IMG/VR virus record: IMGVR_UViG_3300030098_004409
Location: 46,289 to 110,288 of that record
DNA length: 64,000 bases
Reading direction: 5' to 3' (one strand)
Source: a virus
Shown: one piece after another, positions 1 through 64,000 of the stretch
Numbering within the stretch: the stretch's first letter is position 1
Layout of the letters: each line of letters opens with the position of its first letter
Program-made: the position numbers and the translations under genes
Notes under the pieces: generated by a model
The model's database searches: none
What the model was told of the DNA's origin: nothing
The model's input: only the letters and a program-made list of their open reading frames with translations

Positions 1-56
1 TCGTCGATGATTGGAACGATCTATTTTTTAATGTTATAGATAACTATAGGAAATAA
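1..56 (+). CDS. 3' end of an upstream gene (partial), possibly a glycosyltransferase
   Basis: Open frame 3..56 reads VDDWNDLFFNVIDNYRK*, ending just before the next ATG at 58. Product guessed from context only. Confidence 0.45.
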   Translation, partial: VDDWNDLFFNVIDNYRK

Positions 57-57
57 A

Positions 58-495
58 ATGAAGGTAATAATATCACATAAAAATCCCCAACAAAACAGTC
101 ACACATGGATACAAGACATATCAAATCTAGATGTTCTTGTCGATGATGCAGAGGCTACAGAGATAATCGTAGACAGCACTTTATGCACATTCAACTTTGC
201 TAATATTGGCGGAATCTTAAATAAGATAATGTCAAAGCTAAGGCTAAATGGTAAAATTGTAATATACGAAAAGGATATCGACATAGTTTGTTACACCTAT
301 AATAAGTCTGGAATGAACATACAAGACTTAAATAATCTTATTTTTGAAGAGACTCCAGCAGTGGCTTGCTTTTTGAACACAGAGGTTATATCTGACTTGC
401 TTACACAGGCCGGACTTACAATAGATGAAAAATTTGTAAACAATGACACCATGCAGTCAATAATAATCGCAAGGAGAACAAAAAATGCAATCTGA
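58..495 (+). CDS. Short class I methyltransferase-like protein (degenerate; no GxGxG motif)
   Basis: 145-aa ORF. Segment DDAEATEIIVDSTL...ILNKIMSKLRLNGKIVI resembles the C-terminal half of Methyltransf_11-type domains. Confidence 0.5.
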   Translation: MKVIISHKNPQQNSHTWIQDISNLDVLVDDAEATEIIVDSTLCTFNFANIGGILNKIMSKLRLNGKIVIYEKDIDIVCYTYNKSGMNIQDLNNLIFEETPAVACFLNTEVISDLLTQAGLTIDEKFVNNDTMQSIIIARRTKNAI

Positions 496-1309
496 ATATC
501 AAGTTGAAACATATTGTAAAAATTGTGTGTTTGCGGAATACACCGACAATAAACAAACAGGATGTGAGTTAGGTAGACATAAAATATTTAATCCGGAAGA
601 AGCCACCCGAGAAGAAGATGGTAAACACGCCTACGTGTTTAATAGATTTTGTACCGCCTTCCGTCCAGAAGAATGGAAGCTTGTCTTAGACGATGAAGAA
701 AAAAAGGATTTAGTTGCGACAGTAAAGTCTGAGATATTTCCCCCATTGGGTATTTTTATATTCTTAAAAACTACAGCGCCTAACCCGATACAGAATTTGA
801 AAAATAGGATACAAGAAATAAAAGATCAAACAGTTGGTAGTCTTAGATATATTGTGGTAATCAACAGTAAAGTAGAATATAATGAAGAAATACATAGCAC
901 ATTAAACGACTCCTTTGACTTTGATGAAACTGAGTTTCACATAGTGCAGACTCTATTGGAACAAAGAGATCTGCTATATATAGATGATGCCTTTAAGCAT
1001 GCAAAAAATGGCTGGATTTATGTAACCGAATCAAACTGCAAGATTAGAAAAGATCTCTTCGAGGCTATTGATTATAACATAAATGTTAAGCTTAACAGGG
1101 TTGTTCTTGTTGAACCATCAGACGGTATTCAGGGAATGATTTTTCAAGCCGCTATACATAAGTTTCTTGATGGTAGCAATAACATATTAGACATAAAAAA
1201 TGCTGCACAAGTAAGGGTTAACTTTTTAGAAAAAGTGAGAGCACTTGCTGAGAATAGCGATGAGAAAACAGTCTTTACACAAGAGGAGTTCTTTGATGCA
1301 GCTTCCTAA
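485..1309 (+). CDS. Hypothetical protein with N-terminal Cys cluster; possibly degenerate GT-A fold
   Basis: 274-aa ORF with CKNC...GC...RFC at the N-terminus; overlaps both neighbours. Confidence 0.5.
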   Translation: MQSEYQVETYCKNCVFAEYTDNKQTGCELGRHKIFNPEEATREEDGKHAYVFNRFCTAFRPEEWKLVLDDEEKKDLVATVKSEIFPPLGIFIFLKTTAPNPIQNLKNRIQEIKDQTVGSLRYIVVINSKVEYNEEIHSTLNDSFDFDETEFHIVQTLLEQRDLLYIDDAFKHAKNGWIYVTESNCKIRKDLFEAIDYNINVKLNRVVLVEPSDGIQGMIFQAAIHKFLDGSNNILDIKNAAQVRVNFLEKVRALAENSDEKTVFTQEEFFDAAS

Positions 1310-2135
1310 AGTATCAGTCATAATATCAAACTATAATTATGGAGACTATGTTTTAGATGCTATAGACAGCGCCCTCAAGCAGGACTATGAGGGACAAATA
1401 CGTGTCTACGTGCTAGATGACGGATCTTCCGATGGTTCTTGGGATAAAATTCGCACTTACTGCGGAGAAGATATTTCAAGCATAACAAATCAGCATGAAA
1501 TTGATGAACCATATTACAGGGGATCTATGGAGTCATTTCAATGTAATGATCTAGGTTTATGGTGTTATCGCATCAATAACTCAGGGGCGAGCACCGCTAG
1601 GAATGTTGCGATTTGGGAGGCTTGGAACTGGACAGACTATTTTGCTATTTTAGATGCAGACGATATGTATGATCCCTCAAAGATACGGAAACATGTAGAT
1701 GTGCTAATGAAGCACGACGAGGTTGGTGTAGCTTACTCCGACTACATTATACATAAAACTCATTACGGGAACGTTGACTATAAAAAGTACGAATACAAAT
1801 ATCCATATTCGATAAAAGAACTTCATAGGCAATGTATTGTGCATAGTGCTGGGTTAATAAAGAAACGACATTTAGAAAGGATTATACTTGAAAACAAAGA
1901 ATTTTATGACAGTGCTTTACATGGCCCAGCCTCTAAGGGCTTTATAGGGTGCACAGAAGATTATGATCTTTGGATTAGATTAGCTAACGTATGTATGATT
2001 AATCATATAGCAGAGCCGTTATCTTTTGTCAGGGAAACAGGGCAAAATCAATCCATGAAGATGAACCAGAGCATTTTTATTGACAACATGCAGAAAATTA
2101 AGAGCCGCGATGAGCAGATTCATACAAAAAATTAA
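1296..2135 (+). CDS. Glycosyltransferase family 2
   Basis: KVSVIISNYN, DDGSSD, NSGASTARN, LDADD and EDYDLW motifs. Start placed at ATG 1296 behind the GAGGAG RBS. Confidence 0.92.
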   Translation: MQLPKVSVIISNYNYGDYVLDAIDSALKQDYEGQIRVYVLDDGSSDGSWDKIRTYCGEDISSITNQHEIDEPYYRGSMESFQCNDLGLWCYRINNSGASTARNVAIWEAWNWTDYFAILDADDMYDPSKIRKHVDVLMKHDEVGVAYSDYIIHKTHYGNVDYKKYEYKYPYSIKELHRQCIVHSAGLIKKRHLERIILENKEFYDSALHGPASKGFIGCTEDYDLWIRLANVCMINHIAEPLSFVRETGQNQSMKMNQSIFIDNMQKIKSRDEQIHTKN

Positions 2136-2823
2136 ACGCAATTCTCTTACCACTGGTGTTGCTTTATTGTGTGCTGGTCTCGGTAATAGAATTAAATCCA
2201 ATGAGCCGAGATCTCTAATAAAGATAGGGGGTTCGTGCCTATTAAATTGGCAGCTAGATGCCCTCAGCTCTATGTTCGTGAAGCCCAATATTTTAGTCGG
2301 TGTCGGCGTAGAGTCACAAAAAATAATGAAGAGGTTTTCTGGTCAAGTTAGTTTTGTGGAAAATCAACTTTATGAAACAACAGGCTCATTTGAAACATTA
2401 AGACTTCTTGTAAACGCTTCCACAGATGATAGTATACTGCTTGTACATGGAGATTTGTACTTTAATAGTGATATACTAGAGACAGCAGATTTTTCTAAAT
2501 CGTTTGTTGTCTTGGATACTACTAACAGTATCGCAGATCGTGAAGTTGGAATGACTATGGTGAATGAAAAGGTTAGTATACTTTCATATGGACTAAAAGA
2601 TAAGTGGGCGCAAATGGCTTTCTTTACAGGAAAGGAGCTCGCTATGCTTAGGCAACTATGTTACAAGGCTAATCAAGAATCTAAGTCTCTATTAACATTT
2701 GAAATAATAAATTCTATAATCAACAAAGGTGGATCTTTTAAAGTGCATAAACCCAACAAAACCTTTATAGTTGAAATAGATTGTATGAAGGATATAAAGA
2801 ATGAAAATTTTAATATCAAGTGA
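2110..2823 (+). CDS. Nucleotidyltransferase (LicC/phosphocholine-phosphonate cytidylyltransferase-like)
   Basis: LCAGLGNRIKSNEPRSL signature, VENQLYETTG and HGDLYF. Start placed at ATG 2110. Confidence 0.75.
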   Translation: MSRFIQKIKRNSLTTGVALLCAGLGNRIKSNEPRSLIKIGGSCLLNWQLDALSSMFVKPNILVGVGVESQKIMKRFSGQVSFVENQLYETTGSFETLRLLVNASTDDSILLVHGDLYFNSDILETADFSKSFVVLDTTNSIADREVGMTMVNEKVSILSYGLKDKWAQMAFFTGKELAMLRQLCYKANQESKSLLTFEIINSIINKGGSFKVHKPNKTFIVEIDCMKDIKNENFNIK

Positions 2824-3847
2824 TGGGATGCACGCTCACTATTTCCAAAGGATGGCTTGGGCCAGAGCTTTTGCGGAATGTGGCGTACAAGTGTATTTTT
2901 GGGACTGCAAGAAAATACCTGCGTTTGATGCTTTCGATAGCTTCGAGCCAGATATGTTTATGGGGCAGTCCTATAACTTGGATAGGGCACTGCTCAAATG
3001 TATTTATGAAAGACCACACCTAAAAGTTGGACTCAGGGCGGGTGACTGGGGAGATTTTGAGCAAGACCAAAGGTTCAATATTCTCTATGCCACAGAACAC
3101 GAATTACAAACATTAAAAAAGTTAAAAGAAGAAACTGGCAAACCAGATTTTGTTCATATCCATTACGACCAAGAGGCTGTAGACCAGACACACTCGAAGT
3201 ATAAACAAATTGACATTGACGCTAAGTCCTTGATAATGTGCGCCGATATTCAAGACTATTTGAAATCTAATTATGATAACTCCTTAAATTGCGATATTGG
3301 GTTTGTCGGAGGCTACTGGCCTTACAAAGGAATTATTATAGACAACTACCTAACGCCGCTATGTCATCCGATTGGCAGGTACAATATCAAAATATTTGGT
3401 AATCAACCTTGGACAGGAGTCAACCAGTATTGCGGGCACATACAGGACAACAAAGTAAAGGACCTATTTGCCTCCGCTAGCATATGTCCCAACTTAAGTG
3501 AGCCACACGCCCATGAGTACGGATTCGATATTAATGAGAGATGTTTTAAGATATTATGTGCTGGTGGATTTTGCATATCTGACAACGTGTCTTCAATTAA
3601 AAAAATATTTGATGGTAATGGTGTAGTATTTGCAGACTCACCAGACGACTTCCGTGCAAAAATTGATTACTATCTTGACAATAAAGAAGAACGATTAGAA
3701 ATTAGTCGCACGGGCAGGGAGTTTGTTTTGAATAACCACACCAACTTTCATAGGGTAGCTGAAATACTATCATATTTTGGATACACTAAAGAATCTAATG
3801 ATATCATTAATGGCTGGAAGAAGGCCAAGGAACATGTAAATGTATAA
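2801..3847 (+). CDS. GT-B glycosyltransferase (CgeB/Glyco_trans_1_2-like)
   Basis: DIGFVGG, NERCFKILCAGGFCISD and the C-terminal KIDYYLDN..ERLEI...GREFVLNNHT pattern. Confidence 0.85.
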   Translation: MKILISSDGMHAHYFQRMAWARAFAECGVQVYFWDCKKIPAFDAFDSFEPDMFMGQSYNLDRALLKCIYERPHLKVGLRAGDWGDFEQDQRFNILYATEHELQTLKKLKEETGKPDFVHIHYDQEAVDQTHSKYKQIDIDAKSLIMCADIQDYLKSNYDNSLNCDIGFVGGYWPYKGIIIDNYLTPLCHPIGRYNIKIFGNQPWTGVNQYCGHIQDNKVKDLFASASICPNLSEPHAHEYGFDINERCFKILCAGGFCISDNVSSIKKIFDGNGVVFADSPDDFRAKIDYYLDNKEERLEISRTGREFVLNNHTNFHRVAEILSYFGYTKESNDIINGWKKAKEHVNV

Positions 3848-4799
3848 AGATAAAAAAGTTCTAGTGACTGGAGGCACTGGCTTCTTGGGAAAAGCTGTTG
3901 TCGATACTCTGCAGTCAAAAGGGTATAACGATATAGTTGCAATAGGCAGTTCAGTTGACCTGACATGCTGCGAAGAGACTCTCGCATACTTTGCGCGAAG
4001 AAAGCCCGAAGTAGTAATTCATCTTGCGGCTACCGTTGGAGGGATTGGGGCAAACAAAGAGAACCCCGGATTGTTCATGTACAATAATTTAGTGATGGGC
4101 ACTAACACTATCGAGGCTTCGAGGCTTAATAAAGTTGACAAGTTTGTCATGGTTGGCACTGTCTGCGCATATCCTAAATTCACCGCAGTGCCCTTTAAAG
4201 AGGAAGATATTTGGAATGGCTACCCAGAAGAAACAAATGCTCCATACGGAATTGCAAAGAAAGCACTTATGCAGCTTGTGCAATCATATCATGAGCAGTA
4301 CAACTTTAACGGTGTTAACCTCATCCCTGTTAATATGTACGGCCCTCATGATAACTTCGATCCTGCTATAAGCCATGTAATCCCTGCGCTGATACTTAAA
4401 TTTTATAAAGCTATGAAGTTTAACTTGGAAGCCGTAGAAGTTTGGGGAACTGGCGAGGCAAGCAGAGAGTTCTTGCACGTTTATGATTGTGCCAATGCTA
4501 TCAGTTTGGCGCTAGAAAAAGATGTATCCCCAGAACCAATTAACATAGGCACTGGCGGCGAAATACAAATAAAGTATCTTGCCCACACTATCGCAGAAGT
4601 AATGGGATATGACGGATCTATATATTTTAATTCTGACTATCCAGACGGACAGCCCAGAAGACAGCTAGATATTAGTCGGGCTAAACAGAGGCTAGGATAT
4701 GAGCCACAAATAGACCTGCTAGAGGGTCTTGAGACCACGATAGACTGGTTTATGGGTAACAAGGAGACTTTTGATGTTTACCTCAATCGTATTCAGTAA
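3840..4799 (+). CDS. fcl: GDP-L-fucose synthase
   Basis: VTGGTGFLG, HLAATVGGIGAN, GTVCAYPK, YGIAKK, PVNMYGPHDNF, SHVIPALI and WGTGEASREFLHV motifs. Confidence 0.95.
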   Translation: MYKDKKVLVTGGTGFLGKAVVDTLQSKGYNDIVAIGSSVDLTCCEETLAYFARRKPEVVIHLAATVGGIGANKENPGLFMYNNLVMGTNTIEASRLNKVDKFVMVGTVCAYPKFTAVPFKEEDIWNGYPEETNAPYGIAKKALMQLVQSYHEQYNFNGVNLIPVNMYGPHDNFDPAISHVIPALILKFYKAMKFNLEAVEVWGTGEASREFLHVYDCANAISLALEKDVSPEPINIGTGGEIQIKYLAHTIAEVMGYDGSIYFNSDYPDGQPRRQLDISRAKQRLGYEPQIDLLEGLETTIDWFMGNKETFDVYLNRIQ

Positions 4800-5652
4800 G
4801 GATAGACCTTTACAGCTTGATCTATGCCTTAAAAGCATAAAACAAAATCTATTTGCCAATAATAAGATTGTTGTTCTATACGCTACGTCTGATGGGTATG
4901 ATATAAACTACAACCAATTAATTGATGAGCATTTGGATGTAGAATTTTTTAAGCAGCGTTACAGTATATTTGAACACATAAGAACTATACTTGACGACGC
5001 ATCTGAGCATATAATGTTCTTTACAGACGACGATATAGTTTATAGAAAGTGCCAGCCGACAGAGGATGATATAAATTCTGCGTTTAATAATGATGCGTGC
5101 TGCATCTCTCTTAGGCTAGGACTCAATACATCCATGAGGGATTATGGTGATGGAGTTTTGAGAAGAGATAACATACCAGAACAAATTATGAGGATTTGTA
5201 ATACGTTAGTTTGGAATAGGACATCTATTCCTGTGGGCGGCTATTGGGCGTATCCACTTTCTGTAGATGGGCACATATTTAAGACTAGTGATATGAAAAA
5301 ATTTACTGAGGAATTATGCGTCCTGAACCAGTATTACGATAACTGCGGAGAAGTTCCCAGAGCGAAGCGCGCTTGGAATCAAACACCAAATGAGTTTGAG
5401 TCAAAACTGCAAAGGTTTTTCTTTGATATATCTCCCATAATGGCGTGTGCAGAATATAGCTGTGTGGTAAATTCCCCAAACAATAGGGTACAAAATACAG
5501 TGGCAAATAGGAGTGGCGATGTATATAATTATACAGCCCTAGACTTAAAATACGAATTTGACGAAGGTCGAAGAATTAGCCTAGACAGAATAACTATAGA
5601 CGACATAATATGTCCACATCAAGAAATAAATATATTGGAGGGCTTATCATGA
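4774..5652 (+). CDS. GT-A fold glycosyltransferase
   Basis: FSKDRPLQLDLCLKSI N-terminus and FFTDDDIVY (DxD). ATG 4774 follows AAGGAG. Confidence 0.7.
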   Translation: MFTSIVFSKDRPLQLDLCLKSIKQNLFANNKIVVLYATSDGYDINYNQLIDEHLDVEFFKQRYSIFEHIRTILDDASEHIMFFTDDDIVYRKCQPTEDDINSAFNNDACCISLRLGLNTSMRDYGDGVLRRDNIPEQIMRICNTLVWNRTSIPVGGYWAYPLSVDGHIFKTSDMKKFTEELCVLNQYYDNCGEVPRAKRAWNQTPNEFESKLQRFFFDISPIMACAEYSCVVNSPNNRVQNTVANRSGDVYNYTALDLKYEFDEGRRISLDRITIDDIICPHQEINILEGLS

Positions 5653-6290
5653 TATTTAACTTACATCAGATTATAAATCATTACCAAATGAATATAGGAG
5701 GCGCTATACATGTCGGCGCGTTTGTTGGCGAAGAGCTTGATGCATACAGATCTCTAGGTCTCACAAACACAATAATGTTTGAGCCACAGAAAACACTTTA
5801 TGAAATAGTAAAGTCGAAATGCATAGACGATGAGAGAGTGTATAATGTAGCTCTTGGTAGCCATGCACATACTACAGAAATGTATATATCTTACACTGAA
5901 GGCGGCATATCTAACGGTTCTGGAGCTTCTAGCTCACTATACAGACCTAAGAAACATTTAACGGAGCATCCGCAGGTTAAATTTAATTCAAAGGAAGAGG
6001 TAAGGGTTGAATGCCTAGACGATTTTTTACTAGATAATAATATAGATGTTTCGGGTTATAACTTTTTAAATATAGACGTTCAAGGGTATGAATTAGAGGT
6101 TTTAGCTGGTGCTATCAAGCTTCTCCCTCAAACAGATATGGCGATTGTAGAAGTCAACAGAGATGAGGTTTACGAAGGTTGCCCTATGGTTGAAGAGATA
6201 GACCAGTTAATGAATGTATATGGCCTCCAGAGGGCGCACACTTTTTGGCAGTCAGAAAGTTGGGGCGATGCCCTATATGTGAGGTTATAG
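5649..6290 (+). CDS. FkbM family methyltransferase
   Basis: IHVGAFVG, FEP, NVALG, LNIDVQGYELEVLAG and WGDALY motifs. ATG 5649 follows GGAGG. Confidence 0.92.
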   Translation: MIFNLHQIINHYQMNIGGAIHVGAFVGEELDAYRSLGLTNTIMFEPQKTLYEIVKSKCIDDERVYNVALGSHAHTTEMYISYTEGGISNGSGASSSLYRPKKHLTEHPQVKFNSKEEVRVECLDDFLLDNNIDVSGYNFLNIDVQGYELEVLAGAIKLLPQTDMAIVEVNRDEVYEGCPMVEEIDQLMNVYGLQRAHTFWQSESWGDALYVRL

Positions 6291-6291
6291 T

Positions 6292-7098
6292 ATGAATTTT
6301 TTTGAAATGTGCCAAATAGAGACATCTTTATTTAATATTGACTTTGCTAAGCAAGATCCAGACTGGGCAATGGTAAAAGATGCCTATGATAATAACCTTG
6401 CGCGCAATGACGACGACTGCAAGATACCGAAGATAATTCACTTCATATGGCTTGGCAGTGAGCTTCCCGATAAATATATCGAGATAATAAACGGCTGGAA
6501 AAAACACAACCCTGAATTTGAAATATGGATTTGGGATGACAAAAAAGTAGAAACATTCCTGCCTCAAATGATAAACAAAGATTTGTATGCAGAGACAGAT
6601 AGCTTTGGTCATAAGTCAGACATGCTTAGGTATGAAATACTTAAGAGGTATGGAGGACTTTATGCGGATGTAGATTTCCTATGCAATGCCAATTTTTCTG
6701 GTTCTCATAATAAGTATTGCTTCTATGCTGGTATATGTTTAGAGAGACCTGTACAACTAAATAATGGAATTATGGCATCTATGCCTAACCATCCAATATT
6801 AGATATATGTATCGCACAAATGAGACTGGACAATCCTTGGGGTATACAGTGCCCGCAAACTCTTGTCCTGTATCAAACTGGACCTTGGGCGTTAACTAGA
6901 AGTGTTTTACACTACATGAAACATTTTGGAGATGATGGTATAATGATATATCCCTCTACTACATTTCATCCGTTTCCGGCAGCCTTTAGACATGACGCTA
7001 CAGATGAGCTGGTTAAATCTTACTACAGACCTTGGACTATGGCTTGCCATTTATGGCACTCAAGCTGGCAACCAGATTCGGAGCACTATAATGGATAA
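6292..7098 (+). CDS. Glycosyltransferase family 32 (OCH1-like, DxD)
   Basis: KIPKIIHFIWLG, SDMLRYEILKRYGGLYADVD, TGPWALT and HLWHSSW motifs. Confidence 0.92.
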   Translation: MNFFEMCQIETSLFNIDFAKQDPDWAMVKDAYDNNLARNDDDCKIPKIIHFIWLGSELPDKYIEIINGWKKHNPEFEIWIWDDKKVETFLPQMINKDLYAETDSFGHKSDMLRYEILKRYGGLYADVDFLCNANFSGSHNKYCFYAGICLERPVQLNNGIMASMPNHPILDICIAQMRLDNPWGIQCPQTLVLYQTGPWALTRSVLHYMKHFGDDGIMIYPSTTFHPFPAAFRHDATDELVKSYYRPWTMACHLWHSSWQPDSEHYNG

Positions 7099-7906
7099 AT
7101 TTGCGGTAAAAACAAATCACGAAAACCCTCCTCATAACTATCAGATATTTGAGGAATATTTTTATAATAGATTTTCACAGGAACAGCCAGAGACCGAAAG
7201 AGAATACCTGCCGGTCTGCTGGACTAACTACTACGTGTCTAAAAATTATTGTAATGATGATATGTCAGACATTCAGGATTACCTAAACTCGCTTGACAGA
7301 GCGAAAAAATATTTCACAGTATGTCAATGGGATGACGGTATTCGCAACGATGTAAATGATTTAGACTTGTTTGTCTATGCTTCTGGAGGAGTGGGAGACT
7401 ATGCCTATCCTCTCAACTGTATGCCTCACGGAACTAGTGATGTAAAACACAGAACAATATTAGCTAGCTTTATAGGGGCTTTGCAAAATAGACATCCGGT
7501 AAGAAACTTAATGTACCGTGAACTTTATAACAAGGACGGGATTGCTATGTCGGAAACTATTACATTTGAAAAATTTCAAGAGGTTCTGGCCAATTCTATA
7601 TTTGCTCTATGTCCAAGAGGTTATGGTAAAACTTCATTTAGAATATGTGAGGCGTTAGAGGCAAGAGTAATACCTGTCTACATTTATGATGAACCTTGGA
7701 TTCCATTTGAAGACGAGCTAGACTTTGAAGAGTACGGTGTTCTTTGCTCTATAAACGAGTTGCCCTTTTTGCATAACAAACTAATTGATATGGTACAAGA
7801 TATAGATAGCTTGCAGCAAATTATAACTAGAGGTGGAGAAGTATACCGTGAGTACTATTCATTTGATGGATGTTACAATAAGATTTTAAATAAGGAGATT
7901 AAATAA
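7091..7906 (+). CDS. Exostosin-like glycosyltransferase (GT47)
   Basis: RTILASFIG and SIFALCPRGYGKTSFRICEALEARVIPVYI. Start placed at ATG 7091. Confidence 0.85.
   Translation: MDKFAVKTNHENPPHNYQIFEEYFYNRFSQEQPETEREYLPVCWTNYYVSKNYCNDDMSDIQDYLNSLDRAKKYFTVCQWDDGIRNDVNDLDLFVYASGGVGDYAYPLNCMPHGTSDVKHRTILASFIGALQNRHPVRNLMYRELYNKDGIAMSETITFEKFQEVLANSIFALCPRGYGKTSFRICEALEARVIPVYIYDEPWIPFEDELDFEEYGVLCSINELPFLHNKLIDMVQDIDSLQQIITRGGEVYREYYSFDGCYNKILNKEIK
7876..7906 (+). repeat. 31-bp direct repeat, copy 1
   Basis: CAATAAGATTTTAAATAAGGAGATTAAATAA; 27/31 identical to 8473-8503. Confidence 0.8.
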
Positions 7907-8469
7907 TGGAACATTTTTTTCAAGAGTTAGATGGATGGTTTGACGATCCTATAGACAAAGAGCTTTATAGTGAGATGGTAAACAAGTACCCGTCTGGTAG
8001 CCACTTTGTTGAAGTAGGAAGCTTCAAAGGTAAGAGCGCGTCACTCATGGCAGTAGAGATGATAAATAACGACAAAGATATTAAGTTTGATTGTGTCGAT
8101 ACTTGGCTTGGCTCACCTGAGCATCAGATCTTAGCCGAAGTAAGAAATGACACGCTGTTTAATATTTTTACAGAGAATATAAAACCAGTTGCACATAAGG
8201 TCAACGCTATTAGAGCCGCTTCAGTAGAGGCGTGCAGTCTTTATGAGGACAAGAGCCTAGACTTTGTATTCATTGATGCCGACCATAGTTACGAAGCGGT
8301 AAAAGAAGACTTAGAAGCATGGTTTCCAAAAATGAAAGATGGCGGAACGATTGCTGGGCATGACTATGGAAACCCTACTAACGGGGTAAAGCCCGCTGTT
8401 GATGAGTTCTTTTTGGAAAAAGATCTTGAAGTAGCTACTCTAAGGCATTTATGGAAAGTGTATCTGTGA
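7906..8469 (+). CDS. Class I SAM-dependent methyltransferase (Methyltransf_24-like)
   Basis: FVEVGSFKGKS, CVDTW, LDFVFIDADHSYEAV and GGTIAGHDY motifs. Confidence 0.92.
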   Translation: MEHFFQELDGWFDDPIDKELYSEMVNKYPSGSHFVEVGSFKGKSASLMAVEMINNDKDIKFDCVDTWLGSPEHQILAEVRNDTLFNIFTENIKPVAHKVNAIRAASVEACSLYEDKSLDFVFIDADHSYEAVKEDLEAWFPKMKDGGTIAGHDYGNPTNGVKPAVDEFFLEKDLEVATLRHLWKVYL

Positions 8470-8472
8470 GAT

Positions 8473-8503
8473 CAGTAAAATTTTAAATAAGGAAACTAAA
8501 TAA
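8473..8503 (+). repeat. 31-bp direct repeat, copy 2
   Basis: CAGTAAAATTTTAAATAAGGAAACTAAATAA; matches 7876-7906 at 27/31 positions. Confidence 0.8.
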
Positions 8504-8539
8504 ATGAAAAAAAATATCAAGTATGGAGTCTGGCATTAA
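8504..8539 (+). pseudogene. 11-codon mini-ORF (MKKNIKYGVWH), probable gene remnant
   Basis: ATG directly after repeat copy 2, which carries an AAGGA RBS-like sequence; stops after 11 codons. Confidence 0.35.
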
Positions 8540-8555
8540 TTAAAGGGGTTTATTG

Positions 8556-9470
8556 ATGAAATTAGTATATATAACAAATGAAGATCCAAATTCTCAGTGT
8601 GACTATCAAGAGGTTTCTATGTTGCACGGACTTAGAGAAGTTCTGGGCGACGACTGCATTGATTTTCCACGCAAGAAAATAATGTACGGAGATTTCTCCG
8701 AGTCTCCCAAAAATGAGCTTCACGGATGGGGATTTAGTTTATTGACAGAGCCAATAGCAGAGGTAGAAAATCGTGAGCTGAAAGACATTGACTTTGTGCT
8801 GTATGGAGTAACTGACGCATATGGTGTTAAGAACAACCCCGTAATAGATCGACTAGCAAAGCATGGCGTTTGGTATTTAGATGGCCATGACCATAGTAAT
8901 ATAACCAGAACTCCATGTTTTAAAAGAGAGCTTTACAGGTTCGGGTGGCTTGAAGAAGATCAAAACGTTTTTCCTACAGGTTTTGGCATACCTGAGCATA
9001 GAATTATACCTCTTAACTTTGACAACAAAACACAGCTTATACAGAAAACAGCGCCTCCTTATGCCGCCTTTGGCCCACAAATACTAGGTCCGGCAGCTAG
9101 ACAATTATACGTATTTAATAATGAAGAAGAGTATTATCAAGATATGCATAGGTCTTTCTTTGGTTTGACCTGTATGAAAGGTGGATGGGATTCACTTAGG
9201 CATTATGAAATATTAGCTAGTGGTGCATGTCTTCTATTTAGAGACTATGATAGGAAACCAAAACCATGTGCCCCACAAGAGCTACCCTGTTTTTCTTATA
9301 ATAGCATGCAGGATTTAGAAAGTCTATTCAACCGTCTTATAGTAGACGATAAGCCAACACAGGAGTATATAGAGATGGTGTGCGCACAAAGAGAATGGCT
9401 CTGGACTTGCGGTACAACAAAAGCTAGAGCGATTAAACTATTGGAGGTTTTAAATGAGCAAATATCATGA
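8556..9470 (+). CDS. GT-B glycosyltransferase-like protein
   Basis: YLDGHD, FKREL and YYQDMHRSFFGLTCMKGGWDSLRHYEILASG, a C-terminal GT-B nucleotide-binding pattern. Confidence 0.75.
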   Translation: MKLVYITNEDPNSQCDYQEVSMLHGLREVLGDDCIDFPRKKIMYGDFSESPKNELHGWGFSLLTEPIAEVENRELKDIDFVLYGVTDAYGVKNNPVIDRLAKHGVWYLDGHDHSNITRTPCFKRELYRFGWLEEDQNVFPTGFGIPEHRIIPLNFDNKTQLIQKTAPPYAAFGPQILGPAARQLYVFNNEEEYYQDMHRSFFGLTCMKGGWDSLRHYEILASGACLLFRDYDRKPKPCAPQELPCFSYNSMQDLESLFNRLIVDDKPTQEYIEMVCAQREWLWTCGTTKARAIKLLEVLNEQIS

Positions 9471-10227
9471 TTTTTTACCCGACAACAACCTAGAAAAGAA
9501 ATACTTTTCTGAAATAGCCAGCCATATAGAATCGGACGTTACTATTGTCTCGAAGAATTTTGGAGATCCAATGCCAGATGTTCCCGGCGATAAGATTATA
9601 TTTATGAACGCCGATGAGCAGTATCGCACTCCCGAGGAAGTAAATGATCCAAGCGTAAAGTTAATATTCAAACAGTACTGCAGAGAAGGGCAACATGAAA
9701 AACTCAGACCGTTACCTCTTGGCCCCTCTAAAGACTTTAACTACACGCCGAACTCTTTTGATGATAGAACTTACGATGTTACATTTGTGGGTCAGATCGC
9801 GCAGAATAGAGCTATGTTCTTTGCTGAAATATATGATTTCCTGTCTGATCATAGCGTAAATTCTTTCTTCGGTTTGTATCAGGGTTTTAATAAAGGGCTT
9901 GATATGGAATCCTACTCAAAAGTGTTATCAAATACAAAGATTGCTATCTGTCCTCACGGCAGCGCCAGTCCAGAAACATTTAGATTTTTTGAGGCCATGT
10001 CTGCGGGATGTGTTGTTATTTGTGCTCAACAGCCAGATAATTGGATATATAGAAACGCTCCGTATAACACTATAGCTAGGGGGAATGTTTACAGCACTGT
10101 CAAGACATTGCTTTCTAATCCAGCTGCGCTAAGGCTGTTGTCGGATAAGTCAAAAGAATACCATAACAGTAGATTAACTGCATCACCAGTCGCTCAGTAT
10201 GTTAGCGATCAATTAGGGAGTATATAA
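9454..10227 (+). CDS. Exostosin/GT47-like glycosyltransferase
   Basis: RTYDVTFVGQ and YSKVLSNTKIAICPHGSASPETFRFFEAMSAGCVVI. Confidence 0.8.
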   Translation: MSKYHDFLPDNNLEKKYFSEIASHIESDVTIVSKNFGDPMPDVPGDKIIFMNADEQYRTPEEVNDPSVKLIFKQYCREGQHEKLRPLPLGPSKDFNYTPNSFDDRTYDVTFVGQIAQNRAMFFAEIYDFLSDHSVNSFFGLYQGFNKGLDMESYSKVLSNTKIAICPHGSASPETFRFFEAMSAGCVVICAQQPDNWIYRNAPYNTIARGNVYSTVKTLLSNPAALRLLSDKSKEYHNSRLTASPVAQYVSDQLGSI

Positions 10228-11018
10228 TGTTTAGTCGAAACCCACACTATCCATCACCGAAATACATAGAGAAAGATATCACAATATGTCTTCATGCGGG
10301 TTCTGATCCAGAAGTCGTTAAGAGCCAAGTTGAACTTCTAAAACCTCTAGAAGAAGAGTTTAACGTACATTGGAACAAAAGAATTGATCGTCGCCCAGCG
10401 GCATATGACTCCTATTCGGAACTAGTTAACGAAGCGGTCGCAACATCTCCAACAGAGACAGTAATTCTTGTCAATGACCGAGTTGTGCCAGAGCCTAGAG
10501 AAGTACGTTTTATGCTGCAATTACTCCACAGAGGATATGCTGTGGCAGGACAGTGGAACGTAGCATTTATGGCTTTAACTAAAGAAGTGTTTAGAAAAAT
10601 AGGCTGGTTCGACGAAAGGTTTTACGGCGGAGGATGTGAAGACGATGACTTTGCTCTACGACTAAGGCTGGCAAACTTGGCTTATTTTGAGGCTTTGTCA
10701 TGCGAATATGATCAGACTTGGAAAAGCCCTTTGCTCAAAAAGGATGGGGCTAAGTGCGCGATATCTGGCCCATACTTTCATAGAAAGTGGACACAAACGC
10801 CGAACGAAATACGTAGAGTTATTCCAGAGGAAAGTTATCCCAAATGGGACGCTATAGTTGGCGAAGCTCGACCAGACATAAGTAGCCAGTGGTTAGATTG
10901 GTCTCATTCAATTATCGGGATGGATTTTGGTCGGAGAGAGACAGATGGAGACTCAAGGACTTATCACTTTATGTTGGATGATTATAAGACAGAGTACAGG
11001 AAAGTTACTAGTGTATGA
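10227..11018 (+). CDS. GT-A glycosyltransferase (GT2 with GT7C-like motif)
   Basis: ILVNDRV and FRKIGWFDERFYGGGCEDDDFALRL. Confidence 0.85.
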   Translation: MFSRNPHYPSPKYIEKDITICLHAGSDPEVVKSQVELLKPLEEEFNVHWNKRIDRRPAAYDSYSELVNEAVATSPTETVILVNDRVVPEPREVRFMLQLLHRGYAVAGQWNVAFMALTKEVFRKIGWFDERFYGGGCEDDDFALRLRLANLAYFEALSCEYDQTWKSPLLKKDGAKCAISGPYFHRKWTQTPNEIRRVIPEESYPKWDAIVGEARPDISSQWLDWSHSIIGMDFGRRETDGDSRTYHFMLDDYKTEYRKVTSV

Positions 11019-11650
11019 AAATACTTTTTTGTGGATATAGAACATGGTCTATCAGGGCCTATGATATTTTAGGTAGAGTGTTTGATCTTGCCTCTAGCCC
11101 GCAAGAGCTAGAAGAAAAAACCTCTAAAGCTCATTATGATATTATATTCTTTGTGGGATGGAGCTGGATGATAGAGCAGCAACTAATGCAATCTAGCAAG
11201 TGTATATGTATGCATCCTTCGCCATTACCAAAATACAGAGGAGGCTCTCCGATACAAAACCAAATAATAAACGGAGAGAAAGAGAGCGCTGTTACATTTT
11301 TTGTAATGGATGAAAAAATGGATCATGGGAAAATATTGTGGCAGGAGAAACTTTCTTTAGAGGGTGACTTAGCTTCTATATTTCTTGATATGTCGCTATT
11401 AACAAAGGCTGGAATACTACACATACTAAATAATCCTAACGACGAAGGAAAAGAGCAGGACCATAGTCAGGCCACCATATATAAGCGTAGAAAACCAAAA
11501 GATAGCGAAATAAAACCTGAAGATTTTTATGCCTCAACAGCTGAAGAATTATATAATAAGATAAGGTGTTTGCAGGGACCTTACCCAAAGCCATTCATAA
11601 AATGCAGAGATGGTACAATACTATATATAACCGGAGCAAAGTGTGACTAA
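11015..11650 (+). CDS. Formyltransferase (Fmt/ArnA N-domain-like; likely sugar N-formyltransferase)
   Basis: HPSPLPKYRGGSPIQNQI, MDEKMDHGKI, QDHSQATIY and IRCLQGPYP motifs. Confidence 0.88.
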   Translation: MKILFCGYRTWSIRAYDILGRVFDLASSPQELEEKTSKAHYDIIFFVGWSWMIEQQLMQSSKCICMHPSPLPKYRGGSPIQNQIINGEKESAVTFFVMDEKMDHGKILWQEKLSLEGDLASIFLDMSLLTKAGILHILNNPNDEGKEQDHSQATIYKRRKPKDSEIKPEDFYASTAEELYNKIRCLQGPYPKPFIKCRDGTILYITGAKCD

Positions 11651-12272
11651 GAAGTTAATAATCGCGCCGCATGTTGATGACGATGTGCTTGGGTGTGGTG
11701 GCATAATTGATGACAATACATTTGTACTTTATTGTGGCTTAAATGAGTCTGACTTAATTGACAGACCTTCTATGAGAGTACGTCTTGACGAAGCGGATAA
11801 GGCGGCAGCTTACTTGGGTCATGAGTATCTTCTTCTAGAAAACAAGGTTAATAATTATATTATCCCGGACTTAATATCTCCTATAGAAAAAACTATAAAT
11901 GATATAAAACCGGAAGAGATATATATCCCATATCCGTCTTATAACCAAGACCACAGAGTTGCATATGAGGCAGCTTTAGTTGCATTGCGACCTCACGATA
12001 ATAACTTCTTTGTAAAGAAGGTGTTCGCTTATGAGCAACCTCATGTTTTCTTGTGGGACAACTCGCATCAAATTGACTCGGCATTTAAGCCAAATTACTA
12101 TAAGCCGATTGATGTAAAAAGAAAAATCAAAGCTTATGAACTTATGGAGACACAGGTGAGAGCGTTTCGTAGCCAAGAAACAATAAAGTCTATGGCTCAA
12201 CTTAGGGGCGCTCAGTCAAACTTAGACTACGCAGAAGCGTTTCAAATTTTAAGATACGTGGAGGAAAAATGA
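11643..12272 (+). CDS. PIG-L/LmbE family N-deacetylase
   Basis: IAPHVDDDVLGCGG, NQDHR and terminal YAEAF. GTG start overlaps the upstream stop. Confidence 0.88.
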   Translation: MTKKLIIAPHVDDDVLGCGGIIDDNTFVLYCGLNESDLIDRPSMRVRLDEADKAAAYLGHEYLLLENKVNNYIIPDLISPIEKTINDIKPEEIYIPYPSYNQDHRVAYEAALVALRPHDNNFFVKKVFAYEQPHVFLWDNSHQIDSAFKPNYYKPIDVKRKIKAYELMETQVRAFRSQETIKSMAQLRGAQSNLDYAEAFQILRYVEEK

Positions 12273-13234
12273 ACAATATACTAATTACAGGCGGACTTGG
12301 ATTTATAGGCGCACACTGTATAGAAAAATGGTCAGAAGAGGAGTGGTCTGTATATGTAATAGACAATTTGTCTTCTAACACTATAACTGCGGAGCATCCG
12401 ATAGCTCAAAATGTCACGTTTATAGAAGCAGACGTAATTGATATCGACTGGGAAGAGTTGCCAAAATTTGACTTGGTTTTACATCTTGCCTCTCCTGTTG
12501 GGCCAGTTGGTGTCCTTAAGCACTCTGGTGTTATGGCTGACATTATACTTAAGGATATATACTCAGTAATCGAGGGCGCAAAACATAATGACTGCCCACT
12601 TGTATTTGTCTCTACTTCGGAGATATATGGACATAGAGACTCTAAAACTTATTTGTCAGAAGTTGGTGACAAAGTTCTAAAGGGTGAGTTTACCGTTCGT
12701 AATGAATATGCAATAGCGAAGCTTTTGTCTGAGATTGTGCTTTCCAACTGCGCTAAAATAAACAAAGATTTTAAGTACCAAATCATTCGCCCATTTAATG
12801 TGACCGGCGCGCATCAGCTTCCAGACGGAGGTTTTGTTCTTCCTAGATTTGTAAAGCAGGCGCTAGATGGAGAAGATATTACTGTATACTATAGCGGCGA
12901 ACAGATCAGAGCTTTCACTTGGGTCAAGGATATCGTAGAGGGTATATACTTAACATCAACTGCCCCAGATGAACTATGGAACGAAGAGTGGAACATTGGC
13001 AACGAGAAAAATGAAGAGAGTATTCTTTATCTTGCAAAAAGAGTAAAAGCTCTTACAGGTTCTCAATCTAGAATAGCTCATGTAGACCCCGTAGCGCTTC
13101 ATGGGAAGCTGTTTTCAGAAGCCCCTGAAAAGATACCAGACGCATCTAAGATCAAGCAGAAGCTAGGCTGGAAGCCCACAAAGGGGATAGATGACGTTAT
13201 CAAAGAAGTGGTAGAATTTTGGAGTAACCAATGA
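12269..13234 (+). CDS. NAD-dependent epimerase/dehydratase, UDP-glucuronate decarboxylase (UXS/ArnA C-domain)-like
   Basis: ITGGLGFIG, HLASPVG, STSEIYG, RNEYAIAK (YxxxK), RPFNVTG, VLPRFVKQAL and RAFTWVKD. Confidence 0.8.
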   Translation: MNNILITGGLGFIGAHCIEKWSEEEWSVYVIDNLSSNTITAEHPIAQNVTFIEADVIDIDWEELPKFDLVLHLASPVGPVGVLKHSGVMADIILKDIYSVIEGAKHNDCPLVFVSTSEIYGHRDSKTYLSEVGDKVLKGEFTVRNEYAIAKLLSEIVLSNCAKINKDFKYQIIRPFNVTGAHQLPDGGFVLPRFVKQALDGEDITVYYSGEQIRAFTWVKDIVEGIYLTSTAPDELWNEEWNIGNEKNEESILYLAKRVKALTGSQSRIAHVDPVALHGKLFSEAPEKIPDASKIKQKLGWKPTKGIDDVIKEVVEFWSNQ

Positions 13235-13920
13235 ATATTATAGAGCAGATATATTATAATGATGTCAAGCTACATCCTTCTTATTTTGAGAAGTATAGAA
13301 AAGTTCCTAAGTATCCGGGACAAAGAGAGTCTGGCGGGTGGAATAAGCACAGTGGATGGAGAGGGCATGACTTTCCTAGAGTGTGGTGTATACTAGACTT
13401 CATTGAGTGGACAAGTCAAATTGAATTATCTGGGCATATTGGCGTTACAGACGATGAAGACCCTGAGCTAGAGTTTGTAGAGAATAGATTCTCCAAAAAG
13501 ACAGTATTAAGTTATCCTCCGCACGACTTGCATGACGAGATTAAAACAGACGAGGGCTTTGACTTTTTTCTATTTAGCCAGACAATAGAACATTTATATA
13601 ATCCGCATCTGGCTATCCGAAACATTAGAAATGCGATGAAGCCTTCTGGTCTTGTGTTTACAAGTGTGCCAACTATAAATATACCGCACATGACACCAGT
13701 CCACTTTGGTGGCTATACGCCGATGGGCTTAGCTTCAATGTTTATTTTGAGTGGATTCCAAGTTGTTAAAATGGGTCAGTGGGGCAATCATGATTATATC
13801 TCAAAGATTTTTGAAAAGCATACATGGCCTGACTTCTATGAATTAGCGAACGAAAATGGTGAAGTAACTAACGAAGAAAGAAATTGTTGTCAGTGTTGGA
13901 TTTTAGCGAGGGCTATATAA
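13231..13920 (+). CDS. Methyltransferase type 11-like protein
   Basis: FDFFLFSQTIEHLYNP...MKPSGLVFTSVP; canonical GxGxG not obvious. Confidence 0.7.
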   Translation: MNIIEQIYYNDVKLHPSYFEKYRKVPKYPGQRESGGWNKHSGWRGHDFPRVWCILDFIEWTSQIELSGHIGVTDDEDPELEFVENRFSKKTVLSYPPHDLHDEIKTDEGFDFFLFSQTIEHLYNPHLAIRNIRNAMKPSGLVFTSVPTINIPHMTPVHFGGYTPMGLASMFILSGFQVVKMGQWGNHDYISKIFEKHTWPDFYELANENGEVTNEERNCCQCWILARAI

Positions 13921-14711
13921 TGAAGAAGATATTTTTCTGCATGGCAGAGTACCCAGAGCCTAGACAGGGCTTCTTTTTAAAGTATATGTCAAAAGCTAAT
14001 CAGAAATATTCAGACATGCATGGCTTTGAGTACATAGAAATGACAAGCTTGCCCAGAGAAGAAGATGGGGAGTTTTGGAGAAATAATCCTACATGGCTAA
14101 AGCACAAAGTTGTTCATGACTGGATTGAAGAAGGTTTTGTTGAAGACGGAGATATAGTCTCACACATAGACGCTGATATCGCTATTGCCAAGTTTGATAA
14201 GTCATTTGAACCAAGTGAAGGCAAATCCTTTGGTTACGCGATTGATTCCTGCAATACGCATTGCATGGGAGCGTATACAATTAGAGTGAACGATTGGTCT
14301 AGAAATATGTTAAAGAATATGCTTGATGAAGAGTTCTACCAAAGAATGAAACACAACAAATCTCCTGAGCATACAAATCCGATAACAGGACAACCGAACT
14401 GGGAGCTATTTAGAGAACAGGCGTCTTGGTATACAATGTCAGGACTACCTCTCCATAGCTGGATTCCATTTGCGCAACTACCTAACTATGGCTTTCACAT
14501 GAACAAATCTTCCGAAACAATCTACTCGATAGACGAGCTGCTTGAGAATGTAGAAATCTTCCCGACAGAATGGAACGTAACTCATATCCCTGAAGAAGAT
14601 GGAGAGGACAGGTTCTACATAAATCCCACAGTAACAGAAGATACTATACTTAGACACTTTGCTGGCGGAAGAGCATGGAGAGCACACTACTTTACTGGAG
14701 AAGAGCAATGA
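13920..14711 (+). CDS. GT34 (MNN10/GMA12)-like glycosyltransferase
   Basis: YSDMHGFEY, WLKHKVV, HIDADI (DxD), EQAS, EWN and ILRHFAG. ATG 13920 overlaps the upstream TAA. Confidence 0.75.
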   Translation: MKKIFFCMAEYPEPRQGFFLKYMSKANQKYSDMHGFEYIEMTSLPREEDGEFWRNNPTWLKHKVVHDWIEEGFVEDGDIVSHIDADIAIAKFDKSFEPSEGKSFGYAIDSCNTHCMGAYTIRVNDWSRNMLKNMLDEEFYQRMKHNKSPEHTNPITGQPNWELFREQASWYTMSGLPLHSWIPFAQLPNYGFHMNKSSETIYSIDELLENVEIFPTEWNVTHIPEEDGEDRFYINPTVTEDTILRHFAGGRAWRAHYFTGEEQ

Positions 14712-15172
14712 AAAAAATAGCCGCTATATTAGACACGTTAGCTGCATCACAAAACTCATTCTATTTAATAAAAGAGTTTAATAAACTGCATAAAAACTAT
14801 GAGTATTCACCCGTGTGTTTTTACAACAATTTAAGTGCCACGCCAGTCAAGACTTTCTTTGCTTGTATGAATGTTTCGTATTACTCATATTTCGACGGAG
14901 TGACAATAGCCACATCTATCGAAACCGCAGATACTATTTTGAAAACAAAGAATAGATCTGAGAAGAAGTTTCTTTACTTATGGGATCTTGAATGGATAAG
15001 AGGATCTATGGATTTTAATTATGTAAATTCTGTGTTATCTGATCCTAATTTGGCTATAATAAGTAGAAGCAATTCGCACAAACAACTAATAGAAAACTAT
15101 TGCAATAAAGAAGTTTCTGGTATTGTTCAAGACTGGAACATGGAGCAGTTGGAGGAAATAATATGGACATAA
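14708..15172 (+). CDS. Hypothetical protein resembling an isolated GT-B N-terminal domain
   Basis: IATSIETA...KKFLYLWDLEW...IISRSNSH pattern; only ~154 aa from ATG 14708. Confidence 0.5.
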   Translation: MKKIAAILDTLAASQNSFYLIKEFNKLHKNYEYSPVCFYNNLSATPVKTFFACMNVSYYSYFDGVTIATSIETADTILKTKNRSEKKFLYLWDLEWIRGSMDFNYVNSVLSDPNLAIISRSNSHKQLIENYCNKEVSGIVQDWNMEQLEEIIWT

Positions 15173-15933
15173 GTATTATAACCAAAATGTACTTAGATGA
15201 AGGAAAGAGTACACATCAAATAGCTGAAGAGCTTGGGACATATCCCAATAAGATTAGACGGGCTTTGGTCTCAAGTGGTATTGAGCTACGGACAAAAAGC
15301 GAGTCGCATAAAAAAGCCCTGAAAACCGGAAGAGCGAAGCACCCCACAAAAGGCAAGAAAAGAACAGAGGAAGTCAAGGAAAAAATCAGTCGCACTATGG
15401 AGAAACAGTGGGCTGGATTGCCCGAAGCAGAAAAGAAACGTAGGAGCGAAATAGGTAAAGAGTCTTGGGAAAGTAAAAGCGAGTCCGAAAAAATTGAGCT
15501 GCAGCGAAAAGCCGCTCACGCGCTTAGAGAGACAATCATTCATGGTTCAAAGCCAGAGAGGTTATTGTATGATAAGCTAGGAGAAAGCGGAAGAGCTGTT
15601 GAGCTACATAGGAAAGGGCTCATTGAGGGTACTAACTATGAAATGGATTTGTACTTACCAGATATAATGACTGTAATTGAAGTTGATGGACCGCAACATT
15701 TTAAACCAGTTTTTGGAGAAAAGGGGTTGCGAGAATACGTCAAGCATGATATAATTAAGAACGGTATTCTCATTAAAAGAGGGTTCTGTGTAATTAGAGT
15801 AAAATACCTATGCACTTCTTATAGTAGGGCTATAGGTAGAAGGTTGTGGGAAGCTGTAGAGCCTGTTGTAGAACAGATTGAAAACAAGTTTCCTCCGAAG
15901 AGTAAAAGACTTATTGAACTGGAGATTTCTTAA
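15163..15933 (+). CDS. Free-standing endonuclease (HTH + NUMOD3-like basic repeats + Vsr/DUF559-type PD-(D/E)XK domain)
   Basis: N-terminal HTH (STHQIAEELG), GKKRTEEVKEKIS, then SKPE...EMDLYLP...IEVDGPQH...KNGILIKRGFCVIRV. Confidence 0.8.
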   Translation: MDISIITKMYLDEGKSTHQIAEELGTYPNKIRRALVSSGIELRTKSESHKKALKTGRAKHPTKGKKRTEEVKEKISRTMEKQWAGLPEAEKKRRSEIGKESWESKSESEKIELQRKAAHALRETIIHGSKPERLLYDKLGESGRAVELHRKGLIEGTNYEMDLYLPDIMTVIEVDGPQHFKPVFGEKGLREYVKHDIIKNGILIKRGFCVIRVKYLCTSYSRAIGRRLWEAVEPVVEQIENKFPPKSKRLIELEIS

Positions 15934-16718
15934 TGCAAGACCAAATTGATTTAGAATTGTTTGACGCTGAAAGTATGACCGAAGATGATGTACTTTTAGT
16001 TCCTAAGCAAGAAGAACAAGACCAAAACATTCCTGAGTATGCGTCTCCAGAATGGAACAAATACGTCATGGAGCATTTTAGGTCTGATGAATTAATCGAC
16101 GGAAATCCTATTTGTGCAGGGCTGCGGAGAGTAGCAGGATTGTTACTAGGGGAGATTATAGAATCTGGCCCCGACAAGGTATTCCCAGCCACAGATGGAA
16201 ACGGACCCGGACGAGCCACTGTTGTATATCAAGTGGTAGTGAACTGGATGAATAGCGGCTCAGTTCGGGTTTTTAAGGAAGTTGCCGATGTATGGCATGG
16301 TAACACAGATGATCTATTTTGTGCTCATCCTGTTGCTACTGCTAGCACTCGTGCGGAAGGACGCGCTTTACGTAAAGCTTTAGGTATTAGATGTTTAGCT
16401 GCTGAAGAATTAGCAAGAAAAGACATCGTATCTATTGTCCAGCAAAGCGTAAAAAAGGATAACCCCATCAGCGGAGAATGGGACGAAGCAGCTATGATTA
16501 GCTCTTCACAAATTAATTTTATTGATAATAAATGCAGACAGTTAGATATTAATGTTGTGGAATTTATCAACTCTGGAGAAGGAGCCTATGACTCAATCGA
16601 AGAAGTTGAGAAGAGCAAAGCCTCCGCAATGCTCGGTGTTCTTAACAAATATCAAACTAAGCAAAGCGAGATGCCGGAAGGTATCATGGGTTATAACAAG
16701 AATTGGAGAAATGCGTAA
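15933..16718 (+). CDS. Rad52/Sak/Erf-like single-strand annealing protein
   Basis: AGLRRVA, ATVVYQV, VATASTRAEGRALRKALGI core motif, plus a C-terminal ISSSQINFI...ASAMLGVL module. Confidence 0.65.
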   Translation: MQDQIDLELFDAESMTEDDVLLVPKQEEQDQNIPEYASPEWNKYVMEHFRSDELIDGNPICAGLRRVAGLLLGEIIESGPDKVFPATDGNGPGRATVVYQVVVNWMNSGSVRVFKEVADVWHGNTDDLFCAHPVATASTRAEGRALRKALGIRCLAAEELARKDIVSIVQQSVKKDNPISGEWDEAAMISSSQINFIDNKCRQLDINVVEFINSGEGAYDSIEEVEKSKASAMLGVLNKYQTKQSEMPEGIMGYNKNWRNA

Positions 16719-17047
16719 TGAAAGTTCAATTAAATGCTGGTAAATTAAACGTAGCTTTTGAAGGCGAAACTGTCCGTGAATTATGGAAACAGATTGCTAT
16801 ATTTCAAGAGGTGTTTGGTGAAACTACATGTGGCAAATGTGGCTCAGAGAATCTCAGATTCGTTGTAAGAGAAAACGACGGAAACGAATACTATGAGCTT
16901 CGCTGTATGGATTGTGGAGCTAAGCTATCGTTTGGCGCCAACAAGAAGGGTGGAGGTTTGTTCCCTAAACGTAAGGACGCCGATGGAAATTGGCTACCTG
17001 ACGGTGGGTGGCAAAGATGGAACCCTAAAACGAAATCCCTTGAATAA
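16718..17047 (+). CDS. Zn-ribbon protein
   Basis: CGKC...CMDC. ATG 16718 overlaps the upstream TAA and follows GGAG. Confidence 0.7.
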   Translation: MKVQLNAGKLNVAFEGETVRELWKQIAIFQEVFGETTCGKCGSENLRFVVRENDGNEYYELRCMDCGAKLSFGANKKGGGLFPKRKDADGNWLPDGGWQRWNPKTKSLE

Positions 17048-17065
17048 GGGTGCTCCGGTTAAGGC

Positions 17066-17102
17066 GACCTCGCTCAGGGATACTTGGGCGAGGTTTCTTT
17101 AT
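17066..17102 (+). terminator. Intrinsic terminator of the + strand operon
   Basis: ACCTCGCTCAGG-GATA-CTTGGGCGAGGT 12-bp stem (2 G-U pairs) followed by TTCTTTAT. Confidence 0.8.
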
Positions 17103-17105
17103 GGC

Positions 17106-17140
17106 ATAAATAAAGCCCCGCGATTAAGCAGGGCTTTTTT
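17106..17140 (-). terminator. Intrinsic terminator of the virion operon (likely bidirectional)
   Basis: AAAGCCC...GGGCTTT hairpin. Followed by TTTATTTAT on the - strand and T6 on the + strand. Confidence 0.75.
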
Positions 17141-17163
17141 AATGGACTTAAAGGCTCAAGTCT

Positions 17164-18102
17164 TTATAGGTACTCTAGAGATACATACAGTCCATATGAT
17201 GTTTTTGACCCAATACTTAATGGAGAAGCGGAGAGAGCTGCATACCAAGTATGTCTCAAAGCTAGCCCAGTTCCACCAAAAGTATTAGTAGTAGTCTTTG
17301 TTCCTAAGTTAGGAGTACCGCCAGCGAAGTCATCCCTGTAGCTATTATCATAGTACTGTAACCACTTAGGCTGAACAGCAGCAACGTCAGTATTAACACT
17401 ATTTACAAAGTGTCCACCACTTCCGGGTGAATTAAACAGAGGAACAACTACGCCAGTACCACCGACAGTTTCGGTATCACCGGTAACAGATCCAAGTCTT
17501 TCGTCGCCATTGCCTTGACCTGCAGTAGCTTCTGTCTGAGTAAAGTTTGTGAACTTGACACCAGAAGAGTTGGTGTAGAAGTCTTGTGCGGCTCTCCAAG
17601 TACCAGCGTCTGGCCAAGGTGATCCCCACCAGAACATGTCTCCAGAACCATAGAAGTTACTATTCATGGCTACGTTGTCAGAGCCATTGCTTGATTCCCA
17701 AGCATCAGTTGTCTTGCCGTCAAAGTTTACGATTTCGGCAACCTTTGTCACAACACCCGAGGCAGGATAATTAATATTCTCTCTATCGTAGATTCTTAAC
17801 TGACAGTTTTGAACATTAACATGACTAGTATGATCAAAGTTAATATGAAATGTTCTGTTACCAGAATTAAGCTTTGTGAGTGGAATGCCTGAGCCAATCG
17901 CGCTAGAAATTCCAGATCCGGGACTTGCGAACTTAACATTAGTAGCTGCGGGACCTTGAGATGTTCCAGCTGCATTTGTTACAAATGTACTATCTTGAAA
18001 GGACCCAATCTGGACGGATGAGCCAAACGTAGCTCCATAAAATCCGAGTCCAGAACCAGCAATGTTTTGCTGTGATCCTATACCAAATGTGATTTCTGCC
18101 AT
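17164..18102 (-). CDS. Putative virion structural protein
   Basis: 312 aa, Gly/Ser/Thr-rich with beta-strand character. Strong AAGGAG RBS and an upstream TTTTGTGTAT motif. Confidence 0.6.
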   Translation of the reverse strand: MAEITFGIGSQQNIAGSGLGFYGATFGSSVQIGSFQDSTFVTNAAGTSQGPAATNVKFASPGSGISSAIGSGIPLTKLNSGNRTFHINFDHTSHVNVQNCQLRIYDRENINYPASGVVTKVAEIVNFDGKTTDAWESSNGSDNVAMNSNFYGSGDMFWWGSPWPDAGTWRAAQDFYTNSSGVKFTNFTQTEATAGQGNGDERLGSVTGDTETVGGTGVVVPLFNSPGSGGHFVNSVNTDVAAVQPKWLQYYDNSYRDDFAGGTPNLGTKTTTNTFGGTGLALRHTWYAALSASPLSIGSKTSYGLYVSLEYL

Positions 18103-18140
18103 TATAAATTCTCCTTTATTGTATCTGAGAGTACCTTATG

Positions 18141-18157
18141 TTATATAATACACAAAA
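18141..18157 (-). promoter_or_regulatory. Putative late-promoter motif TTTTGTGTATTATATAA
   Basis: One of five intergenic copies of TTGTGTAT(A/T) upstream of - strand genes. Confidence 0.55.
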
Positions 18158-18183
18158 GAGCACTCATTGAGTTAAATTTTATG

Positions 18184-18606
18184 TTATTTTCCACCACAAC
18201 CACCACATTTTCCAGTGCCTGTGTTATATACGCCCCATTTATCCAACGGGCATTTCTCAGAAGCCCAGCCTGCTTTCATCTTAACAAAGCATCCACAGGC
18301 GCGACATCTATCATCTTGAAGATAATCACAGCTATTACAGGTACTCATTCTACTTTCGTATATATCATGAGGGACTTTCTTTGCCCCATTAGCTACGTGT
18401 TTAACAAAAGCATCGCCAAGATTTTTTGCTTGCTGCAACAAAGAGGGCATCTCTTGAGGTTTTTCTTCGGGTTCAACCTGCTGAGCTTCGACTGGAGCTT
18501 CTGTTGAATCTTGAGGCTCATCAAAATAGTGAACAAAGCCACAATGACAAGCACATCCATTTGATATGCAGGGAAATATGGAGCCGCATTTTTGACATTT
18601 AAGCAT
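18184..18606 (-). CDS. Cys-rich metal-binding protein (DUF6171-like)
   Basis: 14 Cys in 140 aa; RMSTCNSC...RCRACGCFV..KA.....CPLDKW. Confidence 0.7.
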   Translation of the reverse strand: MLKCQKCGSIFPCISNGCACHCGFVHYFDEPQDSTEAPVEAQQVEPEEKPQEMPSLLQQAKNLGDAFVKHVANGAKKVPHDIYESRMSTCNSCDYLQDDRCRACGCFVKMKAGWASEKCPLDKWGVYNTGTGKCGGCGGK

Positions 18607-18607
18607 T

Positions 18608-21600
18608 TTATTGTTCTCCTCTTCCTAATGTAATCTTTACTGGTATTTCACCTATCTGTAAACTCTGTTTATTTAAGCCGAGTTTGAATTTTATTTGTGT
18701 CTTGCTGGGCTGGGGATAAAAAATTCTTGCGCCATTAAATGCGCTCCTACTGGTACTGCCCAACCACGGCGGGTATATTGACTTTGGAAGCGGCGTCCTA
18801 TCAAAATTTTCTCCATACCGTCGTTGGCCTGTACTGTATGGATCGCCCGGTGTTATCGGAGGCTGGGGCTTACCTTTATAGACATAACCTTGTATGGGGT
18901 AGAGTCCAATATAAGTATACCACAAATACCCTTTATCAAGTGGCCTCCATAATTCTCCTCTATTTACTACGTCATCTGGAATCGGGTCGCATTTTCTTAT
19001 AAAAAAAGTACTTCCGGGAAAAAACGGCTCATCTCTACATACTCTGTTATATCCGCTACCATCTTGCTTAGACATTTCCGGGACACATCCCTTGCATTTC
19101 GGCCCTTGTAACCTGAGAAATAAAGCAAGAGGGCTGCTGCCACTAAGCGAAGCACTACCACCTTCACAGTCAGCCTTCCAACAAGTAGAACAGCTATATC
19201 CAACCGGACCTCCAAGGACTGGGGGCCTCGGAGGTATCGACATACCCCAGCTATCTACGGTGGGGAAGTTATATATATATGTTTCTCCGGTTGACCTCCC
19301 CCACGGCTTATCTGGGATATCACCCCATTTGCCGTCGCAGCCAAAAGAACCTTGACCGCAAATATGCATTACTGGATCTGTAAAATCCTCATCAGTGAGC
19401 TGGCCGGGCATCGGGACGATACGACCGAAGATGTTTCTTTCGGTAGGTATCTGTTTGTTTAAAAAGCGAACCTTAAAAGTCTCAATATGACTAATGTTAA
19501 TACATTGGTTTCCTTCGTCATCATATATAACCGAACGAAGTCCCTCCACGAGTTCGTAATAATCAATTCCAACCCCATCAAATTTTACGGTACAATCATC
19601 TAGAACTCTCTGTCCTTCATCAAATCTTGGTGGATAATAATCAGTACATATAATTCTAGCCTCACCAGTTTCTGTGGCTAATAGAGTTTCATTAAGTAAA
19701 GGATCTTTGGTTGGACATCCTTCTTCAATGGCCTCCGGCAGTGGCACAAACTTATTCTGAAAGGAGCCATCAATAAAACTAGATTCAAATACTTTATCTA
19801 TATCTCCTGCTACAATAGAACCATCGTATCCAGCTCTCGTCTTGTTTGCCCCATCCGGCGTGTATAATATTCCTCTTCTCCGGGTCTCAGACGAGACGCC
19901 GATCCACTCGTTCAAATAATCCTCACCCGCCTCACATTTTATATCATATGCATACGCAGATAAATTTGATCTCCATATGTCGTCAGCATATTTATTAACG
20001 TTTATGTTGCCACTGTATCTCGGATCAACTGAGGTCCATGCTTTAATACATTCTTCCAGCCCGCTAATACTTGTACCAAATTGAAAACCGCCGACAGCAA
20101 AACCGTCAGGCACACCGCCTGCAATAGCCACATCAAAAACTTCTTGGTGAATCTCAGTAAAATCTAGCTCATATACGTCATTATCCTCTGCTCCGTTGTC
20201 GTTTGAGTAATGGCTCAAAGGTGCGGTATAAAAGGTAACTGCCGCTAAAAATGCTTCCTGTGGCTGAAACTGAAGAGATGAGCCCCCTCCATAGCCGCCC
20301 ATAGTACCCATGCCCAAAGCGCTTGATGTTGTTACTGTAGTAGTAGTTGGTACGTAACTGTTGTCCCCGAAATACCTATCATTGTCTAGAACAAGTACAT
20401 CGTCATTAGCGTTGGATATAAGCTCCGCATGAGAGCTCTCCCCATTAAGGTCTATCGTACTGTTTAACACACTCTTCTGCCTATTTAGGTTGCCATAGCC
20501 TAGCAAAATCCGGGAGCTTGCATGAAAAGATCTGCCAACAATATTAATCGGAGCCCCTTTTTTGGTTTTTCTGGAATGGTTTAGAAAATCTGGATAGGAT
20601 TGACGAAACTTTTTCGAGCCTTTAGTAGCTTCAGTATATGAATTTGTCCCAAAAGCCATATAAACTGCACTGTCGCAACTAACATTCATTCTGCCTTCAA
20701 GATACTTACTAAACACATCTCTTGCGTTACCATCAGGGTCTGAGATCGCATGTACTTTTGTCCCGCCTGTATATTTACTAACAGTTCTATAGGCCGTAGT
20801 TTTAAAGTCAGCTAGGGCATCTGTAATATTATCATATATGTTCTTCTTCTGCACATCAGAGAAATCGTCATCAAAGGCATTATTAAAAACAATAAAAGAT
20901 CCACCTCCAAGTGATGAAACTGTGGGATTACCTGAAACAGGCCCTTCTCCCAGCTTTGGAAGAGGAGGGGTTTGGTTTCCAGTGCCCCTGCCCCCCAGTG
21001 GGCCAGATAGTGGCACTGAAGTGATTCGATCCTTATGCTCCATAGGTGTAAAGGGAAACTGAAGCAAATAATTAGCGAAGGGCTTAGGGACTTCAGGAGT
21101 GGCTTGCTGACTACCTACCGAACCCGCACCCATATAAGGGACGCCCATGCCCCATCCTCCCCACCGGTTTTGGGGCTTTGGTCTTGTGTCTAACCAGTCT
21201 CCGCTAAGACTAGCTGGGTTTGTGCTAAGTGGATCGACGATAGTATAATAAACATCGCCCCCGCTACTAGTACCTCTCTGAAACGGATGGGTTCCGGGAC
21301 TAACAACTGTGGTTTTAAACACCTTTCCTACTTTGACGAGATATGTTTTTCTCATCATGCCAATGTTCTTTTTCTCCTCGTTGTTATCAAAATGCCTACC
21401 ATTGATTCCAGTGAAAGGATCGTATGAAACACCAAACTTATGTGGATGCTCAGATCGAGTGGATATTGAGGGATCAGGGCAATCTGACTTTAGCAAAAAA
21501 TGCACAACTTCTTGTTTTCTTGATTCTGACTGCGATCCGGAAACAGCAGAGTCGCCAACGGGATTCTCAACCTCATAGTACTTACCAGCAGTAGATGGGG

Positions 21601-22351
21601 CGCGCTGAACTTCAAGCTCGCCACACACAGGAAAGGTCACAATCACCTCTTGTTTGGCATAAACTGCTAGCTCTTCTATGGTCGTATAGCTATCAGCAAG
21701 GTTAAAATCCCAAATACCTACAACAGCATCATTTGTTGCATAATTACGCGTTTGTCCACACCCCTCATAATAGTCTACATGGTCTGTGTTGGTTATACGT
21801 TTGTATACCCATGTATGCATTTTTTCCAGCCATTCATCAGCAATCTCATCATCCTCCTGATCCCATCTTTGCGCGAAATGTGTTGCGTCTGGTCTAAGAT
21901 CGCCAGTAAAGTACTCATACCAATAATCTCGGTTTCGTTTAGATAGCTCTGCATCGACACCGGGCGGATTTAAGCTACGTCCAGAACTACTAACGGTCAT
22001 ACTAGTATTTGCGTCAGTGTAACCAACACGTATATCTCCAATTCTGACTTTTCTAGAAACTGCAATGGTGACAATATCGTCTGGATCTACTGAACCTCTT
22101 ATTTCAAAAGCAGGAAAATTATTCGTCCTTTCTAATAGGGTGCCGCTTCCAAAGTCAGTATGTCCGTCGATGCCATGAAGTATAGTCTCCGGCATAGCGT
22201 TTGTAGCGACGGACTTATCTTCAATAAAAAATCCTTGTCCGAATTTATATACCAATCTTATTATCTCGTCGGTGCACCCACTCTTACAGGATAGACAAGG
22301 ACCCAGAAAGTCCAAGGGTCTTACGCCTGTATCTACAATCCGTTCTTCCAT
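18608..22351 (-). CDS. Large putative tail-tip/fibre (receptor-binding) protein
   Basis: 1247-aa ORF downstream of the TMP; Cys clusters near both ends; Gly/Pro-rich linkers. Confidence 0.55.
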   Translation of the reverse strand: MEERIVDTGVRPLDFLGPCLSCKSGCTDEIIRLVYKFGQGFFIEDKSVATNAMPETILHGIDGHTDFGSGTLLERTNNFPAFEIRGSVDPDDIVTIAVSRKVRIGDIRVGYTDANTSMTVSSSGRSLNPPGVDAELSKRNRDYWYEYFTGDLRPDATHFAQRWDQEDDEIADEWLEKMHTWVYKRITNTDHVDYYEGCGQTRNYATNDAVVGIWDFNLADSYTTIEELAVYAKQEVIVTFPVCGELEVQRAPSTAGKYYEVENPVGDSAVSGSQSESRKQEVVHFLLKSDCPDPSISTRSEHPHKFGVSYDPFTGINGRHFDNNEEKKNIGMMRKTYLVKVGKVFKTTVVSPGTHPFQRGTSSGGDVYYTIVDPLSTNPASLSGDWLDTRPKPQNRWGGWGMGVPYMGAGSVGSQQATPEVPKPFANYLLQFPFTPMEHKDRITSVPLSGPLGGRGTGNQTPPLPKLGEGPVSGNPTVSSLGGGSFIVFNNAFDDDFSDVQKKNIYDNITDALADFKTTAYRTVSKYTGGTKVHAISDPDGNARDVFSKYLEGRMNVSCDSAVYMAFGTNSYTEATKGSKKFRQSYPDFLNHSRKTKKGAPINIVGRSFHASSRILLGYGNLNRQKSVLNSTIDLNGESSHAELISNANDDVLVLDNDRYFGDNSYVPTTTTVTTSSALGMGTMGGYGGGSSLQFQPQEAFLAAVTFYTAPLSHYSNDNGAEDNDVYELDFTEIHQEVFDVAIAGGVPDGFAVGGFQFGTSISGLEECIKAWTSVDPRYSGNINVNKYADDIWRSNLSAYAYDIKCEAGEDYLNEWIGVSSETRRRGILYTPDGANKTRAGYDGSIVAGDIDKVFESSFIDGSFQNKFVPLPEAIEEGCPTKDPLLNETLLATETGEARIICTDYYPPRFDEGQRVLDDCTVKFDGVGIDYYELVEGLRSVIYDDEGNQCINISHIETFKVRFLNKQIPTERNIFGRIVPMPGQLTDEDFTDPVMHICGQGSFGCDGKWGDIPDKPWGRSTGETYIYNFPTVDSWGMSIPPRPPVLGGPVGYSCSTCWKADCEGGSASLSGSSPLALFLRLQGPKCKGCVPEMSKQDGSGYNRVCRDEPFFPGSTFFIRKCDPIPDDVVNRGELWRPLDKGYLWYTYIGLYPIQGYVYKGKPQPPITPGDPYSTGQRRYGENFDRTPLPKSIYPPWLGSTSRSAFNGARIFYPQPSKTQIKFKLGLNKQSLQIGEIPVKITLGRGEQ

Positions 22352-25260
22352 TGCTGAACCTCCTCTAGCTGAAATTTTAACTTTATATTAGAGCCTACAA
22401 AATATCCAGTAGCTGGTTTTTGATTATTTGTGTACTCAACTGTTTCAAAAACATCTTCAAGAAACTCTGTGTTTTCCTCAAAAAATCTTTTTATCTCAGT
22501 AAATTTAACGTCTCCGACACGATCAGCAAACGATAACCTAAACCCATCCTCTAAGGGGAAAAGCTTTTCGGGAAAACGCTTAGGTTCGGGCGGAGGGGAG
22601 TATCCAGATCCTTGTAGCTCTTCCTTATTTGCACGAGTATCAGTAAACCTTATAGGAGATACGCCGATAAATCCATCTGGCAGAACATGCGGTGGGTCAT
22701 CTGCAAGTTCAATCTTAGCTTCTTCATTGCCGTCTAGTTCTATTAAGCTATAATATTTGGTATCTTCAATAAACTTCCACTCTATATTTTTACTAAGAGT
22801 TAGGTGTACCGGATTACCCTCATCAAAACCTATCGGGCCAGCAATTTCGTCTCCAAAATTATCAACATCTATATCGCCATTAACTATGTCTATTTGATTT
22901 ACTTTATACTTGAACGGGTTGGCAAAATCTCCGCTTAAATATCTTAGTTGTAGATAGTACGCTCTTCCCGTGAGAGCATAATAGTATTTATCTTTTACTA
23001 ACTCTACATCTTGAATTGAAACTCCGTCTTCAGTGTCTAAGTCTATAATATGTGGCTGCAGCAAAGCGTTCGTTTCGACTATCTTTGTAATTTCAGAAAT
23101 GTCATCAGAACCTACTGGGTAATAAACCTTGTCCCCAACACTTGGTGTTAGTGTGTCAAAAAACGGCTGAGGGTTCTCCATGGCCTCTTTTGCATTGCGA
23201 TTTCTTCTAAAACTGACAACGAGAACCTTGTCAACATATTCAATTTTCTCTTCATCATCTGCTGGGTTTGAGACGGTATACTTTCTAAACGTGCTTACAG
23301 TCCCGTCTTCGTCTTCAAAATCTCCGGGCCAGCCTTCTGGAGGGTCTTGTATAGGTATTGCTCCATCTAACTTGTCGTCTTTAGCGATCATACTTTGCGG
23401 ATACAGTAAGTCACCAGCCTTAAACTTACTATCTGTATACTTAAAGTATGGAGTCCAGCGACCCTCGTAAGTGATATGGAAATCCGAAAGTGAATGACCG
23501 CCACCGCCCATTGTGTACGGGAATATAGCCTTACTCTTTCCATTTCTAGCAGAGCTACGAGACATATCATCTACAAAAATAAACGTATCCTCAGAAGCCG
23601 TTATTCTCTTTTCCCTAAGTTCTGCCGGTGGAATTTGACATGCCTCATCGTCAGGCTGAAGGTCTTTTTCGTCAGCATACTCTTTAAGTTTAGGCCATCT
23701 ATTATCTTTGAGCCAACATACACTAGCAATTTTTTTTATGTTTTCTTCCGGAGTGCTCGTTTTCCCGTCTTCATATCCAAAAACTATGTCATCAGCTGTA
23801 GGATTTGTATTTCTAGGATTACCTATCCAATATCTAGAAAGTTCATCAGGTGTAACATCCCTCCCAATAGAGTTTTCATCTGGAAATGGGTTAAACACTA
23901 TGAAGTCTCTAGATGTAACCTGTATCTTATTAAAAATTTCTGGACTAGCATGAAACCAAGTTAATTCCTTATCTCCCTTTGCCTCATCTTTATTTTCTAG
24001 TTCATCTCTGCCATTGCCGTGTCCATCTTTAATTGTATATTTTTCATCATCATCGACACTTTTATAGTCTCCATTGCCCTCGTTAAAATAATGCGCGAAA
24101 CCTCCGGTAGGAGCTCCAAAAGTTCCAAGGCCATCGCTGAAGGCGATATTCTCATACTGAACATTCCCAATAGCAAAGAAAGGGTAAGTAAGGCAATAGC
24201 CCACTCTAGCATAATCTAAAAGCGCTTGTCTAGCTACAAAATTAACCTTCTGGCCATAGAAGTAATTAGTCAGGGGTAGATAAATTCTATGTATGGTTGG
24301 AAAATATGAAGTGTCCATAGGGGCACCATTACCAAAGAGATTAAACTCAGTCTTATAAACTATAGTATTCAACTCATTAAATATTTCTTCGCCATTATAG
24401 AAAATTTGTGTAGTCCACTCTACCACAAAATCTTTTATTTCAATTTGATAATTTAACGGCTGAATATCGTTCATGTAGGCGTAAAACTGAGTGTATGGAA
24501 CGCCCGGTTTTTGCCACCTATTATTGGGATCACCTCCTTCAATATAATTCCACTTCTTATCAATCTCAGTCTTTATAGACATAGTTACTTGCTCCAGATC
24601 GCCATCTTCATCGAATGAAGAAACATAACGATACCTTTGGAGTGCGGATTGTTCCATGTCGGGATCAGGTACATATTGTCCTGATGTTAATATTTCATCC
24701 ATATGGACATATGAATCGTCATCATCTTTTTTTAGGCTGGCAACGTTAAGAATGTCAGCTTTAACTCCGTTTATATATCTTTTATACGAAGTGTTTTTAG
24801 ACAAGCGCCTAACAATCCTTATATTCGTGCCTTCGGGATCTCCTAGTATAGCGTCCCAAGTTTTGGGTATATGAAAACCGACATCTTCATCGACCATAAA
24901 CTGATTGTTGAGATAATCTGAAAAATCCCTCCACTCTGGATAATGCCTTAAATAACTTGTATCCTCGGGTACTGCGGGCTCCTGATCAGGATCATAGAAC
25001 ACTGCCCCCCAGAACCAACTACATAGGTCTGATCGATACTCGCCTCGATCTGGTTTGGTAATTTCGTAACGTATTTCTTCCAGATCCAACATCCCAGCCC
25101 ACTGATTGTTGTCTACTAAATGCTTTACATAATCTGACCTAGACAAGAATTCTCCGCCAACCTTGTAGGACACTTTGTAGTCATCTTTTGTGCACGATAT
25201 TTTTTTTTCGATAACGCTGGGCGCGCAGCAGCAAGATCCGTTTCCATGTCTGCCTGACAT
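22333..25260 (-). CDS. Large putative tail protein with N-terminal CCC motif
   Basis: 975-aa acidic ORF starting MSGRHGNGSCCCAP; position in the tail module. Confidence 0.55.
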   Translation of the reverse strand: MSGRHGNGSCCCAPSVIEKKISCTKDDYKVSYKVGGEFLSRSDYVKHLVDNNQWAGMLDLEEIRYEITKPDRGEYRSDLCSWFWGAVFYDPDQEPAVPEDTSYLRHYPEWRDFSDYLNNQFMVDEDVGFHIPKTWDAILGDPEGTNIRIVRRLSKNTSYKRYINGVKADILNVASLKKDDDDSYVHMDEILTSGQYVPDPDMEQSALQRYRYVSSFDEDGDLEQVTMSIKTEIDKKWNYIEGGDPNNRWQKPGVPYTQFYAYMNDIQPLNYQIEIKDFVVEWTTQIFYNGEEIFNELNTIVYKTEFNLFGNGAPMDTSYFPTIHRIYLPLTNYFYGQKVNFVARQALLDYARVGYCLTYPFFAIGNVQYENIAFSDGLGTFGAPTGGFAHYFNEGNGDYKSVDDDEKYTIKDGHGNGRDELENKDEAKGDKELTWFHASPEIFNKIQVTSRDFIVFNPFPDENSIGRDVTPDELSRYWIGNPRNTNPTADDIVFGYEDGKTSTPEENIKKIASVCWLKDNRWPKLKEYADEKDLQPDDEACQIPPAELREKRITASEDTFIFVDDMSRSSARNGKSKAIFPYTMGGGGHSLSDFHITYEGRWTPYFKYTDSKFKAGDLLYPQSMIAKDDKLDGAIPIQDPPEGWPGDFEDEDGTVSTFRKYTVSNPADDEEKIEYVDKVLVVSFRRNRNAKEAMENPQPFFDTLTPSVGDKVYYPVGSDDISEITKIVETNALLQPHIIDLDTEDGVSIQDVELVKDKYYYALTGRAYYLQLRYLSGDFANPFKYKVNQIDIVNGDIDVDNFGDEIAGPIGFDEGNPVHLTLSKNIEWKFIEDTKYYSLIELDGNEEAKIELADDPPHVLPDGFIGVSPIRFTDTRANKEELQGSGYSPPPEPKRFPEKLFPLEDGFRLSFADRVGDVKFTEIKRFFEENTEFLEDVFETVEYTNNQKPATGYFVGSNIKLKFQLEEVQQWKNGL

Positions 25261-25266
25261 AATATA

Positions 25267-28200
25267 TTAGAACCCCCTTTCCTCCGCACTAATATTATCA
25301 CAGCTAACCCAAACAGGTCTCCATTCATAATTGACGCGGACTAGCATTACATAAATATCGTATCCGTTTTCTTCTGCAGTTTCTACTGATGCGCTTAGCG
25401 AAGGGTCTCTGTTTGTAATAATAACTTCTTCCTCTAGATTTTTCCACTCATAAAGACCTCTTCCTAATTCAGCGTCTTGTGCAGCATCATTTCTATTGTT
25501 TATGAACGCAGTCTTGGTTTCTTGATCTCGCCACTTTTCTCCATTGTCTGCATTATTTTTCCTTCCGGGAACTGGCAAGTTATTAGCATCTCCAGCTTTT
25601 AGAGATTCGTCTGGATTATCATCTTGATCCACATCCACGTCTGGGTTCCAAACAGCAATAGCCTGCGCCTGAGCGACCAGATTATTTTCATCTGCAATTC
25701 TTTTGTTAACCACTTGGTCGTTGCGAACGCGCCGTCTAATTACAGCTCTGCCCTCTGTGTTAGGTTTGTCTACAGATTCAGCGAAGCCAATGCTAGTTTT
25801 TAATACGCCCTCAACAAAAGACAATCCTCCAGCCCAAACCTGTCTTTCATCATCCCACATCAAGTCTACTGGCCCAGTTTTCCAAGAGCCTCTATGCTGC
25901 GCTGGATCTACTGGATCAAAGAAACCATCTAAATTTCCGGGGACTGGCATGCCAGCGAGGTCATAACCCCAACCAGACAAAAGAAGTGGCCCTCTTAACC
26001 CATAAGTTCTAACGTCAGCTGTATTATCATTTAATAATGTGCCGCCTTCTGTGGAAAGGTCGAGATGGTTATCCTTGCTTCCATCTGTCAGCCAATCATA
26101 ATTATTTCTATTAACAGCAACAAAGTCTACAAAGGTGGGCAGGAAATAGGGATCAAGTGAGTAGGCGGTAGGTCTTACATCAACATGAGTTCTTTCATGC
26201 TCGGAAGCGTTTCCAAAAAGCGTCGCCTTGCCGAATGTGTCGGAAGTACCTACAATATTAACATTTTCCTGAGCTTTCCTAACATAGGGCAATATTTCTC
26301 TTTTAGCCTCAACCTCCGCTAGTTGATTATTAAAGTTTTTGATCGCCTCCTCTGCTCCAGCGATATCTGCTTCGTCTCCATTGTTAGCCCTAAGAGCTCT
26401 AAGTCTCCTTTCTTCAGGGAATAAGCCTCTCTTCACATCCACCGCCTCTAAGTCAATAGCATTATCTGCTAGATTCGGTCTGCGTCTAATTCCAATCGGA
26501 GTAAATATCTGCTCATCAGTACAACCAAAGGCAGTATCATAAGCCCTCTGTCCGGTCTCCATGGGAGCGCCATAAGCAAACTGTAAAGTTGTGGCATTGT
26601 TATTTGACATCACAAACTGAGACTTGCCGAATTGGTTGCCGGCAGCACTAAGCTTCGGAACTTTCGGTATAATTGTTCCAGTCTTCCATATAGTATCGCC
26701 CTCATTCATTGTTGGTATCTGAGGCTCTCTAGCACCAAACATAGGAGCGTTTACCTGCGGCGAGGAACCCGTCAAGCTTTTAGCCGAACCTGCACCACCA
26801 CCGCCGGTCTTTAAGCGTTTAATTTTCTCTTTATTTATACGCGCAATTCTATCCACATTATATTTGGCTATCTTGCCAAAATTTCTCGTCCATGTAGAGA
26901 ATTGGTATCTTGTAGTTAAGCCGCCAGTCCCGACACTAACATCCATCGAAGTGACATATGGGCCATTGGTGTTAAACCTTTCCGCTATATTATATTGAGG
27001 AAACTCAGCAAGCTCCACACTGCCAGATTCAGTAGCATAAGGGTCTGCTAGCGCAACTTCCGTCAAAGCAAAAGCTGCTTTATCCAACATAGAAAAAGAA
27101 CCAAACACCTCTGGTCTCAGCTGACTATTCTGCTCGACTTCAGCTTTACCTTTTTTGCTGCTGTACTTATACCAAGGTCCCCATGTGTATCGGGTGCTCT
27201 TTTGAGGTAAAGATATTTTGAAGGGTCTAGATGCCTTTGGCATAAACTTGAGCCTGTTCATGAGGTTACTGGGGCCGCACGCACCGTGCATCCACAGCGT
27301 GTATGGGTCAAGCCCAGTGTCACTATCCGATGGCGTATGAAGCCAATTCCTGATCCAAGAAGGCCCCCTCGCACGACCTTGTTGCGTTGCAAAGAAATGG
27401 GCCATAGCACCCATAGGCATACCCCTTAGTACTGCATATTTATCCCATTCGCTAACAAAAGGACAAGTGACATGAACCATAGCGCTAATGTCATCATAAG
27501 GATTATTGTTTTGTTGGTAGCCCGGATTGTTCCGCCAGTAGATTTTGTTTTCTACCTCTACATTTAAAGCTCCATTAATTGTGCTAATCCCGGCAACAGG
27601 AGCAGCTAAGTGATAGGGCACTATTCTTTCTATGGAACTAAAGTCTTTTATGAATCCTCCTGCTGTTCCTGTGTCAATAGCTGGAAAGTATGCAGCAACA
27701 GCTTTCAGAAGTCCTTCATCAGTATAAGCGTCTGGATCAGATACTCTAAAGTCAGGGTCCCATCCAGCATCAGCCATTTCCCAAGATGACTCAGTATCAT
27801 AGTCATTCAAAAATCTAATGTTATTTTGAATTCCGCCCGGCTCAACTGGCAAAAGTACAAAGTAAGTCCTGCCATAATAGTTTGACGCTGTATTAAGAAC
27901 ATCATTAAATAGACTATCACTGCCCGAGCTATCGCCATCACTGAAATACTTTAAAATGCCTCCCTGTCCTCTACCGCCTCCCACGCTACGGGCTGTAAAG
28001 TTAGTCACCGCATCGTTGATATTGCGATGACGTGTCCCATTAAATCCTGCAGCCCAACCTTGACCATTGAAAACATTTTGAAATATTTCAGCATACTGCC
28101 AAGATTCTAAATCGTAGCCTGACATAAATTCATTAGTAATGGTACTATAGCCAAAATACTGACCCATATAGTGATAAAGCACCCAAGTTTGGTATCCAGA

Positions 28201-29601
28201 CAATGCGGCTCTCAGTTCCATAACTGTAGCGCTATGAATCCTACCAGACCCCCTCAATACAGGCACATAGTCACCATCTCCAAAACCATTACCAGTAAGC
28301 CAATTACCATTTTGGTCTTTTCCATAGACTGGTATCAAATGCTCAAGTCCAGCTTCCCAGACTCTAGTAGCATTATCTCCTAACATTAATTTTTGGGTAA
28401 CAACATCAGCGTACTCTTGTCCATTGTCACGAGAAATAAGAGTATTTCCTTTGGCTGCGTTATCTACAAGCTCTTGAACTACGCCGGGCTGAGGCTGCGC
28501 TCTTTTGTCTAAATACTTAAAACTAATTACTGGGCCTATGACATTATCGTCTGCGTCATACTGTGTAGGAACCGCTCCATTCTTCATAACATTCGCATAC
28601 TGCGGATTGGCTACGATTCCGGGTCCATACCCAGTTAAAACCTGAGTCAGTACTGGATCAATTATGCAAACATAATCGTGAACAATAATCTCCATGCACT
28701 GGTTGACTAAATCATTTATATTTAATATTGGGCCTTTAATTCTAAAATCAGTCGGAAGTTTAGAGGCTAAATCTTTGAAATCTATCAGCATCTGAGTATC
28801 GCCAAAAGTGATTGGACTACCGATCAATTCCTCGTCATCACTATTCGTAAGCGTATCTACAGAAGGCCCATTAGGGTTGTCATAAGTATATTCACCAGCG
28901 GTTATTTCCTCTATCATATCTAAGAGTTTAGAGACGAGAAAACCCTGCTTGTTAGTGTCTGATTTGCCAAAATGTCCGCCAAAAGAATAGTTTTCTAGGA
29001 CACCAAAAGGATTGAGAACATTATTGATTTGACTAGTAAACTTAGTGTTAAGGTGAGGTCTAAACCAATAGTTTTCATTGAAAACCGTTCCTTCAAATTC
29101 GCCAACAATAACCTGAACCCCTTCAAGTAATTTGGATGGCGATTCAAAGGTTACGTCATATTTTCTTCCACTAAGGGTTTCTGAATACTGCCACCTTTGG
29201 AATATACCCACAAATTCAAAGCCCTGAAAACTAAACTGACACACTGTTCCAACCGGCGGAAAACCAGCAGCAGTATCATAAATTATATTGCCTGAACTAT
29301 CTCTAACGGGCTTATCTTCGTCATCTAGCCTTATAACCTGATGCTCAATGACAACAGGATCTTCAGTCATAACAGGAGTGTCAGTGACGGTAGTCGTTGT
29401 ATTTCCGTTTGAGTCAAGATATAAAGGCAAGCCAGTAACGGGATCAACCGCCTGTGTTGCGTTTTGGGGGTCTTCAACTAGCGTCATCTGCATAGTGCTA
29501 GATTCAGCTCCATATCCTACATTTGAGGTGAAGCTTTCTACATAAGCTCCAAACATGTATATGGGCTCTGTAATTTGTGTTACAGGTGTTCCAATAGTCA
29601 T
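25267..29601 (-). CDS. Tail-tip/baseplate hub (Tal-like) protein
   Basis: 1444 aa. N-terminal FGAYVESFTSNVGYGAESSTMQMTLVED and later GPYVTSMDVSVGTGGLTTRYQF resemble hub beta-barrels; position after TMP and Dit-like gene. Confidence 0.6.
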   Translation of the reverse strand: MTIGTPVTQITEPIYMFGAYVESFTSNVGYGAESSTMQMTLVEDPQNATQAVDPVTGLPLYLDSNGNTTTTVTDTPVMTEDPVVIEHQVIRLDDEDKPVRDSSGNIIYDTAAGFPPVGTVCQFSFQGFEFVGIFQRWQYSETLSGRKYDVTFESPSKLLEGVQVIVGEFEGTVFNENYWFRPHLNTKFTSQINNVLNPFGVLENYSFGGHFGKSDTNKQGFLVSKLLDMIEEITAGEYTYDNPNGPSVDTLTNSDDEELIGSPITFGDTQMLIDFKDLASKLPTDFRIKGPILNINDLVNQCMEIIVHDYVCIIDPVLTQVLTGYGPGIVANPQYANVMKNGAVPTQYDADDNVIGPVISFKYLDKRAQPQPGVVQELVDNAAKGNTLISRDNGQEYADVVTQKLMLGDNATRVWEAGLEHLIPVYGKDQNGNWLTGNGFGDGDYVPVLRGSGRIHSATVMELRAALSGYQTWVLYHYMGQYFGYSTITNEFMSGYDLESWQYAEIFQNVFNGQGWAAGFNGTRHRNINDAVTNFTARSVGGGRGQGGILKYFSDGDSSGSDSLFNDVLNTASNYYGRTYFVLLPVEPGGIQNNIRFLNDYDTESSWEMADAGWDPDFRVSDPDAYTDEGLLKAVAAYFPAIDTGTAGGFIKDFSSIERIVPYHLAAPVAGISTINGALNVEVENKIYWRNNPGYQQNNNPYDDISAMVHVTCPFVSEWDKYAVLRGMPMGAMAHFFATQQGRARGPSWIRNWLHTPSDSDTGLDPYTLWMHGACGPSNLMNRLKFMPKASRPFKISLPQKSTRYTWGPWYKYSSKKGKAEVEQNSQLRPEVFGSFSMLDKAAFALTEVALADPYATESGSVELAEFPQYNIAERFNTNGPYVTSMDVSVGTGGLTTRYQFSTWTRNFGKIAKYNVDRIARINKEKIKRLKTGGGGAGSAKSLTGSSPQVNAPMFGAREPQIPTMNEGDTIWKTGTIIPKVPKLSAAGNQFGKSQFVMSNNNATTLQFAYGAPMETGQRAYDTAFGCTDEQIFTPIGIRRRPNLADNAIDLEAVDVKRGLFPEERRLRALRANNGDEADIAGAEEAIKNFNNQLAEVEAKREILPYVRKAQENVNIVGTSDTFGKATLFGNASEHERTHVDVRPTAYSLDPYFLPTFVDFVAVNRNNYDWLTDGSKDNHLDLSTEGGTLLNDNTADVRTYGLRGPLLLSGWGYDLAGMPVPGNLDGFFDPVDPAQHRGSWKTGPVDLMWDDERQVWAGGLSFVEGVLKTSIGFAESVDKPNTEGRAVIRRRVRNDQVVNKRIADENNLVAQAQAIAVWNPDVDVDQDDNPDESLKAGDANNLPVPGRKNNADNGEKWRDQETKTAFINNRNDAAQDAELGRGLYEWKNLEEEVIITNRDPSLSASVETAEENGYDIYVMLVRVNYEWRPVWVSCDNISAEERGF

Positions 29602-29609
29602 TTGTTCTC

Positions 29610-30101
29610 CTAGCTATCTATTCCGGGACTAGACAATAGCGAGCTCTTTCTATGCGCGTTAGGTCTTCCAGACGATCTCCAATCATCTATCGTTTTCTGT
29701 CGGTCGGCAAAACCTTTGCTCGGAGAGAAAAAACCATGCTCGTAAGTTCTAGTGTTTGTATCTAAATTAAAATATGATTCCCAGTATTCTACTTCTGAAG
29801 ACTCCTTTGATTCCTCATTAGGTGTTAAATGTCCTCCACCTAAACTTTTTTCCCACACAAAGCCTTCGTGTATAACTATCTGTCCTAGATGATTAATGGC
29901 AGAAATGCCAGAGTTTTTACCTGCTCTTATCTGCTCAAATGTATACTGTTTTGATCTTGCGCCCTCTTTAAGATGGACACTGCCCTTCATGAATTTAACT
30001 TTGCCTCCTTTACGAACTTCTGATATAGGGTCATAAATTCCCAATTCTGTTATGTCATAAAGCGGTGAAGGTTTTGATTCTGTTGATATTTTTTTTGGCA
30101 T
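29610..30101 (-). CDS. Hypothetical protein
   Basis: 163-aa ORF exactly filling the gap between two tail genes; no recognisable motif. Confidence 0.55.
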   Translation of the reverse strand: MPKKISTESKPSPLYDITELGIYDPISEVRKGGKVKFMKGSVHLKEGARSKQYTFEQIRAGKNSGISAINHLGQIVIHEGFVWEKSLGGGHLTPNEESKESSEVEYWESYFNLDTNTRTYEHGFFSPSKGFADRQKTIDDWRSSGRPNAHRKSSLLSSPGIDS

Positions 30102-30102
30102 A

Positions 30103-31671
30103 TTAATAAACCCATTCTATATTCAATGTGTAAGCTCCTGTAGCTGCGGTCCATTGCTCAGACTTTGATTGTTGATATCCGCCTGTAGGCTTATATCTGT
30201 TCGCTGCTGTTAGTGCTAATGTAGACGGTTTCTTTTCTCTGTTACACTTGTCCATAGTCCAGTCTACGCTAATACTACGTTTTCTCTCATTTGTAGTTCC
30301 CATGTCCTGAAATATAGGACCGCCAGCCCTACCTATTATACTTATTATAGCCACAGTTTGATTAGAATGGTCTTCATTATTGTCTGTTACAGTTATTTTT
30401 TCTGTAATAACTCCATTATCTTCATCAGCAGCTTCTTCAGATTGATCGTCCTTATCTGCAAAGGTGACAGAATAAGAAACTGAGCCAGTAACAAGATTCT
30501 TTGAAACTGTTCTGCTGTTTTCGGTGATTCTAAGAGTTTTAGGGCTTTCGTCTTCGTCTGGCGCGCACGCAGTTCCTTCTCCCGGAGCTGTGCTTTCTCC
30601 ATCTGGGCCTCCATCTTGACCTGCAGTCTTAACTGTCTCGTAATGAGCGAGCGCCAAGGTATAAGCCTCGTTAAGGGCAGCACTCAGCATGCCTAGAGCA
30701 TTGTCAACAGCATTTACAGTTAAACTCCCTATAGCATTGCTATCATATCCCTGTATGCTTCCAGAGACCGTTACGCTCGCTAAGCCTTCAGCGCCTATGT
30801 CTTCGCTTATTTCTAAGTCATGACTAGCTGCCCACTCTGATGCAGTCCAAGTTGTTGTATAGGTATATGAACCATCATTAGGCTCTGCACTCCCTGTTCT
30901 CTTTTTATTGAAAAACTGAAGAGTGCCAACATTAATACCTACAGCGCCATCAAGGGTTGTGCCAGCAGTAGAAAAAGCATCCCATTCATCTGACTTGTCT
31001 GCTATGTCAATATCAATATTTCTAGCTGGGCTCTCACTTAATCTAGCATCACACCATTCTTTGGCAAACGTGTGTCCGGATTTTTGCCAGCCATTTTCAT
31101 TATACTGATTTACTGCTTTTGCTGACAGGGTTTGAGTAATCGTCCAGACTTTATAAACACTGTTGTCTGAACCTACTCCCGGCAATCTGCTATATTCTCC
31201 AGACTCTTCAATACTCCAAGACTCGCTGCCGGACTCAATATACCTAGCACTTCCCTTTTTGCCCCCATAACGTCCGGTAAACTCAGCAGAATAAGTTCCA
31301 GTGTTAATCCCCTGATCATCGGTCTCCCCTGCGGTCAACCCTGTTAATTCGGCATAGCCAGTAAACGCCTGAGTCCCATTTGGTGAAGTTATAAGTAGAG
31401 TACCATGAAAGTCTTCCATGTCTGCCACTGGCTGCCATCGAGTTTTCTGTTTCCCTATCAGGTTTGCTAATCTTGCGCCATCAGTAGTAATGTCGCCTTC
31501 TGCGACAAATAAACCATCAACACTAATATTATATATTACATCTAGAACGGTGCCATCTCCAGCCTTTACGACTTCTCCAACACTAATACTATAATTAAGG
31601 AACGGGTCATTCGTTCCACTCATTAGAGTTATAGTGCCATCTTTTGTTGTAAATGATGCTGAACCAGCCAT
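30103..31671 (-). CDS. Distal-tail (Dit-like)/minor tail protein
   Basis: 522 aa, beta-rich, with repeated ESWS/GSYTY/GSVSYSVTF-type strands; position in the tail module. Confidence 0.5.
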   Translation of the reverse strand: MAGSASFTTKDGTITLMSGTNDPFLNYSISVGEVVKAGDGTVLDVIYNISVDGLFVAEGDITTDGARLANLIGKQKTRWQPVADMEDFHGTLLITSPNGTQAFTGYAELTGLTAGETDDQGINTGTYSAEFTGRYGGKKGSARYIESGSESWSIEESGEYSRLPGVGSDNSVYKVWTITQTLSAKAVNQYNENGWQKSGHTFAKEWCDARLSESPARNIDIDIADKSDEWDAFSTAGTTLDGAVGINVGTLQFFNKKRTGSAEPNDGSYTYTTTWTASEWAASHDLEISEDIGAEGLASVTVSGSIQGYDSNAIGSLTVNAVDNALGMLSAALNEAYTLALAHYETVKTAGQDGGPDGESTAPGEGTACAPDEDESPKTLRITENSRTVSKNLVTGSVSYSVTFADKDDQSEEAADEDNGVITEKITVTDNNEDHSNQTVAIISIIGRAGGPIFQDMGTTNERKRSISVDWTMDKCNREKKPSTLALTAANRYKPTGGYQQSKSEQWTAATGAYTLNIEWVY

Positions 31672-31683
31672 TGTATACTCCTA

Positions 31684-34600
31684 TTAATATCCAAAAGTAA
31701 TCATATTTAAGTTACCACTTCCATCGCCTATTCCAGATGGTATCACTAGTGTGGCGGTTTGTGACGCGATAGCTGCCCCAGATATATACACATTTGCGTT
31801 GCCCGAGTCCATGATATTCTTTATATACAGAGATGTGTCTGACTCAAGCTCAAAACCTCCCCCAACACCTCTTCTGTATACTAACAGATCTAAATTGCCA
31901 GACCCTAGAGAGTGTGACATGAGCGATAAACTCATATCTGAGGACTCTATACCCCACCCCTTGTTGACATTTCTATCTTGCTCAGCTTGAGTGTTTTTCA
32001 TAAACAGCGGCAATCCTGCCTCTGATGGCCCAGAAGCGGGATCAACCTGAAGACGCATAAATGTCGTCCCGCTAGCTTCTAACTTCTCTGGTCCTTCAAG
32101 TCTTAAAGGCGATACTCCTGAACTTGGACCAAAGTCGCCAGCTCCCATGTATAGCGAAACTCCCGTAACTGGATTTGCATTTACGTTTCCTGTCATTAAG
32201 AAATCTTGAGTTCCTGAAGCGTTGAACACATCTCGCTGACCAACCCTTAAACCAAAGGCTCCAGTTGTAACCATGCCTTCGACTGCGCCGCCAAGCGCAT
32301 GGAGTGAGCTTTCCAGAGTAGAAGATCTATGGGCCGATATTGACAGGCTAGCATCAGTAGATATGCCGCTAGGTCCGAATGTTGTTAATGGAGAGATACC
32401 AGACGTTGGCTTCATGTCCGCATCCAAGAACAATGTAGGAGCTCCGAATATTGGCCCTCTCATATGAAGGGTAGGTGCTCCCGAAGCCGGCTCAGGAGTT
32501 TTCATGTATAGGCTCGTTATGTTTCCTGTTCCATAGGCGGCAAAGGTTATCCCTAAATCGCCCGAGGCAGCCCCAATAGGTTCGGTCACCAATGTAGTGG
32601 TCGCAGTGGAGTTTAGAGGGCCAGCAATGAATAGCGTGCCATTTATGTCTTTTAATTTGAACAAACTTATCTTCTGAACTTCTAGAGTCTTACCAGCGCC
32701 ATAACTAACAACAAAGTCTCGGACAGCTAGTAAAGCTTCTGTACCTTTCATGTCAATAGATCTAGCAAGAACAACATCATGTGCAACAGAACTGATAGCT
32801 TCCTCTTGAGATATATAGCCCTGTATCTCAGAAGTTAATTCTGATGAATTAAACGAAATACTCTCATTGTATACTGCGTCATTAATTGATGAACTGCCGT
32901 TTGTAATCAGGCTTCTAGAAGATGAATTGACAAATGTTCCATATCTGCTGTCTGAGTTAGTATAAGAGTTTAGTAGTGATGGAACCCCAGCATCATTGAC
33001 ACTAAACTGATATACTGTATTAGATATAGGTTCACTAATGGCAAGAAGCGATGATCCCTGATTATAATCAATGTCATATCCAAATAACTTAGCATCATAT
33101 GCACAGCTGTCCAGTCCGCCTATCGTAGAAGTTGTGTATCCTCCACTATAAACACTGTCAACATAAGACCAACCACTATCGTCTTTAAATATATGAACTG
33201 CTCCATCTGGAGAAGCTGCATTGATGCCAGACAAATTGTTGTTTGCTATGTATGGGTCTAACAGGGGCGATGCAACGAAGGCTAAATCCCCTACTATTTT
33301 TATCTTTGCTCCAAATGCCAGTTTTGTGCCTTCTGGTATATTATTTATATTAGAAACATAACCATTCATGTCAGATATACTGAATACAGAAATAGTCCTC
33401 TCTTCACTAGCGTAGTTATCGGATTCATATCTGGTGTACACTGATGCGAATTGAGCACTTTGCTTATCATAGTAAAGGTCTTCACCTTTCCACTCAATCG
33501 ACGTTCCCATGAATTTATTTATTATTATATTGTTATTGTCTGAATTTTGCCAGCTATTAGACGTAAACGCGGCGACTATGCCCCATCTCTCTTCTGTAAC
33601 TATCTCTGAAGAAAATCTAGGTGGCTTAACTAGGGTGCATTCTTTTATCTCGTTTATCCTAGTCTTTACCTCTTCAATAGATGTGTCCTCTAAGATAAAT
33701 ATCATATCTGATATAGAGGCGTCAACCGATACTCTGGCAGATACAGCAATCTTATTCTTATCTGAGACTTTGACATCTTTGAAGTATAAACTAACAGATT
33801 GATTTTCTGTTATTATACCTAGAGATCTTAGGTCTTTATTAAAGTGTGTATATGTTTGATGGAGTTCAACGGACTCTGAATCTAGTATATTAAATATGTC
33901 TAGTTTTGGCTGGCTAACTAAAACATTAGCATTTGCCCCAATAGCTAATAAGCTACCATTTGAATCTATAGATTCTCTAGATAATTCATTTTCATAGAAG
34001 TCAAAGCTGCCTACTCCCGTGTACTCAGAAAGTCTGGCTCCGACGTTTGATATTCTTTTTATACCGTAATCATTAGTATTCCCTGCATCAAGAGCATTTC
34101 TGGAAATTGAGTTTGATTCAGTATAAGAAACCAAGCTTTCTGCTCTTGGGCTCTTGTCGAATAGTTTATCTGCGTATCTTATTTGTTTTTGATGTTCGTA
34201 GTTGTTGTCTAAGCTATTGGCAGAAGGTATTGCTGCTCCAGAGATATAGAGAGGCGGTATTTGTATCTCGTCACCCTCTTCTAGAACAGGTGGAGATTGG
34301 GGATCTTCAAAAGGAAGTCTGTGAGGCTGCATTAAGAATAACGTGGTTGATCCTTCGCTAGACTGTTCTCCAATATATAAGTTTGCGGTTGTTGAGGATA
34401 AATCATATCCTTTGTTGTATAAATCTAATCCACTATTAGTCGGGGCTGTATTTATATTTAATCCCAATATGCCTGAAGCTGGATCTGGAGAGCCTATAAA
34501 TAAAGTTTCTTCGGCAGTGGTTGTAATTCTTCCCATTTGGATTGTCATATCTGAATTATCAACATGAGTCGAATTCATATACAGATTACCCTGCATACAT

Positions 34601-37600
34601 GGGATAGAGTTATATGCCCCATGAACACCAGATACTGCTATGTTCATGTTTCCGCTAGATGGAGCAGATTGACCAATGCCAAGATTCATGACACCACTTA
34701 CTGCAGCTGCCCCAGTGAATAAAGAAGTAGTATTACTAACGCCAGAACCTCCAGCAAACACAAGATCTGCGGTAGACGAAACAAAATCACCCAATGGGGT
34801 TGGCATAAATAGGCTAGTAGTACTACACTTGAAATCAAATGGTGATGGCAAAACAACACCCAAAAACTGTTTAGACTCAAGTGGGCCAATATACAAAGAC
34901 GTATCACCTCTAGCTGGCGCTACACCGCTAATATGCATAGGCATTAACCCCGAAGCCGGAGCAGAACCAATTACATTACTTGTTAACTTTCCGGAGCTTT
35001 GTGGTAATGACAATATTGACAAGCTCAAAAACTCTGGATTTTGCATGTCATTCGCAATAAAGTCCGATACCGTTCTTGTCGCTGATCCATTGCCAGCTTT
35101 CAAAATTTGAATTGAACTGCTATGAGTCCCCGCATAAATTTCACCTGCATCGTCATAGAAAGCTGGAGTATTCGACCGCCCTAACCTTATAATCGAGTCT
35201 GTCTCGTCTGTATGGCTATCGTCTATTACTTTGCAGTCAAACTTCCTGACTTTAGCAATTTCAATGTCTCTGTAAGACACTTCAACAGATAAAACTTTTG
35301 CCTTGTTTATGAAACTATGGTCATTAATCTCAGGGGTATAAGCTTTGCTATATGGGATATAATTTAATGATTTTCTATCGTCTTCGGTTATATACTCACC
35401 ATCTTCTTTCCAAGGGGTCCTCCAAAGATTATGGCTGACAAGACCTAATATTAAAGTAGATTCTGGTGTGACGGTTGAGTCAAAAGCTGGCTGGTTTTTA
35501 TCGTCAAACGCAAATACATAACTTCCAACCTTAGAACCTTTTCCATCTGAGTTTCTTATTGTTCTGTTGGACGAAGAGTCTTTTATAAATGTGGAATCGT
35601 TTATAAACTCAAGAATATCATCTCTAGTAAATACATACTCTCCAATCCAGCCCTCGTTTTCAAGACTGCTTGATACATACTTTGCTCCACGGAACAACGA
35701 GCCAGAATCCTGAAGGCCGTCTTTATATAAAGGTGGGCTATCATTATCAGCATTAGTACTTGAGTTTGGGCCAAATGTTATTTTCGATGTGCTGATATTG
35801 CCCCCAACTTGATTTATCGTATTTCTTGGGTCATCAGTATATAGCACCAAAGAGGGAAACACGGCAGCTGGAGAATTAGTTCCTACTGTAGTCGAGTTAG
35901 TGTCAACAGCAACCTTTATTTTTAACCCTGTAATAATCCGCATTGAATTATTATCCTTGGGCAATGTTTCTATATTGTAGAAAGCACAAAATCCCGAATG
36001 CTGATCGTTGATATCGAATATGTTTGCTGGGTAGTTTATGCCAGTGTCTCCCGAATACCGATACATGCTGTTAAGATCAAAGGAATTCTTGGGATTAAAG
36101 GTTTCTAAAAATGAAAAATATGGAACAGACTCTGATGTCCTTGCTTGTTCAAGATAAGTAGGTAGGATAGAGCGTCCGGAGTCGGAAAATATAGCAGTTT
36201 GGTGTGGTGTCATTAACACTATTTTTCCATTTAATATGTCATACATATTAGACATAAAATAAGGAATTGTGGTGCTTTTGTGTGTGCCGCCAGAAAAAGT
36301 TATTGCCCCTTCTTTAAATCCATCAAGGGTTCGATTGGTGGAATCAACAACTGCTGGAGTTATCTTTTGTAAAAACCTTGAGACGCCGTTAGGTTTTACC
36401 TCGTATACATAAAGACGATGAGCCAAGGTAGGAGTATCACCTATTGAAGCATAGCCAAACTCGTTAGTATAAGAAGGCGCATTAGCAATGAGGAGTCCCT
36501 CATCGTACCTAAATGAATAACCAAATGACTGCTTTAGAAGTTCGTCGCCCTGAAGATGTTTGCTCGCTATTGACTCCTGATCATTAAGATTTTGAAGCTG
36601 CTTATCAATACTATACGCTGTAGCTGGGGCCTCCAAGCTCTTAGTTCCATATATAGGACATTTTATCATGTCTGACTGTGGATGAATAGTCCCTACTGTA
36701 AACTTTGTTGTGATAGACTGCGTACGTGTTGTTCCGCGCTCATCTCCCAATATAAACCAGTCGGCATTGCCCTGCCCTATATCAGTTGATGGCAAAGTAA
36801 TCTTTTCATGAAGGGTCCAAGTTCTAATTTCACTATCTTCATTGTAGTCACTGGGACGATATGTATAATATACCCAACCTTCTATAGCGTATTTATACGT
36901 TGGGTAGCTGTTTTTGGATTCAGGCTCCCCAAAGTGATACTCGTCCGTCATTAGTTTTTCCTCATCGGAGAAGTGATGATAGTCATCAACATTTTCCCCG
37001 ATAGCAGGAGTATTAAATCGTGACAACTGAGATAACGGATTTATTGGTGTGCCGCCCCTAAATCTACGTAAGTCTATCTTTGTTCTATGAGCAGTAACTG
37101 GAGGTTTTGTGTTTTTATAATAAAGATCTATCTTTTCACCCTGATTAAAGACCTTGATGTTACCTTCATCAGTTCCCACCAAAAGCATATTATCTTTAAA
37201 TATCATAGCGGGAGGATTACCATACCAGTCGGTATAATCTTCATCGACATTCATGAAAGCTCTTGTAGCAATAGTCTCATTTGCTTTGATGTAATGATCT
37301 AATTCTTGAGGATTTCCTCCAGTATTAGGGTTGCATATAAATATAGACCCCTTTGCAAAACGAGAACCCAATTCATTATCGTCAGAACAAAAGTCTCGTA
37401 TAAAATCGTTCGACTTAGTATGCCTATCTATAAAAGCCTGCGTAAAAGGGTCTTCGTAATCTTTTTTCTTTTTGTATGCATTAAGTGTAGTCTGCAAATA
37501 CTGCAGCTGTCTATCCACAGAAATACTAATTGAGGCAGAATATGGAAAGGTTGTATTTGAAATAGCAATAATAGGCTTTTCACCATTGGTCACATCATCA

Positions 37601-40110
37601 ACCTTCATGCACAAATTAAATCCGAAACCATCAGAAAATTTATAGCCATTAGTCATCCACCTAGCTTTTACTGTAGATGTTATTGGATATAGAGTATCCT
37701 TGTCTATGCCTTCAAGTTCTTCCCTATACTGACTGATTGAAGCGTTTCTGCCGTCACTATAAACTCCATTATTGTACCTATAATAAGGGAAAACTTTTTT
37801 GATGAAGAAGTCATCTGTTTGACGTTGATCAGAGCCTGACTGTTTAAAAGACGATTTTCTATTACCCAAGAAGGTGGGGGTCATGCCTTTTACTACTGGT
37901 GTGGTATCCATAAAAACCATACCGCTTGTATGTCCTGCCTTGTCACCTACGATTCTATAATTTTGCACATTTGGAAATTTTCTCTCTTCATTGTCAAAGT
38001 TAGAAATAGTCCGTTTGCCCCGGTTTTTATAAACTATATCTGACACCAAGCCACCAGAAGATTTTTCTAATAGATGCTTGCTATCTCTTGCAGTAAATAA
38101 ATCTCCTATATCTCCTTCTGAGATAAAATTGGATATCATCGCCCTGTGCCAATACAAGTTTCTGTAGTCTGTAAATTCAGAAAACTCAACTCCACCATCT
38201 AGAAAGGGTGGAGCTTTTATATATGGATTATACGTAGAAGCGTTTATTTCCTCTGCCTCGTTAATCGTGTGTATGCTGCCATCCGAAATATCTATTTTAT
38301 AAAGCCAAACCCTACCATATGGCTCGTGCTTGGGGAATTTCATTTTATGTCCCCATTCAGGAATCCTAAGATGCTCTGAAGACTCATTTGAAGAAATTGG
38401 ATCAAACTGTGATTTGTGATATTCTTGATCGTAATTTATGCCATACTCGGAAGAATAGGTATTTCCCATCTCTCCAACCGCAAGCCAATAATAGTCTGTG
38501 CCGGGTTGTTTGATGATGTCTAAAGACTGCCCAAACCGATATGCTTCGGGCAACAATTCTAAAGCGTCATAATTATCGTAGTCTCCTGTCGTTTTTTTGG
38601 GGGTCTCTCCAGCGATAATATACGAACCTTTGTCAGTATCCCCAGATCCATTGAGGCCGTTGGGGGAAAATAGAGTTGTCTTATATCTCCATGCCCCATT
38701 TGACTGCTGAGTACCTTCGTGGTATGCCCAAGAAATTGAAGTTAAATCCCGCAAACCAGAAGTCGTTGTTGGTTGTGAAAAGTCCTTATCGTCATACAAA
38801 AGGTATTCTGTGTCAACAGCGGTTCTCTTTACATACTTGACTCCATTAATTGGATGGATTGTATCTTTACCAACATCACCAAGAGCCGAAACTATCTTAA
38901 TTTTATCGCCATTACACAACAACTTTGTATCGTGTGTACCGTCTCCAGAAGGTCCAGTGATGGTTATTTTATTTCCATCTACTGCAGTAATACCGCCTTT
39001 TCTTCTTTCATAGACATCAACTCTACCGCATCTATTTACAACACCCTTCTTGTAAAAGAAAGAACCGTCTTTAATTTTATCTGAAATATCTACCAGCATC
39101 TGGTATTTTTCAGGAACCTGAGTGGTTCCTTCTCTCATGATATACTTTATTGTCGTGCCGCTGCGACCGTTGTAAAGAGCGTGTAATTGCTGCTTTGTTA
39201 TTTTGTCCTTATTTTCGCTTGGTAAAGGATAAGCGAATCCGGTTTTATATTTAGGATTATTATAAATAGCTTCGTTATATGTCCATCTACCATCAATAGG
39301 GGCTTGTGCATTTATGTGATAAACAAACGGTCTAGCGAAAGACCAACTAAGGCCACCAAAGTCTTCCATTACAGCCCTATTAATGTCTCCATCAAAAGAA
39401 ATCTCTTTTTCTCCGAGGAGCCAGTTGTCTTCATCGGGAGTGTCAGGTAATAAGTCCGCAAGCTCACTGAGGTCAATTCTGAATCTATAACCAATGTTTT
39501 TACCTGCGTTGCTTGGGCTTGACTCAATATCATGCCGATTTGAAACGGAAGCATCAGGGTCAAGTTGCCTACCCAAGAGTTGAGTAGGGCTTGTTGCTAG
39601 TGTGCCAATCTGTGGAAAAAATATTGCTGTAGTGAGCTCAGCGTCGCTTACAGAAAAGTCATGAAAAGATTCAACGCTCGTGTCTATTACTAGGTAAGCC
39701 TCTGTAATGGCTTCATTAGCAAGATAGACTTCTTGGGAATGATTGCGGTATGAGACGAGAGCAATATCATCGAGTATTTTAATATCGCTAGGGTTCATAG
39801 CGTCTTTTTTGCGATCTACTATCACCTGAGTGTAGTCTATGTTGTTTGGGTTGCTCTGGCCCTCCGGATACTTTGGTCCCCAGAGACCATAAATAGATTC
39901 TGTTCCAGATAGATAAGGGCTATACCCAAAAGCATTTACATTTGGTGTTTGATTAAGAGTTGTTGCGCGATCATTGAAGTTCGTGAACTGATTAATTCCT
40001 CCGGGAGCTTGCATGAAAAGATCAGACGCAGCGTTCCTTTGAAATGTACCATCAGTCCCCGTCTGGTCATTCTGTATATGTAATGATTTCTTTGTGTTGA
40101 ATTCTCTCAT
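31684..40110 (-). CDS. Giant tail/fibre protein with FG-GAP-like beta-propeller blades and Ser-Gly beta repeats
   Basis: 2808 aa. Blade motifs RFGQSLDI, GRVWLY, FGYSFRY, FGAKIKI, DGAVHIF, LFGYDIDY; two regions of xSGxxxL(Y/F)I-type repeats. Confidence 0.65.
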   Translation of the reverse strand: MREFNTKKSLHIQNDQTGTDGTFQRNAASDLFMQAPGGINQFTNFNDRATTLNQTPNVNAFGYSPYLSGTESIYGLWGPKYPEGQSNPNNIDYTQVIVDRKKDAMNPSDIKILDDIALVSYRNHSQEVYLANEAITEAYLVIDTSVESFHDFSVSDAELTTAIFFPQIGTLATSPTQLLGRQLDPDASVSNRHDIESSPSNAGKNIGYRFRIDLSELADLLPDTPDEDNWLLGEKEISFDGDINRAVMEDFGGLSWSFARPFVYHINAQAPIDGRWTYNEAIYNNPKYKTGFAYPLPSENKDKITKQQLHALYNGRSGTTIKYIMREGTTQVPEKYQMLVDISDKIKDGSFFYKKGVVNRCGRVDVYERRKGGITAVDGNKITITGPSGDGTHDTKLLCNGDKIKIVSALGDVGKDTIHPINGVKYVKRTAVDTEYLLYDDKDFSQPTTTSGLRDLTSISWAYHEGTQQSNGAWRYKTTLFSPNGLNGSGDTDKGSYIIAGETPKKTTGDYDNYDALELLPEAYRFGQSLDIIKQPGTDYYWLAVGEMGNTYSSEYGINYDQEYHKSQFDPISSNESSEHLRIPEWGHKMKFPKHEPYGRVWLYKIDISDGSIHTINEAEEINASTYNPYIKAPPFLDGGVEFSEFTDYRNLYWHRAMISNFISEGDIGDLFTARDSKHLLEKSSGGLVSDIVYKNRGKRTISNFDNEERKFPNVQNYRIVGDKAGHTSGMVFMDTTPVVKGMTPTFLGNRKSSFKQSGSDQRQTDDFFIKKVFPYYRYNNGVYSDGRNASISQYREELEGIDKDTLYPITSTVKARWMTNGYKFSDGFGFNLCMKVDDVTNGEKPIIAISNTTFPYSASISISVDRQLQYLQTTLNAYKKKKDYEDPFTQAFIDRHTKSNDFIRDFCSDDNELGSRFAKGSIFICNPNTGGNPQELDHYIKANETIATRAFMNVDEDYTDWYGNPPAMIFKDNMLLVGTDEGNIKVFNQGEKIDLYYKNTKPPVTAHRTKIDLRRFRGGTPINPLSQLSRFNTPAIGENVDDYHHFSDEEKLMTDEYHFGEPESKNSYPTYKYAIEGWVYYTYRPSDYNEDSEIRTWTLHEKITLPSTDIGQGNADWFILGDERGTTRTQSITTKFTVGTIHPQSDMIKCPIYGTKSLEAPATAYSIDKQLQNLNDQESIASKHLQGDELLKQSFGYSFRYDEGLLIANAPSYTNEFGYASIGDTPTLAHRLYVYEVKPNGVSRFLQKITPAVVDSTNRTLDGFKEGAITFSGGTHKSTTIPYFMSNMYDILNGKIVLMTPHQTAIFSDSGRSILPTYLEQARTSESVPYFSFLETFNPKNSFDLNSMYRYSGDTGINYPANIFDINDQHSGFCAFYNIETLPKDNNSMRIITGLKIKVAVDTNSTTVGTNSPAAVFPSLVLYTDDPRNTINQVGGNISTSKITFGPNSSTNADNDSPPLYKDGLQDSGSLFRGAKYVSSSLENEGWIGEYVFTRDDILEFINDSTFIKDSSSNRTIRNSDGKGSKVGSYVFAFDDKNQPAFDSTVTPESTLILGLVSHNLWRTPWKEDGEYITEDDRKSLNYIPYSKAYTPEINDHSFINKAKVLSVEVSYRDIEIAKVRKFDCKVIDDSHTDETDSIIRLGRSNTPAFYDDAGEIYAGTHSSSIQILKAGNGSATRTVSDFIANDMQNPEFLSLSILSLPQSSGKLTSNVIGSAPASGLMPMHISGVAPARGDTSLYIGPLESKQFLGVVLPSPFDFKCSTTSLFMPTPLGDFVSSTADLVFAGGSGVSNTTSLFTGAAAVSGVMNLGIGQSAPSSGNMNIAVSGVHGAYNSIPCMQGNLYMNSTHVDNSDMTIQMGRITTTAEETLFIGSPDPASGILGLNINTAPTNSGLDLYNKGYDLSSTTANLYIGEQSSEGSTTLFLMQPHRLPFEDPQSPPVLEEGDEIQIPPLYISGAAIPSANSLDNNYEHQKQIRYADKLFDKSPRAESLVSYTESNSISRNALDAGNTNDYGIKRISNVGARLSEYTGVGSFDFYENELSRESIDSNGSLLAIGANANVLVSQPKLDIFNILDSESVELHQTYTHFNKDLRSLGIITENQSVSLYFKDVKVSDKNKIAVSARVSVDASISDMIFILEDTSIEEVKTRINEIKECTLVKPPRFSSEIVTEERWGIVAAFTSNSWQNSDNNNIIINKFMGTSIEWKGEDLYYDKQSAQFASVYTRYESDNYASEERTISVFSISDMNGYVSNINNIPEGTKLAFGAKIKIVGDLAFVASPLLDPYIANNNLSGINAASPDGAVHIFKDDSGWSYVDSVYSGGYTTSTIGGLDSCAYDAKLFGYDIDYNQGSSLLAISEPISNTVYQFSVNDAGVPSLLNSYTNSDSRYGTFVNSSSRSLITNGSSSINDAVYNESISFNSSELTSEIQGYISQEEAISSVAHDVVLARSIDMKGTEALLAVRDFVVSYGAGKTLEVQKISLFKLKDINGTLFIAGPLNSTATTTLVTEPIGAASGDLGITFAAYGTGNITSLYMKTPEPASGAPTLHMRGPIFGAPTLFLDADMKPTSGISPLTTFGPSGISTDASLSISAHRSSTLESSLHALGGAVEGMVTTGAFGLRVGQRDVFNASGTQDFLMTGNVNANPVTGVSLYMGAGDFGPSSGVSPLRLEGPEKLEASGTTFMRLQVDPASGPSEAGLPLFMKNTQAEQDRNVNKGWGIESSDMSLSLMSHSLGSGNLDLLVYRRGVGGGFELESDTSLYIKNIMDSGNANVYISGAAIASQTATLVIPSGIGDGSGNLNMITFGY

Positions 40111-40116
40111 ACTCGC

Positions 40117-43100
40117 CTATGTTCTTCTATCTTGTCTGTCTCGGAAGTTCTGGAACATTTGTTTTAGTTTTCCTGTAGACTGCTGTGCTACCTGATCTGC
40201 TATTGTATTCACAATACTGTTAATAGCTTCTTGCGAGAAGCCGGGTATAGACAACTGTCCGTTAACTGTAATATTGTGATTAATTGATATATTGCTCATC
40301 TGTGCTATTGTAGAACTGAGCAGCTCAGAAAGCGCACTAAATCCATTAAAAGCAGCAGTAAATCCATCAAAAGCTGTTGCGATGCTAGAGCTAAGTGTAT
40401 TAATTGAATTGCTTAAGGCGCTGAAGTCAAGACCGCCCGAACCAGATGCTAGGTCTCCATTTGTTAAGTATTGTACTCCCCCGCCATGCTTCATTCCGGG
40501 AGCGCCTTTATGACCTTTATTGATAGATCTCATAAACCCTACACCGTATTTGTCTACAGCAGATTTGCTCATCACAAACTCGCCCGGAGTCAACATAGCT
40601 GGCACTGTATCAGTCCCCTTAGCCATACCACCCTTGGCGAAGTAACTAGCACCGAATGAACCAAAATCATTAGGCAAAGCTCCAGTAGCGTAGGTGTCTT
40701 GTATCATTTTTAGCACTTCATTCGGGTATCCAGTCTTCCATCCTGCAGCGACTCTTTCTCTTACAAATGCTCCCATTTGCTCAACAGGATTCCATGCTCC
40801 AGATTTAATCCTATCAACCAAAAAGGCTGCTGCCTGCTGCGCTAACCCACCACTAAAAGTGAAAGAGCCTAACTCGCCAAGTGCCATACCAGCGCGCCTA
40901 ACTGCACCATCAAATCCCGGAAGCTTTCTCTGTTGAGCATACCTACTCCATAGCGCTGCAAACATAGGACCTGTAGCATTAGCTAAAGACATCGTGTCGG
41001 AGCCTGCAACAGGAATCGCGCCGGGAGCTCCGATCGCGCCACCGGGATTTGCTACAACATCTGTAAACAAGAATGGTCCCGACATGCCAAATCTTGGAAG
41101 CCCAGCAAAATACCCACCAAAGTCAAGGTTTTTTACATCTGAATCCCTAGTCAGCGAAAAGGCGTAAAAGTATCCATCTGACCGACTTGCGTCTTTAGCG
41201 TATAAACCATTTTCGTTATTTCCAACGCCGGTATATTTATACGTGCCATGATTAGGATCAAATCCACTTGCAAAAGGAAGTCGATTCCAAACACCTCTTC
41301 CATGTTCGTTAATATTCATCATATATGATTTAACTATATCAGCACCAAAAAGTGGTGTGTTGCCTTTGGAAAATTGGCCTATCCATTTGGCTGCGATTGC
41401 GGGGTCTTCTTTTTCCATGTCGTTTGTAGTCCAGAACATTGGATCTATTACTGGACCTCCCTCAGCAAACATCTGGGGAACTGCTCCGCTATTTATTGCG
41501 CTCATGAATGATTTACCGTATTTGCCTACGGCAGATTTTTTCATAACAAATTCGCCGGGAGTTAGCATCGCTGGAACAGTATCTTTATTACCAGCGCCCG
41601 GAACAGAACCACCAGTAGCAAACTTAAATCCTCCACCTAGAACTCCGTTAGCATTTAGGCTATTCATCAAAGCGTCCATTCTTATATCGAAGCGTTGAGC
41701 TAATCCAAATGTCACTCCCTGATGCTGAACCCAAGCGTTGTTAATCCACCCTATAATCTGATTCAATACACCTTGTGCTGCAACTAGAGCGATGGACAAA
41801 GCTTGCATGTCACCTACTAACTGATTTCCTATTGGGGTCATTACCTCAAGATCTGCTTCTAGTGAAGCTGCTTCACCGCTGGTAAGCATGCTAGAGGCCA
41901 TATTACCTATGTCGTCATTGTTATCTTGAATAACAACAGAATTAGCTTGTGCTTGCTGAAGTATCGCTTTGACTGTTGATTGGTCCGCCAACAGTTCGTT
42001 GTTGGCTGTATTTGCCTGAATATTCGATGTATTATCTGTAATATGTGTCAGAGATTTTTCTACGCCCTTTATATCCGCTGAATTTAATTTTACTGTATTA
42101 AGAATTTTATCTAATCTCATATCACGAGCAGGGCCGAACTGAGATACTGCACGACCTCCAGTAGAGAAGTAAGGCCCTGTGTTGCCGAGCCCTCCACCGT
42201 TAATACTAGCCATGAAGCCTAAGCCATATTTGTCTACGGCAGATTTCTGCATAACGAACTCGCCCGGTGTGAGCATTGCTGGAACCGTGTCTGTACCCTT
42301 GGGGCTCCAGTCAACACCGCCAATTGGACCACCCTTTGCTTTCATTTGAGGCTTGGGAGCTACACCAAAGCCCATGTCAGGAAGCGCGAATGGTTGATTT
42401 GCTCCGGCGGCATTTTGAGGCGGCAACCCTACTTTTAGCCATTGTGGTATCTGCCCGAGTTCCTTACTAAACCAATCACTCCAAGGTCGTGATGGGTTCG
42501 CTATGTCTGCATCTATGATGGCGTCGCGAGCACTGTTTTGCATTCTGGTTAGATGATCATCAATTGGTTTAAAACCAAAGAATAACCCTAACATGAATTC
42601 ATCAAACCTTTCGCCAATATTCTCCCAAGTTGGATAGTGGTCAGTTGTCCATTCCTTCATTTGAGCTAATGCTTTTGCGTTCATCGTCAACAGGCCGGCT
42701 GCTCCTCCTGCAGGTATACCTGCGCCGGGCTTCAAAAGTTTACCCTTAAGACTCATTTGGCTAAATGACAAACTCCCATCAGCATTTGCTGCTGTTACAT
42801 GACCTGACGCCCCCATTCCCAAAACAGTCTGCCCCAAAGCAGCAAAATATGGGAATAGACCATCAAAATGTTCCGCGTTTCTTTTTACGTCTGAAAGCCA
42901 CCTTACGGTTCGGTTGTCTTCAATTCTAGGGTCGAATACACCCTCTTTTCCAAATAACTGATGATCTTGAGGTATTCGTGCTATGCCAATTAGAGGTGGC
43001 TCAGGAGATTCGCCCAGAACACGGAAAAGTGTTGATGCTTTCTGTTCTGGAGTACCGTATCCAATTTTAAAGTTTCTTCTTAAGGCCGCTACTACACCTG

Positions 43101-46100
43101 CTTCTTGGGCTGCATCTCCAGCTGCTTCGTCCGCTGCAGCTTGTTCCGCTTCATTTTTGATGGCCCCTAGATTGTCCCCGCCTAATTTAAACTTAGCATT
43201 TCCCCTCCCGAAAACGTTAATTTCAATAGCATCAAGCAAATTCGCCACGGCCTCAGCATCTCCTCCTCTTAATGCATTAGCAAGTGCTACAAACTGACCT
43301 TTAGTATCGTTTACGATTTTCTGCCCGGATGCGTTCTTAGCAATTAGATCTCTTGAGAAGTCTTTTCCCAAAACAGAACTGCCTTTCCAAGGTATATATC
43401 CCAATGCGCCAAAGAAGGACTCATTAATTTTTTCGACCAGATCACCTACTGGTCCAACTCTCCACTCACTTTTGAGGCTGGAATACGGGTACTTCAGGGT
43501 CTTATCTATTGCGTCTCTTGAAGTGACACCCGGACCGACTGACCATTTAGACCATGAAGAGTTAGTAATAAGATCTGCCATCTTTTCAACCGTTCCATCC
43601 AGCTTCAGTGGGAAGAACTTAGGGTCTTTAAAAAATTCTGTTATGTTATCAGCGAATGCTTTATTATCATACATGTTGGATTTGACATATTTTCCCCAGT
43701 TGCCGTAACTGCGATCCATTAGCCCAGACGCTGCCTTTTTAAAGTTTTTAGTCATTTCTTTGACATTTACCAAACCTTTTGCTGATGAGAGCATTGGACC
43801 ATACCAAAGCGCATCAGCCTCTTTCCACATTGTATCAATCTCATCAACAAAATTAAAGGATTGCTGGGTTGGACTTTTATAAAAACCATAAGCGTTGTTC
43901 ATATCCGGATACAACATATTATATGCAGATTGTGGCGTATAGAAAGGTTGACCATTTATTATAGTTCCGGGAGGCCATATGGCACCAGTTGTAGTCATCT
44001 TTTCCAGATTCATTATACCTGTTTTCATAGCCGGTATGTTAGCAAAGAATTCAGATTTATTTGGTATTTCCCCGAGATTGAACTCATCAATGTCAGCCTG
44101 TCTCTTGACTATAGCACGAAGTGCATTAGCAAACTTTGTGTCAAACAAAGCCACATCAGTACCGGGATCTTGATTAGCAAAAATCCATGCCAGATCTGTT
44201 GTAAGCCCTTCCCCTTGAGCGTAATCATAGATAAGAGCACCTTTCTCTGGAGCACCAATTGCCGATTTGCCTTTATAGCTAGAATCGTAAAAGAATCTGA
44301 TATAGTTAACCAGATCCGTTAAGTGCTTTGGATCTTTAACGGATGAGACGCCGGGAAATGTTGTCATCCACTTAACAGAATTGACAGCTCCTGCATACCC
44401 ATTTTTATTGTTTGGCGGATTCTTTAAAAGATCATGCACATTATAATAATCGTAAACCGCCTGCAGATGATACTTCCACTTGTCAACATCCCATCCTTTT
44501 CTCTGAAGAGCACCATCCTTAGATATAGAAAACGGACTTTTGACGATGCTACCGGGTCTATAGTTATTCCATGCCGGAAATTTTTCACCTAACTGACTTC
44601 CCGTATCATATTTTATATATCCAGCCATTCCGCCTCCGCCCATCTCTCCGGGAAGCCAATCGCCAGCATCTTCAACTTTAATGCTTGATCCTGCGTTTAA
44701 AAGACTTTTGTGATTTTCCTTTAAAGCTTCCTTAAGAGCTATACCGTCATCGCTAAAAGACTTAGATAGCTTATCGACGGCTCCGCTATTGTTGGGAGAT
44801 GTCACAACTCCACCTTTAGCCAAGTATGTAGTTTTTCCACTATTTATAGATTTTAGCAACCCCATATTTTGAGATGTTGCTTTTTTATTAACAACAAACT
44901 CTCCCGGCGTCAACATAGCAGGAACAGTGTCTGTGCCTTTAGCTTTAAATGCTGTGTTACTTATGCTCTGACCTTCTGCGGCATAAATAATACCCCCTTG
45001 AGCTCTTCTTTGTGGAGGTCTTCCCCCTCCTGCAGCATCGCCGCCAGCATCTCCCGCTGCTATCTGAGCGTCTTCTAGTGTGGCAACCAAATCACCAATT
45101 GCGGCTATAAGATCCTGCATCTGCTGGAATTCTGCCTGTTGAAGCGCTGTAGCAGCAGCTTGTTCTTCCGCATTAATTGCTCTTAAATCGTTTATAAGCT
45201 TGTCTTCTTTTGTAGTAGACTCAAAAATCTTTTTCAATTCTTGTGGATTTAATCCGAAACCACGAGCTCTAATAGCCAATGCGTTTGCCATCTGAGCTTG
45301 TAATCTTTTGGATATATCTCCGCCAGTCATTCCCGGACGGAGTTCTATATCTTTAAGTCTATCAAGCAGTCCACCAACAGCACCTCTCATTTGATCTGGA
45401 ATCGCATTGAGATTACCGGTAGCTAAAACTCTTTGCAATGCAACAAAAGTTTTATCCATTTCTAATCTTGATTCATTACTGGCAAAAGTGAACTCTTTGA
45501 TGAGACCTTGAATCGTCTCTCTATTACCTCGCTCTTTTTCGATCTCTCCCATTACGGCGGCAGCTAACTCAGCTTGATTCGCTAAATCAGCCAACCCTTC
45601 CTTGAGAAGCTTCGTCTCGTTGTTCAATTTTTTCTGCTCGTTTTGAAGTTTAATTACTTCTTCGGCCTGACCTCTGTCCGCTTTAATTTTTATTTGGGCG
45701 GCTACTTCTTGTTGGCGCTGTCTCTTTCTTTCTAGCTGTATATTTATTGCCTCAACTCCGCCTCCAACTAGACCTGCTCCTGCCAAAGGTGCATTTCTTC
45801 TCTGCTCTGCTGCTGCACCAACTTCCCCAACTGTTAGTTGTCTACCTTGGGCCTTGGCTAGCCTTTCCGCTCCTTTGATTTGCACATCAACCATTTTGGT
45901 GAAAGCTTTAGCGACCGAATTCTCAGCCTTGATCACAGCGTCACCAAACTTGAAGAGCGCGCCAAGATATGCATTTTGAGCTTTAGCCAAGTCCTGAAGA
46001 ACCTTAATTTGTTCTTCATTAGCTTCATTCAGTATCGAAGTTATTTCTTGTATTTCATCTGGAGTCAAGCCATCTTCAAACATGGCTAGTATTTCGTTTC

Positions 46101-49100
46101 TTATGTCTGCATCAAGACCACTCAGATCTATACCTTGATCCCTGAAAAATTCATCAACTTTAAGTTCAGATGCAGTCTCGCTTAGACTACCACCAAATTC
46201 CCTTAAGCCTTCTTCTGTTAGAACTTTTCTAATCCTTTCAGTCTCTTTCATTTGTTCGAGCAGTTTTTGAGTCTCTCCTTCTATACCAAATTGCTCAGCC
46301 GTCTGCATGGCTGCCTGCTCTGCCTCTGGAGTGATAGTTCCACTGGTTAGTGTCCCTATCAGTTTATCATTTTGGGTTCTGTATTGTTTTACGCTTCCTG
46401 TGAGAGCGCCAAATTCCATCATTACACTATCCATAGTGCCGCTGAAGTTTAGTAGCTCTACAGCAAATACGTCTATCGCTGCGGCAGCCTGAGCAGAAGC
46501 TCTAGCCATAGCTATGTCTGCTCGTAGCTTTTGTTCAGCAGTTTCCCTAGCTTTTTGCTCGGCTTCAAGTCTTTCTTTGTCGGCTTTCTTTTGGGCCTCC
46601 ATTGCCTTTTCTGCGTTTGAATTTGCCTCCTGCTGTATTAAAGTCGATTCTAGAGTAGCTATCTGCCTTCTCTGCTCGACAGTCATATTCTCTTCTAATA
46701 CGCCTACAAGCCCTAACCTTGCTTTGGCCTCTTGTTTCATTTGACCAGTCATTAACATCTGTACGCTAAATGCTTGCCTAATAGCGTTTCCAAGGTTCTG
46801 ATAACCTTTCTGTACATCCTTATTGGCCAAGACCTCTTCAATACTCTTGCCGCTTTTGGATAGCTCGTCAATAGTGCCTCTAATACCACTCCTGAGTTTC
46901 TCGGCCTGCTCAAATAAAGTCTGTGCCATCTCTTTCATGGCGTCAACACCTTTTTCTCTTATTTCAGTGAAAATTTCTGAAGCATCCATATCTGCTCGCA
47001 CATCCGAGGTAGCCCCTGATTCAAGCATCATGAACGCTTGCATGGCGCCGGCTGCTCCGGTAGCTTTAGTTGAAAATTCTTCAAATGCAGTGTTCTGTCT
47101 TTTTAGCAGCTCTATACCGTCTAACTGTTCAAGCTCCATCATCTTCTGAGCATTTGATAGGTTCCCCACGGCTGCAGCTGATTCATACAAAGCGGTCGCA
47201 AGGAGCGTCCCTCCATTGAGTATTCCTTCTTCGGCAGTAGCAAAAGACTCTCCAATCTTATAGCCCGCCGCCGCTACTGCAACCGCTGCTACAGTTCCCG
47301 CCGCCGCCAGACCTACAAGCGCAGGTATAGCTAAACTCAAACCTCCAGTAAACGGAACAAGTACTACGGCAAGAGCTGTAACGGCTGCACCGATGGCGGC
47401 GCCCCACAGTCCTCCGGACGCAGCTGCTTCAGCTTGTAAAGCGCTTCTTACCCTCTGTTGACTTTGCGCTAAATTCTCGGCTGCCGCACCTCCTTCTTTG
47501 AGAGAGCTAATCGTATCGTGAAATCCTTTGGCCATATCTTCTGCCGCAGCTTTGGCATTCATAAACATAAGAACAGCGACAGTTATTCCTATGGTAAGTA
47601 TAGCCGCAGCACCCCCAACCCTAAGCATTGCAGCAGTAGCTAGATTGGAAGCTTGAGTCTCATAGTGTTTAGCTGCAGTATTAAGGCCGGATGCCTTCAT
47701 TTCCTGAGCCTTAGCAAGTGCGTTTTGATAAGTTGTATTCTTTTCTAAAAGTTTAGCGACAACGCTTTCAGTCGCTGACGCGGCAACCATACCAAACATC
47801 GTGACAAGCATAGTACCTGTCATAATCATTTCATTTAATTGGTCATCGAACAAACCTAATTGCTGCGTCACCATCGGAAGCATCATTCCCAACATCATCA
47901 TGTTGTTCATAGCCGCCATGCCTCCTCCGCCACCTCCTCCGGCGGCGACTGCTACTCCACCACCACCTCTTGGTGCTCCTGTTGTTGAGGCTGCTGCTCC
48001 GGCTTTGTTTATATTGGCAATAGCTGCAGTTATAGCAGCTTCCAATTTTTCAAAGAATTGATCTGTATCGGCAGAAGCCATGCTAACCTGAGTGACAGAT
48101 ATCGCGCCACTATTTAGACCTTTAGTCATATCCAAGATGGCGTCATTAAGGCCACTGAGTAGATAATAAGTTCCACCTAGTCGATTAGCAATATTTAGCA
48201 TTTGTTTTGATACGGTAGCTACGGGCGCAGCGAGCTTAGCAAACATATTACCCGCTCCGCCAATACCTGTAATAGCATTTGTCATGCCCTTAACAACATT
48301 TGTGGCTCCCGCCATTAGAGCGTTGGCGACGTTGATACTTACTTCAGCAAGAAGTTGACCAGACGCGTTTAGAGCATTACCCATAAGTATTGCTCCTGAA
48401 CTCATTGGGTTCAGATCATCTAATCGAGCAATGACCGAGCCACCAAACGTATTAAGGTCAGTTGCTACGGCCTCAATGGGGGTTACTAGCGTGTCAAAAA
48501 GCGCAACTTTTTCTATCAGTTCTTTTCCAAAAGTATTTAGATGCTTTTCTACCTCTTTCATTGCTCTCTCTACGGCTTTACCGGGACCTGAGAATTGCGC
48601 TTTGAGAGTCTTATCTATAGTTGTAAGGCCTTTAGCAAAATCGGCCATAGAGGTTTTGACTACTGATACAGTAGAATCAATCTGTGCTTTGAAAGTGTCA
48701 TCTATTGTTGACATCCCGGCAGCAAAGTTTTGCACACCTTCAGAAACTACTGTCCCCGCATTAGCTATAGAACCAGCTAGAGGTTGTATAGCTCCGATTA
48801 GTTTCTCGTCTATTGATTGCAGAACATTGATATCGTCAACGGCAGTAGATATAGTATTAGCAAGAGCATTAGCTGCGCCGTTTATCTTTTCGTCTATTCC
48901 TTGAAGGGCTGCGAAGTCATCGACAACTTGAGTTAGAGACTGGCCAATCGTATCTAATTTATATGATAGGGTTGTGGCGGATTTGGCTAGTGCCTCCATA
49001 GAGGTATTAACACCTGTGCCAATATTCATTCCCCCGCCAGCAGGAACTCCAGTGCCACTAGTTCCATTGGCGAAGAACTGGACTGGGCCACCTTTATTAA

Positions 49101-51666
49101 AATTGGCAACTCCTTGCTTGTTCATTCTATTTAGGTTGCCATAGCCTATCTGCTGAGCAGACTTTTTATTTATTACATACTCACCGGGAGTTAGCATTGC
49201 GGGTACAGTATCTACTTGACCGCCGGAGTTATACGCTCCTATTCTTCCGCCAAAGAACTTGCCTACTTGTGACAAACCTCTCGATAACGCAGCTTGAGTT
49301 GCAGACTGTTGTGCTGGACTATCGGGAGTTCCTTGTGTCCTTCTTATTTTGAGTCCAAAATTTGCCGCCGATTTATTTGATTCGCCTATGAGGGTATTTA
49401 GTATTTTTGTGGTCATAGATCCATCTTTGCCACTTATCTGATCTGTACCAAAAGTCTTTTTAAGCTCCAAAGCCTCTATGTTCTTCATTGACTTTGCATC
49501 AAAAAGTTTTTCAAGTTGTTTCTGATGGGTCTTGGGGTTGGGCATATCCCAGCCGCCTCTAGCTTCTGCTAGCGGAGCGCCTGACAGCATAGAGGTTACA
49601 GCCTCAAACATCAAACCAGAAATTGTATTTAGGTCTATAGACGCGAGAGCAGAATCCGCAGCTTTTGTCTCATCAAAAGTTAAATGCGGAGGAACATCAA
49701 ACGAAAGCTCTTTACCAATAGACTTGGCCATGCTTTTAACTGATTTACGTAGGTGTCTTTGTATAAACTCAGGATCACCAGACTGTGCCATGCTTTCATT
49801 CGCTGGAGCATTTATGAACGGTACATTCATTACTATATGATCTTCGGGCCCAAGGGCGCCCATTCCAACAGCTTGAGCTGCTGGGGATTTTTCTAGTTTT
49901 TGCCCATACTTTTTGTAGATAGCAGGAGGCAGTGCTCCAAATAACCTATCTACGCCGCCAGACGTACCCTTAGATGCAGTGTATGCTACTCCGGGAAGTC
50001 TACCGCCACCCATAACTTCAAAACCATCGACTTCTTCATCGCCCGCAAGAGAAACGCTACCCATAGTTGTCCCCGACTTGCGGGGAACACCTCTACCTAC
50101 CGTACCTGTATTATACCCATTCATTTCAGCTAGTCTACTTGCGCCAATTTTATTTACAGAAGACTTTCTAATTACAAACTCACCGGGTGTAAGCATAGCG
50201 GGAACTGTGTCTCTATTTCCTGTACCCGGAACATAACCACCCTTGTTAAAGCCATGTATCTTTCCACCTTGATTTCTTCCAGCAATTCCAGCAAATCTAC
50301 CGAAAGCAGGAACTGCTATCTGCCCAAGTTTAAATGCGGCAAGCGTTGTTAATATAGGAAGCAGCGGCTCTAAAGCGTCTACAATCCTAAGCACAGCATC
50401 TGCAAATTGAAGTGCCCCTTCAGCCAAGCTTCTAAACGTTCCACTATCTACCATATCACGAACAGTAGCGTCAAACTTTTCTTTCAGTTTAGCAAACTGA
50501 TTTCCAAGACCCTGTTGAGCTGTAGCTGCGTCTGCTGCAGTAGAACCCATAGAATTATTAGCCACAGCCAAGGCTTCAACAGATGTGCTGTATTGTTTGA
50601 TAAGAGGAATAACCTTACCGATCTGCCTAAATCCACCAAGCTGTTCTACGATCTCGTTAAATCTAAAGTCTCTTGGATCTAGACCAGATAGTCCAGCGGA
50701 CAACCTCTTTATTGCTTCAAGAGGCCCGACAAACTTACCAGTAGAATCCTGTAGGACAATACCTAACTCTCTCAGTTGATCTATTGTCTCAGTTCTCTGA
50801 ATACGAGTAAAGATAGTTCTAAACCCAGTAGCGATTGTGTCTGCGGTTTCACGAGTTGTAGATCTAACAGATGTGAACAATGCAATCAATTCATTTAACT
50901 GACCACCTGCAGCTTCAAATACACCCCCAGTTCTACGAACAACAGAGATAAGGTCAGCAGACTCAACAGCGAAGTTCTTAGATACAGCATTGATTGCGTC
51001 TAAGGCGTTTTCTAAAAACTTAGCCTCACTTCCAGCAGCGCGCACCTCTTTCCTAAACTGATTGATTAAAGCAACTGCACCCTCAGTAGTATCGGCAATG
51101 TTATCAAACGTAGCAGCTAAATCTGTTTGAGTCAATATCCTCAAAGATTTTGTAACTTGGTCAGCGGCTAAACCAGCTTGTGAAAGTGTTCTAGCTGCGC
51201 TTAATATCTCTTCAGAGCTAACCCCGAAGGTAGTAGCTAGCCTTGTGACCTCACCACTTAAGTTCTGCAGCGAGCGTACACTTTTCCCAGTCACCTGAGA
51301 AATCTTAAGCATTTCTTTTTCAAACTCAACAGCCCTACCTACGGCAGCTCCCATTGCGCGAGTAATACCTAAGAAGAAGCCCGTAGCAAGAGTAATCGAG
51401 GCAAATCTTCTGGCTGCAGCACCAAGGGCAGAACCAAAGCTTTCTGCAGATCTTGACGCGCCCCTTAAGTTTTTACTAACACTTCCCGCTGCTACTGATA
51501 CTTGAGTAAGTTGTTTTTGCGCGTTTGCAAGAGCTGAAGTGTTTATAACGGGATTGATTGGAATGTTAACAGCACTACCTAACTGCTTCTGCATCTGAGT
51601 AACTACCTGCCTAGTATTGGTAGGAGCTTGTAGCTGTAGCTGAGCAGTTAGTACAAATTTTGACAT
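40117..51666 (-). CDS. Tail tape measure protein (TP901-type N-terminal domain) with six internal conserved boxes
   Basis: 3849 aa. N-terminal FEKEMLKISQVTG...LSQAGL...NAVSKNFAVESADL...TIATGFRTIFTRI; long Ala-rich helical stretches; hydrophobic segments at ~47260-47910; follows tube and chaperone genes. Confidence 0.92.
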   Translation of the reverse strand: MSKFVLTAQLQLQAPTNTRQVVTQMQKQLGSAVNIPINPVINTSALANAQKQLTQVSVAAGSVSKNLRGASRSAESFGSALGAAARRFASITLATGFFLGITRAMGAAVGRAVEFEKEMLKISQVTGKSVRSLQNLSGEVTRLATTFGVSSEEILSAARTLSQAGLAADQVTKSLRILTQTDLAATFDNIADTTEGAVALINQFRKEVRAAGSEAKFLENALDAINAVSKNFAVESADLISVVRRTGGVFEAAGGQLNELIALFTSVRSTTRETADTIATGFRTIFTRIQRTETIDQLRELGIVLQDSTGKFVGPLEAIKRLSAGLSGLDPRDFRFNEIVEQLGGFRQIGKVIPLIKQYSTSVEALAVANNSMGSTAADAATAQQGLGNQFAKLKEKFDATVRDMVDSGTFRSLAEGALQFADAVLRIVDALEPLLPILTTLAAFKLGQIAVPAFGRFAGIAGRNQGGKIHGFNKGGYVPGTGNRDTVPAMLTPGEFVIRKSSVNKIGASRLAEMNGYNTGTVGRGVPRKSGTTMGSVSLAGDEEVDGFEVMGGGRLPGVAYTASKGTSGGVDRLFGALPPAIYKKYGQKLEKSPAAQAVGMGALGPEDHIVMNVPFINAPANESMAQSGDPEFIQRHLRKSVKSMAKSIGKELSFDVPPHLTFDETKAADSALASIDLNTISGLMFEAVTSMLSGAPLAEARGGWDMPNPKTHQKQLEKLFDAKSMKNIEALELKKTFGTDQISGKDGSMTTKILNTLIGESNKSAANFGLKIRRTQGTPDSPAQQSATQAALSRGLSQVGKFFGGRIGAYNSGGQVDTVPAMLTPGEYVINKKSAQQIGYGNLNRMNKQGVANFNKGGPVQFFANGTSGTGVPAGGGMNIGTGVNTSMEALAKSATTLSYKLDTIGQSLTQVVDDFAALQGIDEKINGAANALANTISTAVDDINVLQSIDEKLIGAIQPLAGSIANAGTVVSEGVQNFAAGMSTIDDTFKAQIDSTVSVVKTSMADFAKGLTTIDKTLKAQFSGPGKAVERAMKEVEKHLNTFGKELIEKVALFDTLVTPIEAVATDLNTFGGSVIARLDDLNPMSSGAILMGNALNASGQLLAEVSINVANALMAGATNVVKGMTNAITGIGGAGNMFAKLAAPVATVSKQMLNIANRLGGTYYLLSGLNDAILDMTKGLNSGAISVTQVSMASADTDQFFEKLEAAITAAIANINKAGAAASTTGAPRGGGGVAVAAGGGGGGGMAAMNNMMMLGMMLPMVTQQLGLFDDQLNEMIMTGTMLVTMFGMVAASATESVVAKLLEKNTTYQNALAKAQEMKASGLNTAAKHYETQASNLATAAMLRVGGAAAILTIGITVAVLMFMNAKAAAEDMAKGFHDTISSLKEGGAAAENLAQSQQRVRSALQAEAAASGGLWGAAIGAAVTALAVVLVPFTGGLSLAIPALVGLAAAGTVAAVAVAAAGYKIGESFATAEEGILNGGTLLATALYESAAAVGNLSNAQKMMELEQLDGIELLKRQNTAFEEFSTKATGAAGAMQAFMMLESGATSDVRADMDASEIFTEIREKGVDAMKEMAQTLFEQAEKLRSGIRGTIDELSKSGKSIEEVLANKDVQKGYQNLGNAIRQAFSVQMLMTGQMKQEAKARLGLVGVLEENMTVEQRRQIATLESTLIQQEANSNAEKAMEAQKKADKERLEAEQKARETAEQKLRADIAMARASAQAAAAIDVFAVELLNFSGTMDSVMMEFGALTGSVKQYRTQNDKLIGTLTSGTITPEAEQAAMQTAEQFGIEGETQKLLEQMKETERIRKVLTEEGLREFGGSLSETASELKVDEFFRDQGIDLSGLDADIRNEILAMFEDGLTPDEIQEITSILNEANEEQIKVLQDLAKAQNAYLGALFKFGDAVIKAENSVAKAFTKMVDVQIKGAERLAKAQGRQLTVGEVGAAAEQRRNAPLAGAGLVGGGVEAINIQLERKRQRQQEVAAQIKIKADRGQAEEVIKLQNEQKKLNNETKLLKEGLADLANQAELAAAVMGEIEKERGNRETIQGLIKEFTFASNESRLEMDKTFVALQRVLATGNLNAIPDQMRGAVGGLLDRLKDIELRPGMTGGDISKRLQAQMANALAIRARGFGLNPQELKKIFESTTKEDKLINDLRAINAEEQAAATALQQAEFQQMQDLIAAIGDLVATLEDAQIAAGDAGGDAAGGGRPPQRRAQGGIIYAAEGQSISNTAFKAKGTDTVPAMLTPGEFVVNKKATSQNMGLLKSINSGKTTYLAKGGVVTSPNNSGAVDKLSKSFSDDGIALKEALKENHKSLLNAGSSIKVEDAGDWLPGEMGGGGMAGYIKYDTGSQLGEKFPAWNNYRPGSIVKSPFSISKDGALQRKGWDVDKWKYHLQAVYDYYNVHDLLKNPPNNKNGYAGAVNSVKWMTTFPGVSSVKDPKHLTDLVNYIRFFYDSSYKGKSAIGAPEKGALIYDYAQGEGLTTDLAWIFANQDPGTDVALFDTKFANALRAIVKRQADIDEFNLGEIPNKSEFFANIPAMKTGIMNLEKMTTTGAIWPPGTIINGQPFYTPQSAYNMLYPDMNNAYGFYKSPTQQSFNFVDEIDTMWKEADALWYGPMLSSAKGLVNVKEMTKNFKKAASGLMDRSYGNWGKYVKSNMYDNKAFADNITEFFKDPKFFPLKLDGTVEKMADLITNSSWSKWSVGPGVTSRDAIDKTLKYPYSSLKSEWRVGPVGDLVEKINESFFGALGYIPWKGSSVLGKDFSRDLIAKNASGQKIVNDTKGQFVALANALRGGDAEAVANLLDAIEINVFGRGNAKFKLGGDNLGAIKNEAEQAAADEAAGDAAQEAGVVAALRRNFKIGYGTPEQKASTLFRVLGESPEPPLIGIARIPQDHQLFGKEGVFDPRIEDNRTVRWLSDVKRNAEHFDGLFPYFAALGQTVLGMGASGHVTAANADGSLSFSQMSLKGKLLKPGAGIPAGGAAGLLTMNAKALAQMKEWTTDHYPTWENIGERFDEFMLGLFFGFKPIDDHLTRMQNSARDAIIDADIANPSRPWSDWFSKELGQIPQWLKVGLPPQNAAGANQPFALPDMGFGVAPKPQMKAKGGPIGGVDWSPKGTDTVPAMLTPGEFVMQKSAVDKYGLGFMASINGGGLGNTGPYFSTGGRAVSQFGPARDMRLDKILNTVKLNSADIKGVEKSLTHITDNTSNIQANTANNELLADQSTVKAILQQAQANSVVIQDNNDDIGNMASSMLTSGEAASLEADLEVMTPIGNQLVGDMQALSIALVAAQGVLNQIIGWINNAWVQHQGVTFGLAQRFDIRMDALMNSLNANGVLGGGFKFATGGSVPGAGNKDTVPAMLTPGEFVMKKSAVGKYGKSFMSAINSGAVPQMFAEGGPVIDPMFWTTNDMEKEDPAIAAKWIGQFSKGNTPLFGADIVKSYMMNINEHGRGVWNRLPFASGFDPNHGTYKYTGVGNNENGLYAKDASRSDGYFYAFSLTRDSDVKNLDFGGYFAGLPRFGMSGPFLFTDVVANPGGAIGAPGAIPVAGSDTMSLANATGPMFAALWSRYAQQRKLPGFDGAVRRAGMALGELGSFTFSGGLAQQAAAFLVDRIKSGAWNPVEQMGAFVRERVAAGWKTGYPNEVLKMIQDTYATGALPNDFGSFGASYFAKGGMAKGTDTVPAMLTPGEFVMSKSAVDKYGVGFMRSINKGHKGAPGMKHGGGVQYLTNGDLASGSGGLDFSALSNSINTLSSSIATAFDGFTAAFNGFSALSELLSSTIAQMSNISINHNITVNGQLSIPGFSQEAINSIVNTIADQVAQQSTGKLKQMFQNFRDRQDRRT
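40573..50211 (-). repeat. Six dispersed DTVPAMLTPGE(F/Y)V coding repeats in the TMP
   Basis: Copies at 50173-50211, 49174-49212, 44893-44931, 42253-42291, 41545-41583 and 40573-40611. Confidence 0.95.
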
Positions 51667-51689
51667 TTAATTTCTCTCGTGCGGTTAAC

Positions 51690-51733
51690 AAAAAAGGGGT
51701 AGCATCAATACTACTGTATTCATAACTACCCCT
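51690..51733 (-). terminator. Terminator/attenuator-like hairpin just upstream of the TMP start
   Basis: - strand AGGGGTAG..AATAC-AGTA-GTATT..CTACCCCT followed by a T-run. Confidence 0.65.
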
Positions 51734-51750
51734 GTAAGACTGTCCAAACT

Positions 51751-51763
51751 TATATACACAAAA
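51751..51763 (-). promoter_or_regulatory. Putative late-promoter motif TTTTGTGTATATA
   Basis: Recurrent intergenic motif, directly after the upstream stop codon. Confidence 0.55.
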
Positions 51764-52729
51764 TTATGAAACTTCCTCTGTCTTTTTAGGTCTTCCACGT
51801 TTTTTTGGTGTATTTTCCTCAACTTCTGCAGTTTCTTCCGTAGTTTCTTCTGCAGTCTCTTTTTCAGGTACTGGAACAGGTTTCCCAGAATCGTCTAAAA
51901 ATGGCTCAAAATCATCCTCTACAAGCTCACCTTCTTCAGTGACCTCTTTGCCTTCTTTATTCACAAAATAACGATCTTCAGGATCTTGATTTTTATAACC
52001 TTCATCTGTTCTGTAGGCAATAAATCTAAGATTTTCATCAACCAAATACTCTTCTCCTTCTTCTTCATCTAAGAAAATAGGATGGCCATCTTCGTTAACT
52101 AATTGATTCTTTTTATTGGCAAAGTTATAAGCCTTAAGGAATTTATTTTCCTCTAAAGTATTATCATAGTTAGGGTCAAGTTCATAAATCAAAGATGCTA
52201 GCTCTCCTGCAGCTTCTGCTGCCCAAGGTTGGTCTCCCTGATCATCATAGTCCTTGAGATCTTCAAATGCTGGTGTCCGCTTATCTTGCTTAAGTACACA
52301 TAGTGTGACGAGAGAATTAAAGCGAGCATTATCTGCCTGACCTTCTACAGTGTTAGAATCGAGCATAGTTCTTTCAGCAATTAAGGTTCTAAACTTAGCC
52401 CGTGTCTTTCTTAGACTGAGAGCAATCTCTTTGGCTCTACTAAGCGAAATACCACCCTTCTTAAGTCTGCCTTCATCGTCGGCAATCTTAGTCAAAAGCT
52501 TTTTCTCTTCCGAGTCTTTGGCATCGTCCCACAACCCCTGAGATCTCATGTATTCTCCAAGCTTCTTTTTAAGAATAGCTCCGCCCTCCAAGGCTTCACG
52601 GAAAGCTTTATTGTATTCAATTTGAGAGTTTTTATACTCTTTAGTTGAGGGTCGCTTAACAAAAACAGTTACATCTTTGTCGTTATTATCTTTAGAATTT
52701 ACTTCTACAAAATCCTTCTTATCTGCCAT
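51764..52729 (-). CDS. Tail assembly chaperone-like protein (paralogue of 53089-54135)
   Basis: Directly upstream of the TMP; charged/helical; shares an ungapped motif pattern with 53089-54135. Confidence 0.65.
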   Translation of the reverse strand: MADKKDFVEVNSKDNNDKDVTVFVKRPSTKEYKNSQIEYNKAFREALEGGAILKKKLGEYMRSQGLWDDAKDSEEKKLLTKIADDEGRLKKGGISLSRAKEIALSLRKTRAKFRTLIAERTMLDSNTVEGQADNARFNSLVTLCVLKQDKRTPAFEDLKDYDDQGDQPWAAEAAGELASLIYELDPNYDNTLEENKFLKAYNFANKKNQLVNEDGHPIFLDEEEGEEYLVDENLRFIAYRTDEGYKNQDPEDRYFVNKEGKEVTEEGELVEDDFEPFLDDSGKPVPVPEKETAEETTEETAEVEENTPKKRGRPKKTEEVS

Positions 52730-52730
52730 C

Positions 52731-53087
52731 TTAATTCTCCTTTTCTTCTTTAATAGGTAGATTTACTGTGTATCTTTTCCAAGAAACATCATAGTGTGAT
52801 ATCTCTGCTTCTAGATTTCTTATTTGTGTGTTGCCACGATCCAAAATTTCAGATCGAGCATTTTCAAAAATAGACTTCAGTTGAACTTGTTCTTGTGTAA
52901 GCTCTCCATCCGTCTGCCATAAAAAACCAAAACTTTTTTCAATAGTATCCAAAGCTCCAATCATAGTTGTTTGAACCTTTTTCTTTGCTACTTGAAAAAG
53001 TCGGTCTTTTGAAACTTCCTTGTATCTCTCATCTCTTTTCTTTTTGAGGTCGAGAGATTGCTTTAATAAGCTATTATAATCATTCAT
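52731..53087 (-). CDS. Hypothetical helical protein in the tail chaperone region
   Basis: 118-aa ORF coupled to both neighbours. Confidence 0.65.
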   Translation of the reverse strand: MNDYNSLLKQSLDLKKKRDERYKEVSKDRLFQVAKKKVQTTMIGALDTIEKSFGFLWQTDGELTQEQVQLKSIFENARSEILDRGNTQIRNLEAEISHYDVSWKRYTVNLPIKEEKEN

Positions 53088-53088
53088 C

Positions 53089-54135
53089 TTACCTCATTCC
53101 TTTATAATGATCTTTCATTTGTTGAGTCCTCTGAATTTCTATGTCTTGTCGGACATCGTTCAATTCAGTAAAATTAATTTGACCTTCTTTTTGTTTTAAT
53201 TGGTCCTCCCTCTGTTTGATGGTTCCTCTGGCAAAGCCATCATTTAAGTCATATATTTGACTGGCGTCTTTACGGTCTTCAGCCATAACGAAGACTTCAC
53301 CAGCGTTTCTAATTTTTTCATTTTGTATCATGCCATCCACCTGATTTGATTTCTTTTGTTTTTCTTGTTTCTTACGCTGTACTATAAACCATCCATCTAG
53401 ACATATATCATCTGCTATCAGCTCTTCAGATGGAGCTTCTGGACTTTCATGAACGCTATCGTACATCTTTGAGTACATACATAGCCTAGACTGGTCTTGT
53501 GTTATTCTTGAGAATGGCACACCAAATATGTCTGTGCCTTTTCCTGTAGACCACATACCTCTCCACAGATCAGATCTAGCTAACTCTCTGTATTGTGGCT
53601 GAGATAGTGAGTTGGAGACTTTAAAGTTAAGGGCACTGGTGACTGAGCCCTCAGACCAATCGTACAAATTGCCATCTTTGTAGTGGACGGTTTTGCTAAT
53701 TATCCAAGCGTTTCTTGCTAATGTAGCACAGCCCTCACATGTCACATGATCAAGCGAGGATTTTTTACTATAGAGCTCAAGCCACTTCTTCTCAAGTCTA
53801 TGTATTTCCATTTTTATTGAATTAAGCTGTCTCTTCTTGACAAAGCTTTTAAAAGCGTCAACCTTTTTATTTTCTACCTGCTCCTGTAACTTATCTGCTT
53901 CTCTATCGTCTAGCGGTGTCCAGTAGTCATTTTCTATGAGTATTGGTATTATTTCTTCTTTGACATATACACCCTTCCAATAGCACTCATCATAAACCTC
54001 ATCATATACTTCATGTGATTCATATATAATTTCTGGAGTAGGTTCATGTATATATAGAACAAGGCCGTCTCGCACCTTGTAGCGCAAGCGACCTTGTATT
54101 ATTCTATATAAGTTTTTTTCGATATCTATTGACAT
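53089..54135 (-). CDS. Tail assembly chaperone-like protein
   Basis: Follows the tail tube gene; C-terminal YDSVHESPEAPSEELIADDICLDGWF resembles pre-TMP chaperones of large phages. Confidence 0.6.
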   Translation of the reverse strand: MSIDIEKNLYRIIQGRLRYKVRDGLVLYIHEPTPEIIYESHEVYDEVYDECYWKGVYVKEEIIPILIENDYWTPLDDREADKLQEQVENKKVDAFKSFVKKRQLNSIKMEIHRLEKKWLELYSKKSSLDHVTCEGCATLARNAWIISKTVHYKDGNLYDWSEGSVTSALNFKVSNSLSQPQYRELARSDLWRGMWSTGKGTDIFGVPFSRITQDQSRLCMYSKMYDSVHESPEAPSEELIADDICLDGWFIVQRKKQEKQKKSNQVDGMIQNEKIRNAGEVFVMAEDRKDASQIYDLNDGFARGTIKQREDQLKQKEGQINFTELNDVRQDIEIQRTQQMKDHYKGMR

Positions 54136-54223
54136 CTTGCCTTCCTAAAAATCCACCTAAAGCGCTTGCCGTCTTTTTTCCTATTATATTATATATAGAC
54201 GACTGTCGCGCGACACTAGCAAA

Positions 54224-55306
54224 TTAGCTACCGCTAGTATAGTAAGAACCACCACCATGAACTTTCAAGTCATTGAAAGTAGAGTAGGAGTAAGTACAAG
54301 TAGCGTTTCCACCACCAGTGTCACCACCAGAGTAAGAAACAGAACTCAGTTTGTTCTGAGTACCAAGGTCAATAACATGACCACCATCGTCCTTGATAAC
54401 AATCTCACGATTGTTCAAGTTTTCAGCAGTACCAGAAACATTAACTAAGTCACCACTAACAGCAGTAACTTCAAATTCAGCAGTAACTTCAATTGGGTAA
54501 CCAGCGTATCTGTGATAAGGCCCAAATGAACCCAGCTCTAAGATGCTTTCACGACCAAAGTCTGCACTAACAGAAATACTGCTGATATGGTATCCTTTAC
54601 TCTTGTCAGTACTAGTAGTTCCCATTGGGTTACTAATTTCTGCAGGAATCGTGGAATTTTTAATATCAACCTTCTGGCGTCTAACAAGACCACTACCTGT
54701 AGGCGAGCCTGTAGCAGGAGCGTTACTTGCTGACGTTGAAGTGTCAGAACCATCTAGCCCCGTAGTTGGGCTTGCGCCATAACTAGTATCTGGATTAGGA
54801 ACAACACCAGCAGTGTTATCTGACCAGAATTTATCGTTACCAACGAGCGTTATAGATTCTGTAGCGGCTCCATCAGTAGGATAAGTGTAAGAAACAGAAC
54901 TAATGTACATACCCGAACACATAACAACAGCACCAACTGAAGCACCACTAGTGCTACTGACGGTATCTGCATAAACACCAAGATAAACATCTGACCTGTT
55001 TTTACCCGCAGCAACCATATTATCTTTAACTGAGTTACCGCAAGCTTGACCATAAAGAAGTGGCTTACCATCAAGTACCTTTTCTAGGGTAACTTCGATA
55101 TCGGCAACTTCCTCTGAGTTTTCGTAGATCTGAATCTGGCCCAACTCAAAAGCTTGGTCTAGCGTAAAATTACTGGTAATACCAACAGATTGCACACCTT
55201 CCATAAAGCGGCCTGCGGTAGATGGACTACCGACTGCTGCTGGAGTGTGACCTGTTTTACCAATAAAAACAGCTTGGCAAGCATAGAATATTCTATTATT
55301 AGCCAT
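54224..55306 (-). CDS. Major tail tube protein
   Basis: 360 aa. GVQSVGITSNFTLDQAFELGQ...DIEVTLEK and a second ISSISVSADFGRESILELG...IEVTAEFE repeat give a tube-like beta fold; lies between the terminator-like gene and the chaperones; AGGAG RBS. Confidence 0.75.
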   Translation of the reverse strand: MANNRIFYACQAVFIGKTGHTPAAVGSPSTAGRFMEGVQSVGITSNFTLDQAFELGQIQIYENSEEVADIEVTLEKVLDGKPLLYGQACGNSVKDNMVAAGKNRSDVYLGVYADTVSSTSGASVGAVVMCSGMYISSVSYTYPTDGAATESITLVGNDKFWSDNTAGVVPNPDTSYGASPTTGLDGSDTSTSASNAPATGSPTGSGLVRRQKVDIKNSTIPAEISNPMGTTSTDKSKGYHISSISVSADFGRESILELGSFGPYHRYAGYPIEVTAEFEVTAVSGDLVNVSGTAENLNNREIVIKDDGGHVIDLGTQNKLSSVSYSGGDTGGGNATCTYSYSTFNDLKVHGGGSYYTSGS

Positions 55307-55367
55307 AATAATCTCCTATTTGATTAACATATATACGTATACTATCCACCTCTGGCTTGGTTATTAG

Positions 55368-55380
55368 TATATACACAAAA
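55368..55380 (-). promoter_or_regulatory. Putative late-promoter motif TTTTGTGTATATA
   Basis: Recurrent intergenic motif upstream of the tail tube gene. Confidence 0.6.
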
Positions 55381-55395
55381 AATTGAAAAAAGGTC

Positions 55396-56388
55396 TTATA
55401 TTCCTTCAGTTTCGGTAGCACATCGCACTGTTCCCATGTATAAATTGGGCGCTATTTGTGTGATTCCTTGCCCTCTAGTGTTGTGTATAAAGCACTGAGA
55501 CTTGTATCTAAAGTTATAAGAGGCATCAGAGGGGTTTGGTGCTTCATCTACTAGCTGGGGATAAAGGCCGCTAGGTAAAGCATTTTCGTTTATTTCACCC
55601 CTATAGTTAAGAGGATATACTCCAGAGATGGCAACTTTGTTTGTATCAAAAAGCCATATACTCCTATCGTTTTGGTAAGATATTTGGTCAATAAGGTTAT
55701 TACATTCCCAGTGGTTTTCCGCTACAACATAGAACAACACATCATTATACACGTATTGTCCACCACCTAATTGCCTCCCCTTAAAACCAACAGCAGGAAC
55801 AACCTCTACTGCGACTGTTGGAAGTTGAACTCTTGTCTGACCGAGTTGGGCCCAATCGCCAGAACCAAACTGTGTAAATGTGGAATTATCTGCACGGAAT
55901 GAGCCCTGTTGAATTTCTCTAAACCAAGGCACGCCTTCCGCAGGAATAACACTCACCCATTTGTGAGCGTAGTCTAATTTAACTTCTGTATTAGTAGATA
56001 TGGCAGTGTCAAATACAACTCTACCATCTGGGTAATTTATATGATAAGGTTGTTGTATGTTACCAGTAGCTCTGAATGTTCCGCCGACAAATACTCCAGA
56101 TATTCTGATTGGCTGTTCTGGATTTGCCACTCCGGTTTCCCAAACCCAATTACTTCTATAACCCTCCCAGACCTGACCATCAGTATAATTTGGATCGTCT
56201 ACAGCCCTTAGCTTATGTAGATCTCCTCCATATAAACCTGACTGAGGAATTTCTATATTGTAAAAAGCGCCTGCGTTTGTAAAGCCCCAATCATAAAAAG
56301 TTATAAAATTTTCAAGCAGCTGGTTGGAAAGCGTCGCGTCTTGTGTATTTTCAATACCTACTAGTGACTTGTACTGTTCATCTGGCAT
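55396..56388 (-). CDS. Tail terminator/neck protein
   Basis: 330 aa. QLPTVAVEV...QLGGGQ...DVLFYVVAEN..ECNNLIDQI is a tail-completion-like pattern; position directly before the tube gene. Confidence 0.6.
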   Translation of the reverse strand: MPDEQYKSLVGIENTQDATLSNQLLENFITFYDWGFTNAGAFYNIEIPQSGLYGGDLHKLRAVDDPNYTDGQVWEGYRSNWVWETGVANPEQPIRISGVFVGGTFRATGNIQQPYHINYPDGRVVFDTAISTNTEVKLDYAHKWVSVIPAEGVPWFREIQQGSFRADNSTFTQFGSGDWAQLGQTRVQLPTVAVEVVPAVGFKGRQLGGGQYVYNDVLFYVVAENHWECNNLIDQISYQNDRSIWLFDTNKVAISGVYPLNYRGEINENALPSGLYPQLVDEAPNPSDASYNFRYKSQCFIHNTRGQGITQIAPNLYMGTVRCATETEGI

Positions 56389-57008
56389 TATGATAGACTC
56401 CTTACAATAGCCCTCTGTATCTCCCCAGTTCTTGGCTCTAAGGCTCTAGTTATAAAGTTATCGGTAGCAGTACCTGAAAACGCACTATTGACCTTAAATG
56501 GCCTTCTTTTAACTGTCATGTGTGCCATTCCACTTCTACCCTTCGGTCCATAATCAACACCAAAATCGGCTATAATAATAGAGTCACCAGCTGTTAGTAA
56601 CCATTGAAGCCAAGGTATGGAGCCTCCTGTTTCTATTTCAGTGCGTCCAAGATTTAAAAGATTGACAAAGCTAGTTGGCTGTATGCCTATAGTAACTCCA
56701 CCAGAAATGTTCCTGCCTTTAATAGAAAACTTTTGTGCTGTAAAACTAATAGACTCCGCAATCGCATTGACGATTGGGGTAGTGGCATCTTCACCAATTG
56801 GTATACCAAAGTCAGCTCTAAGCTTTCCTCCGTCTATGGATGAAATCTCTGGGCAGGACTGCAAAGCACTTCTGACTATTACTTTTATTGGCTCTTTAGC
56901 TCTAGTAACAGATTTTAAAAAACCCCTATTTGCTTCGTCTACCAAAGCTCTTAATATCTTCTTTTCAATATTAGCTGTGGTTTCGGTCAGCTTTATGGAT
57001 AAAGACAC
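56388..57008 (-). CDS. Neck/tail-completion protein (HK97 gp10-like position)
   Basis: GKLRADFGI, IPWLQWLL and NFITRAL. Probable GTG start at 57008 overlapping the upstream TAG (ORF track start 57026). Confidence 0.5.
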   Translation of the reverse strand: MSLSIKLTETTANIEKKILRALVDEANRGFLKSVTRAKEPIKVIVRSALQSCPEISSIDGGKLRADFGIPIGEDATTPIVNAIAESISFTAQKFSIKGRNISGGVTIGIQPTSFVNLLNLGRTEIETGGSIPWLQWLLTAGDSIIIADFGVDYGPKGRSGMAHMTVKRRPFKVNSAFSGTATDNFITRALEPRTGEIQRAIVRSLS

Positions 57009-57520
57009 TATCCGTTCCTTTCCCAAAACGTGACAGCATACTTTTCTGGATTTTGTTTAAACCCTTGCGGGTATGCTACACTAGCTCTTGTGAATTTCAT
57101 AGTATGGTAGTTTGATATATCGCCGTAAGATTTTGGAATGAGATACTTTGCATTATCCAGCTTTGGAAGGTGAGTCATTTTAGATATAACCTGTATTGCA
57201 CCTTCAGCTAAGTTAACGGCAATACCAATGTCTCTCCATTGCTTTGGCTCCCAGTAAACTCTTACTTCTATATCTTCTTCTGTTTCTACAGCCTTATAGC
57301 CAGCTCCACCACAAGATGGACAAGGCATCCCTCGGCCAAAAGGATATGGGCCGCCGGGCTTGTATACACTTACAGAGCGAGTTCGCGTCCCCATTGTGTC
57401 TAAATAACAATTAGGGCATGACTCTTTTTTCTCTGGGTATACTAACGTGACGGTGCGCTCAAAAAGCTGCACCGCCTCATTATATACATTAAAAACACCT
57501 GTTGGTATTACTATGGGCAT
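57008..57520 (-). CDS. Head-closure/stopper protein with Zn-finger insert
   Basis: CPNC...CPSCGGAGY; position in the head-tail joining block. Confidence 0.55.
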   Translation of the reverse strand: MPIVIPTGVFNVYNEAVQLFERTVTLVYPEKKESCPNCYLDTMGTRTRSVSVYKPGGPYPFGRGMPCPSCGGAGYKAVETEEDIEVRVYWEPKQWRDIGIAVNLAEGAIQVISKMTHLPKLDNAKYLIPKSYGDISNYHTMKFTRASVAYPQGFKQNPEKYAVTFWERNG

Positions 57521-57524
57521 GATA

Positions 57525-57821
57525 TTAAACAGTCACAAAAAATACTTTCGATGAGGTTCCGCTAACGGCTCTCACGTAAATTGTAGATGGGTCGATAACT
57601 GGAATAACTACACTCTCTCCAGCAGACAATGGGAATCCATCTGTTGCATCAGCGGCGTCGGTTGTAACTGTAGAAATTCCTACATATACTTTAACCGAAT
57701 TCGTCGAATCTGCCACAATCTGAACCCCCCTAGACGCGTGGGTTGAAGTAGTTGTAAGCTGCACGGCGGTTGTCCCAATGCTGCTTTTTCTACCAGTTGC
57801 AAAACTTGATACTCCTGCCAT
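57525..57821 (-). CDS. Small virion protein (beta-sandwich)
   Basis: AVQL...GVQIVADSTNSVKVYVG...GFPLSAGES pattern, common in small phage structural proteins. Confidence 0.55.
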   Translation of the reverse strand: MAGVSSFATGRKSSIGTTAVQLTTTSTHASRGVQIVADSTNSVKVYVGISTVTTDAADATDGFPLSAGESVVIPVIDPSTIYVRAVSGTSSKVFFVTV

Positions 57822-57832
57822 ATTTAAGCTCC

Positions 57833-58060
57833 TTATGTGCTATAATTCATGTAATCATCTAGTCTGTGATTAAGACTATCATACATAACATCTATACTTT
57901 GATCTATAAGTGAAGAGGATATTGGCGGAGACAAAGTGTGATTTGAGCTAACTTTGTTTGCCGCTGTCAATCCTTTAGCGCCAGCAATACTGACGATCCC
58001 AGCACCACCGTTTGGTTGGTCATCACTATTTCTTACTTTCTGTGCTACGTCTACAGCCAT
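57833..58060 (-). CDS. Hypothetical small protein
   Basis: 75 aa with an AAGGAG RBS. Confidence 0.6.
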   Translation of the reverse strand: MAVDVAQKVRNSDDQPNGGAGIVSIAGAKGLTAANKVSSNHTLSPPISSSLIDQSIDVMYDSLNHRLDDYMNYST

Positions 58061-58075
58061 TTTAATTCTCCTTTA

Positions 58076-58588
58076 TTAATAATCAAATGCGGACCCTGAA
58101 CGTCCGTAGTTGTATTGGAATGAACGGTTAACAACAGCACTACCCGGACTGTATGGACCAAGGATAGCTTGACCATGTAGACTGTTAGTTGTTTTATATG
58201 TGTTAAGAAGTTCTTCATATTTATCACACAAATCTTGATATAAAGTATTCAAGGTCGCTGATACACCTCTAAGGTCTATAGCCGAAGGGCCATCTTTAAG
58301 CGATAAAGAGTTTGCTGCTTCTGTTTTTACCTCACTGCCCACAATAATGCAAGCTGCCTGATAAGCAGTAAGAACCGTAAAGTCTGTGTCCTTATTGTCC
58401 ACAGGATCTGGTGAGATATCTTTCGCTGCTATGTCTACTGTATATGTGTAACTAAAGTCGGCTTGGTTATACACCTTGTAGGCGGCAATCGCTATAATTT
58501 GCTCTAGTCTAGAATCTGCATACTTAGACCCATCAAGGTCACCTATGAGGGTTCTGACAAAGAGAACTAAATCTGTAGTCCACGCCAT
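58076..58588 (-). CDS. Head-tail adaptor/connector protein
   Basis: VRTLIGDLD...YADSRLEQII...SLKDGPSAID, a helical adaptor-like pattern. Confidence 0.6.
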   Translation of the reverse strand: MAWTTDLVLFVRTLIGDLDGSKYADSRLEQIIAIAAYKVYNQADFSYTYTVDIAAKDISPDPVDNKDTDFTVLTAYQAACIIVGSEVKTEAANSLSLKDGPSAIDLRGVSATLNTLYQDLCDKYEELLNTYKTTNSLHGQAILGPYSPGSAVVNRSFQYNYGRSGSAFDY

Positions 58589-58623
58589 TTTATTTTTCCT
58601 TTATACTAGGTTATTACATATAC

Positions 58624-58635
58624 ATATACACAAAA
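58624..58635 (-). promoter_or_regulatory. Putative late-promoter motif TTTTGTGTATAT
   Basis: Recurrent intergenic motif, 1 nt after the upstream stop codon. Confidence 0.55.
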
Positions 58636-58636
58636 T

Positions 58637-59695
58637 TTATACTGTTGAGAACGATCCTAGCCCCTGAACTCCAAAGAAAGCTAAGTTTAACCTTCTACTA
58701 GGGTCATCGGATGCCGTTGCGGAAGTCGGCGCTAGGTTAAACTGGTCTGCACCCAAGTCCCAAGCTGTTCCAGCTGCATCCCTATCCCCTCCATCTATAT
58801 CTAAGTTCACATTAGTTGGAGTAGTCCCTAAATCGAGACCCTCGCCTATAAGGTCTGTACCCGACTTTAAGTGCAGGTCAGGATCACTTGTTGAAGTGTC
58901 TACAAATGCGTCGGCATAAGGTTCTGCGGTTAAGTTTGTTACGTCACTTATTGCTCCAACAGCTCCCCAGTAATCAGCTGTCGCACCGGCAACTATCGGA
59001 TTTTGAGAAAATGAATGATATCTATAAGCCAAGATATTTTTAGCATTCGCTCCACTGGTTCTAAGTGTTTGATAGAATAATCGAGCTGAGCCCGCTTCGT
59101 CGTCTTGAACTGGTAGATAGTAATATGTACAATTATATATATTAGTAATTACTGAGGCTTCCGTATCATGAACTCTCATGCTCCCCGTACTACCCGAACT
59201 GCAGTTAAACACAAAGTTGTTCATAAACGTCATGCCGCTTCTATTCCTCATGACACTTACTGTGCCGCCTGATGTTGATGTTGATCTAATATTGTGGATA
59301 AGAGAATTTCTTAGCACGCATCCGCTTGTGCTTGTATTCAAAAAGAAACCAAATCTGCCTGTGCCGTTACCGTTCAATTCTATAAACGATACGTCCACAT
59401 TTGGTTCTTGCACATTAATTATATATGAGCTAGTAGAAGAAGGTTTAATTACAACTCCAGATCCTGCGGTTCCATCGTGTTTTTGCCCCTCGGCGGCGGT
59501 AAGCTCTATATTCGTCGGGATCGCAGATGCATCGCTAATAGTTACATTTTCAGTAAATACGCTATCAGCATAACATACACCTTGAGCTGTATCTCCAGAA
59601 CTATAAACTGAACCATTGGAAAGGTCTGCTTCCCAAGCTGTTATAGTACTATAATCTCTACCTGTTGTTCCTATGGATTTTGCAACTGTTGCCAT
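58637..59695 (-). CDS. Right-handed beta-helix (pectin-lyase-like) virion protein
   Basis: RDYSTITAWEADL N-terminus; LRNSLIHN/FMNNFVFN/IYNCTYY rungs; DLHL...DIDGGDR...WDLGADQ C-terminus. Confidence 0.7.
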   Translation of the reverse strand: MATVAKSIGTTGRDYSTITAWEADLSNGSVYSSGDTAQGVCYADSVFTENVTISDASAIPTNIELTAAEGQKHDGTAGSGVVIKPSSTSSYIINVQEPNVDVSFIELNGNGTGRFGFFLNTSTSGCVLRNSLIHNIRSTSTSGGTVSVMRNRSGMTFMNNFVFNCSSGSTGSMRVHDTEASVITNIYNCTYYYLPVQDDEAGSARLFYQTLRTSGANAKNILAYRYHSFSQNPIVAGATADYWGAVGAISDVTNLTAEPYADAFVDTSTSDPDLHLKSGTDLIGEGLDLGTTPTNVNLDIDGGDRDAAGTAWDLGADQFNLAPTSATASDDPSRRLNLAFFGVQGLGSFSTV

Positions 59696-59707
59696 CTAAC
59701 AATATTC

Positions 59708-60019
59708 CTATGCTAAGTTTTTGTATACTGTAAAATTATGAACATCGCTGTGGTAAGTGGTGCTAGCAAATACTACTTTACCTTGAATTTTCCAAGCCCC
59801 CGCAGTATCAATATCTCCTGACGTTGTAACATACTTTGCTTTACCGTCAGTGCCATCTGTTACTAAAGCTCCAGTTTTTTGCGAAGCGCTATCATCAGGA
59901 CCTTGCAATATAATATATATATTATTTGCGGAGCTAATATCTACAACAGATCCATCATCTTTAAAAGTTAATTGGAGAGTAGTTCCAATATCACCTACAT
60001 GTATTTCATTACTGGCCAT
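59708..60019 (-). CDS. BppU-like small structural protein
   Basis: GDIGTTLQLTF...VDIS...DGKAKY..TSGDIDTAGAWKIQGKV...FTV. Confidence 0.65.
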   Translation of the reverse strand: MASNEIHVGDIGTTLQLTFKDDGSVVDISSANNIYIILQGPDDSASQKTGALVTDGTDGKAKYVTTSGDIDTAGAWKIQGKVVFASTTYHSDVHNFTVYKNLA

Positions 60020-60022
60020 TAT

Positions 60023-61381
60023 CTAACCCTCAAAAGTAGCAAATGTTTCTATACTGGCGTCTACGGCTTTATTTGTATCGAGAGAAGCTGTCAGGCTCAT
60101 GTCTGTATTTATTGAGATACTTTTTTCCAAATTTGTATTTATTGAAACGTTTTTCTCCAAATCTGTATTTATTGAGATACTCTTCTCCAAATCTGTATTT
60201 ATGGAGACATTTTTCTCCAAATCTGCATTTATTGAAACGTTTTTATGCAAATCTGTACTTATTGAGACATTTTTCTCCAAATCTGTGTTTATACTACAAA
60301 TAAAGCTATCAGACGTATTAATATACACAATAAATTCTTCGGTTATTAGTAATTGGTTTATTTCTGCTGTAGCATTAAGTGTAGCTGAGGCAGTTAACGA
60401 AGCAGCTGCCTGTATATTAAAACCTTCTATTGTCGACAAAGAGCCTCTAGCCGTTAAGGAGGCAGAAGCGCCTTTGAGCACTTTACCCGACGCAGAACAT
60501 GCTCCACTGGCAGAAAGTGATGCTGATGCAAACCTGTCCACTTTTGCAGTTTGGGATGTGGAAGCACTAGCAGATAGTGATCCAGAGGCAAATCTTTTAA
60601 CAGTGCCTAACGCCGACACGGAAGCAGAGGCTGTAAGCGATGCCGAGCCAAAGTTTTTACTTTTAGCTGAAGCTGACAACGTAGCCGATGCAGATGAAGA
60701 CGCGGAAGCGTTTTTCTTTATAAATCCAGTAGCCGAAAGAGAGCCACCACAGGATACTGATGCAGGAGCAAATCTTCTTGCTTTTGAATTGACAGAAATT
60801 GTAGCACCTGCCGATAGGCTCGTTGCTCCAGATATTGTTTGTCCCGGAAGTGTGCCTGTAGCCGACAAGGTTGCGGATGCTGCTATTGAAGCAGACGCTA
60901 GCCTGTTGACTTTGGTCAAAGAGGAAACTGCAGCAGTAGCACTCAAAGAGGCGGAGGCTTTCTTCTTCACTAAACCGGAAGAAGACATGACGCCACTAAC
61001 ATTAAGCGATGCAGACGCAGTATTTATCGAAGTTCCTGTGGCGGATACCGAAGCGATTGCGCTAATTGAGGTAGAGGCATTTTTCTTTACAAAAGCCGTA
61101 GCAGATATTGACGCGCTGACGCTAAGCGAAGCAAAACCACTATTTGTCGAGCTCGCTGTAGCAGACAACGACGCGCTACCACTGAGGGATGCCGAAGCCA
61201 GTTTCTTAACTTCTGCGGTAGCAGAAACCGACACACTAGCTGATAATGACGCTTCTCCGGTATCTTTATTAGATGCTGAAGCAGAAATTGTGGCAGATGC
61301 CGACAGAGAAGCTGTTGCGCTTACTACATTTCCAGCGGAGGAGAACGGCCCTGACGAAAATGGAGCTCCTGAAAAACTCAT
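60023..61381 (-). CDS. Ser/Ala-rich repeat protein (putative virion fibre/decoration)
   Basis: 452 aa. FSGAPFSSGPFSS N-terminus, many ~20-aa ASASLSASAxxSA units, then 10-aa repeats; AAGGAG RBS. Confidence 0.75.
   Translation of the reverse strand: MSFSGAPFSSGPFSSAGNVVSATASLSASATISASASNKDTGEASLSASVSVSATAEVKKLASASLSGSASLSATASSTNSGFASLSVSASISATAFVKKNASTSISAIASVSATGTSINTASASLNVSGVMSSSGLVKKKASASLSATAAVSSLTKVNRLASASIAASATLSATGTLPGQTISGATSLSAGATISVNSKARRFAPASVSCGGSLSATGFIKKNASASSSASATLSASAKSKNFGSASLTASASVSALGTVKRFASGSLSASASTSQTAKVDRFASASLSASGACSASGKVLKGASASLTARGSLSTIEGFNIQAAASLTASATLNATAEINQLLITEEFIVYINTSDSFICSINTDLEKNVSISTDLHKNVSINADLEKNVSINTDLEKSISINTDLEKNVSINTNLEKSISINTDMSLTASLDTNKAVDASIETFATFEG
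60101..60292 (-). repeat. 30-bp in-frame tandem repeat (~6.4 copies; SINTDLEKNV-like)
   Basis: Units such as ATCTGTATTTATTGAGACATTTTTCTCCAA repeat every 30 nt on the + strand. Confidence 0.92.
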
Positions 61382-61418
61382 ATGCCTTCTCCTTTATATT
61401 GCGGATTGCTAACTAATC

Positions 61419-61429
61419 TATATACACAA
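61419..61429 (-). promoter_or_regulatory. Putative late-promoter motif TTGTGTATATA
   Basis: Recurrent intergenic motif upstream of the Ser/Ala-rich gene. Confidence 0.55.
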
Positions 61430-61456
61430 TAACAAGATTATATACTTATTATTCCT

Positions 61457-62239
61457 TTATCGTTCATGCTTTAGCCTGTTGTCAAAATGGTTAAACGTAT
61501 TAAAATAATCGAACCATTGTTTTTTATATTTGGGAGAGCCACTTATCCTTGGTCTGCCTGTCTTTTCTTCCCAGTCTTCCAAACTCTTAGTGAAGTAATG
61601 GTTTATTACAATGTCTTTTGTAGTTCTTCTGCATTTGTACCTAGCAAAAATTTTGCCGTCTTCATACACGGTAGGCTTACTAAATTTAAAGTCGTGAGCG
61701 TTTTTTATTGATTGCAGACATTTGTTTCTAAATATAGGTTTTGTCATTTTAAACAGATCTGAAGGATGTTGATGTGTAGGATAAATATTGTCGATCTTTA
61801 CATCGTCTGGATTTCTTAATGTATAGCTATCTACCACTGGATTGTTAGGAGAGCTATTATGTCCAGAGCTTCCGAATATGTTCTGGCAAATCGAAATTGC
61901 TGCAGCTTTAGAAAACCTCTCCAAAGACAAAAAGTCCTTCAATGTATGGTTTGGCAAAAATAAAAACTCATCGACATCTAGAAGTGTCAGCCATTCTGTA
62001 GTACATATTCTAGAAATTTTATAGTATATGGAATTTTGAAAGCATTGCCCCGAACAGTCTTTATCTGTGTGCGTTATTATCTTTACGTTAAATGGTAAAT
62101 CTAGTATCTTTTTGTGAGTATCATCAGTGCACCTGTCTAAATTAATAATAAACCTATCAACCCCCAAAAGGTGATGATGTGTAAGCCACTCTTTTATATA
62201 CTTAGCTTCGTTTTTTACTGTTCCTCCTAGTGTTATCAT
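61457..62239 (-). CDS. Glycosyltransferase (Glyco_tranf_2_4/GT92-like)
   Basis: VKNEAKYIKEWLTHHHLLGVDRF, WLTLLDVDEFL and INHYFTKSLEDW. Confidence 0.88.
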   Translation of the reverse strand: MITLGGTVKNEAKYIKEWLTHHHLLGVDRFIINLDRCTDDTHKKILDLPFNVKIITHTDKDCSGQCFQNSIYYKISRICTTEWLTLLDVDEFLFLPNHTLKDFLSLERFSKAAAISICQNIFGSSGHNSSPNNPVVDSYTLRNPDDVKIDNIYPTHQHPSDLFKMTKPIFRNKCLQSIKNAHDFKFSKPTVYEDGKIFARYKCRRTTKDIVINHYFTKSLEDWEEKTGRPRISGSPKYKKQWFDYFNTFNHFDNRLKHER

Positions 62240-62943
62240 TTATATGTTATAGGCACACTTGTTTCCTTTTGCCTACCCTTTACTATTTTGTTCATTTTTT
62301 CTATCGTGTCTTGACTCAGGTAGTCAACAAACCCTCCTATTTTACCCCTTCTAACCTTAAAGGATTCCTTGTTGTTGGAGTCGGCTTTTCTTAACTCGCC
62401 CTTGTCGTTTCCCTCAAGTTCTATATTTCTCATATTATCAAAATTATTTAGCAGGATGCAATCACTGATTTTATCTCGATCATAGTCTATTGGCAGGTAA
62501 TCAATAAGTTTTTGAATGCCTCCACTGTACAAGTCCTCATATCTTACCAATAGATCATAACAGGAATCGTACTTAATATAGAAGTTATCAATGACTTTGT
62601 CTAAGTTCCTTAAGCAGAACTCATCAATTGTCATGCTTTCTGGAATCTCCTGTAGAGTTCTTCTGGATATATCTCTTCTGTATTTCAAGTGAAAGTAGTA
62701 GCTTACAAGCATGTCCCTTACATCTCTGGTAAATACTATTTTCTTGTCGAACTTACCAAGTTTGTCCGCTGGTATAGCTGGATGGGCAAAGAGGTATATA
62801 ATGTGCTTCTTGTTAATGTATACCCTCTTGAAGTCCTTGTGGTCCATATCTATTTTTTTGAACTGCCCCTTTGTGGCACAGTCTAACACTCTTCCCAAGA
62901 ATGTGGTTCCCGTTTTTGGTCTAGCCAATATTACGAAATTCAT
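62236..62943 (-). CDS. Sulfotransferase (PAPS-dependent)
   Basis: 5'-PSB loop RPKTGTTFL, 3'-PB motif RDVRDMLVSYY, VRYEDL and KVRRGKIGG. Confidence 0.9.
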   Translation of the reverse strand: MNFVILARPKTGTTFLGRVLDCATKGQFKKIDMDHKDFKRVYINKKHIIYLFAHPAIPADKLGKFDKKIVFTRDVRDMLVSYYFHLKYRRDISRRTLQEIPESMTIDEFCLRNLDKVIDNFYIKYDSCYDLLVRYEDLYSGGIQKLIDYLPIDYDRDKISDCILLNNFDNMRNIELEGNDKGELRKADSNNKESFKVRRGKIGGFVDYLSQDTIEKMNKIVKGRQKETSVPITYK

Positions 62944-63601
62944 CAGATGATAGTCCTTTCGATAACATTAATAATTCTCTGTTTATTTTTTTATCAAAGT
63001 TTTCGTCAAACCTATTGTTAAGAGCTACACTATTAAACGAGCCAAACCCTCTAACTTCTATCTCTAATATCCAGCATTTACCATCTTCGTCAAAAATAAT
63101 ATCATAGCCAAGAACTGATTGATTTGGGACTTTATGTTTTATCAGGTTAAAAGAATCAAATACTAAAAGATCGAAATCTTCTGGTGTATTAGTTAAAGTG
63201 GTGGTTCTGCCATTTCTAAGACCGTTGGTAAATAGACCTTCTGGGTCTTGTCTAGAAAACTTAGAATCGCATTTTTTAACCATGCATCTTTTATATAAAT
63301 GTGGTTTTTTATTGACTACTAAACACCAAGCTCTGTAATCAATTTTGTACCCATTATCCAGTTTAGGAAAAACTTCTTCTTGTACTATTACTGGAAAGCT
63401 CCTGAGAGTCCCTTTGTCTATAAGTAATTGTTTTCCTTTGCTAAAAGATATAGTGTTAGATCTTACTCCATCTGGAGTTTTTATAAAATAATATTTATTT
63501 TCCAGAGATGTTTTATTGTATTTATATAGTGAGTCACAAATTATAGTTTTAGGATAGCCATAAAACCCATTAAGCAACTTAGAAATTTTTACTTTATCCA
63601 A
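62921..63601 (-). CDS. ATP-grasp ligase (tubulin-tyrosine-ligase/YheCD-like)
   Basis: FIKTPDG, IVQEEV, GYKIDYRAWCLV, FTN and LGYDIIFDEDGKCWILEI; TTG start. Confidence 0.75.
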   Translation of the reverse strand: MDKVKISKLLNGFYGYPKTIICDSLYKYNKTSLENKYYFIKTPDGVRSNTISFSKGKQLLIDKGTLRSFPVIVQEEVFPKLDNGYKIDYRAWCLVVNKKPHLYKRCMVKKCDSKFSRQDPEGLFTNGLRNGRTTTLTNTPEDFDLLVFDSFNLIKHKVPNQSVLGYDIIFDEDGKCWILEIEVRGFGSFNSVALNNRFDENFDKKINRELLMLSKGLSSDEFRNIG

Positions 63602-64000
63602 TTGACTTATTCCTAACCTTTACAATTTTACTAGGGCACATATTACAAATTGATTCTGGCTTTTCATTCTTTTTGAAGAAGCCCTTTATGTCTTCCTCGT
63701 GGTCTGAATAATGTATTGGCTTATACTTTAAATACTCGTCAAATTTTGTAGATGTTCTACTCTCTTTCTTCATTAGTGGTAAAAAAGCAATTGCGGCACA
63801 TTTATGTATATAGCCATCGAGGAGTATTGTGCAAAACTTTGATCTGCATATGTTCCAGCTTTCTTGTGGGTTGTTATCTTCGTAAGGTTCTATCAAATCT
63901 CCTTCAATGTATCTACTAGACCAATCGCTAACATAGTCTTCTATTCTTAAGTTAAGACCGAGAGCTTGCCATTTTTTTAGAGTTTTTATGCAAGGATCTA
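63594..64000 (-). CDS. C-terminal part of a radical SAM/SPASM-like Fe-S protein (partial)
   Basis: Frame stays open to the window edge; CRSKFC..LLDGYIHKC...ICNMCP. Confidence 0.6.
   Translation of the reverse strand, partial: DPCIKTLKKWQALGLNLRIEDYVSDWSSRYIEGDLIEPYEDNNPQESWNICRSKFCTILLDGYIHKCAAIAFLPLMKKESRTSTKFDEYLKYKPIHYSDHEEDIKGFFKKNEKPESICNMCPSKIVKVRNKSIG

Follow-up and report, generated by a model that had tools for sequence, protein, structure and literature searches.

A large, soluble set of glycan enzymes in an uncultured tailed phage, possibly for glycosylation of its own virion

What might a tailed phage build with an island of 23 glycan genes? We consider glycosylation of its own virion to be the most likely answer, and hold this reading with moderate confidence. 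The soluble glycan enzymes of the phage form a very large and apparently self-contained set. The idea that it coats its own particle with glycan, put forward in the initial annotation, is a reasonable leading hypothesis; the Ser-Gly acceptors and the proteoglycan parallel proposed with it are not supported.

The window, that is, the whole stretch of 64,000 nucleotides analysed here, belongs to a 110-kb contig from an uncultured tailed phage; the contig is approximately 71% complete, a point that we count against virion glycosylation. The assignment to a tailed phage is supported: a syntenic relative, G001, encodes a head protease, TerL, portal and MCP. No cultured relative was found. The lineage is an uncultured aquatic tailed-phage group, with relatives from marine, freshwater and sediment sources and complete genomes of 145–192 kb. 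The island was compared across five genomes (G000, this phage, to G004), four of them 94–100% complete, and further with seven viral contigs (L086–L097).

The co-directional island genes fill 18.9 kb almost without gaps: 21 of the 22 junctions are overlaps or at most 1 bp, and the single gap is 83 bp. The island starts at genome position 42577, 3.7 kb upstream of the window, where three GT4 genes score above Pfam cut-offs, and continues with 20 ORFs, all in the same direction on the + strand, at 58–15172 of the window. The tightly coupled run of about 19 glycan genes that had been noticed initially is therefore real, and larger (20 in the window, 23 in total):

58–495 (+): 145-aa gene without a Pfam or NCBIfam match; homologues in G001 (55%) and G003 (31%) occupy the same place in the island
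485–1309 (+): 274-aa gene with a Cys-rich N-terminus, without a match in family searches; in the proximal block of L086–L097 at 38–94% identity
1245–2135 (+): GT2 glycosyltransferase (Pfam Glycos_transf_2, 68 bits)
2080–2823 (+): nucleotidyltransferase, NTP_transf_3/IspD-like (Pfam, 33.8 bits)
2801–3847 (+): GT-B glycosyltransferase, Glyco_trans_1_2, CgeB-like (Pfam, 91 bits)
3840–4799 (+): Fcl-like SDR, GDP-6-deoxyhexose 3,5-epimerase/4-reductase type (Pfam Epimerase, 200 bits)
4771–5652 (+): 293-aa gene, possible GT-A, without a Pfam match (ESM Atlas viral cluster of 1278 members)
5610–6290 (+): FkbM-type methyltransferase (Pfam Methyltransf_21, 67 bits)
6292–7098 (+): GT32-type (DXD) glycosyltransferase (Pfam Gly_transf_sug, TcdA_TcdB, Caps_synth)
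7091–7906 (+): minimal soluble GT47-fold glycosyltransferase, 271 aa (Pfam Exostosin_GT47, 63 bits)
7906–8469 (+): Methyltransf_24, O-methyltransferase-like (Pfam, 74.7 bits)
8553–9470 (+): 305-aa gene without a match in family searches; 69–96% identity in L086, L088, L091 and L094
9454–10227 (+): second, weak GT47/RXYLT1_C-like protein (Pfam RXYLT1_C 23 bits, Exostosin 18 bits, both below cut-off)
10227–11018 (+): GT-A protein with a GT7C motif (Pfam Glyco_transf_7C, 27.7 bits over only 38 residues)
11015–11650 (+): sugar N-formyltransferase-like protein (Pfam Formyl_trans_N, 63 bits)
11643–12272 (+): PIG-L/LmbE-type de-N-acetylase (Pfam PIG-L, 38.5 bits)
12269–13234 (+): UXS/ArnA-C-like SDR (above the Pfam cut-off as an SDR; TSEIYG and YxxxK motifs visible)
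13231–13920 (+): class I SAM methyltransferase (Pfam Methyltransf_23, Methyltransf_11)
13920–14711 (+): GT34-like GT-A, a lead only, without a Pfam match (ESM Atlas score 0.97, viral clusters carrying PF05637)
14675–15172 (+): 165-aa gene without a family match, closing the island in every variant; island-end homologues in G001, G003 and L086–L097

The ORFs at 58, 485, 8553 and 14675 have neither a family match nor a lead, and that at 4771 has only a weak GT2 lead. Most of the original family calls were upheld, among them a true GT47 (exostosin) fold and, as a lead, the GT34-like protein (read as ORF 13884–14711; the Atlas record begins at ORF residue 13), whereas several fall below cut-offs. 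Thus, of the two exostosin-like genes, the one at 7091 passes the Pfam cut-off and the one at 9454 does not. The former, read as ORF 6992, has its true start at 7091; its homologues are 271–277 aa long, its AF2 model has a pLDDT of 92.4, and its top 12 PDB fold matches are human EXT1, EXT2 and EXTL3 (E ~2e-10), with chlorovirus A075L at ranks 23–27. In the homologue P0125, the GT32-type gene is fused to the GT47 gene that follows it. The best NCBIfam match of the Fcl-like SDR is GDP-fucose synthase (GDPFucSynFcl), but its 303 bits fall short of the cut-off of 500. Similarly, the UXS-like SDR best matches UDP-4-keto-pentose/UDP-xylose synthase (PRK11908, 104 bits against a cut-off of 294) and then ArnA (79 bits, below cut-off); it is a candidate UDP-GlcA decarboxylase. 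The gene called a cytidylyltransferase, with homologues in G003 and G004, whose islands are minimal, does encode an NTP transferase and is predicted to activate a sugar or polyol, but its family does not establish cytidylyl or any other nucleotide specificity.

In all relatives, the order is replisome and sigma genes, two invariant GT4 genes, variable glycan genes and three conserved non-glycan genes, the island occupying a fixed site between the sigma70 gene and the last three in all five genomes. Because its GC content (0.387–0.394) equals that of the replication arm (0.392), the island is not a recent bacterial import. The two invariant genes, GT4-549 and GT4-368, occur in five of the five genomes. 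GT4-549, a protein of 549 aa whose Zn ribbon is conserved and whose C-terminus forms a helical domain, has over 1865 homologues, the best 120 listed all being at least 52% identical and of equal length, and its identity across G001–G004 (38–68%) is like that of the tube protein and DnaE. Among 185,579 species genomes, it was found at only 16 loci, all in MAG contigs of unrelated phyla, and in no isolate genome. On these grounds, GT4-549 behaves like a viral core gene. In the PDB, the chlorovirus NY-2A glycosyltransferase B736L gives the best fold match (E 4.5e-18), and the GT4 fold neighbours include sucrose-phosphate synthase, GlgM (maltose-1-phosphate synthase) and the small-molecule GTs BshA and MshA. 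Such neighbours, and the solubility of all the enzymes, would also suit another cytoplasmic product, namely a soluble glycoconjugate, a glycolipid or a storage or osmoprotective oligosaccharide that aids infection and is not a coat. We regard this as unlikely, since a strain-specific mosaic outer decoration with 8–11 GTs is unexpected for a metabolite and no aglycone pathway can be recognised in the island.

The island shares its + strand unit with replication-side genes and is transcribed apart from the virion operon; the unit ends as follows:

15163–17047 (+): three conserved non-glycan genes, the fixed 3′ flank of the island in 5/5 genomes (HTH and endonuclease-like; unknown; Zn ribbon; weak HTH, RAP and Zn-ribbon matches)
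17066–17095 (+): terminator-like hairpin closing the unit (13-bp stem, 7 GC pairs)

The hairpin is convergent and the strongest in 1–18700, and a hairpin scan found no strong terminator inside the island. Because these genes and the hairpin separate the island from the tail-fibre end, its description as lying next to the virion module is correct for position only. Transcription with the replication side counts against virion glycosylation. Adjacency to the replication module would favour DNA hypermodification, in which GTs build glycans on modified phage bases against restriction and other nucleic-acid-targeting defences. DNA glycans reportedly evade such defences in T-even phages and in the systems of Pyle et al. 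2024. The phage also encodes a T4 gp1-like dNMP kinase, the Zn ribbon of GT4-549 is conserved, and virus GTs with DNA-hypermodifying activity are known from work cited in PMC12619734. We nevertheless consider this explanation very improbable: no thymidylate-synthase-family DNA hydroxymethylase occurs in the five genomes, and an island of 23 genes, which include 8–11 GTs as well as enzymes for methyl-, formyl- and deacetyl-tailoring, goes far beyond known DNA glycan systems. A Tet/JBP search gave no match here, but it matched no control genome either and so carries no information.

The island is lineage-wide and hypervariable, its outer half being swapped among close relatives. The proximal block is colinear at 40–99% identity in the seven further contigs, whereas the distal block (~5610–14711) is mosaic, shuffled or replaced in relatives; the formyltransferase and PIG-L genes co-occur among them. 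The replacement block of G001, which encodes Gmd (369 bits), a DegT aminotransferase, a GT10 fucosyltransferase, GT25, Sulfotransfer_2 and methyltransferases, is by these families also glycan-related. Diversifying selection by competing phages would account for such mosaicism if the island remodelled the host envelope, and surface polysaccharides typically have hypervariable glycan loci. Soluble phage GTs and tailoring enzymes would then act on host lipid-linked intermediates at the inner membrane face, and host priming, flippase and ligase functions would complete an O-antigen, capsule, S-layer or cell-wall glycan, with superinfection exclusion, avoidance of progeny adsorption to lysed debris, or grazer evasion as the effect. 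Peripheral O-antigen and capsule GTs likewise have no TM helices and can rely on priming and export enzymes of the host, a point that counts against virion glycosylation. Co-transcription with early or middle replication genes would agree with remodelling, as would four Tat-signal DUF1501 proteins addressed to the host periplasm (an initial call, unchecked). Remodelling is also the standard, untested reading of comparable marine cyanomyovirus "LPS/cell-wall synthesis and modification" gene sets, such as the 22 genes of S-SCSM2R, 13 of them GTs, common to S-SCSM1 and P-SSM2 (PMC12801897).

We hold remodelling to be possible but distinctly less probable than virion glycosylation. Hydrophobic segments of TM grade are absent from all island proteins, no polytopic protein, flippase or polymerase was found in G000–G004, nor a Bac_transf priming transferase, and the PAP2-like protein does not sit in the membrane. 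The four essentially complete relatives have no gene for a lipid carrier, priming enzyme, flippase, polymerase, ligase or ABC exporter. The island costs 15–20% of the genome, and no integrase was seen in the phage. Moreover, the two initiating GT4s are viral core genes, absent from isolates, in relatives whose hosts must differ, so that a conserved viral acceptor fits better than diverse host glycolipids.

Which proteins might be the acceptors? Ser-Gly sites had been proposed, but SG dipeptides occur at 1.37 times expectation in structural and 1.23 times in non-structural proteins here, at 1.33–1.56 times in relatives irrespective of island size, and at 1.61 times in the structural proteins of phage lambda. 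Lambda virions are not known to be glycosylated, and the Ser-Gly enrichment is generic. S/T-rich segments bear no relation to island size among relatives either, and the MCPs of relatives lack an S/T-rich extension; both these observations, and the failure of the Ser-Gly and S/T-rich signals to separate these phages from lambda or large-island from small-island relatives, count against virion glycosylation. A protein with a suggestive loop, a candidate acceptor and a small cassette in the head-neck segment are the following:

54224–55306 (−): tail-tube-position protein with a lineage-specific S/T/G/P-rich loop (residues 173–206; alignment, S/T-rich scan)
60023–61381 (−): Ser/Ala-repeat protein, 24% Ser, with ~20-aa units and a 10-aa C-terminal repeat
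61457–62239 (−): GT2_4/GT92-like glycosyltransferase, first cassette gene (Pfam, 61.6 bits; 92% identical in L114)
62236–62943 (−): sulfotransferase (Sulfotransfer_1; Pfam, 49 bits; 90% identical in L114)
62921–63601 (−): TTL/YheCD-like ATP-grasp ligase (weak Pfam: TTL 21 bits, passing the cut-off of 20.1; YheCD 19 bits, below cut-off; 85% identical in L114)
63594–64000 (−): small radical-SAM protein, of which the window, ending within the gene, holds the C-terminal part; the L114 homologue has 267 aa, CX3CX2C and a C-terminal Cys cluster

The loop, which has about 13 extra residues in G000 and G006 compared with the other relatives, is suggestive only. Pfam confirmed the sulfotransferase and GT noted initially at 61457–62943. 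The four-gene cassette is 85–92% identical to that of L114, whose neck proteins are 41–45% and GT4-549 42% identical; it has moved between divergent phages. In both phages, a Ser-rich repeat protein of about 450 aa (an analogous protein of 451 aa in L114) is encoded downstream of the cassette. Here the gene of this protein has a 30-bp DNA repeat, and in G006 and G007 the protein is flanked by MCP and neck. This adjacency is the best, if circumstantial, link to a protein acceptor; as an acceptor, the repeat protein, proposed from the outset, has some circumstantial support for the cassette (61457–64000) and none for the large island.

The proteoglycan parallel is not supported, and membership of that pathway fails. 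Of its components, the GT47 fold is real, the GT7C match is weak (as is that to K4 chondroitin synthase, E 0.04), the SDR is UXS/ArnA-like, the deacetylase is of the PIG-L and not the NDST type, the closest PDB sequences of the sulfotransferase are cytosolic plant and animal SULTs, and Pfam scans surfaced none of the families that define the linker pathway.

The analysis establishes gene content, folds, solubility, synteny and mosaicism, whereas for virion glycosylation the sequence of enzyme steps and the identity of the sugars and of the acceptor are inferred. The two invariant GT4 enzymes would start the glycan, and the conserved proximal block (the third GT4, GT2, nucleotidyltransferase, CgeB-like GT-B, Fcl-like SDR, FkbM methyltransferase and GT32–GT47 pair) would build a common inner part. 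The mosaic distal block, here with the GT47-like protein, GT7C-motif GT, formyltransferase, PIG-L, UXS/ArnA-like SDR, methyltransferases and GT34-like protein, would add strain-specific outer residues. As decorations, we would expect a sugar of the pentose or uronate-derived type, O-methyl groups and an N-formylated amino sugar made by de-N-acetylation and then formylation; the separate cassette probably modifies the neighbouring Ser-rich repeat protein. Because every enzyme is soluble and the phage encodes neither a lipid-carrier nor an export step, cytoplasmic assembly directly on phage proteins is most likely, as in chloroviruses, mimiviruses and some mycobacteriophages. In such systems, capsid proteins are glycosylated by soluble virus-encoded GTs, for example A075L, formerly annotated as an exostosin (PMC11571054); mimivirus glycan clusters are clade-specific and comprise 6–33 genes (PMC9614988); and PMC12619734 and PMC12363180, which both cite Freeman 2023, describe glycosylation of mycobacteriophage capsids and tail tubes.

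What kind of virus carries these glycan genes? The source contig (G000) is a single viral contig of 110,288 bp, without terminal repeats, whose completeness was estimated at ~71% (CheckV) and on which no tRNAs were found. Its + strand arm encodes ribonucleotide reductase, followed by RecA, DnaB, a primase, a dNMP kinase and a PD-(D/E)XK nuclease and, further on, a split DnaE, an SSB and a sigma-70-like factor, and its - strand arm (window 61381 down to 17164) constitutes the tail and neck module. The virion module was identified via a relative after a PHROGs search with ten structural proteins of the window had given no match. In this relative, G001 (syntenic, 145 kb, 94% complete), the homologues of the window's neck genes are immediately preceded by genes for a head protease, TerL, a portal and a major head protein. 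Because the head genes adjoin those homologues, we deduced that the source is a tailed phage whose head module lies past the end of the window. Relatives of the tube-position protein are encoded on 43 IMG/VR contigs, the complete ones being 143-192 kb. A tblastn search of INPHARED with this protein found nothing, and one with GT4-549 (a GT4 glycosyltransferase (GT) of 549 aa) returned only matches of 21-25% identity in Synechococcus and Pontimonas phages; judged by these searches, there is no related cultured phage in INPHARED.

Features referred to in the text (window positions unless marked otherwise)
40117-51666, - strand: tape-measure-position protein, 3849 aa (counterpart at 64580-85279 of the relative G002, 6899 aa)
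61457-64000, - strand: cassette of four genes, encoding a GT2_4/GT92-like GT, Sulfotransfer_1, a TTL/YheCD-like ATP-grasp protein and a small radical SAM protein
L114:498-6287: counterpart of the cassette on the viral contig L114
genome 406-9695 (on L001, a piece of G000), left contig end: second glycan-type gene set, common to G001
genome 38036-39521 (window -8252 to -6767; L002:18036-19521, another piece of G000), between the split DnaE halves: short UGDH-like gene and GIY-YIG/T5orf172 gene

Two side observations concern the virion proteins. The tape-measure-position proteins of the source contig and G002 would imply extraordinarily long tails if the usual length scaling applied; alternatively, they might contain cargo domains. 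A 332-aa paralogue of the tube-position protein (genome 17751-18749, on L001), with ~24% identity to the relatives' copies, is encoded next to ribonucleotide reductase, a long way from the virion module.

The initial annotation had described a dense cluster of glycan genes beside the virion module, and this cluster is real. Twenty + strand ORFs occupy positions 58-15172, and three GT4 genes placed directly after the sigma gene extend the island to a start 3.7 kb ahead of the window, so that 23 co-directional genes are contained in 18.9 kb. At 21 of the 22 junctions the genes overlap or lie at most 1 bp apart, and the one gap is 83 bp. The families that exceed Pfam cut-offs are GT4 (three genes), GT2, NTP_transf_3, Glyco_trans_1_2, two SDRs, an FkbM methyltransferase, Methyltransf_24, a class I methyltransferase, GT32 (Gly_transf_sug), Exostosin_GT47, Formyl_trans_N, PIG-L and Glyco_transf_7C. 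The calls of GT2, GT32, formyltransferase, deacetylase and one of two exostosin-like genes (that at 7091) made in the initial annotation are thereby upheld, as is that of GT7C, but the last match spans only 38 residues. The second gene called exostosin-like (9454) does match, at scores below the cut-offs, and Fcl and UXS are the best NCBIfam matches of their genes at 303 and 104, against equivalog cut-offs of 500 and 294, respectively. The GT34-like label found no support in Pfam and an ESM Atlas lead for the ORF at 13884. The ORFs at 58, 485, 8553 and 14675 have no family match or lead, that at 4771 has a weak GT2 lead only, and for six island ORFs a Pfam search relaxed to E values as high as 10 gave nothing further. 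Across the 20 in-window island ORFs, the three GT4 genes ahead of the window and those other glycan genes of the contig that were examined, the only Pfam GT families are GT2, GT4, GT32, GT47, GT7C, GT2_4/GT92 and Glyco_trans_1_2; 11 GTs on the contig exceed the cut-offs, and 3-4 further candidates are weaker. The GC content of the island equals that of the replication arm, which led us to reject a recent import from bacteria. The sole strong terminator-like hairpin (17066-17095) follows the last + strand gene.

How is this island maintained among related phages? Whole-genome comparison placed it at a single locus in the source contig and four relatives. On its 5′ side the order is the C-terminal part of DnaE, SSB (plus sigma-70 in the closer relatives), GT4-549, GT4-368 (a second GT4, of 368 aa) and variable genes; on its 3′ side the variable genes are followed by three conserved non-glycan genes (HTH-endonuclease-like, unknown and Zn ribbon) and the convergent end of the tail-fibre genes. 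The distant relatives G002-G004 possess minimal islands of eight genes in 4-5 kb. G001 has the first half of the island in common with the source contig (49-89% identity) and lacks about 5610-14711, in place of which it encodes Gmd, a DegT fragment, a GT10 fucosyltransferase, GT25, a GT47-like gene, Sulfotransfer_2 and methyltransferases. Among seven further IMG/VR contigs with a GT47 homologue, the proximal block is colinear in all seven at 40-99% identity; one of them (L086) keeps the whole island at 81-99% identity, and in the other six the distal block is shuffled or replaced. The overlapping formyltransferase and PIG-L genes (11015-12272) were scored wherever a contig spans this stretch of the island: both are present in G000, L086, L091 and L097, and both are absent from G001, L087, L089 and L094. 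This joint presence or absence suggests a route of de-N-acetylation followed by N-formylation, which would not need an aminotransferase. Overall, the findings fit a modular pathway that would assemble a glycan in the cytoplasm, in which the invariant pair of GT4s may initiate synthesis, a conserved inner block may follow, and a swappable outer block may complete the product.

The candidate initiating enzyme, GT4-549, has more than 1865 homologues, of which the best 120 listed are all at least 52% identical and 541-567 aa long; many homologues derive from Tara and other aquatic metagenomes. The protein contains invariant CxxC...CxxC cysteines and a C-terminal extension. Its model (pLDDT 87.8) adopts the GT-B fold of GT4, the best solved match being GT B736L of chlorovirus NY-2A, and its matches in BFVD are generic viral GT4s. 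When one genome from each of 185,579 prokaryote species was searched, only 16 loci were found, all of them on MAG contigs of unrelated phyla. These contigs (L098-L113) are of the phage lineage, some are 152-158 kb, and their bins are labelled Flavobacteriales, SAR202, Verrucomicrobiales, Hydrogenophaga, Promethearchaeota and others. They are likely mis-binned phage genomes and do not constitute a host assignment; we rejected host inference from them, as the bins scatter across unrelated phyla. Because only 16 loci occur, and these on contigs that resemble mis-binned phage genomes, GT4-549 behaves as a viral core gene.

The exostosin-like protein at 7091-7906 deserved separate attention. Homologues place its start at 7091, with an 8-bp overlap with the GT32 stop and a true length of 271 aa. 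It scores 63 bits against Exostosin_GT47 (Pfam cut-off 33.4), and phmmer retrieved EXT1 at E 6e-5. When its AlphaFold model (pLDDT 92.4) was compared with the PDB by Foldseek, the top 12 matches were human EXT1, EXT2 and EXTL3 (E 2e-10 to 4e-9, TMq 0.57-0.65). The chlorovirus protein A075L, a cytosolic xylosyltransferase formerly annotated as an exostosin and now the founder of GT114 (PMC11571054), ranked only 23-27 (entries 8q8i, 8avq and 8asa; E about 6e-6 to 1e-5), behind every EXT match, and had no match to the phage protein at the sequence level. Membership of A075L/GT114 was therefore rejected, as the protein is nearer to true GT47 by both fold and sequence, and this ranking marks it as a genuine minimal soluble GT47-fold enzyme. 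Many of its 407 homologues are on contigs of >100 kb, and one is a GT32-GT47 fusion.

Additional glycan genes lie outside the island. The set at the left contig end encodes an SDR, a soluble PAP2-like protein, a weak GT4-like gene and Sulfotransfer_2, together with an 812-aa protein in which the radical-SAM/SPASM unit occurs twice and a GT4 conserved throughout the five genomes. A role of the PAP2-like protein as an undecaprenyl-PP phosphatase was rejected, because it has zero hydrophobic segments. The UGDH-like protein (270 aa) comprises the N-terminal and central domains only, and the pair formed by its gene and the GIY-YIG gene is missing from the split-DnaE site in G001-G004. In L091 and L097, a UGDH homologue is located within the island, adjoining the GT7C-motif GT, the formyltransferase and PIG-L.

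To what acceptor might such a glycan be attached? None of the island proteins contains a hydrophobic segment of TM grade. In the five genomes, a scan for hydrophobic segments revealed no polytopic membrane protein of the Wzx, Wzy or WecA (PF00953) type, the only proteins with at least three such segments being tape measures and small ORFs, and a direct search for the Bac_transf priming enzyme PF02397 gave no match, although it was detected in 10 of 14 control genomes. Priming enzyme, flippase or exporter, and polymerase or ligase, as expected of a Wzx/Wzy- or ABC-dependent O-antigen or capsule locus, were thus not found in these searches. The components of autonomous cytoplasmic glycosylation of the giant-virus type, namely soluble GTs, the virus's own sugar-nucleotide and tailoring enzymes and a lineage-specific content, are all present. 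Glycosylation of DNA, as in T-even phages, calls for a dCMP/dUMP hydroxymethylase to supply the acceptor base; the thymidylate-synthase-family hydroxymethylase PF00303, detected in 10 of 14 control genomes, has no match in G000-G004, of which four are 94-100% complete, and we regard this explanation as very unlikely. A search for Tet_JBP gave no match in any control genome either and so carries no weight here. Remodelling of the host envelope is a serious rival, being the usual reading of cyanophage 'LPS' gene sets (PMC12801897), and yet it accounts less well for three facts. First, the initiating GT4s resemble core genes across habitats. Second, the membrane steps are missing. Third, there are parallels with chloroviruses and mimiviruses (PMC9614988, PMC11571054). 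Because a conserved viral acceptor, namely the virion proteins, explains these facts better than does remodelling of host lipid-linked glycans, we favour the former: virion or protein glycosylation has, in our judgement, an even chance of being correct, host remodelling is rather unlikely, and other products are improbable.

Ser-Gly dipeptides in virion proteins had been proposed as the acceptor sites, and this proposal did not survive the permutation tests. Relative to within-protein shuffles, Ser-Gly occurs at 1.37x in the structural and 1.23x in the non-structural proteins of the source contig, at 1.33-1.56x in relatives whatever the size of their islands, and at 1.61x in the structural proteins of lambda, our control; the GS ratio is near 1.0 in most sets (0.90-1.14). 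Because a similar excess is found in non-structural, relatives' and lambda proteins, the signal is generic and provides no evidence of a sequon; Ser-Gly was rejected as a glycosylation sequon. For this line of evidence, the outcome is one that the initial annotation had itself named as a refutation. Segments rich in S/T are few and bear no relation to island size, so that this link was likewise rejected, and the MCP of the relatives has no S/T-rich tail or C-terminal S/T extension. The tube-position protein contains a lineage-specific S/T/G/P-rich loop, which is suggestive only as a hint of an acceptor.

There is circumstantial evidence of a protein acceptor for the cassette, whose GT and sulfotransferase (61457-62943) had both been recognized correctly in the initial annotation. 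The cassette belongs to the virion operon, where it immediately precedes the Ser/Ala-repeat protein, which in the closest relatives lies between the MCP and neck genes; the 23-gene island is in the replication arm. In the divergent phage L114 the cassette is 85-92% identical, whereas the neck and tube proteins are 31-49% identical (neck 41-45%) and GT4-549 is 42% identical, and there too it is upstream of a Ser-rich repeat protein of ~450 aa. Given this high identity of the cassette against the low identity of the backbone, a horizontally moving cassette of protein-modification type appears to have landed twice beside a Ser-rich repeat protein, and by sequence comparison it looks like a mobile protein-modification module. 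This circumstantial support for a protein acceptor applies to the cassette and has no direct bearing on the large island. Within the Ser/Ala-repeat gene, a 30-bp DNA tandem repeat is present in 6.4 copies at 60102-60292, and an antisense open frame of 437 aa crosses the gene (60099-61412, + strand), probably as an artefact of the codon composition of the repeat.

There are precedents for large glycan gene sets in phages, for virion glycosylation by mycobacteriophages and for glycan clusters in giant viruses. What is new is a conserved core with mosaic distal modules at a fixed locus in an uncultured and very widespread lineage, together with a verified minimal GT47 fold and a mobile cassette beside Ser-rich repeat proteins. 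We tentatively propose, as a possibility somewhat short of an even chance, that a globally widespread uncultured aquatic lineage coats its particles with a complex glycan having a conserved core and a strain-swappable outer part (fucose/perosamine, pentose, N-formyl amino sugar, O-methyl and possibly sulfate), made entirely by soluble phage enzymes, and that a mobile cassette in addition decorates a Ser-rich repeat fibre protein. The enzymes would include folds (GT47, GT34, GT32 and GT10) that are elsewhere characteristic of eukaryotes and giant viruses. To our knowledge, complex virion glycosylation has so far been shown only for a few mycobacteriophages and giant viruses of eukaryotes. If the proposal is true, the lineage would provide a phage counterpart of chlorovirus and mimivirus glycosylation and the first reported virion glycome for phages outside Actinobacteria. 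Should the glycan be located on the particle, virion glycosylation that is complex and diversifies rapidly would be common among abundant environmental phages, with a bearing on adsorption, particle stability, stickiness to marine gels or mucus and phage-host recognition; should the target be the host surface, no contiguous example of the long-unexplained marine phage 'LPS gene' sets would be larger than this island. With its fixed locus, invariant GT4 pair, conserved proximal block and swappable distal modules, the island also constitutes a natural experiment for assigning GT specificities, and the GT47-fold enzymes, minimal and soluble at 271 aa, could serve as tractable models of exostosin chemistry.

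How does this system compare with those already described? The initial annotation had likened it to the assembly of animal proteoglycans, and a GT47-fold enzyme, a UXS/ArnA-like SDR, a UGDH-like gene elsewhere, a de-N-acetylase and sulfotransferases do recall heparan sulfate synthesis. However, Pfam scans of the island and the other contig glycan genes examined revealed no initiating GT14 xylosyltransferase, GalT-II (GT31), GlcAT-I (GT43) or GT64 domain and no bifunctional N-deacetylase/N-sulfotransferase of the NDST type, the deacetylase being of the PIG-L/LmbE type; the sulfotransferase is nearest to cytosolic SULTs and is located 46 kb away in another operon. With the GT7C match so short and Ser-Gly not specific, the analogy does not amount to pathway membership. 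The Gram-positive Ser-rich repeat glycoprotein systems (GtfA/GtfB; SdgA/B) resemble the cassette alone, and functionally, in that a Ser-rich repeat protein lies beside dedicated modifiers; generic GT-B similarity to GtfA and SdgB occurs among weaker matches. The phage set differs from them in having no DUF1975 domain, accessory Sec system or repeat homology, and in that the cassette GT is a GT-A enzyme (GT2_4/GT92-like) with sulfotransferase, ATP-grasp and radical-SAM partners.

Among phages, the marine T4-like cyanophages P-SSM2, S-SCSM1 and S-SCSM2R similarly encode many GTs and NDP-sugar epimerases without export genes, their function being putative; S-SCSM2R has 22 'LPS'/cell-wall genes including 13 GTs, perhaps the maximum for a marine phage (PMC12801897). 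Our phage belongs to another lineage, with a tape-measure-type tail module and without the T4 core, and it differs in its single contiguous island with fixed locus and core-plus-mosaic architecture and in its GT47-fold, GT34-like, formyltransferase and PIG-L components. In the mycobacteriophages Che8, Corndog and Myrna, phage GTs have been shown to glycosylate capsid and tail-tube subunits (Freeman et al. 2023, as cited in PMC12619734 and PMC12363180). The same is proposed here, and the cassette is part of the virion operon, with the MCP on one side and the neck genes on the other. The mycobacteriophage systems involve few GT genes and actinobacterial hosts, as opposed to 23 + 4 (+ about 7) genes here; moreover, our main island is in the replication arm, no C-terminal S/T extension is seen on the relatives' MCP, and there is no sequence relationship, the core GT4 being only distantly matched in INPHARED.

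There is also a likeness to chloroviruses (PBCV-1 A064R, A075L and A111/114R) and mimiviruses, which encode soluble GTs, sugar-nucleotide enzymes and sugar methyltransferases without a membrane pathway and combine a conserved inner part with a clade-variable outer decoration. In Mimiviridae, clade-specific fibril glycan clusters comprise 6-33 genes, one with sulfate metabolism (PMC9614988). As in chloroviruses, a small cytosolic GT-B enzyme annotated as an exostosin is involved (A075L; PMC11571054), and among PDB folds the core GT4 is matched best by the chlorovirus GT B736L. The differences are that the present virus is a tailed phage of prokaryotes and no nucleocytoviricot, that its genes form a gapless operon-like run, and that its GT47-fold protein matches human EXT1/EXT2/EXTL3 (E about 2e-10) far better than A075L/GT114 (E about 6e-6).

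Follow-up and report, generated by a model that had tools for sequence, protein, structure and literature searches.

A giant phage tape measure protein with lineage-variable segments set between six copies of a conserved box

Why would a phage tape measure protein (TMP) keep the same peptide at six places along its length, and what lies between the copies? The question is raised by an open reading frame on the minus strand at 40117-51666 of the window, the whole 64,000-nucleotide stretch of viral DNA analysed here. It encodes a protein of 3,849 aa, hereafter P0001. PF10145 (PhageMin_Tail) matches residues 140-343 (E 1.5e-24, 87.5 bits versus a cut-off of 33.2), in agreement with the TP901-type N-domain proposed in an earlier sequence-only reading. 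PHROG TMP families, among them phrog_28 and phrog_4211, also match, and two relatives, P0002 and P0003, are collinear with P0001 over its full length at 70-72% identity. From its sequence, P0001 is a TP901-type TMP of an uncultured marine long-tailed phage. It is flanked on the same strand by large genes of structural size. The genes beside it have no match in Pfam or PHROG, and no sheath gene was found in the 110-kb record (about 71% complete).

The layout of the protein is as follows.

40117..51666, minus strand: tape measure protein gene, 3,849 aa (P0001)
50257..51666, minus strand: N-terminal TMP domain, aa 1-470, with PF10145 at aa 140-343; scaffold family 1
50077..50259, minus strand: box 1, aa 470-530, FNKGG ... 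DTVPAMLTPGEFV ... N; HMM domain E 1.7e-25
49234..50079, minus strand: slot-1 segment B, aa 530-811; divergent, single family 2, scaffold
49078..49260, minus strand: box 2, aa 803-863, YNSGG ... core ... FNKGG
44980..49077, minus strand: long core, aa 864-2229, helical/membrane by composition and hydropathy; family 0
47260-47829, minus strand: TM-like stretches, aa 1280-1469, inside the long core
44797..44979, minus strand: box 3, aa 2230-2290, RAQGG ... core ... LAKGG
42340..44802, minus strand: cassette D, aa 2289-3109 (821 aa), Trp/aromatic-rich; family 7
42157..42339, minus strand: box 4, aa 3110-3170, KAKGG ... core ... FSTGG
41629..42159, minus strand: cassette E, aa 3170-3346, modelled as helical at low confidence; family 34
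41449..41631, minus strand: box 5, aa 3346-3406, FATGG ... core ... FAEGG
40654..41448, minus strand: cassette F, aa 3407-3671, aromatic-rich, with strands as well as helices modelled at low confidence; family 16
40477..40659, minus strand: box 6, aa 3670-3730, FAKGG ... core ... HGGG
40120..40482, minus strand: C-terminal segment G, aa 3729-3849, presumed to bind the hub; scaffold family 3

P0001 is thus composed of a scaffold (N-terminal TMP domain, slot-1 segment, core of ca 1,370 aa and C-terminal end) and of three lineage-variable cassettes, D, E and F, located between the core and the C-terminal end. A copy of the box is found at every border. The helical character of the core is suggested by its composition, with A, E, L, K and Q making up 45% of residues 864-2229, and by hydropathy; membrane-type windows (Kyte-Doolittle) are observed at 1280-1298, 1343-1375 and 1417-1469. 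Cassettes D and F are rich in proline and in aromatic residues (11-14% F, W and Y), and D holds 20 tryptophans. Segment G presumably binds the hub, by analogy with the T5, JBD30, Douge and lambda structures (PMC10038345, PMC11445458, PMC13033339, PMC12617516).

The box is a region of ca 55 residues. Its core, DTVPAMLTPGE, occurs exactly six times in P0001, as the sequence-only reading had it, starting at residues 486, 819, 2246, 3126, 3362 and 3686, and is invariant in all copies. A 61-residue alignment of the six boxes contains 15 invariant columns, corresponding to G, DTVPAMLTPGE, V, K and N. The general form of the joint is aromatic-x-x-GG, a short Gly-rich linker, DTVPAMLTPGE(F/Y)V.xK...G....N, a second linker and again aromatic-x-x-GG. 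All ten xxxGG flanking motifs listed earlier are present. The pattern [FYLM][ANS]xGG has eight matches in P0001, each adjoining a box and none elsewhere in the protein; the other five large proteins of the virion module have zero or one match each. In a six-frame scan of the window, boxes were seen in the P0001 frame only. A resemblance of the core to a TonB box or a foldon, noted by eye, was dropped, the motif being also present in phages of Gram-positive hosts.

At the DNA level, the 33-nucleotide cores are 73-85% identical. Third codon positions are 39% identical among boxes, versus 41% expected from the codon usage of the gene, and no two boxes share an identical run longer than 14 nucleotides. 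The synonymous divergence noticed earlier is therefore complete, which rules out recent duplication or gene conversion of the boxes. Because synonymous sites are saturated and the core is invariant, the copies must be old, and the peptide is what selection keeps. This pattern indicates strong purifying selection on all six boxes.

TMPs can grow by duplication of units. P0001 could accordingly be viewed as a simple, very long ruler extended by internal duplication, with boxes that are remnants devoid of a role of their own. The similar total length of the 16 nearest relatives (3,477-3,898 aa) fits such a ruler, as does the observation that embedded motifs of TM4 count towards tail length (PMC1796659). 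However, the inter-box segments of P0001 share no similarity with one another, an 11-residue core that stays invariant despite saturated synonymous sites is not a decaying remnant, and the cassettes differ between close relatives. On the first two grounds we reject simple duplication of a ruler unit, and we regard the ruler-with-remnants view as a whole as very improbable.

Comparison with relatives shows which parts are fixed. Of the 120 relatives listed, 119 have the N-domain (family 1) at 40-95% identity; the exception, P0027, begins inside the core and has no N-domain match. Family 1 is always found in the N-terminal slot (245/245) and family 3 always at the C-terminus (129/129). Family 2 occupies slot 1 in 206 of its 217 members, and the long core, family 0, is found in 247 relatives. 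Segment G is 93-94% identical in P0002, P0003 and P0005. Slot 1 and the long core belong to the scaffold; they are not swappable cargo.

The cassettes behave differently. Family 7 (cassette D) has 16 members, and families 52, 36, 11, 53 or 27 take its place in relatives; family 34 (E) has three members and family 16 (F) six. Read in order, the cassettes are 7-34-16 in P0001, 7-93-16 in P0002, 52-34-16 in P0004, 7-8 in P0005, 7-8-23 in P0006, 36-23 in P0013 and 53-54-16 in P0022. In P0008, a single box replaces the unit formed by box 5, cassette F and box 6 of P0001, so that cassette F is absent. Identities, taken segment by segment, are incongruent among relatives. Between close relatives, the DNA of orthologous boxes is 96-97% identical. 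The alignments indicate that relatives swap, gain and lose segments between the last four boxes. The modular build proposed earlier holds, with boxes as module borders and cassettes combined differently in close relatives; invariant, collinear inter-box segments, named in advance as the contrary outcome, are not what the relatives display.

Whether the boxes are also recombination joints, as the same reading had suggested, is answered in part. Homology breaks fall within 10 residues of a box in 42% of cases versus 11% at random, with a median distance of 18 residues versus 148; conserved islands are where local alignments tend to stop, which inflates this enrichment. Relatives gain and lose box and cassette together, as whole units. 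On the other side, further breaks lie inside the long helical segment, and selection against breaks within cassettes would give the same picture. In L002, the one relative compared at the DNA level, the main break is near residue 1040, inside the core and not at a box.

The reading that we favour, with a probability of roughly 60%, is that P0001 is a TMP with a fixed scaffold and variable cassettes held between functional joints, exchanged among relatives and probably cleaved. Crossovers in or beside the joints between co-infecting relatives would create the cassette combinations, and only recombinants carrying whole cassettes would survive. The TMP is expected to leave the tail C-terminus first, so that cassettes F, E and D would meet the host envelope ahead of the channel-forming core. 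The envelope is where these cassettes most likely act, through host-adapted binding or remodelling. The joints would serve as Gly-flanked insulators between segments and probably also, like the single joint of lambda, as maturation sites, where cleavage would free the cassettes. By analogy with TM4, the cassettes should count as ruler too, giving a tail of ca 0.58 micrometre.

The sequence-only reading went further and saw the tail lumen delivering a string of effector domains. For P0001 this part finds no support. The inserts have no match among Pfam, PHROG, NCBIfam or Atlas families. No lytic domain or motif was found in P0001 among Pfam, NCBIfam and PHROG families, which leaves room for a novel fold; a TMP with an embedded cell-wall hydrolase is exemplified by SPbeta YomI. 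In cassette D, no acidic, His, Cys or Ser residue is conserved across 13 relatives, and ESM Atlas returned no match. Cassette F retrieved unnamed viral clusters from the Atlas and a weak LPD38 lead (0.90). A homologue search among proteins of similar length gave three hits for D and one for F. Viral contigs, scanned with single-protein patterns of either cassette, gave no match. Precomputed Pfam annotations of the 120 nearest relatives contain PF10145 and, in a few, Gly-zipper, EF-hand or SHD1, with no enzyme or toxin domain. The N-terminal 470 residues match PF10145 and TMP families only and no polymerase family, in libraries that may lack RNA polymerases of the gp96 type.

Structure prediction was of limited help. 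AlphaFold models of residues 3100-3849 (8-row alignment, mean pLDDT 38.5) and 465-870 (16-row alignment, mean pLDDT 46.7) are too poor for conclusions. Residues 548-777 of the slot-1 segment are alpha/beta at an AF2 pLDDT of 50-75, and the boxes reach 25-40 in monomer models. Search of the PDB with these low-confidence models using Foldseek gave no match at E<=0.001. In a wide VIA-align search the highest Z was 5.7, for a helical hairpin alone, with no fold match.

P0001 could still be an injected effector polyprotein, each insert being an enzyme or toxin that is released and then acts within the host. The gp96 protein of Thermus phage P23-45, a TMP that brings an active enzyme into the cell, offers a precedent (PMC10770324), and LPD38 is the nearest family-named Atlas lead for F. 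The lack of any enzyme-family match in the inserts or of precomputed enzyme domains in the 120 nearest relatives, the lack of conserved catalytic-type residues in D and of fold matches for the low-confidence models all weigh against it, and we consider it unlikely. Because its cassettes have no assignable function, the value of P0001 as an instance is limited.

The box itself is not confined to giant TMPs. At a threshold of E<=1e-3, a profile of the six copies retrieves 21,380 protein clusters, of which 1,236 reach E<=1e-30; its top-scoring matches are proteins of 2,100-7,900 aa with 4-10 boxes. The box is also present in 614 cultured-phage records, mostly annotated as TMPs, which bears out the earlier remark that similar motifs occur in other TMPs. 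The giant relatives listed (2,100-7,900 aa) contain 3-10 boxes each on one common scaffold, in the order N-domain, slot 1, long helical/membrane core, variable cassettes and C-terminus. Ordinary TMPs have one or two copies, which separate the ruler from the C-terminal end: a single copy each in lambda gpH (733-782), JBD30 gp46 and TM4 gp17 (704-750), two copies in Douge gp16. Searching the PDB with the profile matched lambda gpH (E 0.0018) and Douge gp16 (E 2.4e-10). No Pfam model covers the box. PF09718 (Tape_meas_lam_C) was rejected as an equivalent, since it covers residues 627-701 of lambda gpH and not 733-782. TIGR01541 does cover the box in lambda gpH, yet it has no match to P0001. The breadth of these matches marks the box as an ancient and widespread TMP module.

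We define a lambda-type joint as ...GE(F/Y)V...G....N with aromatic-x-x-GG on both sides, located ca 110-250 residues before the C-terminus. The P0001 boxes have this core and both flanks, and box 6 lies 164 residues from the C-terminal end; the median distance from the last box to the C-terminus is 175 residues across 257 relatives.

An alternative that we regard as possible, at about half the weight of our preferred reading, is that the boxes are uncleaved structural nodes and the cassette pattern a by-product. Each box would be a small partner-dependent fold keeping three (or six) TMP chains in register at the borders of segments unable to form a coiled coil, or would dock the TMP to the tube lumen, a chaperone or the hub. 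Once the TMP is ejected, one of its boxes could hook it onto the opened hub. In JBD30, residues 1022-1066, which correspond to the box by alignment, are predicted to form a 'hook' of two helices and a beta-hairpin (PMC11445458), likened by its authors to the C-terminus of T5 pb2* lodged between hub subunits (PMC11445458, PMC10038345). The low-confidence monomer models of the box fit a partner- or oligomer-dependent fold, and strong purifying selection on all six copies would be expected of such nodes. However, one anchor would suffice, which leaves six unexplained; no sequence similarity between the T5 hook and the box can be detected; and the lambda cut beside the box is not accounted for.

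Its presence beside the cut in lambda makes the joint a sequence handle on the lambda gpH cleavage site and its mechanism. In P0001 and thousands of uncultured relatives, this one small joint, repeated 3-10 times, marks exchange points in a class of proteins usually seen as setting tail length and forming a channel, with a lysin embedded in some members. It offers a means of parsing giant TMPs into scaffold and cargo, a route to new envelope-acting phage proteins and an obvious site for engineering TMP inserts. More tentatively, long-tailed phages in general may use the box as a maturation signal, which would either cleave itself or be recognised by a protease. Multi-box TMPs would then be true polyproteins releasing host-specific, exchangeable envelope-acting proteins ahead of the DNA. 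If so, lambda, mycobacteriophage and giant marine TMPs would all be cut at the box, and the site and mechanism of gpH cleavage would be settled. GG-specific proteases (Peptidase_C39, C48) were not found in the 110-kb record, which is incomplete.

Several known systems resemble parts of this arrangement. In phages and conjugative elements, polyvalent proteins (Iyer et al. 2017) are reportedly large, delivered proteins with interchangeable functional domains. The TMP-related CIS effectors Sle1/Tme also have TMP-like scaffolds with interchangeable functional domains (PMC13277306). In both groups enzyme or toxin domains can be recognised and no conserved repeated joint is known, in contrast to P0001, where no insert has a recognisable domain. 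P23-45 gp96, a 5,002-aa TMP fused to the virion RNA polymerase (PMC10770324), is likewise a giant TMP, and it carries a functional module into the host. Its cargo, however, is N-terminal and a known enzyme, and no cassette exchange has been described.

Closer parallels come from TMPs that carry the box or are cut. In TM4 gp17, the box precedes an embedded segment, the peptidoglycan-hydrolase motif Mt3 centred on W853. Mt3 is dispensable, and without it the tail is shorter by the length that was predicted (PMC1796659), so this segment counts towards tail length, as we propose for the P0001 cassettes. TM4 differs in its demonstrated cargo activity and its TMP_3 N-domain. Douge gp16 (PMC13033339) has two boxes ca 390 residues apart, versus six in P0001. 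T5 pb2 is cut at R1127|AEGG into pb2* and pb2C, both of which stay in the tail (PMC10038345). The cut precedes C-terminal cargo, between the membrane segment and the muralytic part (PMC10038345), and the AEGG right after it resembles the aromatic-x-x-GG flank of the P0001 boxes. Unlike P0001, pb2 has a single cut and no statistically detectable box, and we rejected it as a box member (score -2.5).

The closest match is lambda gpH, which is matured to gpH* and gpHC by a cut in a Gly-rich tract near residue 710 (PMC12617516). This 853-residue protein has one joint, no inserted cassette and a TMP_2 N-domain instead of PF10145. Its joint is the same as that of P0001, with both flanks (FATGG733-737 ... 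RGEFVF ... YATGG778-782). It separates the ruler/channel part from the hub-binding helix at the C-terminus and lies just downstream of the cut (PMC12617516). By analogy with lambda and T5, it is plausible that P0001 is cut at its boxes.

P0001, the tape measure protein (TMP) under study, is encoded by an open frame of 3,849 aa on the minus strand (40117-51666). It has a PF10145 (PhageMin_Tail) match at aa 140-343 (E 1.5e-24), and its first ~460 aa are matched by several PHROG tape-measure families. Because two relatives, P0002 (3,829 aa) and P0003 (3,811 aa), align with it end to end at 70-72% identity, we consider the gene real and free of misassembly. The nearest cultured TMPs, from SPbeta-like Bacillus phages, are only ~24% identical in the N-domain; the lineage is thus a deeply uncultured one. 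Tara Oceans surface water is the source of one relative, P0021. The lineage of the TMP neighbourhood (17164-40110 and 51764-61381, minus strand) is very poorly charted, and a single protein there matched Pfam or PHROGs:

18184-18606, minus strand: DUF6171 / phrog_13558 protein, 140 aa

Neighbours without a family match include proteins of 2,808, 1,444, 1,247, 975 and 522 aa. No sheath family was found in the 110-kb source record, estimated to be ~71% complete, of which the window is a part.

The sequence-only reading had described six copies of a DTVPAMLTPGE box, divergent at synonymous positions. All six are present, starting at aa 486, 819, 2246, 3126, 3362 and 3686, and their 61-aa alignment contains 15 invariant columns. 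The divergence is equally real: third codon positions of the six 33-nt cores agree at a rate of 0.39, where the codon usage of the gene predicts 0.41, and the longest nucleotide run common to any two boxes is 14 nt. The copies are thus old and selection acts on the peptide. The ten xxxGG motifs listed in that reading were also recovered. Eight motifs of the form [FYLM][ANS]xGG occur in P0001, every one adjoining a box, and the other large proteins of the virion module have 0-1 each. The consensus from ~1,000 boxes of relatives, KFASGGSVPGSGGTDTVPAMLTPGEFVINKSAVQKIGLGLLKAINKGKVAGFAKGGVV, shows that the unit, or joint, consists of flank, linker, core, linker and flank. For the 1,079 cores counted in 257 relatives, the flank is found upstream in 67% and downstream in 77%. 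Each joint is under purifying selection. Simple duplication of a ruler unit is ruled out, since the inter-box segments of P0001 are unrelated to one another. As a side observation, Thr-Pro-Gly is written with CCC-GGN or CCG-GGN codons in all six boxes, and CCWGG (Dcm/EcoRII-type site) occurs 0 times on both strands of the window (1-64000) versus 82 +/- 7 in dinucleotide-preserving shuffles, which points to strong restriction-site avoidance.

As a TMP module, the box is both old and widespread. A six-box profile, searched against 1.84 billion representatives, retrieved 21,380 protein clusters with E<=1e-3; at the stricter E<=1e-30, 1,236 remained, and the best matches are proteins of 2,100-7,900 aa with 4-10 boxes. 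Cultured phages contribute 614 matching records out of 50,697, the majority from mycobacteriophages, followed by Gordonia, Burkholderia, Vibrio, Lactococcus and Synechococcus phages, and the matched genes are annotated as TMP. In the solved-structure set, matches were found in Douge gp16 (1,699 aa; 961-1018 and 1411-1476), lambda gpH (853 aa; 730-777, E 0.0018) and JBD30 gp46 (1,158 aa; 1017-1073). The box is not resolved in any of these structures, where only the last 32-42 residues are seen (PMC13033339, PMC11445458, PMC12617516). No Pfam model covers it, PF09718 stopping at lambda residue 701; TIGR01541 spans the lambda box, yet does not match P0001.

In P0001, the C-terminal third of a TMP scaffold holds exchangeable cassettes bordered by joints. 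Matches were obtained to 343 relatives; each of the 120 listed, 2,123-6,618 aa long, has 3-8 boxes. Counted over the 257 relatives that reach 2,000 aa or more, box number ranges from 3 to 10, with 4 the most frequent value. The proteins were cut at their boxes and the resulting 1,459 segments clustered into families. A scaffold emerges: family 1, the N-domain, is the first segment without exception; family 2 fills slot 1 in 206 of its 217 members; the long core is family 0; and the C-terminus belongs to family 3, 4 or 6. The 284 further families (191 singletons) lie mostly between core and C-terminus.

Cassette families following the core in P0001 and close relatives
P0001: 7-34-16
P0002: 7-93-16
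P0004: 52-34-16
P0005: 7-8
P0006: 7-8-23
P0008: 7-35
P0013: 36-23
P0019: 11
P0022: 53-54-16

Per-segment identities are incongruent. P0002 is 93, 89 and 93% identical to P0001 in N-domain, core and C-terminus, but only 64, 43 and 39% in cassettes D (aa 2289-3109), E (aa 3170-3346) and F (aa 3407-3671). P0004, which lacks D, is 84% identical in E and 52% in the core; P0005, which lacks E and F, is 94% identical in the C-terminus and 50% in the core.

Exchange may proceed through recombination at or near the joints, with selection retaining whole cassettes. Of 10,865 ends of long alignments, 42% fall no more than 10 aa from a box, versus 11% at random, and the median distance is 18 versus 148 aa, figures to be read with the tendency of local alignments to end at conserved islands. 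In P0008 one box occupies the place of box 5-F-box 6, the apparent footprint of a box-by-box crossover. Orthologous boxes of close relatives are 96-97% identical in DNA; paralogous boxes have shared runs of at most 14 nt, a contrast that would speak for genome-to-genome exchange rather than deletion within one genome. Some breaks lie away from boxes. In the contig of a close relative, IMGVR_UViG_3300029319_000302 (L002:4528-8472 versus window 47700-51666), DNA identity is 80-97% through N-domain, box 1, slot 1 and box 2; from ~aa 1040, within the helical core, it is only ~40-55%, which makes a mosaic junction outside the boxes.

Cassettes D (821 aa) and F (265 aa) look globular; D has 11% FWY with 20 Trp, and F has 14% FWY. 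E (177 aa) looks helical. None of the three matched Pfam, PHROGs, NCBIfam or Atlas; both AlphaFold models of P0001 regions were too poor to use (mean pLDDT 38.5 and 46.7), and fold searches with them gave no match. D homologues, ~25-64% identical, show few indels and stay between 748 and 889 aa in length. Near-invariance is confined to 16 positions, occupied by G, F, W, L, P, A, V, one R and one K and by no acidic residue, His, Cys or Ser; such a pattern suits an enzyme less well than it does a binding or structural module. P23-45 gp96 demonstrates that an active enzyme can be carried by a giant TMP (PMC10770324), and TMP-like CIS effectors with variable domains are described (PMC13277306). 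A pure train of effector enzymes in P0001 is improbable. Precomputed Pfam matches of the 120 listed relatives comprise PF10145 and only sporadic Gly-zipper (PF13488; P0053 and P0054), EF-hand (PF13405, PF13202, PF00036; calcium-binding modules, inside the 5,300-5,500 aa TMPs P0099, P0114 and P0115) or SHD1. Published precedents exist for a single module embedded in a TMP, for TMP cleavage (lambda, T5) and for a TMP-fused polymerase; our searches of the open-access literature turned up no account of the joint, nor of repeated joints serving as cassette borders.

The C-terminus is the first part of the TMP to leave the tail in T5, JBD30 and lambda. By analogy, cassettes F, E and D would arrive at the envelope earlier than the channel-forming core, and it is probably at the envelope that they act. 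The joints may insulate neighbouring segments. Cutting at the joints, as lambda suggests, has a probability of roughly 35-40%. Lambda gpH (L013:143-2704) loses ~14 kDa at its C-terminus, as a peptide described as cut "from the glycine-rich region"; gpH* corresponds to about residues 1-710, the exact cut site and catalyst not being established (PMC12617516), and the lambda box starts ~20 residues past this estimated end. The main rival, somewhat less probable, has the joint staying uncleaved and serving as a node for register, docking or hooking. In our alignment the box coincides with JBD30 residues 1022-1066, predicted by the authors as a "hook", with a cut at residue 1066 as their speculation (PMC11445458). 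In TM4 gp17 the single box (704-750) sits just upstream of Mt3, a 114-aa motif with its centre at W853 and with activity demonstrated by experiment. Loss of Mt3 shortens the tail by ~20 nm, matching prediction (PMC1796659); an embedded module therefore counts as ruler. Were the whole chain of P0001 used likewise, the tail would measure ~0.58 micrometre (3,849 x 0.15 nm).

The published cut in T5 pb2 is R1127|A1128 (PMC10038345). AEGG comes immediately after it, then PGVSYQMGEHGTEVV, a reported Zn-carboxypeptidase-like motif (L012:22122-25781, T5 record), but pb2 has no significant match to the box profile (score -2.5) and is thus a lead, not a box member. Lambda gpH shares the box type of P0001 with both flanks (FATGG at 733, YATGG at 778); lambda has it once, P0001 six times.
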